The translations under genes were made by a program, and so were the position numbers. The notes below the pieces were generated by a model, which worked only from the letters and a program-made list of their open reading frames with translations, was not told where the DNA came from and did not search any database. From Gekko japonicus (taxonomy: Eukaryota), in NCBI RefSeq assembly GCF_001447785.1, contig NW_015164754.1:42749-106748 (forward strand): a stretch of DNA of 64,000 bases. The letters run 5' to 3'. Below, in pieces: positions 1 to 64,000 of the stretch (positions within the stretch are counted from its first letter, which is position 1; every line of letters starts with the position of its first letter).

Positions 1-68
1 CTATAAAGGCAACTCACTTTCTCTACTAAAACATGGGCTTATGGTGGAGCATTTGCTTGGCACGTAAA

Positions 69-481
69 CAGGGCTGGCTCAAGGTGATTCTGCGCCCTAG
101 GCGAGGCTGCCTTGTGGTGAAGATGCCAACCTCCTGGTGGGGCCTGGAGACCTCTGGAGCCAGCCACCCTTTTGCTACCGCCGCCACTGCCTCCCCCCCC
201 CNNNNNNNNNNNNNNNNNNNNNNNNNNNNNNNNNNNNNNNNNNNNNNNNNNNNNNNNNNNNNNNNNNNNNNNNNNNNNNNNNNNNNNNNNNNNNNNNNNN
301 NNNNNNNNNNNNNNNNNNNNNNNNNNNNNNNNNNNNNNNNNNNNNNNNNNNNNNNNNGACACTTGGAGAGCTGCTTGCGGGCGTTTGGCGGCGGGGGGGG
401 GGGAGGCACAGCTCGGTGCCCCATCCAGGGCCCAGCACTCTAGGCGAATGTCTAGTTTACCTAGTGGGTGAGCTGGCCCTG
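69..481. mobile_element. hAT-like MITE inserted into a tRNA-derived SINE head
   Basis: Termini cagggctggctca and tgagctggccctg; degenerate 8-bp TSD cacgtaaa/catgtaca. The flanks rejoin as a tRNA-like sequence (ggtggagcatttgcttggca...ggttcgatccctg). Confidence 0.6.
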
Positions 482-1745
482 CATGTACAAGGTTGCAGGT
501 TCGATCCCTGCCAGCATCTGCCCTTAAAAGGCTCAAGTATGTAAAAGAGATAGGAACTCTCAGTCTGGGGCAAGTGATGCACTGTATTCTTGGTGCTTGG
601 GGGGGGGGCAACAGTAGGAGGGCTTCTAGAACCAGTTTGGTGTAGTGGTTAAGTGCATGGACTCTAATCTGGGAGAACCAGGTTTGATTCCCCACTTCTC
701 CACTGGCACCTGGCTGGATGACCTTGGGCCAGCCATGGTTCTGACAAGAGCTGTCTTTGAAAGGGCAGTTCTGGAAAGGGCTCTCTCAGCCCCATCTACC
801 TCACAGGGTGTCGGTTGTGGGGAGGGGAAGGGAAAGGAGTTTGGAAGCCGCTNNNNNNNNNNNNNNNNNNNNNNNNNNNNNNNNNNNNNNNNNNNNNNNN
901 NNNNNNNNNNNNNNNNNNNNNNNNNNNNNNNNNNNNNNNNNNNNNNNNNNNNNNNNNNNNNNNNNNNNNNNNNNNNNNNNNNNNNNNNNNNNNNNNNNNN
1001 NNNNNNNNNNNNNNNNNNNNNNNNNNNGACCTCCTGATGGCACCAGGTATATTTGGCCACTGTGTGACAGAGGGTTGGACCGGATGGGCCATTGGCCTGA
1101 TCCAACATTGGTTTCTCTTATGTTCTTATCTTCTCTGCCGGAGACCCCGAAAAGCCTCTGCCAGTCTAAGTAGGCAATACCTGGATGGAGTCAGTCAAAT
1201 GCAGCTTCGTGTGTGTCCAAGAGCAATGGTTTCCAAAGCTGACTGTGCATAAGCTATTTAGAAAATAAATACCTATAAGCTAGTGATTGCTAAAGACGTT
1301 TTCACACAGGCTAAATAGTACAGGTTCAATCCACTTCAGCGGCCATTTGAAAGTGAATCTTGCCATTTCACACAGAGTAAAATCCAGATGCAAAGTGGAT
1401 TGAAAGTGGATTGAAAGTGGGCGACTTAGTGTGTGCGAACACTTCTGTTCCAATGGCCGGCTTGCTTGGAAGCTCTAAGAGCAATCACTATTTCTCAGGT
1501 GCTGCGGAGTGTGCAACCGAGAGGCCATTATATGAACCTACCTTACGCTGAGCTAGACAACTGGTCTACTGAAGCCCGCATTGTTTCCTCAGACCTGGGG
1601 TCAGGAAGGAGGGATCACTGAGGGAATGTCAAACAAAACAAAACAAAAAAAGGCCTTCACCTGCTGGACGAAGATGGCGACAGATGCAGACAGGTGACTC
1701 TCCCTGGGGAGATCCTAGAGATTTTGTGCCATGTCCTCTCCCAGG

Positions 1746-1951
1746 CAATGCTCCCTCTAAGCTGTGGAGTCCTGTGAGCAAAAATTCTACTTTGTGAGCT
1801 ACCAGCATTAAAGTTGTGAGCAGGTGATTTGGCGGCTGCATAAATCAATTTGCTCTGGAGCCCCCCTTCCTGAGCTAAGGCAGAAATGTGTGAGCCGGAG
1901 GCTAAAAAACCGTGAGCGAGCTCACACGAACTCGGCTTAGAGGGAACACTG
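1746..1951. mobile_element. ~206-bp hAT-like MITE (representative of about 11 copies in the window)
   Basis: Termini caatgctccctctaagctg and cttagagggaacactg; perfect 8-bp TSD ctcccagg. Further full or partial copies near 6703, 6953, 16526, 22751, 25225, 25599, 42230, 52066, 52460 and 57553. Confidence 0.85.
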
Positions 1952-2034
1952 CTCCCAGGTTCCTAATTTTTTCCTCCTTCACTGGTGTTATTGCCTGGCT
2001 TTAGGTTGATCCCCGTTCTCCTCTCCCTTCACAG

Positions 2035-2329
2035 CTTCTCCGAGATGGGTCTTCGCCCAAGTTTTCCAGCCCGTGCAGCTGGTATTTGCGGAAGGCCAGA
2101 AGATCCACATCTCCTGCCACCAGAACGCCACGCCCCATAACACAATGTTTTGGTATCGACAACCACAGGAGAGTCGGCGGGCTTTAACCAGTCTAGGGAG
2201 TACGTACTCGGGCTCGATTTCTGCTGGAGAATTCCGCATGGACGTGAACACGGCATCGCGTTCTACCAACCTGACCAAAGAGAGAGCGGCAATGAGAGAC
2301 TCTGGCGTGTACTACTGCGCCGTGAGGGA
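2035..2329 (+). CDS. TRAV: T-cell receptor alpha variable gene segment, V exon (TRAV1/TRAV2-like); leader exon not found in window
   Basis: Pyrimidine tract plus cag acceptor at 2032-2034, then a phase-1 open frame: xSPRWVFAQVFQPVQLVFAEGQKIHISCHQNATPHNTMFWYRQ...AMRDSGVYYCAVR(D). First Cys, conserved Trp (WYRQ) and DxGxYYC motif are present, followed directly by an RSS. Confidence 0.93.
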
Positions 2330-2368
2330 CACAGTGAGAGGAAGACGGCAGCCAACAGTATGAAAACC
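2330..2368 (+). other. 23-bp-spacer recombination signal sequence (V-RSS)
   Basis: Heptamer CACAGTG at 2330-2336, 23-nt spacer, nonamer ATGAAAACC at 2360-2368 (7/9 match to ACAAAAACC). Confidence 0.92.
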
Positions 2369-3298
2369 ACCAACAGAGTTTCCTGCCGCCTTCATTCCTC
2401 TCCTCAGCCTGGTGGTTTCCTACTTTGCCCTTTCTCAACAACTATGTTTTGTAATTTCACATTTATTGGCTGGCCAAAGCATTCTGTGTAGCTATCCCTT
2501 TTCTTCTTGGACTATCAGACTCCAGTCCAGGGCTGGCTATCTGACACACAGATGGAGGACTTTTGTTCTGGGAGCTGTAGAGAGCAGCCACTTTTGAAAC
2601 TAGAACCTCACCTCAGTTCAGCTTCTTTTGTGGTCTGATTCACAGACACAAAAGCACACTCTGGGATACCTCACTGGTGAAGTACCCACGTTCTGCTCAA
2701 CATATGAAGCACTGGTCGTAAACCTCTAGGTGGGGCCTGGAGATCCCCTGGAATTACAAGTCATCTCCACACTACAGAGATCCACCCCCCTGGAGGATAT
2801 AGCAGCTTTGGAGGGCAGACTCTATGGTATACCATAGAGTCTGGGAGAAACAGCAGCCCTAGAGTGGCATTGCATCCCCAAACTCCCCTCTTGCCAGGCT
2901 CCACCCCAGCTCTCCAGGAATTTCCAAACCAACAGTTGGCAACCCCAAAACCACTAGTTGCAACCCTCCAGGTGGGGTCTAGAGTTCTTCTGGAACTGTC
3001 AATGATCTCCAAACTACAGGAACCTGTTCTCCCCGAGGAAATGGTAGCTTGGGGTGATGGTGGCAGACGCTATGGAAGCACATCCTTGTTGAGCTCTCCT
3101 GTCCCCAAACTCTGCCTTTCCCGCTCCCACCTTCAATCTCCAGGAATTTCCCAAGCAAGAGTTGGCATTCCTAACTGGACAGCATCGCATTTGAGCTGCA
3201 TGAGGGACCTAAGATGGCCCTCTCATATGTTCAACATTTGGTGTCGCAGTCCTGGCTGATGAACATGGCCTCTGGAATATCCTATCCTTTGTTTTTAA

Positions 3299-3594
3299 AG
3301 GTAAAGGTAAGGTTCCCTTGCTCGAAAGCCAGTCGAATCCGACTCTAGGGTTGCGGTGCTCATCTCCGTTTCAAAGCCAAAAAGCCAGCATTGTCTGAAG
3401 ACATTTCCGTGGTCTTGTGGCCGGCATGACTAAACACCAAGGCACACAGAATGCTGTTACCTTCCCACTGAAGAGGTACCCTATTTGTGGACGCCGACCC
3501 GCCATGCAGCACACTCGGGTCTTGAACTGCTGAACTACTGACCTTCCACAGCCTGCAGTTCAGCGTCTTAACCACTTGAGCCATTGCAGCGCCT
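3299..3594 (-). mobile_element. Sauria-type SINE
   Basis: (aaaggt)n tail at the left end. Body is shared with copies at ~24100-24360, ~40130-40305 and ~53365-53697. Confidence 0.7.
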
Positions 3595-5285
3595 GTGTTT
3601 TTAGCTATTTGCAAAATGCATAGCATAGAATTGGTCAGAAGGCCATGGTTATAATGGGAATAAGATGGTGATAAAATGGAAAGGTTCAGTAAAATGGGAT
3701 TGTTCAAGGGGGCTCTTTTTATAAAATAAATAAGACTGTAGGTTTAGGGATAAATCCTAAGCAAGTCTACTTGGATACAAGTTCCATTTTATTCAATGAG
3801 GAAATTAGGATTGCATTCTGAATGTCTGGGGAAAAAATTAGACCGATTCCCCCTTTGGATTGTTTATTGGATCAATTATACTGTTTTTATTTCATTGTTC
3901 TCTAATTTTGTAATTCAGTGTTTACTGCACTGTCTGTTGTATGTGTTATTTCTCTATTGCATCGTTTTCTGATTCTGTAATCTGCCTTGAGGCTCAGTGA
4001 AAAAGATGGACTGCAAATAAAGTGAGTAAATAAATATTTTAATATTGTGGGAGGCTGAACACACATGACTTCCCTGTTGGCGTGGGGAAGCGTCCAGTAA
4101 CGACAAGTACTAGGTTGCTGGTGCAGACTATCTATAGTGGATTTATTTACACAGAATATACACAGTTCATTTAGCACTCTCCAACTCCAATATCACCATA
4201 CAATCCGGCAGAGTGCTCCGCAGCAAGGCATCCATAGAGTGAACACCTCTACAAGTACTATACAGACATATATACAGTGTCAGCACCAATCAGTGACCAG
4301 TGCTGACTCATGGTTGCATCATGCTGGCTGATGCAAGAGACATGCAATCTCTACCTGGTGACAGGGTCATATGATACATTTAGCTGTCACCCAGATCAGC
4401 ATGATCTTTACCACCTTGTCTCATAGACTGTCATCTTGTCCCATACCTTACAGTATACTGACATTCCCTAGAGTCCGTTTCCTAAATCTCCTCCACCCCA
4501 AAGCTGGCCCAAACACTGGAAGTTGTAAAACTGTCCTTGACGTAGTAAAAACACACCCAATTCAGGAGCTCGGCTGAAATAAGTGTATTAAGGCACAACA
4601 CTCAATATACACCAACAATGATGTTATATTTAAGCATGTGTGTTCTATGGCTTGTTGCCGTAATAAATGACTGACTGACTGACTGACTGACACCAACAAT
4701 GAATAAGTATATTGATGAATAACAATAGATAACCCAAACAAATCAAAAGGGACATATAGAAACATGGTGCCAGAAGAGTGGAGAGAGGAACTTTTTAAGC
4801 ATCTTTCGAGAAAGTATTTGAAACAAACCTGATCATGCATGTTAACATATACCAGGTGTGCAAGGCCGTGGCTAGGGTTGGGAGATACCTGGAGACTTGG
4901 GGGGTGGGGCCTCAGGACGGTGGGGTTTGGAGAAGGGACTTCAGTGGGGTAGAATGCCATAGAGTCCACCTTCCAGAGATTCCATTTTCTCTAGGTGAAC
5001 TGATCTCTGTTGCCTGGAAATCAGTTGTAATCCCAAGAGATCTCCAGCCGCCACCTGGGACTTCATAACCTTAGCTGTTGCTCTTATTACAACATCAGTC
5101 TTGAATCCTGACCTCGGCAAATGCTCCTTCCTCCACTTCTTATGGACTGCCAGTTGCACAGCAAAGATGTGATACCACCTTCATTTCTTCCTTAGCTGAG
5201 TTCCCCAATGCCTGGTTCACAGCGGACTTCCCAGCATCTATTGAGCCCCACGGTTCCACAGAATTAGGGAACACTCACTGAACAA

Positions 5286-5680
5286 CAGGGCTCTTTTTGT
5301 AGAAAAAGCCCAGCAGGAACTCATTAGCATAATAGGCCACACCCAACAGCAGGAACTCATTAGCATATTGGGCCACACCCCTGACAGCACAGCTCATTAG
5401 CACATTAGGCCGCATCCCCATGTTACCAGAAGTGTGGTCATCCAGCCACACCCACCTTTTGCTTCTCATTCTGTTGACCTTGTTTGTGGTCAAAACCCAG
5501 GGCTTTTTTGTAGCAGGAACTCCTCTGCATGTTAGGCCACACACCCCTAATGTAGCCAATCCTAATGAGTTTCTGCAGTTGGGTGTGGCCTATTATGCTA
5601 ATGAGTTCCTGCTGGGCGTGGTCAACTTGGGAGCCAGCCGGAACTCCGTTCCTGTGCGTTCCTGCCCAAAAATAGCCCTG
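5286..5680. mobile_element. hAT-like MITE (CAGGGCT-terminal family) carrying repeated CTCATTAG
   Basis: Termini cagggct and agccctg; perfect TSD ctgaacaa. Relatives at 45602-45956, ~51050-51501 and 56276-56483. Confidence 0.75.
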
Positions 5681-6099
5681 CTGAACAAGATCCATTTCAT
5701 TCATCGTCTTCGGGGTAAGATGACAGGATCCTCCGTGGTGTATCAGGACCAACTTAACTGGGCTGTGAGAAAATGCCTGGACTATGAACTATAAAGAGTT
5801 AAGGATGGAAACTGGTCATGGTTCAGCTCCCCTTACCTGTAAGGGAAGAGGATAAATGGGTCTCCGGGGTGGAGGGCATTCCAAAACTAAAGGGGCTACC
5901 ACAGAAAAAGCCCTGATTCTCCCAGATGTCAATTTTTCACCCAGTGGTGATGATGTATACCTGATTTGGTGTTAATTTCCATTTTAGAAAGGAACCATCG
6001 GAAATCTCCAAGCGTTCACAGACAGAAGGCATTTTATTCACTGTTTGCTGATGCAATCTGTCCAAAACTTTTACATGCAAAGAAAACTTTTTAAAAAGC

Positions 6100-6380
6100 A
6101 CACCACTCAAACATCCCCAACCCCCCTGGAGACTTAATTACCATGAGGTGCTTAGATCTTCAAAGAGCTTCCTTCTTTCAGTGTCTTACAAGACGTCACG
6201 CCAAGCAACTGCATCAAAAGTACCTAAGGCTATTTAAGAGAGGGAAGAATATCATCAAGTGATGACCCAGAATGATATTTACTGAGTGAACACCTCAAGA
6301 AGAATGTGTCAAGAAGAGCTATGAAGATGTCCTGAAAGTATTGTCATCATCTGCTGCTTCCTTGACCATGCCAGGTAATT
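6100..6380 (+). promoter_or_regulatory. Candidate promoter and non-coding first exon of the OR4E2-like gene
   Basis: O/E-like CCCCTGGAGA next to homeodomain TTAATTA (6123-6140), TATTTAA at 6231, donor cag|gtaatt at ~6374, and a matching acceptor tttag| ending at 11115 upstream of the ATG. Confidence 0.55.
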
Positions 6381-6586
6381 GAACTACCTTTCTAAGGGAA
6401 AAATGAGATATGTTTGAGATTTTCCAAACTTTCAATTTAGTCTGCTCATTGCTCTCCACTTCCCATTCTTGCGAACCCAAGTTCAAAGCATGGTGCCCTT
6501 GGTGGTTCCCTACAACACCCTGCTCATAATGAATGAGTCATTTGCAGAGACTGCAAAATGTTGCATGCATGATGGTGTGTTAGATG

Positions 6587-7332
6587 AAGAAGAAGAAGAA
6601 GAGGAGATTGGATTTATACCCCACCCTTCACTACCCAAAGGTGTCTCAGAGCGTCTTACAAACTCCTTTCCCTTCCCCTCCCCACAACAGACACCCTATG
6701 AGCAATGTTCCCTCTAAGCTGTGGGGTCTTGTGAGCAAAAATTCTACTTTGTGAGCTACTGGCATTAAAGTTGTGAGCAAGAGATTTGGCTGCTGGATAA
6801 ACTAGTTTGCTCTGGAGCCATCCTTCCTGAGCCAAGACAAAAAAGAAGACGAAGAGATTGGATTTATACCCCGCCCTTCACTACCCAAAGGTGTCTCAGA
6901 GCGTCTTACAAACTCCTTTCCCTTCCCCTCCCCACAACTGACACCCTGTGAGCAATGTTCCCTCTAAGCTGTGGGGTCTTGTGAGCAAAAATTCTACTTT
7001 GTGAGCTACTGGCATTAAAGTTGTGAGCAAGAGACTTGGCTGCTGGATAAACTAGTTTGCTCTGGAGCCCCATCCTTCCTGAGCCAAGACAAAAATGTGT
7101 GAGCCAGAGGCTAAAAAACTGTGAGTTAGCTCACACTAACTCAGCTTAGAGGGAACACTGTGAGGTAGGTGGGGCTGAGAGTGCTCTGACAGAAACTGCC
7201 CTTTTTCAAGGACAGATCTTATCAGAACTACGGCTTGCCCAAGGCCATCCAGCCAGGTACAAGTGGAGGAGTGGGGAATCAAACTCGGTTCTCCCAGATT
7301 AGAGTCCAAGCCCTTAACCACTACACCAAACT
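6587..7332 (-). mobile_element. tRNA/CORE-type SINE with (GAA)n tail, interrupted by a MITE and with a local ~255-bp tandem duplication
   Basis: 6587-6845 is repeated at 6845-7100. Other SINE copies at ~630, 18723, 24816, 32822, 48422, 49972, 55834 and 60825. Confidence 0.75.
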
Positions 7333-10300
7333 CTCCCCAACAGATTTATGTCCGAGAACAGTAGGGAAGAAGACTTGAGGAACATCTTCTTGAATGAGTG
7401 ACTTGGGGCCAGATGGTTGGTCTGTCTAACCCAGTGCTACTTTACTTGTCTGGCAGGTGTTCTTCATGGACTTCAGGAGCGGACTTTTCCAGTCAGGGAA
7501 TGTGGGGACTGAGAACTTAGCTGATGATGCCATGGCTGGTCCTGGGATTTCCTTGATGGAAAGTCCATGCTCTGCCACTGATGGTTGATGGATGGTTAGC
7601 AATGACTAGGGAAGGACGGAGGACATGAGATTGTTCAGCTAAGACCTAGGAAACCTGGGTTTAGCTCTCCTCTTGCCACGGAGTCTTGCCATAGTTGTCC
7701 TTGGGCCACGAGCACAGACTTAACCTGACAAACCTCCCTGAGGTGTTGCAGAGTCTCAGTGGGGAGCGGAGAATTGTGTACACTGCTCTGAGCTCCTTGA
7801 GGAAGGTAGGATAGATAGATAGGGAGGATAGATGGATAGATATCCTTGTGACGCACAGTTAATATTGATTACAGACTGATAGGTAGACAAAGAAAACCTG
7901 GAAGACTGTAGAGCTAGATCTGAGTTCAGTAGCACCTTAAAAGCCATCAATTTTTTAGGGTATAGGCTTTTAGGGTATGACCTAGACAATAAAGCTAGGA
8001 AAAGCTGAAGGCAGCTGGAAAAGAGGAAGACCCAACACGAGATGGATTGACTCAATCAAGGAAGCCATGAACCTCCGTCTGCAAGACCTGAAGAGCAAGG
8101 CTGCTAAAAATAGGACCTTTTGGAGAACATTAATTCATAGGACCGCCATAGGTCATGACTTAACCACACTGAACATATAAATGCTTTTGAGAGTTAAAGC
8201 CCCCTTTGTCATATCTGACAAAGGGATCTCAGTTGGGCTCCCTGCTTTAGTTCCCAATCTGCTGAAAGGGGCTATCTGATTCCACCTTGTGGCCCTAACA
8301 GATTTATATTGCACAACGTAGAGCGTTCACCCTGGCCAGATGTAATGCTATGCCGTCTGCCATTTTATTTGGCAGATTTAACAAGGTTTCTCATCTGGCC
8401 AGATACTGCCCTTGTAGAGCAAAATGTGTGGAATCTGTCACTCATGTTCTCCTGCACTGCAATTTGTATATGGACCTAAGGATCACATACTTACACTCTC
8501 TTTTAACCAGCATGGGTGCTTGCTCTGATGCACTTAAGGTGAATAGACTTTTAAGAGATCTGAGTCCGGACATCACAGAGAAAGTGGCTAAGTTTTCTCT
8601 GCTTGGCTTTAAAGCTGCGCCAAAGGTTCTTCTAGAATTGTATATATGAGTTTTAACTGGTTTTAAAATGTATAAATGGTCCTGATAATTTATGCCAATA
8701 AAGGCTGACTTGACTTGACTTGATTTATATTGCTGCTACTAATTTTATTGTTTATTGTTTTTTTATGATTTTAATGTGATTTTATTGTAACGGGTCTTTT
8801 CTCACTGGGGCTCAAGAGAAAGAGTCAATAGAATCAATGGGATGGGACATTCAGTAAAGGATGCAATAGGACTGGGATGGTAGAAATCTGGAATGGACCA
8901 GAAATCATAAAGAACAGAACTTAAACAAAGCAGAAGTATCAATGTGACACATTAAACGGTGCCAAATTTACATAGTGGGGTCCCGCTTACAGCAAGCTAT
9001 GCACAGTAGCATAGACCACACTCCCTATTCATCTGTTCAAGTAACTTTGTGAACCATTTTGCACAGTGCAACCCTGTTGTGCAAAGTGCCATCAAGTTCT
9101 AGCTGACTTATGGCAGCCCTGTACAGTTTTCAAGGCAAAATGTGTTCAGAGATGGTTTGTCATTGCCTGCCTTGGCATAGTAACCCTGGTGTTACTCCCC
9201 CCCCCATTTTCTATTTCTTTTTATTGTCTTGTTTATCGCCTTTTTCTTTTTTTGCTTTTAAAATATTTTATTGACATATTAATGTTTTACAATGGTATAC
9301 GAGTTTTGCAGTAGCTATACATCAGTGCTGAATATATATGTATATATATGTATATTAATCATTTGCTATATAAAAAGCAACACAATACATATATAGTTGT
9401 TATAGCAACATCTTTTATGAGCGAGTTGAGGGTTGTCTTTCACTCTGTAGTACTATTTATTAAAGTAAATAGATGCTAAGTATAAAGTCTTATTGAAAAG
9501 GAAAGAAGAGGGAAAGAATAGTTGGCATTTTAAGAAGAAAGCAATTGCTGATAGACAGAAGTCGGAGGTGAGAGGTCTTGCGAAAGTATGTGTTCAAGAA
9601 AGGGGGACCATTTTTCTGCAAAAGACGTTTTGGGGAAGATGTCTGTTTAGTGAATGTGATCTGCTATTTTCTCCATTATTAAATAGTCCCATATTTTTGT
9701 GTACCAGTTGGATATCGTAGGGCTTGATGGATATTTCCAGTGTGCCGCTATGGTTGTTTGCGCAGCTGCTAGCAAGCTGTGGATGAGGTCCCATCTGATT
9801 CTCGGGATTGAAGGATCGCACCCATGGCATAAGAAAATCAGCTCTGGTGACAGCGGTATTGTGCATCCTGTTATATAGTTGATTTGTATAAGAACATTGT
9901 TCCAGAATTCCTGTATTCAGGGGCATCGCTACCAACAATGTGCATATGAACCATAATTATCGCATTTCTTCCAACAAAGCCTGGAGTTTGTGAGAGATAT
10001 CACAGCCAACTTTTTTGTTGTGAGAAACCATCTTGATAAAATTTTGTAGGTTTGTAACTTTGGTGAGGGTGAAGGAACAAATAGGTTGTGCCAAATAGAG
10101 GATCATTGTTCAGCAGTGAATTCAATGCCGCAGTCTTGTGGCCACGCCGTTTGATATGGTAGGAGGTTTGAGTTAGATTGTCGCTGTGATAAGTTGTACA
10201 TTTTTTTGATAAGACCACCAGTATTTGTGGTGTCACATTTCAGCATTGCTTCAAAGTCTGTTAGAGGAGAGTTCATTGATTCAGATAGATGTATTTGGGT

Positions 10301-11150
10301 GGTCATATGGTGTAGTTGAGGATAGTAGAACCACGGAATTTTATAATGTAATCATCATTCTAAGGGGATTTTTGGTGCAAGATCGGTGCCCACCGTTAGG
10401 TCTATCAGACGGATGACATTAGCCTGTCTCCAGGTTGGGGTTATCAACAGATCTGCTCCAGGGGGGAACCAGGGTTGGTGGAAGAAGGTCGAGAAGCGTG
10501 AGATCTTTGGTACCAGTTTGTGCTTCAGAGAGTCCCACACCTTGTTCCTCGATGGTCTCCCATCTGAATACTAATCATGGCCAATCTTGCTTCGCTTCCA
10601 AGATCCAATGAAATCAGGCTAGCCTGGGCTATCCAGGTGAGGGAACAACCTTAATACCTGTGTAGAAAAGCCCTCTTGAATAATTCAGTTTTGAAATGAG
10701 CTTGGCCTAGAACTTTGGCCAACCTCCGTAGAATATGAAGAATGTGGGATATAAAGGAAATGTAGAATATATATGTGGGCGTATCTCATTGTTCTTGCTA
10801 TTGTTGTTGTTATATATTTATTTATCACTGATTTATTGATACAGCTTATTAATGTTCATGGTGCTTTACAGTATATGAGGTCCCTGCCCTGAGGTTATCA
10901 TCTAAAATTTGACACAAGCAGGAGAAAAACAGGACAGAAGGGAGATGGAGGTGGGGATAACTGGAGGAAGATAGAGGGAGCTGGGATGATGGGAGACGGA
11001 AGTGGGGATAACTAGATAACTGCATTCATTTCTTTGCTGGGAATATATTCTATGGACTATATATGAACACCTGGATCTAGTAAGCAGAACCTGTTCTTTT
11101 TTTGTCACTGTTTAGGTCTACCGCATGGACTTTAGCCTGACCTCGTTTTA

Positions 11151-12086
11151 ATGGAAGGCTTGAATCACACCCGGGTGACCCATTTTGTGTTCTTGGGTCT
11201 GACGAGTAACCACAGGCTCGAGCTGGCCTTATTTGCCGTCTTCTGTGTCATGTACCTGCTCATCTTAGCGGGCAACCTCCTCATCATGGTGACGGTGGCT
11301 TCCGACCGCTGCCTCCACACCCCCATGTACTTCTTCCTGGGCAACCTCTCTTTCATCGACATCTGCCACTCCTCGGTCACTGCCCCCAAGATGCTCCTGG
11401 ACTTCCTGTCGTTCCAGAAGACCATCTCCTTCAACGGATGCATGGCACAGCTTTTCTTCCTCCACCTCTGCGCCTGCGCGGAGATCTTTCTCCTCACGAT
11501 CATGGCCTATGACCGCTACATCGCCATCTGCCACCCGCTACAATACATGTCCCTCATGAGCCTGAAGGTGTGTACCTGGCTGGTGGGCGCCCTTTGGGTG
11601 GGAGCGATGGTCCACTCTCTGGTGCAGACGGTCCTCACCATCCAACTCCCTTACTGTGGACCCAATGTATTAGACAGCTTTTTCTGTGATGTACTCCCAG
11701 TCATCAAGTTGGCCTGCACAGACACGTACTTGACAAGGGTTCTTATTGTGTCCAACAGTGGCATGATATCCCTGGTCTGTTTCTTGGCCTTACTGGTTTC
11801 CTATATAGTCATCCTGGTGTCACTAAGAGGGCAGACAGCTGAGGGGCGACGCAAGGCCCTCTCCACCTGTGCGGCCCACCTGCTTGTCGTGGCCTTGTTC
11901 CTGGGGCCTTGTATCTTTATCTACACCCGCCCTGCTGGCAGCTTCTCGGCGGATAAAGTGGTTGCCGTTTTCTACACGGTGGTGACTCCCGTGCTCAACC
12001 CGGTGATTTACACCCTGAGGAATGCCCAAATGAAGAACTCCATGAAGAAGCTGAGAGACCAGAAGATCTTTTTCATTGGGACATGA
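11151..12086 (+). CDS. OR4E2: Class II olfactory receptor, OR4E2-like (mouse MOR83/MOR244-3 type)
   Basis: Intact single-exon 311 aa with LHTPMYFFL, MAYDRYIAIC, KALSTC and PVLNPVIY. N-terminus LNHTRVT.FVFLGLT, GPCIFIYTRP and C-terminal ..FF match recalled OR4E2. Confidence 0.9.
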   Translation: MEGLNHTRVTHFVFLGLTSNHRLELALFAVFCVMYLLILAGNLLIMVTVASDRCLHTPMYFFLGNLSFIDICHSSVTAPKMLLDFLSFQKTISFNGCMAQLFFLHLCACAEIFLLTIMAYDRYIAICHPLQYMSLMSLKVCTWLVGALWVGAMVHSLVQTVLTIQLPYCGPNVLDSFFCDVLPVIKLACTDTYLTRVLIVSNSGMISLVCFLALLVSYIVILVSLRGQTAEGRRKALSTCAAHLLVVALFLGPCIFIYTRPAGSFSADKVVAVFYTVVTPVLNPVIYTLRNAQMKNSMKKLRDQKIFFIGT

Positions 12087-12805
12087 ACAGATAGCTTCTT
12101 CAGAGGGGAAAAATGGATGGGTGGATAGGAGGTATGCCAATTCTCCAGGTGGTGGCTGGAGGTCTCCTGGTATTACGACTGATCTCCAAGCGATAGAGTT
12201 CAGGTCACCTGGAGAAAATGGCTGCTTTGCACGGTGGACTTTATGGCACTATACTCAACTGAAGACCAGGCCCATAGCTTGGAAATTTTTAGTGGGGAGG
12301 GGCCCTGAGGAAGGGGGGGGCAAAAGCTCCACACATGGGCACTGACGTCACAAAAAGTGCACTGACATCACAACAAATAAAAAATCAAATAAAAAAATTG
12401 CTCACACTGCTGCTGCCACCAGCACTGAGATTCACCCCTCCCCCGGTCTCCCTCCCTCCCTCCCTCCCTTTACGGATTCATGGCATGGTAGTCAAAGTGA
12501 TGTCTGAGGTCTTTAAGATCTGGTGTACGCTGAGGAGGTCACCACCATGTGCCCACACCTAGTGGCCTCTGGGTATGGCTAGTGTTCCCCAGGATTCCAA
12601 TCTAAATCCAGTTTGGACCAGATATAGGATCTGGAAGAAAGGCAGTCTTGAACACATGAAGCTGCCTTATTCTAGCTTTCAGGTGGTCAGCTGTGTTGGT
12701 CTGAAGCAGCAGAACAGATTTTGAGTCCAGGGGCACCTTTAAGACCAACAAATCTTTATTCAAGGTATAAGCGTTCATGTACAAGCACACTTCTTCAGAT
12801 ACAGA

Positions 12806-13200
12806 TAGGGTTGCCAAGTCCTACCTGTTGAAGAAGAAGAAGAAGAAGAGATTGGATTTATACCCCGCCCTTCACTACCCAAAGGTGTCTCAGAGCGGCT
12901 GCAGTGGGGGACTCCTGGCTTGCTCCTGGAGTGCGCACGTGCGCGCTGCAACCACATCACCCGGAAGTTACGCGACCACGCTGGGCATGCTGGGGGCGGG
13001 GCCATGACCATCCGAGGGAAAACCATAGAGTTTTCCCTCGGATGACCGTGGCCCCGCCCCAGCGTGCCTGGCATGGTCGCATCACTTCCGGGTGATGTGC
13101 ATGTCGCGTACTTTGGGATGGGGTTCCCCCCGGGGCCCGATCCACCAGTGGCGGGGAACAGACCTCTGGGGCGGGCTTTGTCAGACCCTTGGCAAGCCTA
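12806..13200. mobile_element. Palindromic hAT/Tip100-like MITE with an inserted SINE tail
   Basis: Termini tagggttgccaag and cttggcaagccta; perfect TSD gatacaga; internal hairpin centred near 13026. Confidence 0.75.
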
Positions 13201-14439
13201 GATACAGACATCTGAAGAAGAGTGCTTGCATGTGAAAGCTTATTCCCTGAAGAAAACTTTGTTGGTCTTAAAGGTGCCCCTGGACTCAAACTTTGTTCGT
13301 TTGATTCTAGCCCTGTTCACATGGAACAGTGAATGCAGGTACATCCCACATGTATGCGCTTGCATCTGTTTGTAAGAAAGAATCAACACACATTCCCTTT
13401 ACAAATGAAACCGGGGACCTTGATGTGGGCCAATGTGGGGTTTGAATCACACACTGAGCTAGCTGTACATGCGTTGTTCAATGCAAGTATAAAGAACAAT
13501 CAAGTGTGCACTAGACATGGATTGTACATGTGTTCACTGTTTTTTTATTTATTTATTTATTTAACTTTAGACTTTATATCCCGCTCGAACCCTCTTTCTC
13601 AGGGGGTCTCTGAGCGGCTTACAAGTGGTGCTAGTCACACAATTTTTCCTAACTAGGGCCACAGAGTCTGTAGGGGTGGGACTACCTACCAGCACCCCTG
13701 TGGTGGTTGGTGTGTTTTTGTTCTTGGCTCGGCACTCCGATCGTCTCCGGCGGGCTCCTATTTCGACGTTCCGGCGACAGTTCTTTTTCTTTCTTTCCCG
13801 GGGCACGCGACTCATGCCTTCTTCCGGCCCCAGCAACGTCCTTCCGGCTCCGCTGCGCCAGCGCTCGATGTCATCGCGCACCCGTCTCGACGGCAGTCGC
13901 TTGGATGTTTCTTTCCTGACCACCAGGGATCGCTCCGCCGGTTGTAGTAGCTTGCCGCCGCCGCTGCCGTCTCGCCAGTGTCTCGCCACGCCACCTCCGA
14001 CTTTCTGGAGCCGATGTCTCGCCGCCGCTGACCACCACGTTAGGCAGGGTGCCCCCCACCCTACTAAGGGTGGGTACCCATTTATCTACTTGCAATTAAT
14101 TGCTTTCGAACCGCTGGGTAACTTGTGAACAGGGCTATTGCATCAGACCATCTGTCCATCAAGGTCAGTAGGGTGCGCTCAGACTGGCAGCAGCTCTCCC
14201 GGGTTTCAGGTGGAGGTCTTTCCCTTCACCTACTGGTGGTGGAAAGGGCCATCAAATCACAGCTGCCTTACGGTGACCCCATAGGGTTTGCAAGACAAGA
14301 GATGCTCAGAGGTAGTTTGCCATTGCCTGCCTTTGTGTAGCAACCCTGGACTCCCTTGGTGGTCTCCCATCCAAGTACTAACCAAGGCGAACCCTGCTTA
14401 GCTTCTGAGATCTGACAAGTTTGGGCCAGCATGGGCTAT

Positions 14440-14826
14440 TGTTGGGATTCTTTTAGAGTAAGTCAGCAGAGTAAGTATTAAGAGACTGAGTCCACGGTGT
14501 GTTTAAAATATTAAAGTTTACTATAAACCTAACATGGGAAAAAAGGTACACAGGATATAAAATAACAAAGAGCTAATATGGCTACATCCTTACAGCTAAA
14601 AGGTAAAACGGGAAGAGAATGGCGTCTCCTACTCAGTCAGAACAAAGAGAGGAAGGAGATGCCAATATGCTAAATACCTGACACATTGGTTTCCAGTCAG
14701 ACTAGCAAGTTAGCTCCAAAGTTCCCGGGCATTCTATTGTCTAAACAGATTGGTTACAAACATGTGACTTAACAAACATCATTAACCCTGTAAATACTGA
14801 AGTGTTTTGACTTGTAACACCCAACA
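14440..14826. mobile_element. Probable solo LTR inserted in a SINE
   Basis: TGTTGGG...CCCAACA termini; 5-bp TSD gctat/gcaat; the SINE resumes on both sides. Confidence 0.55.
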
Positions 14827-14992
14827 GCAATCCACGTCAGGGTCATTCCCTACTACCTGATCCTTTTCACTGGAGACACAGGGGACTGAATCTAGGAGCT
14901 TCTTCTACTCTGAGATGTGTCTGATCCAAACTCACCACTGGATTCTGGTGTATTCCGGAATCCAGAGAAGGGGTCACAGTGTGGAGATTCAT

Positions 14993-16278
14993 GCCAACAA
15001 ACAAAAAACCACTGTGATAAAATTAACAATGACACATTTAATGATTCTGCAAGCATCAATTTGCGAAGCTATTAATCTGACAATATAGTTAGAGAATTCT
15101 GACAGAAGCAAAGCAAAGCCCAACATAATCATATCCTCGATGAGCACACTGGTGTTTGCTCTCATTTCACCAATCTTTCTCATGAGTAGTCTTATAAAGT
15201 TGGAAGGCGTCAACCTCTAGGTTCAGCTTAGTTTCTTTTTTTAAAAACAATATAGCTTCTTATTTTCTTCTTTGTCAAAGAAGAATGTCCTACACCTTTA
15301 AGAGAGGTATAACAACATGCAGCTGCTTGGAATCAATCAGATAGTTCCTTTAGAGCTGTTTCCAGCAACGAGAAGTGGGGAGCATTGTCAGTCTATTACA
15401 GGCTTCCCAAGTACTTACCGTGATTCGTCGGGGGACACAAATGTCTTCACTGGATCATTCCTGCGGGGACAACAGACATGCCACACCATGCCGTCGCCAG
15501 GAAGTGACGCTGGGTGACGCTCTGGCAATGGGGCTCGAAACTCGATGGTACCATTGAGTTTTCAGCCCCATTGCCAGAGCGTCGCCCAGCGTCACTTCCT
15601 GGCAGCGGCATGCTGTGTTACAGGGAGGAATGGTCCGGCCGGGGAGCATGTTTTCCCCGTCGGATCGCGGTAAGTACTTGGGAACCCTAGTCTATTATTA
15701 AAAGAAGGCTTTTTGCCAGATACATAAGAAATGCTGAAATGCTACTCCCTAATAGAGAGCTACTAGCCAACAATGTGAAACGGAGAGCAAATGCCAGCCA
15801 ATTTAAAGTAGGCCTGTAGCCACATAAAATGTTTGGACTGGCTGCTACGACTAGAAATTTAGTAATTGGCTTGCTCCTATTCAAGTACTTGCAATGGAAC
15901 TGAAAGTAAGTCTAAAACTATTCTAGTTAAAAATGATAACGAAACTATTCCATTCTGCTTCATGTCTTTTCCCACTCCTTATAACTATGCTTTTTACAGG
16001 ATAATTTGACAAAGAAGAAAATTGTTTTTAAAAAAGAAACTAAGCTGAACCTAGAGGTTGACGCCTTCCAACTTTATAAGACTACTCATGAGGAAGATTG
16101 GTGAAACGAGAGCAAAAACCGGTGTGCTCATCGAGGATATGATTATGTTGGGCTTTGCTTTGCTTCTGTCAGAATTCTCTAACTATATTGTCAGATTAAT
16201 AGCTTCACAAATTGATGCTCACAGAATCATTAAATGTGTCATTGTTAATTTTATCACAGTGGTTTTTTGGTTGTTGGT
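14993..16278. repeat. ~280-bp inverted repeat pair (14993-15279 and 16005-16278) enclosing a palindromic MITE (~15400-15690)
   Basis: The arms are near-identical reverse complements; the near-identical 'ORFs' 14989-15213(-) and 16058-16324(+) reflect this. The inner hairpin is centred on atggtaccat (~15550). Confidence 0.9.
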
Positions 16279-16716
16279 ATTCCAGAATCCAGCAGTAAAC
16301 CCAGCTTTGCCTGCCTCCCTGTAGTTAAAACATGTTCCTTTCCAGGATTTTGAAGTTGATGTCTGAAAAAGAACAGCCTCGCACTTTTGTAAATGCAATC
16401 TTTTATTCACATGTTAGCGCCTTACACTGAATCAGACACTTCACCCATCAAAGTCAGTATTGTCTGCTTAGACGGGCAGCGGCTCTCAAGGGTCTCAGGC
16501 GGAGATCTTTCACATCACCTACTACCAGTGTTCCCGCTAAGCTGAGTTAGTGTGAGCTAGCTCGCAGTTTTTTAGCCTCCGGCTCACACATTTTTGTCTC
16601 GGCTCAGGACAGAGGGCTCCAGAGCAAGCTAATTTATGTAGCAGCCCAATCACTGGCTCACAACTTTAATGCCAGTAGCTCACAAAGTAGAATTTTTCCT
16701 CACAAGACTCTGCAGC

Positions 16717-17673
16717 CTAGAGGGAACATTGCCTACTATCTTTCCCTCCTGAAGTGACCTGTCGCCCTCGCAGTTTGTTCAGAGCATTCAGCATGTCCTC
16801 GTTGCGGAGGGTATAGATGATCGGGTTGAGCAGGGGAGTGACGGCCGTGAAGAAAACAGAAACTATCTTGTCTGCTGCCAGGCTCTTGGCTGGCCTGAGG
16901 TAGATGAAGATGCAGTGGCCCAGGAAGAAGGTCACGACGGTCAGGTGGGCAGCGCAAGTTGACAGAGCCTTCCGCCGTCCCTCAGAGAAGCGGTTCCGCA
17001 AGGAGACGAGGATGACCACGTAGGAGACCACCAGGACCACAAAGCAGACGACCGAGATCAGACCCGAGTTGGAGACGATGAGGATTTCGAAGACATAAGT
17101 GTCGGCGCAGGCCAGTTTGATGACCAAGGGCACATCGCAGAAGAAATTGTCGATGGCGTTGGGCCCGCAGTAAGGCAGGTTGAGCGTCAGAGCAGTCAGG
17201 GCGAGGGAATGGATCAACCCGCCCAACCACATGGCCACGGCCAACTGGAGGCAGACCTGGCGGCTCATGATGGTGGTGTAATGGAGGGGGTTGCATATGG
17301 CGGCGTAGCGGTCGTAAGCCATGATGGTGAGGAGGAAGATCTCCGTGCAGGCAAAGAGGTGGAGGAAGAACATCTGGGCTATGCATTCTCCAAAAGAGAT
17401 GGTCTTGGTCTCCGTCAGGAAGTCAGCGAGCATCTTGGGCATGACCACCGAGGAATGGCAGACGTCAATGAAGGAGAGGTTGCTGAGGAAGAAGTACATC
17501 GGGGTGTGGAGGTGATGGTCGTGGACGATCGTGACGACAATGAGGACGTTGCCGATGAGGATGGAGGTGTAGATGACGACGAAGAAAGCGAAGAGCGCCA
17601 GCTCGACGTTGTGGCTCGTGGTCAGGCCCGAGAGGATGAATGCTTTCACGGTGGTGACATTTCCAAGGATCAT
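16717..17673 (-). CDS. Class II olfactory receptor, OR4E1-like paralog
   Basis: 318 aa from MILGNVT (acceptor ...ttctttccag just upstream). All OR motifs intact; HLFACTEIF, SNSGLISVVCF and FLGHCIFIY are typical of OR4E1/MOR28. Confidence 0.88.
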   Translation of the reverse strand: MILGNVTTVKAFILSGLTTSHNVELALFAFFVVIYTSILIGNVLIVVTIVHDHHLHTPMYFFLSNLSFIDVCHSSVVMPKMLADFLTETKTISFGECIAQMFFLHLFACTEIFLLTIMAYDRYAAICNPLHYTTIMSRQVCLQLAVAMWLGGLIHSLALTALTLNLPYCGPNAIDNFFCDVPLVIKLACADTYVFEILIVSNSGLISVVCFVVLVVSYVVILVSLRNRFSEGRRKALSTCAAHLTVVTFFLGHCIFIYLRPAKSLAADKIVSVFFTAVTPLLNPIIYTLRNEDMLNALNKLRGRQVTSGGKDSRQCSL

Positions 17674-20662
17674 GACGGCCCACGGCTGCAGCTGGAAAGA
17701 ATAAAAGGACAAGGAAGTTGCCATGATGTCCTCTTCAGTCCCAGATCCCAACCATTCAGTTTTGACAACCCAAGGGAAGCATGGATGCTTTCAGCCGGAC
17801 TCTTTCCTCACCTGGTTCTTCTTGTCCCTCATGCCCTCTCCCCAAGCTCTTCTGCTGAGCTGAACTGACTTCCAATGTCAGAGATCAACTGGGGGGAGGG
17901 GGAGACTGATTCAGGAGGTGAACCATGGCCCGTTCCGCATGCTGACCTTACTCCCGATTTTCTGTGTGGCCGATCTCCAAGCTTTGGAAGCGGCTTTGCG
18001 TCGAACGTTCCGCACCTCGTCCTTTTCGCTGTAGCGTTTTTGTTGGGTATTACAAGTTGAAAACACTCAGTATATCTGGGGTTAAATGTTTGTTTATGTT
18101 ACTCACAGGAAGTCACATGTTTCTCATGTAACCAATGTTCTTTAGCTGTAGAATACCCGGGAATGTTCTCCCTGATCTAGGAATTTGATTGGGACTAAAG
18201 TGTCAAGGTGTATTAGCATTTTATGGCTTCTCTTCCCGTCTTTGTTTTGGTGTTCTGAAGAACAAGAAGAGTAGCCATAATCTCTCTCTTCTAGTTTTGT
18301 CTTTGTAGAGTAAGGATGTAGGAGGTTTTGCTCTGTTGTTATTTTCATCCCGGTTACCCTTCCCATGCTACAATTTAGTAAAAACTTTATATTTTAATCA
18401 CACATGGACTCTGAGTCTGAATTATTTTACGCTGGCACTGCTGGACCAGCTTATCTCTGCTAAATACCATTTTCTCAATATCTCACTATCACCCAACAGT
18501 TTTAAACTGGTTCCTGATTTACATTTGATGTTTTCTTTTCTGCAGTGGATCAAATATTCAGGATTAAAGCAGAAGGCAGCCGACATCAGCGGTGTTGTCA
18601 CTGCTGATGCCCGATCGCCTGCCCTCTGCTTTTTAGAATTGCAGTAGCGCTAAACTATCGGGGAAGGGCTCAGCACCCCTTTTATTATCCGACCGCATAA
18701 GATCGGGGCAGTGCTATGACTAAAGAAGAAGAAAAAGAAGAGACTGGATTTATACGCCGCCCTGCACTACCCGAAGTAGTCTCAGAGCAGCCGGCAATCT
18801 CCTTTCCCTTCCCCTCCCCACAACAGACACCCTGTGAGGTAGGTGGGGCCGAGAGAGCTCTGAGAGAAACGGCTCCTAAGAGAACAGCTCCAAAAGAAGT
18901 TGTGACTGACCCAAGGTCACACCAGCAGCTGCATGTGGAGGAGTGGGGAATCGAAGCCAGCTATCCCAGATTAGAATCCACGCTCCTAACCACGACACCA
19001 AACTGGCTCTCGGGTGGAAATGCCAGAATCGGGGCTTCATCTTTATACCTGACAGCCAGTGTGGAATAACAAATAACAGATTAAGATCTGAAACTCAGGG
19101 TTTTTTGGTCTTTCTTTCCCAAGATCTTTACCCCCCCCCCCATGCGGTATCTTACCATCCCACGTAACTGTAGAGCTTTTTTGTTTGCAAGACTGAATAT
19201 TATACCTGCAATGGTTTTACAGGGGAGATTTTTGAATAGGCCCTATTCTGACAGAAGTCAACCTCCAAACTCTTAACTAAGAAGCCAAATAGAAGAGCTG
19301 ACATAAAAAAAGGTTTCTTCACTCTTAAGCTGAGGTTGGCTCACCCCCTCTCATCCAGTGGAGTTTGATGGGCTCTGATTGGTTGACAATCAGTTGGACA
19401 TGCATGAGGCCTGAATCACAATGATTAGTTCAGAGTTATGGAGGAGAGGTGGAACTTTTAAGAAGAAGCTTTCCTGGGCAAGTGGTCCCACCCACTTTCC
19501 AAAAAGACTTGGTGAGCACCAAGAAAGGTGTTGGCAGGCACCATGGTTCCCACAGTCGCTACATTGGGGGACCTGGCATAGAGAATCAGGAAGCAGCTCC
19601 TTTTCAGGCTTGAATGGCCGGGGGTAAGGCTGAAGAAGTATAAAAGCTTGGTGGGAGAACCCCTGGTGGTTCTTTCCTAACAAACAACTATGGGCAAACT
19701 CAGCTTTTGTTGGGTGACTAACAGTTGACGTTTGTGTTGGGCTGCAACTTGGTTTTTATAGATTCTGGCTGATCCATTAAAGTGTACATGATCTCCTTTT
19801 TTTAGAACTCCTCGACCTGTTATTGTAGAACCTATGGAACAATTTGATGATGAAGATGGGCTGCCTGAAAAATTAATGCAAAAAACTCAACAGTATCATA
19901 AGTAAGTTTACACATTTTCATCCGAGAGAAAAGCACTTGCAGGGCGATAAACTGCTGGTGGGAAGAAGGTGCTCACCTGTGCACTTTTGTGTGTGTGTGT
20001 TTTTTTAATTTAATCACTCCATCTCTTCTTGATGATTACGGCAGTTCTTTGTTTAAACATGTGACTACTGATGTTGTGTCTAGTTTGACCTTGTTGGTTA
20101 GAGAGAATGAAATAAATTATTGTATTAATAATACATGAGGAAGGCTTGAAGAAAGAATTCCTCTTTGTATGTCAAAGATTAGCCCTGACCTGGGTAGCCC
20201 AGGCTAGCTTGACCTCATCAAATCTTGAAAGCTAAGTAGGGCTAGCCTTTATTAGCATTTATATGGGAGACCACCAAGGAAGGCCAGAGTTGCAACACAG
20301 AGGCAGGCAAAGGCAAGCCACCTCTGAATGTCCCTTGCCTTGAAAACCCTATGGGGTCGACATAAGTCGTCTGCAACTCGATGGCAATATATATCATTGT
20401 GCTGGTCAATGACCACAATAAACCATTCATTCATTCATTCATTCATTCATTCATTCATTCATTCAGATTAAACCCCTATCTCTTTCATTTGGTGCCATTT
20501 TCTGAATCCTCACACTCATCCTCCCACTTCCAAAACAAGCATTTCCCCAACATTATCTCTCCATCAATAAGCCAGCATTATACACTATACATCCATTAAA
20601 TGTTCAAAAGGAGTTGCCTGTATAAGTACCATATACAATGCGCTTAAAATCTCTATGTAACA

Positions 20663-21318
20663 TGCGTGCAGAATAGGGTGCAGTTCTGGTCACCACACCT
20701 TAAAAAGGATATTATAGCTTTGGAAAAAGTGCAGAAAAGGGCAACTCGGATGATAAAAAGGTTGGGACACTTTCCCTATGAGGAAAGGTTAAAGCGCTTG
20801 GGGCTCTTTAGCTTGGAGAAACGACGACTGAGGGGTGACATGACTGAGGTTTATAAGATTATGCATGGGATAGAGCAGGTTGAGAAAGAGGTACTTTTCT
20901 CCCTTTCTCACAATACAAGAACTCGTGGGCGCTCAATGAAAGCAGTCGGGTTAGAAGGGATAAAAGGAAGTCCTTCTTCACCCAAAGAGTGATTAACACA
21001 TGGAATTCACTGCCACAGGAAGTGGTGTCGGCTACAAGCATGGACGGCTTCAAAAGGGAATTAGATAAGCATATGGAGCAGAGGTCCATCAGTGGCTATT
21101 AGCCACAAGGTATAGATAGGGACTCTGGGGCAAGTGATGCTCTGTCTTCTTGGTGCTTGGGGGGGGGTCAACAGTGGGAGGGCTTCTAATGTCCTGGCCC
21201 CACTGGTGGACCTCCTGATGGCACTGGTATTTCTGGCCACTGTGTGATACAGAGTGTTGGACTGGATGGGCCTTTGGCCTGATCCAACACTGGCTTCTCT
21301 TATGTTCTTATGTTCTTA
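20663..21318 (+). mobile_element. 5'-truncated CR1 LINE
   Basis: VQFWSPHLKKDI..LEKVQKRATRMI..LFSLEKRRLRGD, ending in (ttcttatg)n. Confidence 0.9.
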
Positions 21319-22479
21319 ACAAGCCTACAAAATCAGCAGCGGCAACAATAGCAAACAAAAACGGAACCACTTACGAACTTGTACATGAATCTTGAGCTTT
21401 CACCTAAACTCATATGGCTTTCAGATCTTAAAGCTGTCTGGTCTCCATCTAGTACAAATGCATTCCAAATTTCATCGAAAGAGCTCAGGATAGCATACGT
21501 GGGCTTCCATTTATCATTTTAGCCTCACAACAGCCCTGCAAGGTAGATTAGACTGAGAGAGCATGATGAGCCCAAGGACTGATACACATGGCAATCTTAA
21601 ACAAAGCTACACTCTTCGAAGCCGCCTGAGCCTCAATGGATTTAGAGAGCTGTAACTCTGTTTAGGATTGTACCATGCGTGAGCTTCATGGCCAAGTGAA
21701 GATTTGAACTCTGAGCCTGACATGCTACTGTGCCACTGTGATTCACACCATTGCAATGCTACTGTTAGTTCTCATGACAGTGACGTCTGGGACCTATATC
21801 CATTTTATGCAATCTTGATGTTGAAGAAGCTCAGCCTCGTATAGGAAAAGAAAAACAAGTAATATAATACATTCATTCCAAAAGAAACTGTCCTATAAGG
21901 AGAACCATCCTGTGCAAGCCCCAGGTCATGAGATAAAATGTATTCATTTCATTCATTGCAGTTCATTCATTCAAGAAGACCCAAATCTCCCTTCCCCAGC
22001 AGAATGGATAAACTTACTTTTTTTTGTGGCTGGTGATCTGCCGGACAGGGTGATTTCTGGATACTACACCTGCTGCTCAGTTTCAAAACTAAAAATGCGC
22101 TGGCTCAAAACGCACAGATTTCTACTTAAGGGAATGAGAAAGTTCTGTGCTTTAATGTGCTTTTCCCCAGCATCTGCATATGACAATTATAACTTCAGAT
22201 GCCCTAACCGAAGTTGCTGATTCCTCTGGTGGGAAAAAGTTTAAGTTATGTTTTAGATGTCTAGCTCTGAATTCCCTCTTAATGCAAGGTTAGATGCTTC
22301 CACATTTTGCATTCTTTGTGAAAAATTGCAATAAAAAAAAGGTCTCCAACTCGAGGCTTTCTTTGTATCTTGGCTTCCGAAAAGAAAAGGAGTCCTGCGA
22401 ACTGGTTCAAAAACAAAGATGTACAAAGGGAAATCTAACCTAAACTAAAGCAGTTACATTTCGCAGGGTTCCTTCTGGC

Positions 22480-22680
22480 TGCAAGCCCAAGAGTTGCCCA
22501 TGTCCCTCTCTCTATATCCTTCATCTCCAGTAATAATTCATCATTCACGGCACTGCTTGGGACGCAGAAGGAAAGCCTGACGCCATCAATTAACCCACAA
22601 GGGAAGTCGCTCAGGGGCCTCAAAAGTTTTGGAAACTCTGAAATTAGGACTGGAGTTAAGAAGCTCTTTCAGTTCTTTGA
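22480..22680 (-). promoter_or_regulatory. Candidate promoter of the OR at 16717-17673
   Basis: CAATTA-AC-CCACAAGGGA (homeodomain plus O/E-like, 22587-22604) in non-repeat DNA. Minus-strand donors lie downstream at ~22017 (gtaagt) and ~19977 (gtgagc). Confidence 0.45.
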
Positions 22681-25600
22681 GTTCCTGCGCTCCAACTGCT
22701 GCTTTGGGAAAAGAAAAGCATGCAAATGTCCATCACACAACCACCAGTATCAATGCTCCCTCTAAGCTGTGGAGTCTTGTGAGCAAAAATCCTGCTTTGT
22801 GAGCTCCTGGCATTAAAGTTGTGAGCAAGCGATTTGGCTACTGCATAAATTAGTTTGGTCTGGAGCCATCCCTTCCTGAGTTAAGACAAAAATGTATGAG
22901 CCGGAGGCTAAAAAACTGTGTGCTAGCTCACGTTAACTCAGCTTAGAGGGAACACTGACCAGCACCAGTCATGTCCAGTATTTAGGGTTGCCTGCTCCAA
23001 GTTGGGAAATCCCTGGAGTGTTGGGGGCGGAGCCTGAGAGAAGGCGGAGTTTGGGGAGGGACCTCAGAAGGATATCATGCCATAGGCTCCACCCTCCAAA
23101 GCAGTCATTTTCTCCAGCGGAACTGATCTCTGTAGTCTGGAGATGAGCTGGAATTCCGGGAGACCCCCAGGTCCCACCTGGATGTTGGCAACACTACCTT
23201 CAGTAGCCATGGGCCTAGGTCTCATTGAGATGTAACTATACAACTGTGCAGCATCATTTCAGGCTGCCGGTCAAGGTTCCTAGTGCGAAACGCATCTCAA
23301 TGCAATTTACAATCTGATGAGCAATACTAACGCCATTTTGATTTTTAAAGCTGCTGCAGCTAACATTAGCCTGGCTGACATGTAAGAAGACTAGGAGACA
23401 TGTGGGAATAGAATGGACCTGTAGATGGAAACATACTGGGAAAACTGAAGCCATTGTTCTGTAGTAGCTATCCTGAAAGCCACAGTAGACCACAGTAAGT
23501 CTGCTAGCAAAGCACAGGGGTAGCTAAGAGAACAAGGGGAGTTTGTGAAAAGTGTAAAACAAGGGTGAGAACCCATCTACATGATGCTCTCCTCATTATG
23601 GTGTCAAAGTTGTAAGGCACACTCTTGAAAGGAATTGTTTATTGCCTACTATAAAAACTATAATGATTTGGATGGAACCGCTTAGCTGTTCTTGCTCGAG
23701 TTCCCTTTATTCTGAATAAAGTTTGTTCCTGCTGTTTTAAACTAAACTTCACCTGTGTGCTTTATTGGACCGGGGTGCACAAGAACCATATTTGGATTAC
23801 AATCTGTGCATGGAAAAAAACAACTCATGTGCTGGGGGCAAGAGCTCTAGCCCACCTTTGTCTCTGCCACTCTTCTAGGCACAGGCTTTTGCGTGGGGAA
23901 GCATTTAGTCCTGCCAGCCTGTTTCTGCAGCCTGAAGTGATACAGATACTTTTGCCAACTCAGCTGGGACATGCTTGGCGATTGAGGGTGGAGCCTGCGG
24001 GAGGGCAGGGTTTGGGGAGGGACCTCAGCAGGGTACAAGGTCACCATGGAGTCCCCTCTCCAAAGCAGCCATTTTTGCTTCATTTTAAGATTTGTTTTTT
24101 GGAGCTGTGGTGGCTCAAGTGGTTAAGACGCTGAACTGCAGGCTGTGGAAGGTCAGTAGTTCGGCAGTTCGAGACCCGAGTGCGCCGCATGACGGAGTGA
24201 GCTCTCGTCTCTAGTTCCAGCTCCTGCCAACCTAGCAGTTCGAAAGCAAGAAATTGCAAGTAGATAAATAGGTACCACTTCGGTGGGAAGGGAACGGCGT
24301 TCCGTGCACCTTGGTGTTTAGTCATGCATGACCACGGAAAAGACAGCGCTGGCTCTTCGGCACTGCAGGCTCTCCTCTCCCATCCCAGATGCCAAACCCA
24401 GGAGATACAAAGTGCTACATGCACGATCAATCACGAGGGACAGTCATGTATACATGTATAAATTGGTTTTATGCAGATTTATTTGTTTTCATTTTGTTAG
24501 ATACATTGATTTTCACCAGCCCCATCAGCAAATCTTCAGAGCTTGGTAAGGGCCACACAGTGAAGGTGGAGAGTCACTCAGAGGGGACTGGATCCCTCGA
24601 CCAAACATTCCCTACAATCTCACACCTGCCAATCAGAGGTGTGGCACGGTTGACTTTGACAGCGCCAGGCTCCTGGTGGGGGAGATGACAGAGAAGGGCT
24701 GGAGCTTATTGTCAGCTTCTCTACCCACCCCAATAGGGGAGTGGCATCCCACGATGACTGTACCACCTACCTTTGGGCAGATGTGCTAGTCTTGATTCAG
24801 CCTGGGATACCACAGAGAAGAGAAGAGGAAGAGAAGAAGAAGAGATTGGATTTATACCCCACCCTTCACTCGGAGTCTCAGAGCGGCTTACACACTCCTT
24901 TCCCTTCCCCTCCCCACAACAGACGCCCTGTGAGGTAGGCGGGGCTGAGAGAGCTCTAACAGAAACTGCTCTTGAGAGAACAGCTCTTGACAGAACTAGG
25001 GCTTGCCCAAAGTCATCCAGCAGCTGCGAGTGGAGGAGTGGGGAATCAAACCCGGTTCTCCCAGATTAGAGTCCATGCACCAAACTGGCCAACTCAAGCA
25101 TTGGTTTCAGAAGATTTTGCTCCACTCGGCTTATTTTGCGCATGCAGAATTAGACCAAGAGGAGCAAGAAACGTACTGTTCAGAAAACAGAAGCTTCATA
25201 ACAGATTCTACTCTAGGTAGGACCAATGCTCCCTCTAAGCTGTGGAGTCCTGTGAGCCAAAATTCTATTTTGTGAGCTACCGGCTTTAAAGTTGTGAGCA
25301 GGTGATTTGGCTACTGCACAAATTGGTTTGCTCTGGCGCCATCCCTTCCTGAGCAAAGACAAAAATGTGTGAGCCGGAGGCTAAAAAACTGTCAGCCAGC
25401 TCACACGAACTCAGCTTAGAGGGAACGCTGGGTAGGACTGCCATCTCTCGGCTGGGAGATTCTTGGCGATTTGGGGGCAGTGCCCGGGGAGGCCACGGTT
25501 TGGGGCGGGACCTCAGCAGGCATGTGATCCCATAGAGTCGATCTTCCAAAGCTGCCATTTCCTCCAAGGGAACTGATCTCTGTCAACTGGGAGACCAGCA

Positions 25601-25771
25601 ATGCTCCCTCTAAGCTGTGGAGTCTTGTGAGCAAAAATTCTACTGCTTCATTTAGTTTGCTCTGGAGCCATACTTCTTGAGCTAAGACAAAAATGTGTGA
25701 GCTGGAGGCTAAAGAATTGTGAGCTAGCTCACACTAACTCAGCTTGGAGGGAACACTGGAGACCAGTTGTA

Positions 25772-26298
25772 ATTCTGGGGGATCTCCAAGCCCCTCCCTG
25801 GAAGTTGGCGACCACTATTGTGCCACATATCAAAAAGTCTATTTTTGTCCATATGAGCCACTTGAATACCAAATCACACTGCCTTCTCTGCGTCTTCCTT
25901 AAGTGAAGTGAGGTTCGTGGATACATTGGAGAAGACTGGAGATCAGTTATAATACTGGGAGATCTCCAGGCTCCACCTGGAGGCTGGTAACCCTACTTGG
26001 GGGTCCATTGTGGTCCAGTTACTGCACAGCCTCAAATTCTGGGGGATCTCCAAGCTCCTCCCTGGAAGTTGGCGACCCCAATTGTGCCACATATCAAAAA
26101 GTCTATTTTTGTCCATATGAGCCACTTGAAGACCAAATCACACTGCCTTCTCTGCATCTTCCTTAAGTGAAGTGAGGTTCGTGGATACATCGGAGAAGAC
26201 TGGAGATCAGTTATAATACTGGGAGATCTCCAGGCTCCACCTGGAGGCTGGTAACCCTACTTGGGGGTCCATTGTGGTCCAGTTACTGCACAGCCTCA
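25772..26298. repeat. ~264-bp direct tandem duplication immediately 3' of the OR4E1-like gene
   Basis: 25772-26034 is nearly identical to 26036-26298. Confidence 0.85.
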
Positions 26299-26322
26299 GT
26301 TTTTCATTGTTCAGAAGGACCG

Positions 26323-27288
26323 TCACTTCTTCTCCGAGTCCACCTTCCGACCAACCATTTTGTTGAGCGCTCGCTTCATATCCTCGTTCCGCAGTGTGTA
26401 GATAATGGGGTTGAGCAACGGGGTCACAGCCGTGAAGAAGACCGACACCACCTTGTCTTCCTTGAAGCTGGTGGAGGGGCGGGAGTAAATGAAAATGCAG
26501 TGCCCCAGGAAGAGAGTCACCACGGTGAGGTGTGCCGCGCAGGTAGAAAGAGCCTTGCGCCGGCCTTCGGCAAAACGGTTGCGGAGGGAGACCAAGATGA
26601 CACCGTATGAGACCACCAGCACCACAAAGCAGACCACGGAGATCAGCCCGGAGTTGGAAATGATAAGGACCTCGATGATGTAAGTGTCGGTGCACGCCAG
26701 CTTGATGACCGGAGGAACGTCGCAGAAGAAGTTGTCCACCTCCTGGGGGCCACAGTAGGGTAGCTTGATGGTCATGCCGATTAAGGCGAGGGAATGGACC
26801 GTACCACCTAGCCAGATCATTCCGGCCAACAGTAGGCAGACCTTGTGGCTCATGACGGTGAGGTAATGCATAGGATTGCAAATGGCCACGTAGCGGTCGT
26901 AGGCCATGACGGTGAGTAGGAAGATTTCGGTGCAGGCAAAGAGGTGAAGGAAGAACATCTGGGCCATGCAGCCTCCAAAGGAGATGTTCTTCTCGGCGGA
27001 GAGAAAGTCGGCCAGCATCTTGGGCACGGTCACTGTGGAGTGACAGATGTCAATGAAAGAGAGATTGCTCAGGAAGAAGTACATGGGCGTGTGGAGGGCT
27101 TGGTCGGGCACGATGGTGACCACGATGAGGAAGTTCCCGGCCAAAGTCAGTGCGTAGAGCACCAGAAAGACCACAAAGAGAACCAGCTGCATCTCGGGGT
27201 CGTTAGAGAGGCCCACCAGGATGAATTCGGTCACCAAGGACTGGTTTTGTGCTTCGGCAGTCCAGTTTGGAGTCACCTTTTCTTCCAT
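26323..27288 (-). CDS. OR4E1: Class II olfactory receptor, OR4E1-like (mouse MOR28/MOR10 type)
   Basis: Intact 321 aa. The C-terminal half (FLGHCIFIYSRPSTS..EDKVVSVFFTAVTPLLNPIIYTLRNEDMK.ALNK.VGRK) is nearly identical to recalled OR4E1. Acceptor tcttcttgtag ends 7 nt upstream of the ATG. Confidence 0.9.
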   Translation of the reverse strand: MEEKVTPNWTAEAQNQSLVTEFILVGLSNDPEMQLVLFVVFLVLYALTLAGNFLIVVTIVPDQALHTPMYFFLSNLSFIDICHSTVTVPKMLADFLSAEKNISFGGCMAQMFFLHLFACTEIFLLTVMAYDRYVAICNPMHYLTVMSHKVCLLLAGMIWLGGTVHSLALIGMTIKLPYCGPQEVDNFFCDVPPVIKLACTDTYIIEVLIISNSGLISVVCFVVLVVSYGVILVSLRNRFAEGRRKALSTCAAHLTVVTLFLGHCIFIYSRPSTSFKEDKVVSVFFTAVTPLLNPIIYTLRNEDMKRALNKMVGRKVDSEKK

Positions 27289-27493
27289 CTCCGTTCTACA
27301 AGAAGAGCAAATGAATATTTATAATGGCCTTGAAGACTGCAAGGGGAAGATGAAAAATCTATACCTCTGAGAAGCAACAGTAAAGTCTCATATGTGTAAT
27401 TTTTAATTGGTATTGATTTTCTTCATGTATGTTCACTTTACTACCCAATGGGGGCCCAAGGTGGCTTACATATTTCTCCGCTTTCCATTTTAA

Positions 27494-28536
27494 GCAGTGA
27501 AGTGGCTAAATTTGCAGATTACGCGAAGTTGCTCAGGGGGGTGAGAACCAGGGAGGATTGTGAGGTGCTCCAAAGGGATCTGTCGAGGATGGGTGAGTGG
27601 GTGTCAACGTGGCAAATGGGGTTCAATATGGCAAGGTGATGCACATCGGAGCCAAAAATCCTAACTATAAATACACTTCGATGGGGTCTGAACTGGCAGA
27701 GACTGACCAACAGAGAGATCTTGGAGTTGTAGTAGATAACTCAGTGAAAATGTCTAGACAGCGTGCGACTGCAATAAAAAAGGCCAACGCTATATTGGGG
27801 ATTATTAGGAAGGGAACTGAAAACAAATCAGCCAGTATCATCATGCCCCTATATAAATCAATGATGCAACCTCATTTGGAGTACTTTGTACAGTTCTGGT
27901 CACCACACCTCAAAAAGGATATTATAGCATTGGAAAAAGTGCAGAAAAGGGCAACTAAAATGATAAAAGGGTTGGAACACTTTCCCTATGAGGAAAGGTT
28001 AAGGCGCTTAGGGCTCTTTAGCTTGGAGAAACGACAACTGAGGGGTGACATGATCGAGGTTTATAAGATTATGCATGGGAAAGTGCAGGTAGAGAAAGAG
28101 GTACTTTTCTCCCTTTCTCACAATACAAGAACTCGTGGGCACTCCGTGAAATTGCTGAGCAGTCGGGTTAGAATGGATAAAAGGAAGTACTTCTTCACCC
28201 AAAGAGTGATTCACACATGGAATTCACTGCCACAGAAGGTGGTGGCGGCTACAAGCATGGACGGCTTCAAGAGGGAATTAGATAAGCATATGGAGCAGAG
28301 GTCCATCGGTGGCTATTAGCCACAAGGTATAGATAGGAACTCTCAGGTTGGGGCAAGGGATGCTCTGTATTCTTGGTGCTTGGGGGGGGGGTCAACAGTG
28401 GGAGGGCTTCTAGTGTCCTGGCCCAACTGCTGGACCACCTGATGGCACCTGGTATCTTTGGCCACTGTGTGACAGAGTGTTGGACTGGATGGGCCATTTG
28501 CCTGATCCAACATTGGCTTCTCTTATGTTCTTATGT
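27494..28536 (+). mobile_element. 5'-truncated CR1 LINE (C-terminal part of RT)
   Basis: KFADYAKL motif plus the CR1 ORF2 C-terminus (27597-28319), one frameshift, CR1 3' microsatellite. Confidence 0.92.
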
Positions 28537-29436
28537 TTATCCTCACAACAACTCTGTGAGGTAGGTTAGGGGGGAAGCATGTGACTGGCTCAGGGTCACC
28601 CAGCCAGCTTCCATGGCAGAGTGGGAATTCGCACCTGGGTCTCCCAGATTCTAGTACAACACACCAAGCTCATACAAAACACCTAACAGATTTCCTTAAA
28701 GGAAGCCGACTCTCTTCCCCAATAGCAAAATACTTATGTTTTTCTTGTACTGATCTACATATTCAGAAAATGTATATATAATGCAACCTCAACAAGACGT
28801 ATCATTTCAGATTGTATATGGAAGAAGATTCCTTTTTGGCTTCCCCCCCCCTACTCTGGTCCATAACTCACTGCCTGCCCTGCCCAAAGTTAGTTTGTCA
28901 GGAAGCCAGTTTTAACCTAGTTCCCCCCTGATGCAATAATTTTCCATGTGCAAACAGTTTTTGATATAAAGGACATTTCATCTACCTGGGGTAGCCAGGT
29001 CCTGATTTTGATCAGAGTTGGTGCCTCTGCAGAAAAGGGGATGTTGACCAATGTCCTGTTCCCACTTATCTGACCAAAACCCTTCCCCTCCGGAGCTGCT
29101 ACTAGGCTCAAAGCAGGTAAATTACAGGTACTTGTAGAATTCCTGTTTTTGGTGGAGGGGCAATGGAGGGGATGGCATTGGTTGGGACAACAGCACAATG
29201 AAAAGGCTGTAATGGAACCTCCCCAATTATGTACTGCATATTTATCACATTTTTAAAATCCTCTCCCTTTTCCTCCAAGAAGGTCAGGGAGGCCTACATG
29301 GTTCTCCCATCTACATTTTATCATCTCAGCAACAAGGTAGGGTGAGAGAGAGTGACGGGCCTGAGGTTACTCAATGAAGTACCACATGTTTAATGGGGAT
29401 GCCGGTGGAGCAAATCCATGACTCAACCATTTCTCT

Positions 29437-29542
29437 GTCCATCCATCCATCCATCCATCCATCCATCCACCAACCCACCAACCCATCCACCAACCCATCC
29501 ACCAACCCATCCACCAATCCATCCATCCATCCATCCATCCAT
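29437..29542. repeat. (TCCA)n/(ACCC) microsatellite
   Basis: Direct tetranucleotide repeats. Confidence 0.9.
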
Positions 29543-30679
29543 CTCTCTGCCACTTTTCTATCCCCCATATCTTTTGCATGTAAATGGCCATATGGATGTG
29601 TGAAGAGAAGGAAGGGAAAGGCAGGGGGAAGGGGAATTGCAGAAAATGATAAAGAATTTTCAAAAATTAGAGTCAAATGACAGGTGAAGATGTGGAATGG
29701 TATGGTGTAGGCTGATTCTGTCAGATCTCGGAAGTTTAGTAGGGCTGGTGCTTAGACGGGAAAGTCTACCAAGGAAGACTCTGTGGAGGAAGGCAATGGC
29801 AAACCGCCTCTGCTTCATCACTTGCCTTGAAAGGCCCTTGCTGGGATCGCTGTAAGTCAACTACAGCTTGATGGTACTTTTTGCACCCCTGCACAATGAC
29901 AGGTGAATGGAAGGAGATTGTATTTAAGTCACAGTAACTAAATAGGCATGTGTGATTGGAGCATCCTGGTGATTTCTGAAGAGCGGCCTCAGCTATGCCG
30001 GGCTCTCCTTCAGACTGTGACTGAGCAAAGAGAGGGTTCGCCACCCCAAAAGAATGGCGCTGATAGAAACCAAACCTTGCATGCTGGTACTAGCTCTTTA
30101 GAAGGCGGATAATATTGTTGAGGGCATTTCAATAACTGAAGCCGTTGCGGGGAGGGTAAAGGGTAGAATCGCTCCTTGCATGGCCCTAATCCCCACTGCC
30201 TTCCAGTGCAGTTAAAATTGTCACGGAAGGAGCGATGTCCTCTGTCCAGTTTAACTCTCAAAGGAGTCTTGTAGCATGTTCAAGGATGACCAAATTATTG
30301 TGGCGGCTAGAGCACTTAAAGCTCTGGCCTGGATAGCCCAGGCTAGCTCAGTCCCATCAGACTTCAGAAGCTAAGCAGGGTCTGCCCTGGTTAGTACTTC
30401 GATGGGAGACCACCAAGGATGGTAAGGCGATGGCAAACCACCTCTGCATGTCTCTTGTCCTGAAAATCCTACGCAGTCCACATAAGCCAGCTGTGACTTG
30501 ATTGCAAAAAAATAAAATAGAGCCCTCAAAAGCTTCCACTACAATAATTTGGTTAGCCTTTAAGGTGGCTGAAGACTTCTGTTTCCTGAAAGACATGAAC
30601 CCTCTGCAAAAACTTCAGCAAATTCACTGAAAGCCATTTAAAAATTACATTGTTTGCTATTTTAAAGGATAAAAGATTT

Positions 30680-31070
30680 ACCAGGTTTTTGGTGTAAATA
30701 CAGGAATAGCTGCTGGTCTCTCTCCTTGGCTCCAGAATCGGTTTTAACAGCAGTGGCATTCATCTCCGAATATATAACCTTGCGTGTTCGCCTGGAAACA
30801 GCCTCTCGTAAACTAATGTCCGTTCGTTCTGAATTTTCGGCAAGTCAATCCCACAGAGATCCGAACCGGTGACACAGAATCGCAAAGGGGGCAATTAAGA
30901 AGCGCAAAACTTCTGGACAGTTTGAATGGTGTCAAAAACCCCCGGCACACACTTGATATCTAAGTGAAAAGTGGACAGAACTTAGCTAGGGGAAATGTAA
31001 CACTCGTTTCGATTCTCTGATCGAATATTTGACCCGTTTGGGCTCTCCAGGGAGACAAATTAAATTCAGA
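30680..31070 (-). promoter_or_regulatory. Candidate promoter and first exon of the OR4E1-like gene
   Basis: Non-repeat block with O/E-like TCTCCAGGGA (31044-31053) beside AAATTAA, TCCCACAGAG (~30849), CAATTAA (~30892), and a minus-strand donor ctg|gtaaat at ~30682. Confidence 0.45.
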
Positions 31071-32039
31071 GAATGGATGGATGATGACACATACATGGAG
31101 GGTCAGACAGTTTGCTGCCTATCTGTTTGGGTTTTTTTAAGGCCATGGTTCCTCGAAGGAGCTCCGTGCGGGGAGGGGAGGGGAGCAGAGAAACTTGTCT
31201 CCCCTAGGGTTCCCAACCTCCAGGAGGTGGCTGGAGATCTCCTGGGATTACAACTGATCTACAGGCAACAGAACTCAGTTCACCCGGAGAAAATGGCCAC
31301 TCTGGAAGGTGGACTCTATGGCGTTATACTCCACTGCAAGGGTCATTTCGTAGAGAAAGAGGTGCAGAAGCTAATTAGCTTCTTGCTCCTCATTGCCCGA
31401 CTGAGGGCTGCTAAGAGCAGGGGGTGGGACTTGTCGCATGTGCCCGCCCCCTGGGCTCCTTACTGCCGGAGCTCCGCTCCTGTGCGCTCCGGCAGGAAAT
31501 GACCCCTGCAAGTCCACTGAAGTCCCTTCCCTTCTCTAACCCCGCCCTCCTCAGGCTCCCTCCCCCAAATCTCCAGGAATTCCCCAACCTGGAGTTGGCA
31601 GCTCTTCCCATCACAGTTTTTTTTGTGTGTGGTGAAGAGTCTGGGACTTCTCAGCTTGGAGAAGAGAAGGCTGGGGTGACCTGACAGAGGGTTACAAAAT
31701 TATGCACGGGGCAGGGAGATTAGACAGAGAGAACTTCCCCTCCCTCTTCCAACATACCAGAGCTCAAGGGCATCCACTGAAGTTGATAGCTGTAGATTCA
31801 GGACAGACCAAAGGAAATACTTCTTTACTCAACGGGTCATTAAATTGCAGAATTTGCTGCCCGTGAAGGCAGTGATGTCCACAGGCAGAGACAGCTTTAA
31901 AAAGGGGTCCGATTTCTGGGGGAAGACGTCCGTCAGTGGCTACTAACCATGGTGACTAAAGGGAACCTCCACATTCGGAAGCAGTAAACCCCCAAATGCC
32001 AGCACCAGGAGGCAGCATCAAGGGAAGGCTTTGGCTATG

Positions 32040-32532
32040 CCCAATATTGGAAACAAGATAAAATACCAGAAAAATGGGACTGGATTAAAAAAGTTTTGTT
32101 TATGGCTGAAATGGACAAAATGACAAGGAAGCTAAACAACCAAGAAGATGAGGACTTTTTCGAAGGGTGGAAAGACTTTAAAGAGTATTTGGAGACTAAC
32201 TGGGATGTTACAAATAATTTACTGTGTTTTGAAGAATATTAGAAATAGAATAATCTATGATTAAGTGAAAGTTAAAGTTACCTGATGATTAAAAATATAT
32301 TGGGGTAAGGCTTAACAATGTTGAGAAAAGAAATATTAAAATGTAAAAAGATAGAAAATGTTAAGATTAAAAGATTTAAAGGGATATAAGCATTGCGGGA
32401 AGCCAAATGAGGGGTGGAAGGATAAGGGGATAGAGTAAAATAGGGATAGGTGGAAATGTGATAAAATGTATAACTGTTTTAAAGGAATTGTACTATCCCA
32501 TTAATAAAAAATTGTTTAACAACAAAAAAAAG
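32040..32532 (+). mobile_element. L1-clade LINE 3' fragment inside an old CR1
   Basis: Encodes W..KVLFMAEMDK.T.KLN, homologous to the L1 at 34445, followed by a 3' UTR and A-rich tail. Confidence 0.7.
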
Positions 32533-34444
32533 AGAAGGCTTTGGCCTCTAGGCTCTGTTTGCTGGCCCCCCAGGGCGACTGGTTGGACACCGTGTGAGAT
32601 GGGAGGCTGGACTGGATGGTCGACTGATCCCAACTCTTCTTATGTTCTTATCTTCGTATGTCCTGATAGCTTCATCTTCGAGTAGCAAGAGGTTTGTGGT
32701 TAAAGTAGGGTTACCAGATGTCTTCTGTTTAGAGGACATGTCCCCTTTTTTGGTGTCCCCCTTCTTTTGGGCTCTTTTTAAAGAACTGATGAAAATGACC
32801 TCTTTTCGGGTTGGAAGGTTAGGAGAAGAGACTGGATTTATACCCTGCCCTTCACTCATAGAGCAGCTTACAAACTCCTTTCCCTTCCCCTCCCCACAAC
32901 AGACACCCTGTGAGGTAAGTGGGGCTGAGGGAGCTCCTTCAAGAACCGCTCCTTCAAGAACAGCTCTGACAGAACTATGGCTTGCCCAAGGTCATCCAGC
33001 AGCCGCAAGTGGAGGAGTGGGGAATCAAACCCGGTCCATGCACTTAACCACTACACCAAACTGGGTCATAGGAATATTCTTAGTTAGTAGCAATTATCAC
33101 TGCTTAAACAACAGGGGTATTTAAAAAGAGATTTGTCACGGCGTGATCACTTGTTTGAAGTAGTCAGTCAAGAAATATATCCTCTTGTTTTGCCTTTCAA
33201 AATAAAACCCTAGGTTAAAACACTGGCCTATATAGGGATGGGGGTTCAAATCCTCTATCCACTGTGGAGCTCCCTGGTTCATTTTGGGCCAGCCTAACCT
33301 ACCTCACAAGGTTGTTGTGAAGACAAAATGAGGAAAGCGAACCGTGTGTGATGTCCAGAGCTCCTTGGACAGTGTGCAGGATAGAAATATTAAGAACACA
33401 GGGCCATTCTTGGTTCCCAGAGTTTCCTATCATGTCCAAGCTCTGTGATTTTTTGGTGGAGACAGTTCACACAGTCAGCCAAGTTACAAGTGCCAAATAA
33501 TTATGCGATACTTGTGCATGTGTGAACGGTGGACCAGCTGCAAGTGAAAACCACAAGAAGCGAGGCCATTTTTGGACACACCTTTTGCAGAGAGCAATGT
33601 GTCCACTGCTTCTCAGAGGCTATGGAGTGTATGTGTGTGTGTGGGAGAAACTGAGCCTGAAGCTAGGGACCTGCTGTTGAACTTCATTCTTCTCCCTCCC
33701 AATATGTATCCCCCCCAATTTGGCTCTTTGTGAAAATGGACCATTTTGAAGCATGAGATGAAATGACCACAAGAGGGCAGGAGAGGAACAGGAATAACAC
33801 ATGGTGGTTTGGGTTTCGTGGTGAAAGACTGGATTTTGGAGAGTCCGGGGAGGGGAAGAGGTGCGCTTAGAATCAGGCGCTTCGGTTCTGTTCACTTGCT
33901 TGTTATTTATTTCACTTCCACCCCACTTTTAGTCTCCAGTGGGTACTCAGAGTAGCTCAAAACCATTCTCCTGTCCTCCGTTTCATCCTAATAATATCCC
34001 GCCCACCCAGCGGTTCAAAAGCCTTGCAAGTAGATAAATGGGTACCTGCTCCTAGGTAGCAGGGGGCACCCTCCTCTCTATGGAGTGGTGTGCAGCAGGA
34101 GTGCCGGCGTAGCAACGGTGTGGCGTGACAGCGACGTGCGGAGACCTGGGGACTCGGCAGGCATGGCGAACATCCGGCGATCAGGATCACGAAACTGCAG
34201 AGGAAATCGGGCGAAGCCCCGAGTCCAAATGCAGCCCCGGAGCTTGGGGTGTGAAATTGACATGTTTGTGTCGAGGCAAACGGCGCTGTGCTGCGAGGCA
34301 GCTCTAGTGAGAAATCGCCCCAGGGCTTTTTCCTCTTGGGGGAAGGCGCCGGAACGGAGTTCCAGAACCTCTCTGTCAAAGTTCTTTTTAAAAGTGCTTA
34401 AAAGTTCATGAGTTTCCAGGATACAGATTGAACATTTCCCTCTT

Positions 34445-36929
34445 TTTTTTTTTGGTAAACAAATTTTATTATTTTCTATACGAGTTTTACATTTAACCAT
34501 TTCCAATTTTCCATTGTTCACCCATACCCATTTCCTCCCCTCCCTCCTGTGGCTTCCCGCAATGCTTCCCCCTTACCCTCCACATTACTATATATCATCA
34601 ATTATATCATTTTTCTTATCATTACAGATTTAAGATAACATCATTTAACCTAATATTGATCTAAACACATTAAATTTTGTTTCACATCCCAGTTCTTCTC
34701 CAGATAAATTTTAAAGTAATTCCATTCTTCAAAAAATACCTCATCTTCTTTGCCGTTCAGCTTTTTTGTAATTTTGTCCATTTCAGCCATGAACCGAACT
34801 TTTTGTATCCAATCTTCAATCTCTGGTACTTTCTCTGTTTTCCAAAATTGTGCAAACAACATTCTCGCAGTTGTTATTAAGTACCAAAGTAAAGTCTTTT
34901 TAGTCGTGTTCACTTCATCTATTTTCAAACCCAAAAGCAGAATTTCGGGTGCTTTTTTAAAAGAGCATTTCAATATTTTTTGCATTTCATTGTGGACTTT
35001 TGTCCAAAAGTCTACAGCTTTTTCACAAGTCCACCACATATGATAAAATGAGCCCTCATGACTCTTGCATTTCCAACATTTGTTTGACATATTCTGGTTC
35101 ATATTTGCAATTTTCTTCGGAGTCATGTACCACCTGTACATCATTTTAAAGCAGTTCTCTCTGACATTGGTACAAGCCGATATCTTAATAGAGTTTTTCC
35201 ACAAATATTCCCAAGTTTCAATAGTCACCTCCCTATTCATATTTATTGCCCACTTTATCATTTGCTCTTTAACAATTTCATCTTCAGTATACCATTTCAA
35301 CAACAGTTTATACATTTTAGAGATATTTTTTCCCTCTCCACTTCCCCAAATATTTTCCATTTCATTTTTTTCTTCTCTAAAACCATAATTTTTNNNNNNN
35401 NNNNNNNNNNNNNNNNNNNNNNNNNNNNNNNNNNNNNNNNNNNNNNNNNNNNNNNNNNNNNNNNNNNNNNNNNNNNNNNNNNNNNNNNNNNNNNNNNNNN
35501 NNNNNNNNNNNNNNNNNNNNNNNNNNNNNNNNNNNNNNNNNNNNNNNNNNNNNNNNNNNNNNNNNNNNNNNNNNNNNNNNNNNNNNNNNNNNNNNNNNNN
35601 NNNNNNNNNNNNNNNNNNNNNNNNNNNNNNNNNNNNNNNNNNNNNNNNNNNNNNNNNNNNNNNNNNNNNNNNNNNNNNNNNNNNNNNNNNNNNNNNNNNN
35701 NNNNNNNNNNNNNNNNNNNNNNNNNNNNNNNNNNNNNNNNNNNNNNNNNNNNNNNNNNNNNNNNNNNNNNNNNNNNNNNNNNNNNNNNNNNNNNNNNNNN
35801 NNNNNNNNNNNNNNNNNNNNNNNNNNNNNNNNNNNNNNNNNNNNNNNNNNNNNNNNNNNNNNNNNNNNNNNNNNNNNNNNNNNNNNNNNNNNNNNNNNNN
35901 NNNNNNNNNNNNNNNNNNNNNNNNNNNNNNNNNNNNNNNNNNNNNNNNNNNNNNNNNNNNNNNNNNNNNNNNNNNNNNNNNNNNNNNNNNNNNNNNNNNN
36001 NNNNNNNNNNNNNNNNNNNNNNNNNNNNNNNNNNNNNNNNNNNNNNNNNNNNNNNNNNNNNNNNNNNNNNNNNNNNNNNNNNNNNNNNNNNNNNNNNNNN
36101 NNNNNNNNNNNNNNNNNNNNNNNNNNNNNNNNNNNNNNNNNNNNNNNNNNNNNNNNNNNNNNNNNNNNNNNNNNNNNNNNNNNNNNNNNNNNNNNNNNNN
36201 NNNNNNNNNNNNNNNNNNNNNNNNNNNNNNNNNNNNNNNNNNNNNNNNNNNNNNNNNNNNNNNNNNNNNNNNNNNNNNNNNNNNNNNNNNNNNNNNNNNN
36301 NNNNNNNNNNNNNNNNNNNNNNNNNNNNNNNNNNNNNNNNNNNNNNNNNNNNNNNNNNNNNNNNNNNNNNNNNAGATTGTCAAATGCCTTTTCGGCATCG
36401 ACAAATAAAAAAGCTACTTCTTGTTCTGGGTGTTTCTCGTAATATTCAATTGCATCCATTACTATTCTTACATTGTCTCGAATCTGTCTCTTTGGTAAAA
36501 AACCAGCTTGGTCTTCTGAGATCACTGTTTGTAAATAGTTTTTCACCCTATCTGCAATAACTTTTGCAAAAATCTTGTAGTCATTGTTCAAAAGAGAAAT
36601 TGGCCTATAATTCTTCACATTCGTTAGTTCTTGTCCTTCCTTTGGTATTAATGAAATAATTGCTTCCTTCCAAGAGTCCGGCACCTTCTTACTCTCACGT
36701 ATGTCGTTGGATAAAGCTTCCATGGCCGGAGCAATTTCTTCTTTCATTTTTTTATAAAACTTTGCAGTAAATCCATCCGGTCCTGGCGCCTTCCCCAACT
36801 TCGCATCTTCTATAGCCTTAATCACTTCTTCCTTTTGGATCCGACCATTTAATAAGTCTTTGTATTCGCTGCTTACTTTAGATAGTGGAGTTTCCTCTAG
36901 ATATTTTTTGATCTTCTCAAGATCAGCTC
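34445..36929 (-). mobile_element. Young 5'-truncated L1-clade LINE spanning an N gap
   Basis: RT motifs KAPGPDGF, NYRPISLLN.DYKI, DQAGF and DAEKAFD; C-terminal CWKC..H..W.C; poly(A) tail; 15-bp TSD gaacatttccctctt at 34430 and 36930. Confidence 0.93.
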
Positions 36930-37689
36930 GAACATTTCCCTCTTGAGAGTTCCAGCACCTCTTTCTCAAAAAAATAAAATAAAATAACAAGCCATGCGTT
37001 CGATCATTCACAGCCTCACTCAGGTTTTGCAAACTGAGAGCTGTGGCTTTCTTGATGGAGTCCATCCATCCAGGGGTCGTTTCGTAGAAAAAGAGCTAGG
37101 GGAACTCATTAGCATAACTCATTAGCATATGCCACACCCCCTGACATCAGGGGCCTGGCGGTGGACCTGCAAGGCTGGCGGGAGTACAAGGAAGCCCCGC
37201 GAAGGCCCTCCCTGGCCCCAGGCAGGCAGGGGTGGGGAGAGGCAGGGAGGAAGCAACTTACCCTCCCTCGTCTCCTGCCGCCTCCTGGCTGAATGAGGGC
37301 TGGAAGTGGGGCAGCCGGAAGCAGGGGGCGGGGCTTTGTCATGTGCCCCGCCCTCTGCACCTCACCCGGGGGAACTGCGTTCCCCTGTGATCCCCCCCGA
37401 AATGACCTCTGCATCCATCTCATGTTGGGTCTTCCTCTTTTCCTCCTGCCTTCAACTTTTCCTAGTATCATTTTTTACAGTGACTCTAATCTTCTCATGT
37501 TGTGACTAAAGCACAATCGCCTCAGTTTAGTCATTTTAGCTTCTAGGGAGAATTCAGGCTTAAGTTGAGCTAGAACCTACTTATTGATCTTTTTGGCAGT
37601 CCACAGTATCAGTAAAACTCTCCTCCAACATCACATTTCAAATAAATCATCCCCCCCCTTCACTGTCCAACTTTCACATTCCATATATA

Positions 37690-38170
37690 GTGACCAACAA
37701 AAGTCCGCATGGTCAAAGCAATGCTATTCCCAGTAGTCATGTATGGCTGCAAGAGTTGGACTATAAGGAAGGCCGAGCGCCGAAGAATAGATTCTTTTGA
37801 ACTATGGTGCTGGAGAAGACTCTTGAGAGTCCCTTGGACTGCAAGAAGATCCAATCAGTCAATCCTAAAAGAAATCAACCCTGACTGTTCCCTGGAAGGT
37901 CAGATAATGAAACTGAAGCTCAAATACTTTGGCCACCAAATGAGAAGGGAGCACTCCCTGGAGAAGACCCTGATGCTGGGAAAGATTGAAGGTCAAAGAA
38001 GACGGGGACAGCAAAGGATGAGATGGTTAGACAGTGTCATAGATGCAATGAACATGAAGTTGAGCAAACTTCAGAGGACGGCGGAAGACCGGAAGGCCTG
38101 GCGGGATCTGGTCCATGGGGTCGCAAAGAGTCGGACTCGACTGTGCGACTGAACAACCACAACCACAACA
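37690..38170 (+). mobile_element. BovB/RTE LINE 3' fragment
   Basis: FELWCWRRLLRVPWTARRSNQSILKEI motif and (caa/cca)n tail. Confidence 0.92.
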
Positions 38171-38364
38171 ATATAGTGATGGGGAATACCACTTGGTCTT
38201 CAGCAGCACTCCCTTACACTTAAGAATTTTTCTGAATCCCTCTACTCTTTGAAAAAAAAGTGGCCTAAGCTAGCAGCCAATCAGCTCATCCCCAAAACTG
38301 ACTATGCCCTTAACAGAATTGTTAAGCGTTAAGGGGAGTGAGAAATAGAGTGAGGAGAGCCATC

Positions 38365-38555
38365 GGCTAACAACGGTGGTTTGTTTCACCCTGCAGATCA
38401 AAGTGAACATCTGGACTCTTTGCAACAGAACAGGTGTGTTCTTAGTTCTAAGAACTTGTCTTCTGAGTCATTCACCGTGAATTGATCTCAGGACGGTGGA
38501 GCCTGATAAGAATCAGGTGTGGCTAAGACTTCTCCTTCTTTGGTGGGAACGAGAG
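38365..38555 (+). promoter_or_regulatory. Candidate TRAV promoter
   Basis: Within 190 bp of the leader ATG: MYB CAACGG (38371), TCF/LEF ATCAAAG (38397), E-boxes (38408, 38431, 38514), STAT5-type TTCTAAGAA (38446), AP-1 TGAGTCA (38464), GATA TGATAA (38504). Confidence 0.65.
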
Positions 38556-38610
38556 ATGGGCGCTTCTGTCTCTCTGACAGGGATGTTCTTCATTCTTCTC
38601 TTCATCCTTG
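38556..38610 (+). CDS. TRAV: Leader (L-PART1) exon of the second TRAV gene
   Basis: The 55-nt exon encodes the hydrophobic MGASVSLTGMFFILLFIL and ends in a consensus phase-1 donor G|gtgagt, in frame with the V exon at 40450. Confidence 0.85.
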
Positions 38611-38967
38611 GTGAGTCCATTTCTGACCTGCATCCTTAATAGCAACTTTATTGCTTGAGTTTCCTTTTTTTTTTATCAAGCAGGATAGAGGGAAGAGAAG
38701 AAAAAGGGACTGAAGTGTACAGATTCTCCTGCTCTTTAAGATCTGCTGGTCAGGCACTACTGGAGTTACCTAAACAGGTAGATGCAAGATTGGCCAGGAC
38801 TGGGGCCTTTAGGACAAATACCCCCACATTATGGAGTACTCGGTCCTGGGAAAGAACAAATTTAGAGTCCAGCGGCACCTTTAACACCAACAAAGTTTAA
38901 TTCGAGGTATGAGCTTTCGTGTGCCCAGCACACTTTTTCAGATACTTTTGAAAAAGTGTGCCTTGCA

Positions 38968-39417
38968 TTTGTTGTTGTTCAGTCGCACAGTCGAGTCCGA
39001 CTCTTCGCGACCCCATGGACCAGCTCCTACCAGGCCCTCCTGTCTTCCGCCGTCCTCTGAAGTTGGCTCAATTTCATGTTTGTTGGGTCGCTGACACTGT
39101 CCAACCATCTCATCCTTTGCCATCCCCGTCTTCTTTGACCTTCAATCTTTCCCAGCATCAGGGGCTTCTCCAGGGAGTGCTCCCTTCTCATTGGGTGGCC
39201 AAAGTCTTTGAGCTTCAGTTTCATTATCTGGCCTTCCAGGGAACAGTCAGGGTTGATTTCTTTGAGGATTGACTGATTTGATCTTCTTGCAGTCCAAGGG
39301 ACTCTCAAGAGTCTTCTCCAGCACCATAATTCAAAAGAATCTATTCTTCAGCGCTCGGCCTTCCTTATAGTCCAACTCTCGCAGCCATACATGACTACTG
39401 GGAATACCATTGCTTTC
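38968..39417 (-). mobile_element. BovB/RTE LINE 3' fragment in the TRAV leader intron
   Basis: Reverse complement of the copies at 37690 and 40810. Confidence 0.92.
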
Positions 39418-40449
39418 GTATGCCTTGCATACGAAAGCTCATACCTCGAATTAAACTTTGTTGGTCTTAATGGTGCCACTGGACGCTAAATTCGTTCTTC
39501 TGCTTCAGACCAGCATGGCTGACCCCCTGGATCTATCGGTCTTGGGAAAGTCATCTGTCTTTCTCTAGGGGCAGTATTTCATACTGCTCTGGACAATGGG
39601 TTGGATCCAGCGGAAATAGCTGGCAGTGGGAGCGGAGAGTGAATCTTACTGGTTCCCGTCCCCTCCCGAAGACCTCCGATCTCTCCAATGCTGATTCGGG
39701 GGGGGGGGAGTGTCTCCCGTTCTCTGAACAGAATTTGGGGGGCATCCAGTTTGACCCCTCCAGTGCCTTGGTGTCGCTGCTTGTTCTTGACAGCAATGAT
39801 TAAATAGAAGAGAGGGGAAAATAACTTTGTAAGACCTGATGGATTGACGGATTAGTTCACAGTACAATCCAGTGCAGAGTGCCTCTAGCCTAAAGGTAAA
39901 GATAAAGGTTCCCTTGCTCGAAAGCCAGTCGTGTCCGACTCTAAGGTTGCGATCAGGCCAATGGCCCATCCAGTCCAACACTCTGTGTCACACAGTGGCC
40001 AAAAATACCAGGGGCCATCAGGAGGTCCAGCAGTGGGGCCAGGACACCAGAAGCCCTCCCACTGTTGCCCCCCCCAAGCACCAAGAAGACAGAGCATCAC
40101 TTGCCCCAGCCTGAGAATTCCTATCCATAGGTAAAGGTAAAGGTTCCCTTGCTCAAAAGCCAGTCGAGTCCGACTCTAGGGTTGCGGTGCTCATCTCCGT
40201 TTCAAAGCCGAAGAGCCAGCGCTGTCCGAAGACGTTTCTGTGGTCATGTGGCTGGCATGACTAAACACCAAGGCGCACGGAACGCTGTTCCCTTCCCACC
40301 GAAGCTAGGTTGGCAGGAGACCTCTAGCCTAAGTCTATTGAAATCATAGAGTAACCCTGCCTAGGCTTGCATAGTCAAGTTCTCCGCTCTTGTATGGTTC
40401 TTTGGTGTTCGACCTCTTTAACCTGGAGCCCCTCTCTATTCCCTACTAG

Positions 40450-40735
40450 CTCCAAGGGTTATCTTTGGCCAAGTGTTCCAACCCAAGCAACTCACCTATA
40501 CGGAGGGGGCCAAAGTCCTGATCCCATGCCATCAAAATGTCACCAGCCACAGCAATATGCATTGGTACGAGCAACACACCGGTGGTGTCCCATCTTGGCT
40601 GGGACAGGCCTATGAAGGCTTCTCTCCTGCTGGAGACTACCAGATGGAGGTGATCAAAACATCTCGCTCTACGAACCTCATCGTCGACGTGGCAAGACTG
40701 AGAGACGCCGGCGTCTACTTCTGTGCCGTGAGAGA
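40450..40735 (+). CDS. TRAV: T-cell receptor alpha variable gene segment, V exon (TRAV1/TRAV2-like), apparently functional
   Basis: Acceptor ctctctattccctactag|, then APRVIFGQVFQPKQLTYTEGAKVLIPCHQNVTSHSNMHWYEQHTGG...LRDAGVYFCAVR(D); Cys, Trp and Cys hallmarks intact. Confidence 0.94.
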
Positions 40736-40774
40736 CACAGCGAGAGGAAGCCAGCTGGCTTCAGCACAAAAAGC
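40736..40774 (+). other. 23-bp-spacer recombination signal sequence (V-RSS)
   Basis: CACAGCG at 40736-40742, 23-nt spacer, ACAAAAAGC at 40766-40774 (8/9 match). Confidence 0.93.
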
Positions 40775-40809
40775 ACCCAGCTTGTGGAGGAGGAGGAGGA
40801 GGAGATGCA

Positions 40810-41420
40810 GCGGGACAAAACCATCCAGTTCCTGGGATCCCAGATCACCGCAGACTGTGACAGCAGCCATGAAATTAAAAGACGCCTGCTCCTTGGGAGG
40901 AAAGCGATGGCGAACCTAAACAGCATGATAAAAAGTAGAGACATTACCCTGCCAACAAAAGTCCGTGTGGTCAAAGCAATGGTATTCCCAGTAGTCATGT
41001 ATGGCTGCGAGAGTTGGACTATAAGGAAGGCCGAGCACCGAAGAATAGATTCTTTTGAACTATGGTGCTGGAGAAGACTCTTGAGAGTCCCTTGGACTGC
41101 AAGAAGATCAAATCAGTCAATCCTAAAAGAAATCAACCCTGACTGTTCCCTGGAAGGCCAGATAATGAAACTGAAGCTCAAATACTTTGGCCACCCAATG
41201 AGAAGGGAGCACTCAATGGAGAAGACCCTGATGCTGGGAAAGATTGAAGATCAAAGAAGACGGGAACGGCAAAGGATGAGATGGTTAGACAGTGTGATAG
41301 ATGCAACGAACATGAAATTGAGCCAACTTCAGAGGACGGCGGAAGACCGGAAGGCCTGGCGTGATCTGGTCCATGGGGTCGCAAAGAGTCGGACTCGACT
41401 GTGCGACTGAACAACAAAAG
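40810..41420 (+). mobile_element. BovB/RTE LINE 3' fragment
   Basis: Uninterrupted ~200-aa BovB ORF C-terminus (RRLLLGRKAM..SRDITLPTKVR..VVMYGCESWT), with ctgaacaacaa tail. Confidence 0.93.
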
Positions 41421-42894
41421 CACCTTACAGACCAGCAAGACTTTCAAGGAATGAGCTTTCAAGAGTCAACAAGTCCCTTCATCAGATACGAGTAGGAAGA
41501 TCACCAGCCACCACCTGGAAGTTGGCAAGCCTGCCTGAACGTCTTGGTGGTCTCTAAGGTACTACTGGACTGGATAGCTGCTGCTGCAGACCAACATGGC
41601 TGCCCTATGAGATGATCTCCAGAAGGTACTCTGTGGTCTGAGAATGTTAGAATCATAGAGTTGGAAGGGGCCATACAGACCATCTAGTCCAGTGGTGGCG
41701 AACCTATGGCACGGGTGCCAGAGGTGGCACTCAGAGCCCTCTCTGTGGGCACGTGTGCCATCGCTCCAGCCAGGCCCAGACCATCATTAAAGTGTCGAAT
41801 TCTCTGCCAAATAATTTTAAGTAAATGAAAGCATTTGGGATTGCTTTCCTTACTTTGTTTGGATCATCTTAAGTTAATGTATGAGTTTGTTTTTTCTAAA
41901 GTAAAACCTCAGTATTCAGGTTAAATTGCCATGTTGGCACTTTGCGATAAATAAGTGGGTTTTTTGGGTGGCAGTTTGGGCACCCGGACTCTAAAAGGTT
42001 CGCCATCACTGATCTAGTCCAACCCCCTGCCCAATGCAGGACCAGCCTAAAGCACCCCTGACAAATATTCGTCCAGCCTCTTCTTGAAAGCTGTCAGTCA
42101 AGGGGAGCTCACCACCTCCCTAGGCAGCTGATTCCACCTTTGAACCACTCTGACCTTGAAAAAGTTTTTCCTACTATCCAGCCGATACCTCTCTGCATGT
42201 AATTTAAACCCGTTGCTTCGGGTCCTATCCAATGCTCCCTCTAAGCTATGGAGACTTGTGAGCAAAAAATCTACTTTGTGAGTTACCGGCATGAAAATTG
42301 TGAGCCAGCAATTTGGCTACTGCATAAATGAGTTTGCTCTGGAGCCCTCCTTCCTGAGCTAAGGCAAAAATATGTGAGCCAGAGGCTAAAAAACTGTGAG
42401 CTAGCTCACACTAACTCAGCTTAGAGGGAACACTGGTCCTCTCCTCTGCTGCCAACTGGAACAGCTCCTTGCCCTCCTCCAAATGACAGCCTTTCAAATA
42501 TTTAAAGAGAGCAATCCTGTCCCCCCCCATCTCCTCTTCTCCAAACTAAACATTCCCAAGGCCCTTAGCCTTTCCTCGTAGGGCTCAGTCTCATGTTGAG
42601 ACATGCTGAAGGAAAGGGGTCTTTTGGGGCCAGAACGCACTGGAGCACTGCTCCGGCAGCCCAGGAGCCAGTGCAAATGGTGGCGCCGCAAGCCCCACCC
42701 TGAGCTCCCCATGCCGAAGTGCTGGGGCCAGGGGAAGCCCAGAGAGCCCCGCCGCCAGGTCCCCCGGGCCTGCAAAGGAGCGCTGGGGCTGGGGGAAGCC
42801 CGGAGATCCCTGCAGTCGGGTCCGCCGGGCCCATGCTGAAGCGTAAGTAAGGGATCCGCGGGGGTGGTGGGGGCTTGATAGGGGGGTGGGAGAG

Positions 42895-43172
42895 CCTCCC
42901 TCCCTCCCTCCTTCCTCCATCTCTTTGCCATCTTTTCCTCCTTCCTTCCTTCCTTCCTTCCTTCCTTCCTCTCTTTTCCTCCTTTCCTTCTCTTTCTATC
43001 ATTCCCTCCTATCCTTCTCTCCTTTTCCTCTCTCCCTCCTTCTTCCCTTCTCTCTCTTTCTTTCCCTCTTTCCTTCTCTCTTTTTATCCCCTCTTTCCTT
43101 CCTTCTTTCCTTCTCTTTCTTTCCCTCCTTCCTTCACTCTACTCTCTCTCTTTCCTTCCCTCTTTCCTCCTT
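42895..43172. repeat. Polypyrimidine (CT-rich) low-complexity tract
   Basis: About 280 nt almost exclusively C/T. Confidence 0.9.
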
Positions 43173-43589
43173 CTGTGGCCCAACTCTAGTGAGAAGGGGT
43201 TTAAAGTTTAAACCCCTTCTCTCTTCGCTCCCCCCCCCCACAGGCCAGCTGGGGAAGGGAAGGGGAGGCTTTTGAAGATGCCTTCTCCCCCCTTTGCTTC
43301 CCCTTCTGACATCACTTCCGGTGATGTCAGGGGGCGTGTCATATGCTAATTGCCTAGTAGCTCATTATCATATCATATGCTGAAGAGCTCCTGCAGCTCT
43401 TTTTCTACGAAAAGACCCCTGCTGAAGGATAAAGACACATTGCACATGGTAAGAACTGAAACAGAGCTGAACGCTATTTCTGTATGAGTTTGCAGTTTGT
43501 AGGTGTTTCTTATTTCATGCTTATAGCCCATTGTTACTAGTCTGGATTACGGCTGATTGATAGTGGTGGCCTCATCTCATCTGGGACGG

Positions 43590-43946
43590 CGGACCTTCTT
43601 CTTTCCAGTAACCCCAAGAGGCCCTCAGTCTGACAGCCATGCCCCAAGGGAAGGTTATCCCTTGATCTTTCCACCCTCCTCCTCCAGGCAGGCAGCTCAT
43701 TAGCTGAAGAAAACAACTGATGCAATACCATCAGCTCATCCATCCCTAGGTTCTACCACGAGGCGGGGAGTCGGGAATTTCCCCAGAGTCTCAATTCCTT
43801 ATAGAAAGGTGGCAGAGTCCATGTAGATGCTTCCCCAGGACTGAGGTCATTAAACCTGTCTTGGCCTGCAAAGCAGAAGATCTGCTTTAAGGCTGAACAA
43901 TTCTGGAGACAATGTGGATCTTCTTACTGAAGGAGGAACTGTAAGA
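43590..43946 (+). promoter_or_regulatory. Candidate promoter and first exon of the OR at 46931
   Basis: Several O/E-like sites (CCCCAAGAGG 43612, CCCCAAGGGA 43642, TCCCCAGAGT 43780, TCCCCAGGAC 43832), homeodomain CTCATTAG (~43696) and TCATTAA (~43847), and donor act|gtaaga at ~43940. Confidence 0.5.
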
Positions 43947-44119
43947 CCGACGGTGACCTCTCAGGCCAAACCATTCAAGCTGGATTTTCAGCTCATGTGT
44001 GTATGTCTTGGTCTAGGAGGGTGTGCTCAGCATCACTAAGAGTACTAAGGCCATAGAAGAGGATTTCCACCATCTCCTGTTCATGCAGTGTAAGAGGACA
44101 CTTGTTTGGTCCACTGGTT

Positions 44120-44730
44120 TATCTGGAATGTGTCCAGAGGAGGGCAATGAAGATGGTGAGGGGTCTGGAGACCAAGTCCTATGAGGCAAGGTTGAAGGAG
44201 CTGGGTATGTTTAGCCAGGAGAGGAGATGACTGAGAGGTGATATGATAACCATCTTCAAGTACTTGAAGGGTTGTCATGGAGAGGAGGGTGCGGAGTTGT
44301 TTTCTGTTGCCCCAGAAAGTCGGACCAGAACCAACAGATTGAAATTAAATCAGAAGAGTTTCCGGCTAAACATTAGGAAGAACGTCCTGACAGTTAGATC
44401 GGTTCCTCAGTGGAACAGGCTTCCTCAGGTGGTGGTGGGCTCTCCTTCTTTAGAGGTTTTCAAACAGAGGCTGGATGGCCATCTGACATCAATGCTGATT
44501 CTGTGAATGTAGGCAGATCATGAAAGGGAGGGCAGAAAGGGTTGCCTCAGTGCTTAGTTCTCGTGGCCCTTTCTTACACGCCCAGGGAAATGCCGATTGC
44601 CACTTTGGGGTCAGGAAGCAATTTTTTCTCCAGACCTGTAAGGCCAGGGATCCTGGAGGGGTTTTGTCCTCTTCTGGGCATGGAACAGGGGTCACTGGTG
44701 GTGTGGGGGGAGGTATTTGTGAATTTCCTG
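44120..44730 (+). mobile_element. CR1 LINE 3' fragment (different subfamily)
   Basis: LE.VQRRA.KMV.GL...LRGDMITIFKYLKG...WNRLP motifs. Confidence 0.85.
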
Positions 44731-46930
44731 CTTGTTTTTCATTTCCATCCACCATACAGCATTGAAAGTAAAAAATGTTGGCTGCTGAAGCAAAGATTTT
44801 ATCAATTATACAAAACATGATTTGCATAGATGGGAATGGATGCCAAGAGCCTTTTCTCTTGATCCCTCCCAGTTCCCTTCCTTAGTCCATGTGGATCCTG
44901 TGATCCCCAGAACTGCCTTTTTTTAGAGGTCTTTGAGCAATAAAGCAGGTAGGATTCAACCCTGTCCAAGTGAGTCAGGCCAATGGCCCATCCAGCACAA
45001 CACTCTGTCACACAGTGGTCAAAAATATCAGGTATATCATTTGGTCCAGATGAAAATTATTGCATTTCAGGAGATTTTAGGTGGTAGAAGAGCAGATGTA
45101 GCTCAGCGGTTGTTGGATGGAAAGGCAGTGGGCCTTGGAATGTGAGTTCAAGCCCTCAGTGGCTTAAGAAGGGGGTATCAGTAGAATGGGTGGGGTGTGC
45201 GGAGACTGGGGTGGGCAGGATCTGGGGAGGCAAGGGACCTTAGCAGGGTACAATGCTGTACAGTCCACCCTCTAAAACAGCCATTTTCTCCAGGGGAACT
45301 GATCTGTATGGAGATCAGTAGCAATTCCAGGAGATCAGGCGCCACCGGGAAGCTGACAACCCTAACTGTCAACTCAGTGGGTTGTGCGAATTGACGGGAC
45401 GGTCATCCCAGAAACGTCCAGATTTTTATATTTAGCGAAGAGATAGAGTGCATGTTCCAGGTTCAATCTCTCCAGGTTATAAAGGGGGATCTTTTGACAG
45501 GAGTGCTGCTAGAGAACTCTCTTTGAAGCTTCAGAGAGCTGCGGCTGGTCAGTCAACAACCCTGGGCTAAAGGGGGTCAACTCAGTATAAAGACTCACAT
45601 CCAGGGCTATTTTTGGGCAGGAACGCACAGGAACGGAGTTCCGGCTGGCTTCAGAGTTGGCCACGCCCACTACAGCCAAAACCTCTGCGTGCGTGGCTAC
45701 AGAGGGAAGGCCTGGAGAGCGACCCCCCCCCGGCGACTCCGAGGTGGGTGGGACGGGGCCCCCTGGAAGGATCAGGGAGGCATTTAAATGCCTCCCCATG
45801 CCTTCCCTGGCCTGTCCAAGGGCCGGCTTTCCTGGGCAAGCCAAGGGAAGGGAATGCATGGGGGTGTGGCCTGATACGCTAATGAGTTTCTGCTGTTGGG
45901 TCTGGCCTATTATGCTAATGAGTTCCTGCTGGGCTTTTTCTACAAAAAAAGCCCTGCTCACTTCTATAGCTAGGGGAAGGTGGCTTCTCTTTTAGATAGT
46001 GATGACGGAAAGTACTATCAAGTCACAGCCTCCTAGCGATTATAGACTGTGTTAGGTTACTCTGTTTTTAGAATGTATTGAATGGTGCCTTGAAGATCCG
46101 GTTTTAGTAGATATAGCAGTTTGATGAGAGATTAGCAGTTTAGTAGATATAGCAGTTTGATGCCACCAAGTAGTGACGATAAGATGCAGTACCGAATACT
46201 GGCATAGTAATGACATTCCAGTAACACGTGAGGCACCGTTTCAATTGACCCGCTTGCACAGGGGCATCGTCTATTAACAAGAAGGATACTATTAAACCTC
46301 CCAGTTAAGAACACTGAAGGGAGAGCGTTGAATCCGGCAAGTGAAAAGGTTCTGCGTAAGGCAATGCTGATGCCAATAAAGGTAACTGAACCGAGATCAG
46401 GTTTAGCCAAAAGTGGGCTCACAAATGTTCTCCATAAAAACCGAGCAGGGCTGCCGATGAAAGTGGGAACCATCAAGTAGACAAGGGAGGATTTGATTCC
46501 CCCCATCCAGTCATTAATTTCTTGTAAAAACCAACCCTCCTTCCTAACTTAGAAGTGAATAAGCAACGCTGGCTGGTGGTGGAAGGTGCCGTCAAGTCAT
46601 GGCTGACTGATGGCGACCCCGTAGAGAGTCTTCAAGGCAAGGGACATTCAGAGGTGGTTTGCCATTGCCTGCATTTGCATAGCAACCCTGGACTTCCTTG
46701 TCGGTCTCCCATCCAAGTACTAACCAGGGCCGACCCTGTTTAGCTTCTGAGACCTGATGAGATCAGGTTAGCCAGGGCCAAAGAACGTCTCTGACATCTA
46801 GTGCATTTTGTTGAGCAACAGGGAGTTCTACGGTGGCCAAATAAACACGCTGCATTGAAAAGAATAATGACCGAGATAATGTCATTTTCTTTTCACTAGA
46901 CCCCTTAGCAGTGCATTGATTGGATGAGAA

Positions 46931-47842
46931 ATGCCAAACCACACGGTGATCCTGGAATTCGTTCTCCTCGGGATCCCCCACACCGAAGGCCTCCAAAACA
47001 TCCTCTTTGCCGTCTTCTTGTCCTTCTACCTCTTCACTCTGCTCGGCAACCTGCTCATCCTCACGGCAATCGTCTGTGATGCCCGCCTCCACACGCCCAT
47101 GTACTGGTTCCTCTGCAATCTCTCTGTGGTAGACCTTGGCTTCTCCTCTGTCAGCACTCCCAAGCTCTTGGCCAACCTCTGGGCAGGGAGCAGAACTATC
47201 TCTTTGGGCGGGTGCATGTGCCAGGTCTTCTTCTACCACCTCTTGGGCAGCACCGAGTGCCTTCTGTACACCGTCATGGCCTACGATCGCTACGCCGCCA
47301 TCTGCCACCCGCTGAGGTACACGGTCATCATGAACCGGAAAGTGTGTGCCCTCTTGGCCGCTGGTACTTGGTTCACCAGTTCGTTCCATGCCACCATCTT
47401 AACCAGCTTGACCTTCACGCTCCCTTACTGTGGGTCCAACGTGGTGGACTATTTCTTGTGTGACATTTTCCCGGTAGTCAAGCTGGCTTGCGCTGACACC
47501 TACATCATTGAGACAGTGAGCTTCACCAACATCGGTGTGGTGCCCATGGTCTGCTTTGGACTCATCCTCATGTCCTACATCAGAATCGCCGTCTCCGTGC
47601 TCAGGATGCGCTCTGCGGAAAGCCGGCGCAAAGCAGCCTCCACTTGCGTGTCACATTTGACAGTTGTTTGCTTCTTCTTCGGGCCTTGCGCCCTCCTCTA
47701 CACCCAGCCATCTCTGAGTGACATATTAGCCACCCCGATCCAGATCTTCTGCAATGTTGTCACGCCCATGTTGAACCCAACTGTCTATACTCTGAGGAAC
47801 AAGGAGGTTCAGGCGGCATTCAGAAAGCTAAAAGGGGGTTAG
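46931..47842 (+). CDS. Class II olfactory receptor, family 10 (OR10D-like)
   Basis: Intact 303 aa: LLGIPHTEGL, LHTPMY, MAYDRYAAICHPLRY, LTSLTFTLPYCG, VSFTNIG, PMLNP. Confidence 0.88.
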   Translation: MPNHTVILEFVLLGIPHTEGLQNILFAVFLSFYLFTLLGNLLILTAIVCDARLHTPMYWFLCNLSVVDLGFSSVSTPKLLANLWAGSRTISLGGCMCQVFFYHLLGSTECLLYTVMAYDRYAAICHPLRYTVIMNRKVCALLAAGTWFTSSFHATILTSLTFTLPYCGSNVVDYFLCDIFPVVKLACADTYIIETVSFTNIGVVPMVCFGLILMSYIRIAVSVLRMRSAESRRKAASTCVSHLTVVCFFFGPCALLYTQPSLSDILATPIQIFCNVVTPMLNPTVYTLRNKEVQAAFRKLKGG

Positions 47843-50800
47843 AAACAAAGGGGTCAAGCATATGTTCCTTTATTTTCCCTGAGAGACAAGAAAGTAGGCC
47901 GGGAAAGTGTCTTCTATCTGTCACTGTAGCGTAAGAACTGTACCATGAAAACCACTGGATACCCACTAGAGTTGCCACCGACTCCAGGTTCAGAAATATC
48001 TAGGTATACAGCTCCAGGTTGGGAAATAACTTGAGATTTTGGGGGTGGAGCCTGAGGAAGGTGGGGTTTAGGGAGGGGAGGGATTTTGATGGGGTAGAAT
48101 GCCATAGAGTCCACCTTCCAAAGCGGCCATTTTCTCCAGGGGAACTGGTCTCTGTTGCCTGGAGAACAGTTGTAATCCAAGGATATCTCCAGCCACCACC
48201 TGGAGATGTAGGTACTGCCTTGCACCCTCAGATATATTGCTTTCTGCAACAGATGCCGGTTAACCAAAGTGTCCAAAGAACACAGCTTTCGCCCTGACCT
48301 GGATAGCCCAGGGAAGCCCAATCTTGTGAGATCTCGGAAGGCAAGCATGGTCGACTCTGGCAAATACTTGGATGGGAGACCTCCTTGGAATACCAGAGCT
48401 GGGAGGCAGGGGCAGGCTTTAAGAAGAAGAAGAAGAAGAAGAAGAAGAGATTGGATTTATACCCCGCCCTTCACTCGGAGTCTCAGAGCGGCTTACAAAC
48501 TCCTTTCCCTTCCCCTCCCCACAACAGACACCCTGTGAGGTGGGTGGGGCTGAGAGAGCTCTGACACAAACGGCTCTTTTTCAAGGACAGCTGTGCCAGA
48601 GCTTGTGACTGACCCAAGGTCACATCAGCAGGTGCAAGTGGAGGAGTGGGGAATCAAACCCGGTTCTCCCAGATTAGAGTCCGCGCACTTCACCACGACA
48701 CCAAACTGGCTTTCAGCCATCTCTCGAAATATCCTCCATGTCCCCAGTAGGGGTCAGTCATGAGAGGTCGCCATGACTTCCTGGTGCACACAGACACTCA
48801 CACATGCACATAAAAATACACTCCCTCCCCACACCGTTCACTGTTTACTTTCCCATTTAACCTGCATTGCACTTACTATTTATGTTAAATGTGTTGTCAT
48901 TTGGCTCCTCTGCCATTTTTTGCCAATAAAATACTGCAGCCCTCAACATTCCCTGCTTTCTTTTGAAAATCTCTCGACTTGTTGCAACATGGATTCACAG
49001 AGCTTTGGGATTCCCCCCCCCCCGTGTGTGTGTTTTGCCTTTTAGGGTCCTGATCCATCAGTTGAAGAAGACGTAAGATCCTAAGAACCTGTGCCAGTGT
49101 ACTGTAGTGCTTAGAGTTTGGGGGCTAGTGTGTAGGAGACTGGAGTTCAAATCTATTGGGTTAAGTATAAAAAAAGATATCATTTGCATTGGAAGCACAG
49201 AATTTTTTTTTGCAGTATCCCCGATTCTCCACGTTTCCCAGTTAAGGGGCTAATGCTGTTCAAACAAATTACAAATATGATCTAACTCCAACGGTAACAA
49301 GAGAAAGAAATTTTACTTACAAAAGTAGAAGCACATTTTACATGACATCTTCATGTAGGTACATTTAATGGATTGTGAACAGATTAACTTCAAAAAGGTT
49401 AACCTGCTACAGCCCAGGTAAGAGAGAGAAGAAGAGAGGTCCCATATAAAATGAAACCGAAGGCAAGCAATGGCGGAAGAAGAAGAGGAGGAGGAGGAGG
49501 AGGAGGAGGAGGAGGAGGAGGACATTGGATTTATACCCTGCCCTTCACTACCCGAAGGAGTCTCAGAGCAGCTAGAATTAAGAGTTATGTGCTGGTGAAA
49601 CGAAGTACCAGCAGTGGAAATCGTATTAGAATTAGGTGGCATGTAATGATCATTGTTCAGGTTTGCCAGATCCAGATTGGGAAACTCCTGTCGATTGGGG
49701 GGGGGCCTGGGGAGGATGGGGATCTCAGTGGAGCACAATACCAAAGCATCCATTTTCTCCAGGAGAACTGGTCTCTGTAGACTGCAGATGAACTGTAATT
49801 CCGGGGGGGATCCCCAGGTCCCACCTGGAAGCTGGCATCCCTATCGTTATATACCATTAGATAAAGGGGGGTTGTAACTAATCTCCATGCAAATATGATC
49901 TATCCTCTGGACCTATCCGCACCACAACAGAAAGGGACATGTCATCCTCACTTCTGAAGGAGGTAGAATATGAAGAAATTGGATTTATACCCCACCCTTC
50001 ACTACCCAAAGGTATATCAGAGCGGCTCTCACACTCCTTTCCCTTCCCCTCCCCACAACAGACACCCTGCAGGTGGGGCTGAGAGAGCTCTGACAGAAAC
50101 TGCTCTTTTTCAAGGACAGCTGTGCCAGAGTTATGGCTTGCCCAAGGTCACTCCAGCCAGGTGCAAGTGGAGGCGTGGGGCATCAAAACCGGTTCTCCCA
50201 GATTACAGTCCGTGGACTTAACCACTACACCAAACTGACCATCTGATACCATTATGAAATTGGTTATTAGCTCTAAATATATTATTAAACACTAAATATT
50301 AGCTCTAAACAGGGGTCATTTTGTAGAAAAAGAGGTGAAGGAGCTCATTAGCATAACCTATTAGCATAACTTATTTGCATATGCCACACCCCCTGACATC
50401 ACCAGAAGTGTGTCAGAAGGCAACACCCACCGCTCAGGCTCCACTGGACTGTTTTGGATTGCTAGCTATTTTGGGGGAGGGAGGATCGTGCAGATCTGTC
50501 CTCGCAGAGGAAGGAGAGCTTGTACCTGAATAAAACTTGGTCTTAAAGGTGTCACTGAACTGTTTTGGACCGGAAGGCCGGGGGGAGTTCTGCAACTTAC
50601 CTGGCTGCTTCTTGCTCTGACTGAGGGCTGCTGGGAGCAGGGGGTGGGGCTTGTTCCATGTGCCCGCCCTCTGGGCTCTTTACTGCCGGAGCTCCGCTCC
50701 TGTGCGCTCCTGCAGGAAACGACCCCTGGTTCTAAATATGTTCCTGCCTGGGGATTAAGATAACGGGGAGTATTTATTGCTCAGTTACTTATGCATCTTC

Positions 50801-53800
50801 CTGGCAATTAACCACCCCCCACCTGTTTCAGTCTCTATCTGAGGAAGAGTGTTTGCACATGAAAACTCATTATCTTGAATAAAACTTTGTTGGACTTCAA
50901 GGTGCCCCTGGACTCAAACTTTGTTTTGGATCTCCCAATGTTTTACTTTGAAGTGGCCGCCAGGGGCGCCAAAACTAATCAGAGTGACATGGTAGGAGAG
51001 AGGGTGTAATCACTCCCGCCAGACTGTTCACATGATCTAAGACGCATGTGACATTTTTTTTTGTAGAAAAAGCCCAGCAGGAACTCATTAGCATAATAGG
51101 CCACACCCGACAGCAGGAACTCATTAGCATATTAGGCTGCACCCCTGGCAGCACATCTTATTAGCTTATTAGGCCAAACCCCAAGCCTTCCCTTGGTTTG
51201 CCCAGGCAAGCTGGCCCTTGGAGGGGAGGGGAGGCAATTTAAACTGCCTTCCCTTGGCTTGCCTGTGGGGCACCTGGGCAAGCCGGCCCTTGGAAAGGCC
51301 GGGGAAGACTCTGAGTAAATGCCTCCCCAATCCTTCCAGGCCCCCCCGGCCCACCTAACTTGGAGTCGCTGGGTGGGGGGTCGCTCTCCAGGCCTTCCCC
51401 CTGTAGCCATGCATGCAGAGGTTTTGGCTGTAGTGGGCGTGGCCAACTCTGAAGCCAGCTGGAACTCCGTTCCTGTGTGTTCTTCCCCAAAAATAGCCCT
51501 GCGCACATCTCCCTTGAAGCTCCAACTCCTAGGGGGAAAAATATGGCTCCTTGAGGTGAAAACAAGACTGTCAGATCATTCTAGTTGTAAATCTCCCATG
51601 GCATGTTAGATGTAGTTTGGCCCAGAGTCTCAGTAGAGCACTTATGTGCACTTACCATTGGGGGAAAAAAATATACATGGGGGGGGGGGAAGGAGGAGGA
51701 GAATGGGAACATAGGGAGGGTGCAGCATCTTAAAGACAGAATAAGTAAACAGGACAGAAATAAATATCAGCAGAAATGTTGGCCTTCAGACCAAAAGATC
51801 TTTTAGCCTTTGTTCTCCCGCTTCTACTGCCATTAATGGTTCAGGGAAAGAAATCCCGCTTTAGCTGCCTTGATGGTTCTTCACTAAAAGTTGCTGGCAC
51901 GTCAATATTGTTTTGCTAAAACATCAAATGTTGAAGAGACGTACTGCAGGATGGCGAAGAGGTGACTGACCTCCCAGCAGCATCTGGATTCCAAGCTTCT
52001 GATAGAGAATCTGCTGAAAAGCAGGTACTACTTTTTATGTGACCGGAGTAGGTACTGGACAACAATCCTCCCTGTAGGTTGCGGAGTCTTGTTAGCAAAA
52101 ACTCTAGTTTGTGAGCTACTGGGCATTAAAGTTGTGAGCAAGCGAATTTGGCTACTGCATAAATGAGTTTGCTCTGGAGCCCTCCTTCCTGAGCGGAGAC
52201 AAAAGTTTGTGAGCTGGAGGCTAAAAGACTGTGAGCTACTGCACACTAACTCAGCTTTGAGGGAACGCTAGACACAGGACAGTCACCTACAATAAGTGGC
52301 ACGATAGGTACAGAGAGACATTTCCAGAGCCGATCATTTCACCTATGCCGGTCTGCAGTAGAAGAGCCTAGATTTGAGTTCAATAGCACCTTAGAGACCA
52401 ACAACATCTGGAAGGTATACGTTTTTGAACGTTCAGGCTCCCTGATGAAGGGTCTCTAGCAATGCTCCCTCTAAGCTGTGGAGTCTTGTGAGCAAAAATT
52501 CTCCTTTGTGAGCTCCTGGCATTAAAGTTGTGAGCCAGCGATTTGGCTCCCGCATAAATTAGTTTGCTCCGGAGCCACCCTTCCTGAGCTAAGACAAAAA
52601 TGTGTGAGTCGGAGGCTAAAAAACTGTGAGCTAGCTCACACTAACTCAGCTTAGAGGGAACACTGGTCTCTAGTATCTGAAGAAGGGCGATTTGACTTTC
52701 AAAGGCTTATATCCTAAACATCCTGATAATCTCTCAAGTGCTACTAGACTCAAATCTAGATTTTCGGAGCAGTTCCCCCTGCTTGCTTGATCGATTCGGC
52801 ACACTGGGCGAAAGTTCGCTTTGACTAGAGAGGTGACCACCTGGCAGCAGGGGCAGATCTACTATGAAACTAATGAAGCTTAAGCTTCAGGGCCCCTAAT
52901 CCTGGAAGGGCCCTGAAGGAATTTTTTTGTTTAATGAGTGAATTTTTGAACAAAATTGATGGAGGTTTTAAATGTGCTTGTTAATAAAATAAGACTATTA
53001 TAGTGACAGAATCATAAGCCAATGGGTTGAAGTAATTAATATTGACCGTAGCTTTGGTACTGAAAATGGATTTAAACTGGTTGAATGAAAATCTGGAAGG
53101 AGGTAAACAATGGACCTTTCAATATCGGGGTAGGGGGGACAGAGACTGTGGTGGGGGGAAACCCCTTTATGAGGAACTACTAGAAAGGAGATAGGAGGAA
53201 AGCCAGGGGTGGATTTTTAAGGAGAAAGACTGTACTCTCTGATTATACATCATGTCGGTCAAAGAAACTGAAGGTGGGAAGCTGTTGTCTAGTCTTTTCT
53301 AAGTTTGTGTATGGGGGGAGGGTATATCATCCATGACAGACAAAAGGATACATTTATCTACATAAAGTAAAGGTAAAGGTTCCCTTGCTCGCAAGCCAGT
53401 TGAATCCAACTCTAGGGTTGCGGTGCTCATCTCCATTTCATAGCCGAAGAGCCAGCGCTGTCTGAAGACGTTTCCGTGGTTGTGTGGCTGGCATGACTAA
53501 ACACCAAGGCGCACGGAACACTGTTACCTTCCCACCGAAGTGGTACCTATTTATCTACTTGCAATTTCTTGCTTTCGAACTGCTAGGTTGACGGGAGCTC
53601 ACTCCATCATGTGGCACCCGGGTCTCAAACTGCTCAACTACTGACCTTCCACAGCCTGCAGTTCAGCATCTTAACCACTTGAGCCACCGCAGCGCCTATC
53701 TACATAGCAAGTGCTTAAAATGTGGAATTAGCTGCCAGAGGATATTGTGATGGCCACAGGCCACAAAAGGGAATTGGATAGATTCATGGAGGACAGGACT

Positions 53801-54290
53801 ATCAGTGACTACTAGCCTTGGTGACTGAAGGCAACCTCCACATTCAGTGGTGGTCAACCTCTAGTTCAGTGCCAGAAGGAAACATTAGGGGAGGCCTCGG
53901 CATCTAGTCCCTGTCGTTGGACTCTCACAGTAAGGTGTTGGCCATGGTGTGAGACAGGATGGGCCACTGGTATGATCCAGCAGGGCTCTTCTTATGTTCT
54001 TATGTTCATTCAGCTGTATTGAAAAGATAGTTTGTCCATTGTCAGAAACATTTTTCTTCACATAATCCTTGAATGAGTCTTGGACATGAAGCTGGGTTGA
54101 AAAGCCTTGAATGCCACTTCTCTGTATTCTTAAATGAATGGGAAAAACCAGTAGACCTGGATTCAGGATGTCCCTCACAATGGTGCATTTCAAGGTTCTA
54201 ACATATCCACAGAAAATTGTATTTCTCAATTCCTCCATTTGTATTATTCCAATCATTTTTTCCCCCTTTGCAGGGCTCCGTAGTGCATCA

Positions 54291-55217
54291 ATGGAATGTG
54301 AAAACCAGTCTCTTTTGACTGACCTTATCCTCTTGGGCATCCCCTACCCTCAGGGATTTCATGTCCCTTTGTTTCTCTTCTTCCTGATCATCTACTTGCT
54401 GACCATCGTGGGGAATATCCTGGTCCTCTTGACTGTGGCCTCAGAACCTCAGCTGCATAAGCCCATGTATTGGTTTCTCTGTCATTTGTCCATTTTGGAC
54501 ATTGCAATGTCCACTGTGATAGTGCCCAAGGTGATCGCTGGATTTGTAGAAGGCGGTAAAGTCATCTCCTTTGGCAGTTGCAAGACTCAGCTCTTCTTCT
54601 ACCATTTCCTGGGCTCCACAGAGTGCTTCTTGTACACTGTGATGGCCTACGACCGCTTCCTGGCCATCTGCAGACCTCTCCATTATAATGCAGACATGAA
54701 CCACAGAGCATGCCTCTGCCTTTCCTTTGGTGCATGGTTTTGTGGCTGTGTGCATTCAGTCCTGGAAACAACCCTCACCTTCAGCTTGCCGTATGGCACG
54801 AAGAACCAAGTCAACTATATCTTCTGTGATATACCTGCCATGCTGAAGCTGGCCTGTGGAGACACAAAGTTCAATGAGATGTTTACCTTTGTAGATGTTG
54901 GTCTAGTGGCCATGATCTGTATCTTCTTGATACTGATGTCCTATATGTACATTGTTTCTACCATCCTGAGGATCCACTCGACGGAAGGGCGCCGTCGGGC
55001 GTTCTCCACATGTGCTGCTCATATCATTGTGGTGATGACGTGCTATGTGCCTCTGGCTTTCAACTACATGAGACCAGGGGCTCAAGATCTTCTGAGTAAA
55101 GTGGTAGCTATCTTCTACTCCACACTGACACCACTTCTAAACCCAGTCATATACACACTAAGGAACAAGGAGATGAAGGATGCTATGCTTAAACTTAGGG
55201 TAAAGAAACCACAGTGA
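54291..55217 (+). CDS. Class II olfactory receptor, OR10G-like
   Basis: 308 aa from MECENQS (acceptor tccccctttgcag| ending at 54273): GIPYP, FYHFLGSTECFLY, CDIPA.LKLAC, TFVDVG, EGRRRAFSTC. Confidence 0.88.
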   Translation: MECENQSLLTDLILLGIPYPQGFHVPLFLFFLIIYLLTIVGNILVLLTVASEPQLHKPMYWFLCHLSILDIAMSTVIVPKVIAGFVEGGKVISFGSCKTQLFFYHFLGSTECFLYTVMAYDRFLAICRPLHYNADMNHRACLCLSFGAWFCGCVHSVLETTLTFSLPYGTKNQVNYIFCDIPAMLKLACGDTKFNEMFTFVDVGLVAMICIFLILMSYMYIVSTILRIHSTEGRRRAFSTCAAHIIVVMTCYVPLAFNYMRPGAQDLLSKVVAIFYSTLTPLLNPVIYTLRNKEMKDAMLKLRVKKPQ

Positions 55218-56239
55218 GGTGGATCCAAAGCATCTTCCCATACCTTCCCGCCTGGAAATTAAGATCACAGGAAGAGGCCATTCTGACTGTCCCTTCCATC
55301 AAAGACGTTCATTTGGTGGGTACACAAGAGAGGACCTTTTCCGTGGCAGCCACACGATTATGGAACAACCTCAGGGAGGTGAACCTTGCCAGGGTGTTCT
55401 AGCTGATAAGAGTGGTGGACTCTAATCTGGAGAACCGAGTTTGATTCCTCACTCCCCCACATGAAGCCAGCTGAGTGACCTTGGGTCAGTTACCATTCTC
55501 TCAGAACTCTCTCCTACCTCACAGGGGAGAGTTGTGGGGAGAGGAAGGGAAGGTGATTGTAAGCTGCTCTGAGACTCCCCCCTCCCTTTCAGTCTTTAAC
55601 AGGCAGTTGAGGATGGGTTTATTTAGGACTGCACTGGATTAATTTTTTTTGATGTATTTTATTTTGTGAATTTTATCTATATTGTAAGCCAGCTTGAGCT
55701 CCATAAAGAAGAAAGGTGCCTAAAAATGCCTAAAATGAATGAATGAATCAATTAAGGGGTCTTCTTTCAGCCTTTTCCAGTTGGCTGTTCCACCAACAGA
55801 AGAGCAACTTAAGTTGGGGAAGGTACCTTGGGAAAGAAGAAGAAGAAGAAGAAGAAGAAGAAGAAGAAGAAAAGTTGGATTTATACCCTGCCCTTCACTC
55901 AGAGTTGAGGCTTACAATCTTTTCCCCTTCCTCTCCCCACAGAAGACACCCTGTAAGGTAGGTGGGGCCGAGAGAGCTCTGAGAGAACTGCCCTTGAGAG
56001 AACAGCTCTGAGACAGCTGTGACTGACCCAAGGTCACCCAGTTGGCTTCATGTGGAGGAGTGGAGAATCAAACCCGGTTCTCCAGATTAGAGTCGGCCAC
56101 TCTTAAGCATGACATCAAACTGGCAATCCCCTTCTCCATAAGAAATTTCCTTCTTAGCGATCTCTGAGAAACATTTTAACAAGTCCTAACCGCACTCAAC
56201 TTCTGTGATCTGATGAGACTGGGCTAGCCTGGGATATCC

Positions 56240-59200
56240 TGGAAGCTGGCATCCCTATCGTTATATAGCATTAGACAGGGCTATTTTTGGGCAGGACGCA
56301 CAGGAACGGAGTTCCGGCAGGCTTCCAAGTTGGCCACGCCCAGCAGGAACTCATTAGCATAACAAGACACACCCAGCTGTGCTGTAATAGGTGTGGCCTA
56401 ATATGCTAATAGGTTTCTGCTGTCGGGTGTGGCCTATTATGCTAATGAGTTCCTGCTGGGCTTTTTCCACAAAAAAAGCCCTGGCATTAGAAAAAGGGGA
56501 GTTGTAACTAATCTCCATGCAAATATGATCCATCCTTTGGACCTATCCGCACCACAACAGAAAGGGACATGTAATCCACACTTCTGAAGGAGGTAGAATA
56601 TGGAGCAGGGCCTCAAGTGAAGACCATCTGATACCATTCTGAAATTGGTTATTAGCTCTAAATATATTATTAAATACTAAATGTTAGTTCTAAACATGTT
56701 CCGGCTTGGGAATTAAAATAACAGGGAGTATTTATTGCTCAGTTACTTATACATCTTCTTGGCAACTAACCTCCCCTACCTGTTTCAGTCTCTATCTGAG
56801 GAAGAGTGTTTGCACACGAAAACTCATATCTTGAATAAAACTTTGTTGGGCTTAAAGGGGCCTCTGGACTCAAACTTTGTTCTTGGTGTCCCAATGTTTT
56901 ACTTCAAAGTGGCCGCCAGGGGCTCCAAATCTAACAAGAGTGCCACTGTAGGAGAGGGTATAATCATTCCTGCCAAGCTGTTTACGTGATCTAAGACTCC
57001 CATCTCCCTTGAAGCTCCAACACCTAGGGAAAAACAAATATGGCTGCCAGAGGTGAAAACAAGACTGTCGGGACAATTCTCCCATGCCATGTAAGATGTA
57101 GTTTGGCCCAGAGTCTCAGCAGAGCAGTTATGTGCACTGACCATGGGGGAAACAAAAATAATACGTGAGGGGAAAAAAGGAGAAGAATGGGAATATAGGG
57201 AGGGTGCAGCATCTTAAAGACAGGATAAGTAAACAGGACAGAAATAAATACCAGCAGAAATGTTGGTCTTCAGACCAAAAGATCTTTTAGTCTTTGTTCT
57301 CCTGCTTCTACTGCCATTAATGGTTCAGGGAAAGAAATCCCGCTTTAGCTGCCTTGATGGTTCCTCACTAAGAGTTGCTGGCACGTCAATAGTGTTTTAG
57401 CTAAAACATGGATGGATGAAGAGATGTACTGCAGAATGGCGAAGAGGTGGCTGAGTTCCCATCAGCGTCTGGATTCCAAGCTTCTGATGTAGAATCTGCT
57501 GGAAAGCAGGTACTACCTTTTAGGTGACCGGAGTACGTACTGGACAACAATCCTCCCTCAAAGCTGTGGAGTCTTTTTTTTTTTTTTGGTAAACAAATTT
57601 TTATTATTTTCCATAAGTTTTACAGTTAACCATTTCCAATTTTCCATTATTCACCTATATCCATTTCCTCCCCTCCCTCCTGTGGCTTCCCGCAATGCTT
57701 CCCCCTTACCCTCCACATTATTATATATCATCGATTATATCATTTTTCTTATCGTTACAGTTTTAAGATAACATCATTTAGCCTAATATTGATCTAAACA
57801 TATTAAATTTTGTTTCACATCCCAGTTCTTTTCCAGATAAATTTTAAAGTCATTCCATTCTTCAAAAAATACGTTGTCTTCTTTGCCGTTCAACTTTTTT
57901 GTGATTTTGTCCATTTCAGCCATGAACAGAACTTTTTGTATCCAATCTTCAATCTCTGGTACTTTCTCTGTTTTCCAAAATTGTGCATACAACATTCTCG
58001 CTGTTGTTATTAAGTACCAAAGTAAAGTCTTTTTAGTCGTGTTCACTTCTTCTATTTTAAGACCCAAAAGCAGAATTTCGGGTGCTTTTTTAAAAGAGCA
58101 TTTCAATATTTTTTGCATTTCATTGTGGACTTTTGTCCAAAAGTCTGCAGCTTTTTCACAAGTCCACCACATATGGTAAAATGAGCCCTCATGACTCTTA
58201 CATTTCCAACATTTGTTTGACATATTCTGATTCATATTTGCAATTTTCTTCGGAGTCATGTACCACCTATACATCATTTTAAAACAGTTCTCTCTGACAT
58301 TGGTACAAGTCGATATCTTAATAGAGTTTTTCCACAAATATTCCCAAGTTTCAATAGTCACTTCCCTATTCATATTTATTGCCCNNNNNNNNNNNNNNNN
58401 NNNNNNNNNNNNNNNNNNNNNNNNNNNNNNNNNNNNNNNNNNNNNNNNNNNNNNNNNNNNNNNNNNNNNNNNNNNNNNNNNNNNNNNNNNNNNNNNNNNN
58501 NNNNNNNNNNNNNNNNNNNNNNNNNNNNNNNNNNNNNNNNNNNNNNNNNNNNNNNNNNNNNNNNNNNNNNNNNNNNNNNNNNNNNNNNNNNNNNNNNNNN
58601 NNNNNNNNNNNNNNNNNNNNNNNNNNNNNNNNNNNNNNNNNNNNNNNNNNNNNNNNNNNNNNNNNNNNNNNNNNNNNNNNNNNNNNNNNNNNNNNNNNNN
58701 NNNNNNNNNNNNNNNNNNNNNNNNNNNNNNNNNNNNNNNNNNNNNNNNNNNNNNNNNNNNNNNNNNNNNNNNNNNNNNNNNNNNNNNNNNNNNNNNNNNN
58801 NNNNNNNNNNNNNNNNNNNNNNNNNNNNNNNNNNNNNNNNNNNNNNNNNNNNNNNNNNNNNNNNNNNNNNNNNNNNNNNNNNNNNNNNNNNNNNNNNNNN
58901 NNNNNNNNNNNNNNNNNNNNNNNNNNNNNNNNNNNNNNNNNNNNNNNNNNNNNNNNNNNNNNNNNNNNNNNNNNNNNNNNNNNNNNNNNNNNNNNNNNNN
59001 NNNNNNNNNNNNNNNNNNNNNNNNNNNNNNNNNNNNNNNNNNNNNNNNNNNNNNNNNNNNNNNNNNNNNNNNNNNNNNNNNNNNNNNNNNNNNNNNNNNN
59101 NNNNNNNNNNNNNNNNNNNNNNNNNNNNNNNNNNNNNNNNNNNNNNNNNNNNNNNNNNNNNNNNNNNNNNNNNNNNNNNNNNNNNNNNNNNNNNNNNNNN

Positions 59201-61125
59201 NNNNNNNNNNNNNNNNNNNNNNNNNNNNNNNNNNNNNNNNNNNNNNNNNNNNNNNNNNNNNNNNNNNNNNNNNNNNNNNNNNNNNNNNNNNNNNNNNNNN
59301 NNNNNNNNNNNNNNNNNNNNNNNNNNNNNNNNNNNNNNNNNNNNNNNNNNNNNNNNNNNNNNNNNNNNNNNNNNNNNNACCTGCAAGGCCGGCGGGAGTG
59401 CAAGGAAGCCCCGCGAAGGCCCTCCCTGGCCCCAGGCAGGCAGGGGTGGGGAGAGGCAGGGAGGAAGCAACTTACTCTCCCTCTTCTCCTGCCTCCTCCT
59501 GGCTGAATGAGGGCTGGAAGCGGGGCGGCCGGAATGACCTCTGGCTAAGACAAAAATGTGTGAGCCAGAGGCTAAAAAACTGTGAGCTAGTGCACACTAA
59601 CTCAGCTTAGAGGAAACACTAGACACAGGACAGTCTCCTGCAACAAGTGGCACGACTGGTACAGAGAGGCATTTTCAGAGCAGATCGTTTCACCTGTGCC
59701 AGTCTGCAGTAGAAGAGCCTAGATTTGAGTTCTATAGCACCTTAGAGACCAACAAAATCTGGAGGGTATCAATTTTTGAGCGATCAAAGCTCCCTGGTGA
59801 AGGGTACCTGGTCTCTGAAGAATGGATATTTGACTTTCAAAAGCTTATACCCTGAAAATCTTGATGGTCTCTAAAGTGCGAAGGTACTCAAATCTAGATT
59901 TTCAGAGCAGTTCCTTCTGCTTGCTTGATAGATTCGGCACACTCGGCGAAAGTTTGCTTTGACTAGAGAGGTGACCACTTGGCAGCAGGGGCAGATCTAC
60001 TATGAAACGAATGAAGCTTAAGCTAAAGGTCCAAAAATCCTGGAACGGCCCTGAAGCAACTTCTTTGCTTAATGAGTGAATTTTTCAACAAAACTTAGGG
60101 AGAGGAAACCACAGTGAGATGGATCCAGAGCATCCTCCCATCCCTTCCTGCCTGGAAATTAAGATCACAGGGAGAGGCCATTCTGACTGTCCCTTCCATC
60201 AAGGAAGTTCATTTGGTGGGTACATGAGAGAGGACTTCTTAAGTGGCAGCGACACGATTATGGAACAAGCTCAGGGAGGTGCACCTTGCCAGGGTGGTGT
60301 ACTGGATAAGAGCACCAGACTCTGATCTGGAGAACCGAGTTTGTTTCCACATTTCTCCATGTGTAGCCAGGTGGGTGACCTTGGGTCAGTCACCATTCTC
60401 TCAGAACTCTCTCAGCCCCACCTACCTCTCAGGGTGTCTGTTGTGGGGAGAGGAAGGGAAGGTGATTATAAGCCACTCTGAGACTCCCTTGGGTAGTGAA
60501 GAGCGGGATATAAAAATGAATTCTTCTTCTTTTCTTCTTCATCTTCTTCTTCTTCTTCCCCCCTTACTTTTGATCTTTAGCAGGCAGTTGAAGATGGTTT
60601 TATTTAGGACTACATTTGATTAATTTGTTTTTAATGTATTCTATTTTGTGAATCTTATCTATATTGTTAACCATGTTTAGCTCCCGAAAGAAGAAAGGTA
60701 CCTAATAAAGGCCTAAAATGAATGAATTAATTAAGGAGTCTGCTTCCAGCCTATGGGGCCTTTTCCAGGTGGCTGTTCTACCAATGGAACAGCAACTTAA
60801 GTAAGTGGAAGGTACCTTGGGATAGAAGAAGAAAAAGAAGTAGAGGAGGAGGAGGAGGAGAAGAAGAAGAAGAAAAAGAAGAGGAGGAGGAGGAAGAGTT
60901 GGATTTATACCCAACCCTTCACTCAAAATCTCAGAGTGCCTTACACTCTCCTTCCCTTCCTCTCCCCATAACAGAAACCCTGTGAGGTAGGTGGGGCTGA
61001 GAGAGCTCTGAGAGAACTGCTCTTGAGAGAACAGGTCTGGGAGGACTGTGATTGACCCAAGGTGACTCAGCTGGTTTCATGTGGAGGAGTGGAGAATCAA
61101 ACCTGGTTCTCCAGATTAGAGTCCA
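56240..61125 (+). pseudogene. Tandem duplicate of the OR10G-like unit (49825-56100) with the coding exon deleted
   Basis: Collinear match to 49825-52955, then a jump at ~60092 to sequence matching 55191 onward (the last ~8 codons and 3' flank). Confidence 0.85.
57574..58384 (-). mobile_element. L1-clade LINE 3' end, same young family as 34445 (runs into an N gap)
   Basis: Nearly identical ORF2 C-terminus and 3' UTR; poly(A) tail; inserted in a MITE. Confidence 0.92.
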
Positions 61126-61769
61126 TATTAGAGGAAGGTTTAAGATTTGGCTCAGGGGGGTGAAAGGACAGGTGTAAGAACCACCCCAGTGTCTCTAGCC
61201 AAGAACACCATGCAAGCTTTCTGTGATCATTTCTGCTACTAGACGATGACTCTCCTCTTTTCCCCTTGTACTTATCCTACAGAATAACTAGACTAAATTT
61301 ATCAGATGTTATATTTTGAAAGATTAGTGAGGGTAACATAGTTTAGGCATGGATGGAATAGCGATATTCAATGCTTAACTGAGACAGGGCTTTGTGGATG
61401 TTGGGACTGGGGGAATGTGCTTCCGTGACAGAAATGAGGACTTTACTGGGTCCAGGAAAACCAAGCAATGACTGTGTTGCAAGCCCTTTATCATGAATAT
61501 GGACTCTGGGCTCTCTTTGTAGCAGGAACTCCTTTGCACATTAGGCGACACACCCCTAATGTAGCCAATCCTCCAAGAACTTACATAGCTCTTCTTACAG
61601 GGGCTACTGTAAGTTCTTGGGGGATTGGCTACATTGGGGGGGTGTCGACTAATATGCAAAGGAGTTCCTGCAACAAAAGGAGCCCTATGTTATGTCATTT
61701 TAGAAATAAAACAGGGAATGGATTTGAAGTAGAATGAAAGAGATCTCTTACCTCCTCAGTTTAAAGAAC

Positions 61770-62320
61770 TTCTAACTCAGAACAATGCTCTTCCAAATAT
61801 GGACATGGACTCTGGAACCAGGTCCTGCAACAATCCAAGATGCCAGCTCTGTCCCAGTGTTCATTCTAACAACATAATTCACCAAATCAACAACATGACC
61901 CATACCATCTCAGACTTGTTCACTTGTTCATCTGCCAGTGTTATATATGCCATCGAGTGTCACTAATGCCCTTGTACTCTCTACATTGGTCAAATAGATC
62001 AGTCCTTGTTGTTGTTGTTTAGTCTCACAGTCGAGTCCGACTCTTCGCGACCCCATGGACCAGATCACACCAGATCAGTCCTTGTACAAAACAATTAAAG
62101 GGCGTAAGTTTGACATTAAAAATCACAACACTCAAAACCCAGTGGGAGAACATTTTAATCTTCCCAGACACACCATTGCTGACCTAAAAGTGGCAGTCTT
62201 CAAACAGAGAAGCTTCAAGGGGAGATTACAATATGAGATTGCTGAATATGAGTTCATTCACAAATTCAGAAGAATGGCTTCCCCCACGGTTGAATAGGGA
62301 CATAAGGATCCTTTGCTCAC
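61770..62320 (+). mobile_element. Decayed Penelope-like element, GIY-YIG endonuclease region
   Basis: FTCSSASVIYAIEC..C...LYIGQ and PVGEHFNLPRHTIADLKV, with an internal stop. Interrupted by a ~65-bp BovB tail with TSD agatcagtccttgt. Confidence 0.75.
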
Positions 62321-64000
62321 TACAGATGCTGATTTTTTGGCCCCCAGCGTGCCTGATTACGTATTGCTTTGTACCTTTACATGGTGACTCAGCATGACTT
62401 CTTTGCTGCATCCCTGCCGTCTTCTGACTGGTATATAAAGACTCAGGGATCTTCATTTCCACTTGTTGTCCCGAGGGCGAGCCTCCACAGGGATGGCCGC
62501 CACCGCTCGGGACTCTAATCCAGCCAACCCCTCCAGCCACGACTCTGTCGGCACCTACCGGGCGCTGCAGCCCACCGATCAGACTGGGAACAGACAGGAT
62601 GGCCCTGAAGCAGCTGGACGCTGCCGCCTCTGTCGACCAACAAGCGGCAGGGGATAGTCCACCGGGAGGGGGAAAGGAGACTACACCGGGCCGATGGCTC
62701 GGCACGAGGGCCCGCCCACGGCCCCGTGCAGCACGAGGAAGGGGAGAAGCAGAGCTGATGCAGCCATCGGGTCCAGAGGGGGAGAGCCGGAAGGCAGCCA
62801 CGCCCCAGACCCAGCATCTGGGGATAAAAGGAGGGGGTGGGGCTACAATAGGGGGTGGAGGGCAGAACACAGGGGAGAGTAGGTGGCACGGGACGGGAAT
62901 AAGAGAGGGAACGCAGACAGAAGCTAAGGCACGAGAGGAGATACGGACAAGAGAGATAGAGTTGTCTAAGTGTGCCAAGAGAGAGCAGAGGGTGGTGACG
63001 TAACCTCCTCTCCGCCAGCTTGTCTGTTCCCCCCTTCTCCCCAGGTGGCCGGGTGTGGTGGCGGACAGTGCAGGGCGGCAGGCGACCAGCGACAACGACG
63101 AGGGGTCGTCTGGCTCATGTGACACTTGTATATGAAAGAGGGACCTTTGATTCTTGAAAGAGCATACTCCCAAAATTTTACTTGTCTTTAACGCTACTGG
63201 GTTCAAGTCTTGCTCTATCTCACCTAGAGGATAAGTCAATTTTTTTTTTAAAAAACAAGAGAATAAGTGAATTTCCCCCCAAAAAACCCAACAGCCCAAA
63301 ACCACCCAAGAATTAATTCTACAAAGTTAAATCTTCTGGCAAAAATATATATATTCTAATTTCCCCCCCTTGAACTTGATCTCTGTCTTCATTCCAGATT
63401 GGAGAAATTGTAATATTTTGATTTCAGACTTCTGAAATAAATTGCAAATTTTTCAAGCAAACAGCTAACGTTTCAAGACAATGCCCAAAGGCCTTTGCAA
63501 ACATCTCTTGGAACTGAATACTAACAACAGCCTGATAGCAGTAGAAAAGAGCAAGAGTCCAGTAGCTCCTTAAAGACTGACAAAATATGTGGCAGGTGTT
63601 GAGAAATAGACTCATTTTATGATTTATATCTGCTACACACAACAAATGGATTGTGCACACACTTGTATGCCATGAGCCTAGAGAAAGCTGTTTGAATTAC
63701 CTACTGTGAGACAGAATTCACATAGGAACACTTGCCTGCACTTTATGCTAATGTAGCTTGCACACATTCCGCTCAGAGAGGATCATGGGAAGAAGAAGCA
63801 GATGTTAGCCATTGTTAGCAGAAAACGACAACCCAGAGAAGAAGATCCTCCATTACTGCAAAGACGAGATGCCACGTAGAGCATGGACTTTATCTGCATC
63901 TGTATAGCAGTTTCCTGTTGACGGTACCAAACTGGCCTGGGAAAGCCAAGATTCATTTGTACTACAAAGGAGAGGCAGGAAGAACAGAATTCGCACCTAG

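What the first reader, a model, noticed from the sequence alone, without database searches (positions are those of the whole stretch)
2035..2368. V segment in the positional slot of TRAV1, the MAIT-cell V gene, with a germline CAVRD end
Seen: an intact V exon just upstream of the OR4E2-like gene on the same strand, with QP.....EG..I.I.C, FWY.Q and MRDS..Y.CAVRD, and a perfect heptamer. Established: mammalian TRAV1(-2) sits here, ends QMKDSASYLCAVR, and forms the MR1-restricted MAIT TCR (CDR3 CAVxD...); TRAV1 and MR1 are described as co-evolving in mammals. Squamates lack gamma-delta T cells, so an innate-like alpha chain would be notable. Caveats: CAVRD is not unique to TRAV1, and CDR1/CDR2 here (NATPHNT/TYSGS) differ from TRAV1. 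MAIT-like function is therefore only a hypothesis.
Basis: partly seen in the sequence, partly recalled or inferred. Interest (0 to 1): 0.7.

Follow-up and report, generated by a model that had tools for sequence, protein, structure and literature searches.

The report
Ancient TRAV gene, not TRAV1
This is an intact, transcribed T-cell receptor alpha V gene segment of a gecko that sits where mammals keep the MAIT-cell gene TRAV1, but it belongs to a different, frog-to-reptile V lineage, and with no MR1 gene found it is likely an ordinary V gene rather than a MAIT receptor.

Summary
The V exon is real: open V-set domain (window 2035-2329), 23-spacer RSS, and one record splicing a leader onto it. 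It lies between SALL2 and OR4E2-like, the mammalian TRAV1 slot. The sequence says otherwise. It is 48-52% identical to sea turtle, alligator and horned-lizard V genes and 41-44% to frog ones, a clade supported at 99/93 with an N-x-T sequon in CDR1 in 9 of 9 aligned members. It is only 27% identical to a painted-turtle V that matches human TRAV1-2 (93 bits), and that turtle carries a separate member of this clade next door. The turtle TRAV1 finds no orthologue in the visible genome. No MR1 was found: 0 of 25 class I alpha1 exons have Lys at the MR1-43 position, and the IER5-STX6 interval has no class I exon. The germline end is CAVR+GA, shared with two other V genes here. No V-J join was seen, at very low depth. 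Caveats: an AU test does not reject a sister relation to TRAV1 (p=0.31), and 46% of the SALL2-V interval reads N. Verdict: ordinary TRAV of an old lineage; MAIT reading not supported.

The parts
2015..2034 (+). Polypyrimidine tract and AG splice acceptor of the V exon
   Evidence: a leader-V record joins at 2034/2035
2035..2329 (+). V1: TRAV exon (end of signal peptide + V domain, ends CAVR+GA; N-x-T sequon in CDR1)
2330..2368 (+). 23-spacer RSS (CACAGTG / ATGAAAACC)
1..1687 (+). Repeat-rich upstream DNA (probable intron); a 98% identical copy lies about 5.6 kb upstream on the contig, preceded by the only visible leader exon
11151..12086 (+). OR4E2-like olfactory receptor
16717..17673 (-). OR4E1-like olfactory receptor
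26323..27288 (-). Second OR4E1-like receptor (label by likeness to the first; exact sequence not in the collection)
38556..38610 (+). Predicted leader exon of V2 (G|GTGAGT donor, splices in frame)
   Evidence: not checked against reads
40450..40735 (+). V2: second TRAV of the same clade, in the slot after OR4E1-like
40736..40774 (+). 23-spacer RSS of V2 (CACAGCG / ACAAAAAGC)
46931..47842 (+). OR10D/10G-like receptor, first of an OR10-like cluster that runs to the contig end
54291..55217 (+). Further OR10-like receptor (label from my reading; its cluster mate is unnamed)

Best explanation
V1 is an intact, transcribed TCR-alpha V gene segment of an old frog-to-reptile V lineage distinct from TRAV1, lying among olfactory receptors next to SALL2, and it likely works as a conventional, rarely used V gene that RAG joins to varied TRAJ segments. 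Shown: open V domain, 23-RSS, leader splicing (one record), unrearranged read-through records, clade membership, a separate TRAV1-like gene in turtle. Inferred: physical linkage to the TRAJ/TRAC cluster (another contig), rearrangement, diverse J use, low usage owing to its distal place and a two-mismatch nonamer, and loss of TRAV1 in this lineage.
For: A profile search of 1.84 billion representatives gives as best single V domains sea turtle 130, horned lizard 128, alligator 111, Xenopus 83 and other frogs 75-78 bits, then 67 and below for other TRAVs. ML tree of 90 rows: reptile group 100/96, frogs + reptiles 99/93. Painted turtle model P0025 holds a TRAV1-like V (93.6 bits to human TRAV1-2 chains, 71 to the next family) followed by the 3' half of a V1-clade V (87% to the sea turtle member, 55% to V1). 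V1 against that TRAV1-like V: 27%, rank 81 of 89. The turtle TRAV1-like V against G000: best 45.5 bits, at most 40% identity, V1 and V2 not among 47 matches. V1 against V2: dN/dS 0.25, dS 1.6, an old duplication under purifying selection. A 30-nt loose end matches the leader exon at 29 of 30 and splices in frame. 79 TRAJ, TRAC and DAD1 lie on contig C8388.
Against: The AU test does not reject joining the clade with turtle TRAV1 (p=0.311); 95 columns, and the turtle row is a long branch. V2's best single-domain PDB matches are TRAV1-type and MAIT alpha chains (39-44 bits against about 33 for the next single-domain hits), though the nine-sequence profile scores TRAV1-2 (54-55), a chain I take to be chicken TCR alpha (55.7) and TRAV4 (53.7) alike. 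No V-J join was seen in 8 runs laid, so rearrangement is not shown. 10,564 of 22,793 bases between SALL2 and V1 read N and could hide a TRAV1. No mammalian TRAV1 or TRAV2 sequence was in the tree; the turtle gene stood in for TRAV1.
Confidence: 0.68

Rival explanations
1. The V1/V2 lineage has been kept for about 350 million years because it builds a semi-invariant, innate-like TCR that sees a non-classical class I molecule other than MR1.
For: One or two copies seen per species from frogs to reptiles; the CDR1 N-x-T sequon is invariant in 9 of 9 aligned members and occurs at that place in 4 of the 80 other tree rows; the genome has many divergent class I genes (57 exon matches); Xenopus has invariant alpha chains restricted by class Ib (PMC12562908, passages).
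Against: Deep TRAV clans shared by reptiles and mammals are the rule (10.1101/002618, passages). Identity among reptile members is only 48-64%. The Xenopus V-alpha-6 primer, translated by eye, does not match the Xenopus member. No repertoire data.
Confidence: 0.1
2. V1 is a fast-evolving TRAV1 orthologue that forms a MAIT-like receptor.
For: Position between SALL2 and OR4E2-like (mammalian order from PMC4574546 and PMC2275272, passages); CAVR end; V2's PDB ranking; AU p=0.311; one J with a D-x-N-Y start.
Against: 27% identity to turtle TRAV1-like V against 52% to the turtle's other gene; CDR1 and CDR2 unlike TRAV1-2 as aligned; no MR1 by residue or by synteny; 0 of 79 J have the W-G-x-G motif of TRAJ33, and Tyr four places before the motif is common (15 of 79); reviews place MR1 in marsupials and placentals only (PMC11514058, PMC5002277, PMC12562908; passages).
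Confidence: 0.04
3. V1 is a transcribed but practically non-rearranging outlier, stranded more than 100 kb of olfactory receptor genes away from the main V array.
For: All 3 records that cross the coding end are unrearranged; nonamer has two mismatches; 108,903 bases without a V follow V2 to the contig end; its terminal branch (0.33) is slightly longer than those of V2 and the horned-lizard gene (0.27, 0.26).
Against: Frame, leader splice and heptamer are intact; dN/dS 0.25; three records from one study of unknown tissue are too few; the unusual FR3 residues are shared across the clade, so they are not decay; the Xenopus member appears in a V-J-C gene model (P0023).
Confidence: 0.18

Closest known systems
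Reptile and frog TRAV clade (sea turtle P0006, alligator XP_025046929, horned lizard KAH0626237, Xenopus XP_031761762)
   Same: 41-53% identity, Q-V-F-Q-P-type start, CDR1 N-x-T, clade-typical FR3; in alligator it follows a V like gecko V0, in horned lizard it precedes an OR10-like gene
   Different: The gecko has two old copies, V1 and V2; all records are unnamed gene models
Mammalian TRAV1 / TRAV1-2 (MAIT alpha chain)
   Same: Slot between SALL2 and OR4E2; CAVR end; 23-RSS
   Different: 27% identity to the turtle TRAV1-like proxy; different CDR1 and CDR2; turtle has both genes; no MR1 found here
Mammalian TRAV2
   Same: V2 occupies the slot after the OR4E genes where TRAV2 lies (PMC4574546, passages); a Q-V-F-Q-P start in TRAV2 is recalled, from no call
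   Different: No TRAV2 sequence was returned by any tool, so orthology is untested; a large OR10-like cluster follows V2 here
TRAV4/TRAV26-like clan
   Same: The clade nests in a 33-row group with sheep and cat rows that I read as TRAV4/26-type (93/88; labels from my reading)
   Different: Only 26% identity to the sheep row; the support is not starred

Membership tests
Functional TRAV gene segment | Open V-set exon with both cysteines and the conserved tryptophan | tested here: met
Functional TRAV gene segment | 3' RSS with 23-nt spacer | tested here: met
   nonamer has 2 mismatches
Functional TRAV gene segment | Leader exon spliced in frame | tested here: met
   one record in run X2, 29 of 30 bases match the leader
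Functional TRAV gene segment | Linked to TRAJ/TRAC on one chromosome | tested here: inconclusive
   TRAJ/TRAC/DAD1 are on contig C8388, V1 on C5044; SALL2 marks the 5' border in other species (PMC2275272, PMC12698447, passages)
Functional TRAV gene segment | Found rearranged to a J | tested here: inconclusive
   0 joins in 9 records from 8 runs; only 3 records cross the coding end
TRAV1 | 5'-most position among olfactory receptors near SALL2 | tested here: met
   another V (V0) lies between SALL2 and V1
TRAV1 | Closest in sequence to TRAV1 | tested here: not met
   (24% in the profile comparison)
TRAV1 | Conserved CDR1 and CDR2 | tested here: not met
   V1 loops against the TRAV1-2 alignment printed; the turtle gene keeps TRAV1-like loops, V1 does not
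TRAV1 | One clade with TRAV1 in a tree | tested here: inconclusive
   the free tree separates them; AU p=0.311; turtle proxy only
MAIT / MR1 system | MR1 gene with Lys43, between STX6 and IER5 | tested here: not met
   0 of 25 distinct alpha1 exons have Lys there; no class I exon in the 44,901-base interval, of which 3,168 read N; position mapped from chain offsets with recalled numbering
MAIT / MR1 system | TRAJ33-type J with Tyr95 | tested here: inconclusive
   0 of 79 J have W-G-x-G; 15 of 79 have Tyr in that register, one with a D-x-N-Y start; the contig ends within the J cluster
MAIT / MR1 system | Semi-invariant V-J join of fixed CDR3 length | tested here: inconclusive
   no join recovered
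MAIT / MR1 system | Recognition of riboflavin-pathway ligand | not testable with these tools
   needs cells
TRAV2 | Sequence orthology to mammalian TRAV2 | not testable with these tools
   no TRAV2 sequence recognised among the hits

The most novel reading that the evidence does not exclude
V1 and V2 belong to a TRAV lineage kept in one or two copies from frogs to reptiles, with an invariant N-glycan site in CDR1, that replaced TRAV1 in the distal slot in geckos and encodes an ancient innate-like T-cell receptor restricted by a non-MR1 class Ib molecule.
Probability: 0.1. Interest if true: 0.75.

Novelty: new member of a known kind. Interest (0 to 1): 0.3.

Why it matters
It shows that the SALL2 - V - OR4E - V layout at the far end of the TRA locus is older than mammals, while the V gene in the slot can differ: position and a CAVR end do not identify TRAV1. 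It also names one conserved V lineage to check first in reptile repertoires for innate-like use. The by-product may matter more: a painted turtle V closely matches human TRAV1-2, and turtles are reported to have an MR1-like gene, so the TRAV1-MR1 pair may predate mammals and have been lost in geckos.

Tried and rejected
Word-index protein searches found nothing for V1 or the turtle TRAV1-like domain and only 6 frog or unnamed hits for the clade profile, so no mammalian TRAV1/TRAV2 rows and no cross-squamate dN/dS. PF09291 found no TRAC in G000; it was located through DAD1 instead. AlphaFold model of V1: pLDDT 58, not used. ESM Atlas did not hold V1 and gave only generic V-set clusters for the turtle homologue. 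The ATG at window 33 was rejected as a leader: it lies in what I read as a SINE, and the spliced record uses another exon. V0 as TRAV1: rejected, 23% to the turtle gene and PDB hits mostly of TRDV1 and TRAV8 type. No listed holder of V1 is on record as RNA; X8, X9 and X4 gave no record, and X7 covers the intron and looks like DNA. Earlier findings: none. Four key papers were not held: PMC4889381, PMC9012676, PMC7613099, PMC3761575. 10.1101/006924 (passages) and PMC8945572 (passages) added little.

Full report
Observation. The exon runs from 2035 to 2329 behind an AG acceptor, translates without a stop into a V-set domain and is followed by CACAGTG, 23 bases and ATGAAAACC. Two such signals occur in the window against 0.12 expected. 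The coding end is CAVR plus GA; the D needs the heptamer's first base. A CAVR end is shared by 3 of 46 V exons extracted from loci of this genome.

Neighbourhood. The window is G000:C5044:42749-106748. On the 192-kb contig the order is SALL2-like zinc-finger gene (-; name from my reading of the ORF), V0 (+), V1 (+, the finding), OR4E2-like (+), two OR4E1-like (-), V2 (+), then OR10-like genes to the end; three V segments were found, and my scans, which were not built for J or C, showed nothing else of the locus. Receptor names come from 90% cluster mates in other squamates, mostly geckos for the OR4E genes. In human, OR4E2 lies between TRAV1-2 and TRAV2 (PMC4574546, passages); in opossum, METTL3, SALL2 and ORs flank the 5' end with TRAV1 among them (PMC2275272, passage). 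So V1 holds the TRAV1 slot and V2 the TRAV2 slot. TRAJ (79 found), TRAC and DAD1 are on another contig; linkage is inferred.

Leader and transcription. A leader-like exon lies 5.7 kb upstream of the window, just before a 98% copy of window 1-1687; it is the only visible copy. Of 16 runs listed I laid 8. X1-X3 (one study, RNA by the tool's guess) gave 6 records, all within 2034-2390 and none in the intron. One carries 30 extra bases matching that leader at 29 of 30 and splicing in frame. Three read through the RSS, so they are unrearranged. X10 gave 1 read in 1,436 million letters; X8, X9 and X4 gave none; X7 covers the intron. No V-J join was seen; the depth is too low to say more. X2 also shows five base differences at depth 2-4; by hand two are silent and three change residues, one turning CAVR into CALR. 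They may be an allele, a tandem copy or errors.

Ancestry. A V1+V2 profile against 1.84 billion representatives (716 hits at E up to 0.001, 150 listed) ranks sea turtle, horned lizard, alligator, Xenopus and two other frogs first among single domains. In a 90-row ML tree (95 columns; 3 Ig light-chain rows left out, 22 of the listed proteins used) these form a clade at 99/93, the reptile part at 100/96. Nine aligned members share an N-x-T sequon at the start of CDR1 and the unusual FR3; 4 of the other 80 rows have a sequon there. V1 and V2 are 51% identical with dN/dS 0.25 and dS 1.6; V2 pairs with the horned-lizard gene (64%; 94/37), which also precedes an OR10-like gene.

Not TRAV1. Painted turtle model P0025 begins with a V scoring 93.6 bits against human TRAV1-2 chains and 71 against the next family, then continues into half of a V1-clade V. 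One species therefore has both genes. V1 is 27% identical to the TRAV1-like V and 52% to the sea turtle clade member. The TRAV1-like V finds nothing above 45.5 bits in G000, and neither V1 nor V2 among 47 matches. Against this: V2's best single-domain PDB hits are TRAV1-type chains, the AU test cannot reject a union (p=0.311), and 10,564 of 22,793 bases between SALL2 and V1 read N. A distant sister relation and a hidden TRAV1 both stay possible. TRAV2 orthology is a lead from position and a recalled motif only.

No MR1 found. PF00129 gives 57 matches, 28 of them alpha1 exons. Of 25 distinct ones parsed, none has Lys at the MR1-43 position; one more has Cys by eye, one duplicates another, and one 35-residue fragment was not fetched. 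Lys43 as the Schiff-base residue is from the search-listing abstract of PMC11506377. Two exons searched against PDB match chicken class I (83 bits, MR1 65) and a class I chain I take to be the anole's (100 bits, MR1 90) best. MR1 lies between STX6 and IER5 in mammals (PMC5002277, passage). Those families are neighbours on C10126 (gene identity from my reading), and 38 gecko class I exon queries find nothing in the 44.9-kb interval. Reviews confine MR1 to marsupials and placentals, with a possible turtle MR1-like gene (PMC12562908, PMC11514058, passages). MAIT chains need TRAJ33/12/20 and Tyr95 (PMC11190491, passages); none of 79 J has W-G-x-G, and 15 have Tyr in that register.

Mechanism. Most likely RAG joins V1's 23-RSS to TRAJ 12-RSS to give conventional alpha chains at low frequency (inferred, 0.68). 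Rivals: a transcribed but non-rearranging outlier (0.18), an innate-like receptor for a non-MR1 class Ib molecule (0.10), a MAIT-like TRAV1 (0.04).

Novelty. [quoted passage not shown] Ten literature searches listed nothing on this clade or on a turtle TRAV1, but the main papers on TRAV1-MR1 coevolution and on the skink and tuatara TRA locus were not held, and bioRxiv supplements are closed; either may already cover it. New member of a known kind; interest 0.3.

Noticed in passing
P0025 residues 32-128 (painted turtle XP_023968887.1): A V domain scoring 93.6 bits against human TRAV1-2 MAIT chains with TRAV1-like CDR1 and CDR2: a likely TRAV1 orthologue outside mammals, in a lineage reported to have an MR1-like gene.
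   Followed up: partly
window 40450-40774: Second V of the same clade (V2) with a predicted leader at 38556-38610 and a better nonamer; it sits in the TRAV2 slot. Expression not checked.
   Followed up: partly
L034 4089-4424 (G000:C5044 about 34.1-34.4 kb): V0, a divergent V (ends CALA+GA, 23-RSS) between SALL2 and V1; 38% identical to the V that precedes the clade member in an alligator model.
   Followed up: partly
window 1-1687 and L034 7139-8227: 98% identical tandem copy about 5.6 kb apart: a recent duplication of the V1 unit or two haplotypes assembled in tandem; run X2 shows a second V1 variant ending CALR.
   Followed up: partly
window 2035-2329: V1 has the highest CpG observed/expected ratio (about 0.9) of 46 V exons compared; its flanks are at 0.1-0.3.
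   Followed up: no
G000:C8388 about 342,250 (L132): A TRAJ starting D-x-N-Y with Tyr in the MAIT Tyr95 register; 14 other J have Tyr there too.
   Followed up: partly
L116-L122 (contigs C16833, C16851, C16380, C6900): A group of divergent class I alpha1 exons with Cys at the MR1-43-equivalent position: a candidate non-classical class I family.
   Followed up: no
L014, L029 (contig C2977): Two V segments ending CAKQD with 22-nt spacers, possibly the squamate TCR-epsilon V genes (my guess).
   Followed up: no
L036 (G000:C5044 109257-110636): An OR10-like gene interrupted by one stop codon.
   Followed up: no
window 34653-36413 and 57786-59471, minus strand: Two near-identical LINE ORF2 3' fragments.
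   Followed up: no

Follow-up and report, generated by a model that had tools for sequence, protein, structure and literature searches.

Does the interleaving of T cell receptor alpha (TRA) V segments and olfactory receptor (OR) genes known from mammals recur, gene for gene, in a reptile, and does plain retention of gene order suffice to account for it? Human chromosome 14 carries TRAV1-2 on the plus strand, OR4E2 on the plus strand, OR4E1 on the minus strand, and TRAV2 on the plus strand. In its published form, the human order reads OR10G3, TRAV1-1, OR10G2, TRAV1-2, OR4E2/OR4E1, TRAV2 (PMC4574546, PMC2275272), while the mouse order reads TRAV1, Olfr1509/1508/1507, TRAV2, with the Olfr trio representing the MOR83/MOR10/MOR28 cluster (PMC4574546). 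Interspersion of TRAV and OR genes has been described in therians, and for amphibians, birds, and mammals the same work reports that ORs are syntenic with TCRA/D (PMC2275272, PMC3457774). The window that we analyzed, the whole 64,000-nt stretch of Gekko japonicus DNA, contains the following features:

2035..2329 (with the RSS to 2368), plus strand: V1, V exon, Pfam V-set E 7.6e-11
2330..2368, plus strand: V1 RSS, heptamer CACAGTG, 23-nt spacer, nonamer ATGAAAACC
11151..12086, plus strand: OR_A, OR4E2 ortholog, 311 aa, intact
16717..17673, minus strand: OR_B, member of a third OR4E lineage, 318 aa, ATG at 17673
26323..27288, minus strand: OR_C, OR4E1 ortholog, 321 aa, intact
34650..37065, minus strand: L1-type LINE ORF2 with RVT_1 and ORF2p matches, containing an assembly gap
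38556..38610, plus strand: putative V2 leader exon, 55 nt, hydrophobic 18-aa start, donor GTGAGT
40450..40735 (with the RSS to 40774), plus strand: V2, V exon, Pfam V-set E 5.5e-9
40736..40774, plus strand: V2 RSS, heptamer CACAGCG, 23-nt spacer, nonamer ACAAAAAGC
46931..47842, plus strand: OR_D, family-10-like OR, 303 aa
54291..55217, plus strand: OR_E, non-OR4E OR, 308 aa, ATG at 54291

Pfam matches, open reading frames, and the RSS-pattern search placed every V segment, RSS, and OR gene where an earlier, sequence-only reading of this DNA had put them. All five ORs are intact ORFs (Pfam 7tm_4, E 1e-47 to 1e-50), and a tblastn search across the window revealed no extra V, J, C, or OR remnant beyond the two V segments and these five genes. 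TRAJ, TRAC, SALL2, and METTL3 were not found inside the 64,000 nt. The order V, OR4E2, OR4E1, V agrees, as had been claimed, with the published human and mouse order of TRAV1, OR4E2/Olfr1509-1507, TRAV2 (PMC4574546).

Both V exons have the structure of germline V segments. Upon searching the window with a 23-RSS pattern at ≤3 mismatches, we obtained 4 matches against 0.69 expected, the two best of which coincided exactly with the ends of the V1 and V2 exons. V1 is an open ORF with a terminal CAVRD and a good splice acceptor with a pyrimidine tract upstream; its heptamer at 2330 is perfect, both of its 2 mismatches to the pattern falling within the nonamer. The V2 exon is likewise intact and ends in CAVRD, and its RSS shows 1 mismatch in the heptamer (at 40736) and 1 in the nonamer. 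Counting from the Cys codon (at 2316 in V1 and at 40722 in V2), nucleotide 15 is the first of the heptamer in each case, a spacing that has been reported to be typical of zebrafish TRAV (PMC10322711). For V2, the putative leader was the top-ranked of all ATG-to-GT candidates on hydrophobicity and phase, and an intron of 1839 nt holding transposon fragments would connect it to the V exon. A LINE tail begins 10 nt past the V2 nonamer. For V1, the readable sequence at 1028-2034, ~1 kb upstream of the exon, contained no credible ATG exon, and assembly gaps lie at 853-1027 and 202-357, both upstream of V1. As its leader exon was not identified, V1 may be a pseudogene, or the leader may sit in a gap.

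V1 and V2 are old paralogs of one V family and are 48% identical. A DNA comparison of their regions matched only common transposon fragments and left the V exons without a nucleotide match, which fits an old V1/V2 duplication. At the protein level, V1 was 54% identical to a turtle V, and V2 was 64% identical to a Phrynosoma V and 53% to a turtle V. A full HMMER search for relatives yielded a 'QVFQP...CAVRD' family from frogs (Xenopus, Ascaphus, Leptobrachium), turtles, and squamates, across whose alignment the first Cys, the Trp, and the second Cys are invariant. Its frog and turtle members resemble V1 and V2 in having a germline CAVRD end that is read through the heptamer, and the V tree united frogs, one turtle, V1, and the V2 clade in a single clade with support of 95/89.

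The receptor type became apparent at the level of the family. When V1 alone was compared with PDB chains, the matches were mixed (nanobodies 35 bits, mouse V-beta 8 34, alpha chains 33), whereas the family profile retrieved TCR alpha chains only among single V domains, with TRAV26 and TRAV4 as the top preferences. The nearest Atlas clusters to the family are TCR-alpha V clusters, and in the Xenopus model P0137 the constant region joined to this V type resembles that of human TCR delta (E 5e-31). Because the profile matches alpha chains only and the Xenopus member is modeled onto C-delta, V1 and V2 are TRAV/TRDV-type segments, in line with the Atlas neighbors. A TRB or Ig identity was ruled out by the family profile, the Atlas clusters, and the Xenopus C-delta join, and the alpha/delta assignment made in the sequence-only reading was thereby upheld. 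While the Xenopus V is modeled with C-delta, the gecko V segments would be expected to pair with C-alpha only. A one-to-one equation of V1 with TRAV1 and V2 with TRAV2, by contrast, is not supported: the two are paralogous, and in a comparison whose references included TRAV1-2 and no TRAV2, it is V2, not V1, that matches TRAV1-2 best (V2 alone against single domains: TRAV1-2 alpha chains at 40-43 bits vs ~32 for the next class).

The OR genes between the two V segments could be placed by phylogeny. OR_A is 91% identical to a gecko OR4E2-like protein and 80% to that of a turtle; with OR4E2/Olfr1509 of mammals, mouse among them, the identity is 70-72%. It fell among the gecko sequences of the OR4E2 clade, whose sauropsid part (support 95) and mammalian part (99) join at an SH-aLRT of 94, and it is the 1:1 ortholog of OR4E2. 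OR_C is 100% identical to a Gekko japonicus OR4E1-like protein, 83-84% to its turtle and alligator counterparts, and 73-76% to OR4E1 of mammals; it lies within the sauropsid part (98) that joins mammalian OR4E1 (100) at an SH-aLRT of 87, and by this placement it is the OR4E1 ortholog. Both OR_B and OR_C had been read as OR4E1-like genes on the minus strand, a description that stood for OR_C and did not for OR_B. The exact OR_B protein is present in a public collection, in a 90% cluster that is named OR4E1-like; in the tree, its clade of tuatara, turtles, and squamates (SH-aLRT 99) lies outside OR4E1, as a sister clade, so that OR_B is not a simple OR4E1 copy and belongs, on this topology, to a third OR4E lineage that is confined to sauropsids. 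The AU test did not reject the alternative that OR_B arose when OR4E1 was duplicated early in sauropsids (p 0.42).

Downstream of V2, the two remaining ORs occupy the position that had been proposed for family-10 genes, while the label OR10D-like for OR_D comes from cluster names only. The 90%-identity cluster to which OR_D belongs comprises 33 squamate proteins, named 958-like, 10D3-like, 10D4, or 10G6-like, and OR_D is highly conserved among squamates. Its identity is 47% with OR_E and 49% with the OR4E genes, and an Atlas search with OR_D returned generic OR clusters only, with no subfamily signal. Going by the source names of its 90% cluster, we refer to OR_D as family-10-like. The exact OR_E protein, starting from the ATG at 54291, is present in a public collection.

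The same neighbors recur in other species, as we deduced from fused gene models, shared contigs, and adjacent accession numbers, a weaker kind of evidence than neighbors read directly. Fused models join the V2 ortholog to the OR_E ortholog in Phrynosoma, OR_C to OR_B in Eublepharis, and OR_D to OR_E in Liasis, placing OR_E orthologs directly 3' of the V2 ortholog in the first species and of the OR_D ortholog in the last. Geckos and one turtle showed matching neighbors via shared contigs and adjacent accession numbers. Overall, independent squamate assemblies place a V2-type V next to the OR_C and OR_E orthologs and keep OR_C, OR_B, and OR_D together. In Varanus, a V2-type V is fused to the OR4E1 ortholog on one strand, an orientation that differs from that of the gecko, indicating that the block was rearranged at least once within squamates. 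Birds were absent from the listed matches to OR_A and OR_C, and the OR arrangement has been described as 'not chicken' (PMC2275272); on these two grounds, these OR genes appear to be absent from birds. In newts, TRA has moved away from the syntenic block (PMC12698447).

An assembly gap (35394-36373, written as 980 N) separates OR_C from V2. Its right flank encodes, on the minus strand, residues 421-606 of L1 ORF2p, with the Pfam RVT_1 match (positions 1-81) stopping at the gap edge, and its left flank encodes residues 1049-1231 on the same strand. Both flanks are thus colinear on one strand, indicating that the gap lies inside one L1 copy, for which ~1.26 kb of missing sequence would be expected vs the 980 N in the assembly. 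The gap interrupts no OR or V gene. A misjoin at this place was ruled out by the colinear L1 ORF2 halves and by the same neighbors in other species.

We consider it quite probable that this block of Gekko japonicus represents the TRA locus at its V-distal (5') end, and that its V-OR4E2-OR4E1-V core is ancestral and was plainly retained. Two germline V segments of one old alpha/delta family bracket a three-gene OR4E cluster, made up of the OR4E2 ortholog, the sauropsid OR4E paralog, and the OR4E1 ortholog, with the two family-10-like ORs lying past the second V. The core of V, OR4E2, OR4E1, and V would date back to the ancestor that mammals and reptiles share and would have persisted through simple retention of gene order. 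The 23-RSS of each V would let RAG join it to a TRAJ segment in thymocytes, while the ORs would be picked one at a time in olfactory neurons; V recombination and OR choice would then share the interval, and no mutual dependence between them needs to be invoked.

Three other explanations have to be weighed against such plain retention, and the easiest to dismiss concerns the provenance of the parts. That the V segments stem from a TRB, TRG, or Ig locus, or that the juxtaposition is a misjoin at the gap, could draw on the mixed PDB matches of V1 alone and on the very presence of an assembly gap between OR_C and V2. Among single V domains, however, the family profile finds alpha chains and nothing else, the Xenopus relative is joined to C-delta, a single L1 ORF2 lies colinearly on both sides of the gap, and the independent squamate assemblies repeat the adjacencies of the V2-type V and of OR_C, OR_B, and OR_D. 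This explanation has largely been refuted already, and we regard it as hardly credible. We give somewhat more weight to the notion that V1, V2, or both are relics, i.e., orphan or pseudogene exons beside the ORs with no TCR role in the gecko. V1 lacks a detectable leader in the 1 kb of readable upstream sequence, V2 has an unusually long (1.84 kb), transposon-filled intron and an imperfect heptamer, and the nearby LINE tail would suit a decaying segment as well. Yet both exons are open, with the Cys/Trp/Cys residues and the heptamer CAC preserved and with good splice acceptors; V2 orthologs are intact in Phrynosoma and Varanus, the nearest relative of V1 is an intact turtle V, and the upstream gaps could conceal the V1 leader. 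Relic status is hence unlikely.

Selection may alternatively, as the sequence-only reading suggested, have kept the interleaving in place through shared regulation, be it by boundary elements or by an OR enhancer that acts over a long range, as the mouse H element does, such that breaks would be harmful. The order of V, OR4E2, OR4E1, and V that is common to gecko and mammals is compatible with such a constraint, as is the unusual conservation of the ORs, which are 70-76% identical between gecko and mammals and, for OR_D, form a 90% cluster across squamates. However, no regulatory element was identified in the window: scans for O/E sites and homeodomain + O/E composites gave matches at or below chance, although the pattern was crude, so that this is no evidence of absence. 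A CRE scan for V promoters had its sole match in the window just 3' of the OR_A stop codon, away from V1 and V2. Furthermore, the block is not rigid, with family-10-like ORs on the other side relative to mammals and a different orientation in Varanus; birds appear to do without these ORs, newts have moved TRA away (PMC12698447), and many gene neighborhoods last 300 My unconstrained. Ordinary retention of microsynteny accounts for the data equally well as a regulatory constraint, and we deem preservation by selection improbable. Its most far-reaching form, in which one regulatory unit has held a tetrapod-wide CAVRD V lineage at the OR4E boundary for >300 My, with OR-choice elements and the 5' TCR alpha boundary mutually constrained so that neither gene set can leave, is a speculation to which we attach little credence.

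At the 5' end of TRA/TRD, human and mouse have the same sequence of V, OR4E2 ortholog, OR4E1 ortholog, and V as the gecko, and their V segments are alpha/delta-type with 23-RSS too. The gecko differs in having one additional OR4E gene, of the sauropsid-only lineage, and in that its V pair consists of paralogs of one family that do not clearly correspond to TRAV1 and TRAV2. Its family-10-like ORs lie 3' of the second V; the OR10G genes of mammals are found upstream of TRAV1. Moreover, in contrast to the human and mouse TRA/TRD loci, squamates are reported to have no TRD (PMC11754216).

The OR4E2/OR4E1 pair probably had its flanking alpha-type V segments beside it as early as the first amniotes. 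By itself, the gecko V/OR4E block is conserved synteny, with no new mechanism. It offers comparative immunology a fixed point for recognizing where reptile TRA loci have their 5' end, and olfaction research a set of genes outside mammals that correspond to the intensively studied MOR28 cluster, while the interval from OR4E1 to the downstream V is where a conserved non-coding element would be sought if an interaction of the two gene-choice systems were to be tested. Because the interleaving of TRAV1 with ORs in mammals and the synteny of ORs with TCRA/D across tetrapods have already been published, the gecko block is an addition to a known arrangement, extending what had been documented for mammals and stated broadly elsewhere down to single orthologous genes. 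In opossum and platypus, as probably in the gecko, ORs lie at the 5' end of the TCR alpha/delta locus with a TRAV segment interspersed (PMC2275272, PMC3457774); those studies came without gene-level OR orthology and did not cover squamates.

We found the window to hold two germline V segments of TRAV/TRDV type (V1 and V2) and five intact olfactory receptor genes (OR_A to OR_E), arranged as follows.

2035-2329, plus strand: V-set exon of V1 (Pfam V-set)
11151-12086, plus strand: OR_A, OR4E2 orthologue (long ORF, Pfam 7tm_4)
16717-17673, minus strand: OR_B, third OR4E lineage (long ORF, Pfam 7tm_4)
26323-27288, minus strand: OR_C, OR4E1 orthologue (long ORF, Pfam 7tm_4)
40450-40735, plus strand: V-set exon of V2 (Pfam V-set)
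46931-47842, plus strand: OR_D, family-10-like (long ORF, Pfam 7tm_4)
54291-55217, plus strand: OR_E, second receptor outside OR4E (long ORF, Pfam 7tm_4)

The Pfam 7tm_4 matches of the five receptors had E values of 1e-47 to 1e-50, and exact look-up in the public protein collection placed the starts of OR_B and OR_E at ATG 17673 and ATG 54291, respectively, the only forms present there. A tblastn search of the window with the V family, a Xenopus J-C region, and the olfactory receptors as queries yielded no further elements. Four runs of N interrupt the window (202-357, 853-1027, 35394-36373, and 58385-59378). Directly upstream of the OR_C start, a 240-aa plus-strand ORF without Pfam match (27597-28319) is probably a transposon remnant.

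Both V exons are preceded by a pyrimidine-rich acceptor, end C-terminally in Cys-Ala-Val-Arg-Asp, and are followed on their 3' side by a heptamer, a 23-nt spacer, and a nonamer. Upon scanning the window for the recombination signal (RSS) pattern at up to three mismatches, we obtained 4 matches versus 0.69 expected, the two best being exactly those at the V1 and V2 exon ends. In each, counting from the Cys codon, nucleotide 15 is the first of the heptamer, a position that one study describes as usual for TRAV genes of zebrafish (PMC10322711). A convincing candidate for the V2 leader exon lies at 38556-38610, leaving an intron of 1839 nt. No V1 leader exon was detectable in the readable 1 kb upstream, where the first two N runs fall, along with transposon fragments (549-627 and 1028-1109) that are ~90% identical, on the opposite strand, to 39943-40125 in the V2 intron; the V1 leader may be hidden among these gaps and fragments within 1-2034. 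A 208-aa ORF resembling the tail of a LINE ORF2 (40784-41410; no Pfam match, similar to a fragment at 37709-37754) begins 10 nt past the V2 nonamer, indicating a transposon insertion beside the RSS that left it undamaged.

V1 and V2 are old paralogues that share 48% protein identity and gave no match in a nucleotide comparison. When 1.8 billion representatives were searched in full with HMMER, the nearest relatives of the two turned up in a lizard, Phrynosoma (64% to V2), in sea turtles (53%), and in frogs (about 40%). In the V tree, V1, V2, and these relatives formed one clade (support 95/89). Its frog members stood apart from V1, the turtle V, and the V2 group (96/96), to which Phrynosoma and Varanus V genes also belong; the V1/V2 split thus predates the gecko lineage. 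The sequence-only reading had called both segments TCR alpha, and this held in that the family is best classed as alpha/delta-type, with no mammalian subgroup assigned, because its profile ranked only TCR alpha chains among single V domains (TRAV26, TRAV4, TRAV1-2, and others, with beta chains absent from the best 60 matches), its nearest Atlas clusters were TCR-alpha V clusters, a Xenopus protein (P0137) joins a V of the same family to a constant region matching the human TCR delta constant (E 5e-31), and V2 as lone query found human TRAV1-2 alpha chains as the best single V domains (40-43 bits versus about 32 for beta chains). V1 as lone query against single V domains was ambiguous.

OR_A is 91% identical to gecko OR4E2-like proteins, 80% to turtle proteins, and 70-72% to mammalian OR4E2/Olfr1509, including that of mouse, while OR_C matches a Gekko japonicus olfactory receptor 4E1-like protein at 100%, turtle and alligator proteins at 83-84%, and mammalian OR4E1 at 73-76%. 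When 79 proteins were placed in a likelihood tree with OR_D and OR_E as the root, OR_A fell among geckos in the OR4E2 clade (support 99 for mammals, 95 for sauropsids, and SH-aLRT 94 for their union), and OR_C among geckos in the OR4E1 clade (100, 98, and 87, respectively). OR_B sat in a third clade (99), sister to the OR4E1 clade (90), that held only tuatara, turtle, and squamate proteins and none of the sampled mammalian ones; its placement as an early sauropsid duplicate of OR4E1 was not rejected by an AU test (p 0.42). Judged by these relationships, OR_B represents a distinct, old OR4E lineage that mammals lack, either lost in mammals or arisen early in sauropsids. The tree clades and the AU test thus showed the initial labels "OR4E2-like, OR4E1-like, OR4E1-like" to be right in substance for OR_A and OR_C, the middle gene being a separate lineage. 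The best 120 relatives listed for OR4E2 or OR4E1 included no bird protein, which fits a loss of OR4E genes in birds; among the listed matches, alligator appeared in the OR4E1 clade only, and tuatara was absent from those of OR4E2.

Neighbour order and strand in other species were inferred from fused gene models and otherwise from accessions or locus tags on shared contigs. The fused models read as follows.

Phrynosoma: V2 orthologue, then OR_E orthologue
Liasis: OR_D, then OR_E
Eublepharis: OR_C, then OR_B
Varanus komodoensis (protein P0335): V2-type V, then OR_C (OR4E1) orthologue, same strand

The OR4E2, OR4E1-type, and V/OR_E genes of Phrynosoma share a contig, their locus tags running from 001074 to 001082, and in the turtle Emydura the OR4E2 and OR4E1 accessions are consecutive on one 341-kb contig. 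Gecko V2 and OR_C point away from each other, unlike their Varanus counterparts, suggesting that monitors underwent an inversion here or carry an additional V copy. The gap at 35394-36373 interrupts no receptor or V gene. The minus-strand ORF on its right flank matches L1 ORF2p residues 421-606, its Pfam RVT_1 match (positions 1-81) stopping at the gap edge, and that on its left flank matches residues 1049-1231, so that the two flanks are same-strand, colinear pieces of a single L1 copy; provided that this copy is whole, ~420 codons (1.26 kb) are missing versus the 980 N written. The join across the gap is independently backed by other species' assemblies, because Eublepharis and Heteronotia carry OR_C/OR_B and OR_D orthologues with neighbouring accessions on one contig, and in gene models of Varanus and Phrynosoma, V2-type V exons are fused to the orthologue of OR_C or OR_E.

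We take the human strands to be TRAV1-2(+), OR4E2(+), OR4E1(-), and TRAV2(+). In human, OR10G2 is located between TRAV1-1 and TRAV1-2, and the interval from TRAV1-2 to TRAV2 contains OR4E2; in mouse, the interval from TRAV1 to TRAV2 contains Olfr1509, 1508, and 1507 (PMC4574546); in IMGT, OR10G3 is the 5' border of the locus. Parra 2008 (PMC2275272) reported olfactory receptors interspersed with TRAV1, and METTL3 and SALL2 close by, for opossum, mouse, and human "but not chicken". The proposed match in order was borne out, as the gecko succession of V, OR4E2, (OR4E paralogue), OR4E1, and V is that of the mammalian TRA 5' core (PMC4574546), whereas the family-10-like receptors lie on the opposite side in the gecko. 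We consider it likely that the window represents the TRA locus of the gecko at its 5' end and that the OR4E block has stayed in place since the amniote ancestor. The further proposal that a regulatory constraint keeps the two gene-choice systems (V recombination and receptor choice) together strikes us as improbable: crude motif scans for O/E sites and homeodomain plus O/E composites were blank, the block is apparently rearranged in Varanus (P0335), OR4E genes were seemingly lost in birds, and in newts TRA has moved away from its syntenic genes (PMC12698447). What is new here is the gene-level orthology and a sauropsid example of an already known TRAV/OR arrangement.

OR_D shares 47% identity with OR_E and 49% with the OR4E genes. 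It belongs to a cluster, formed at 90% identity, of 33 squamate proteins (source names 958-like, 10D3-like, 10D4, and 10G6-like) that spans snakes, lacertids, skinks, cordylids, anguids, and geckos; its conservation is unusually high for an olfactory receptor. A second G. japonicus protein named OR4E1-like (P0422), which clusters at 90% with the Heteronotia OR_C orthologue, sits on a separate tiny contig of 1135 bp and is probably either a recent duplicate or a haplotype copy that was left unplaced.
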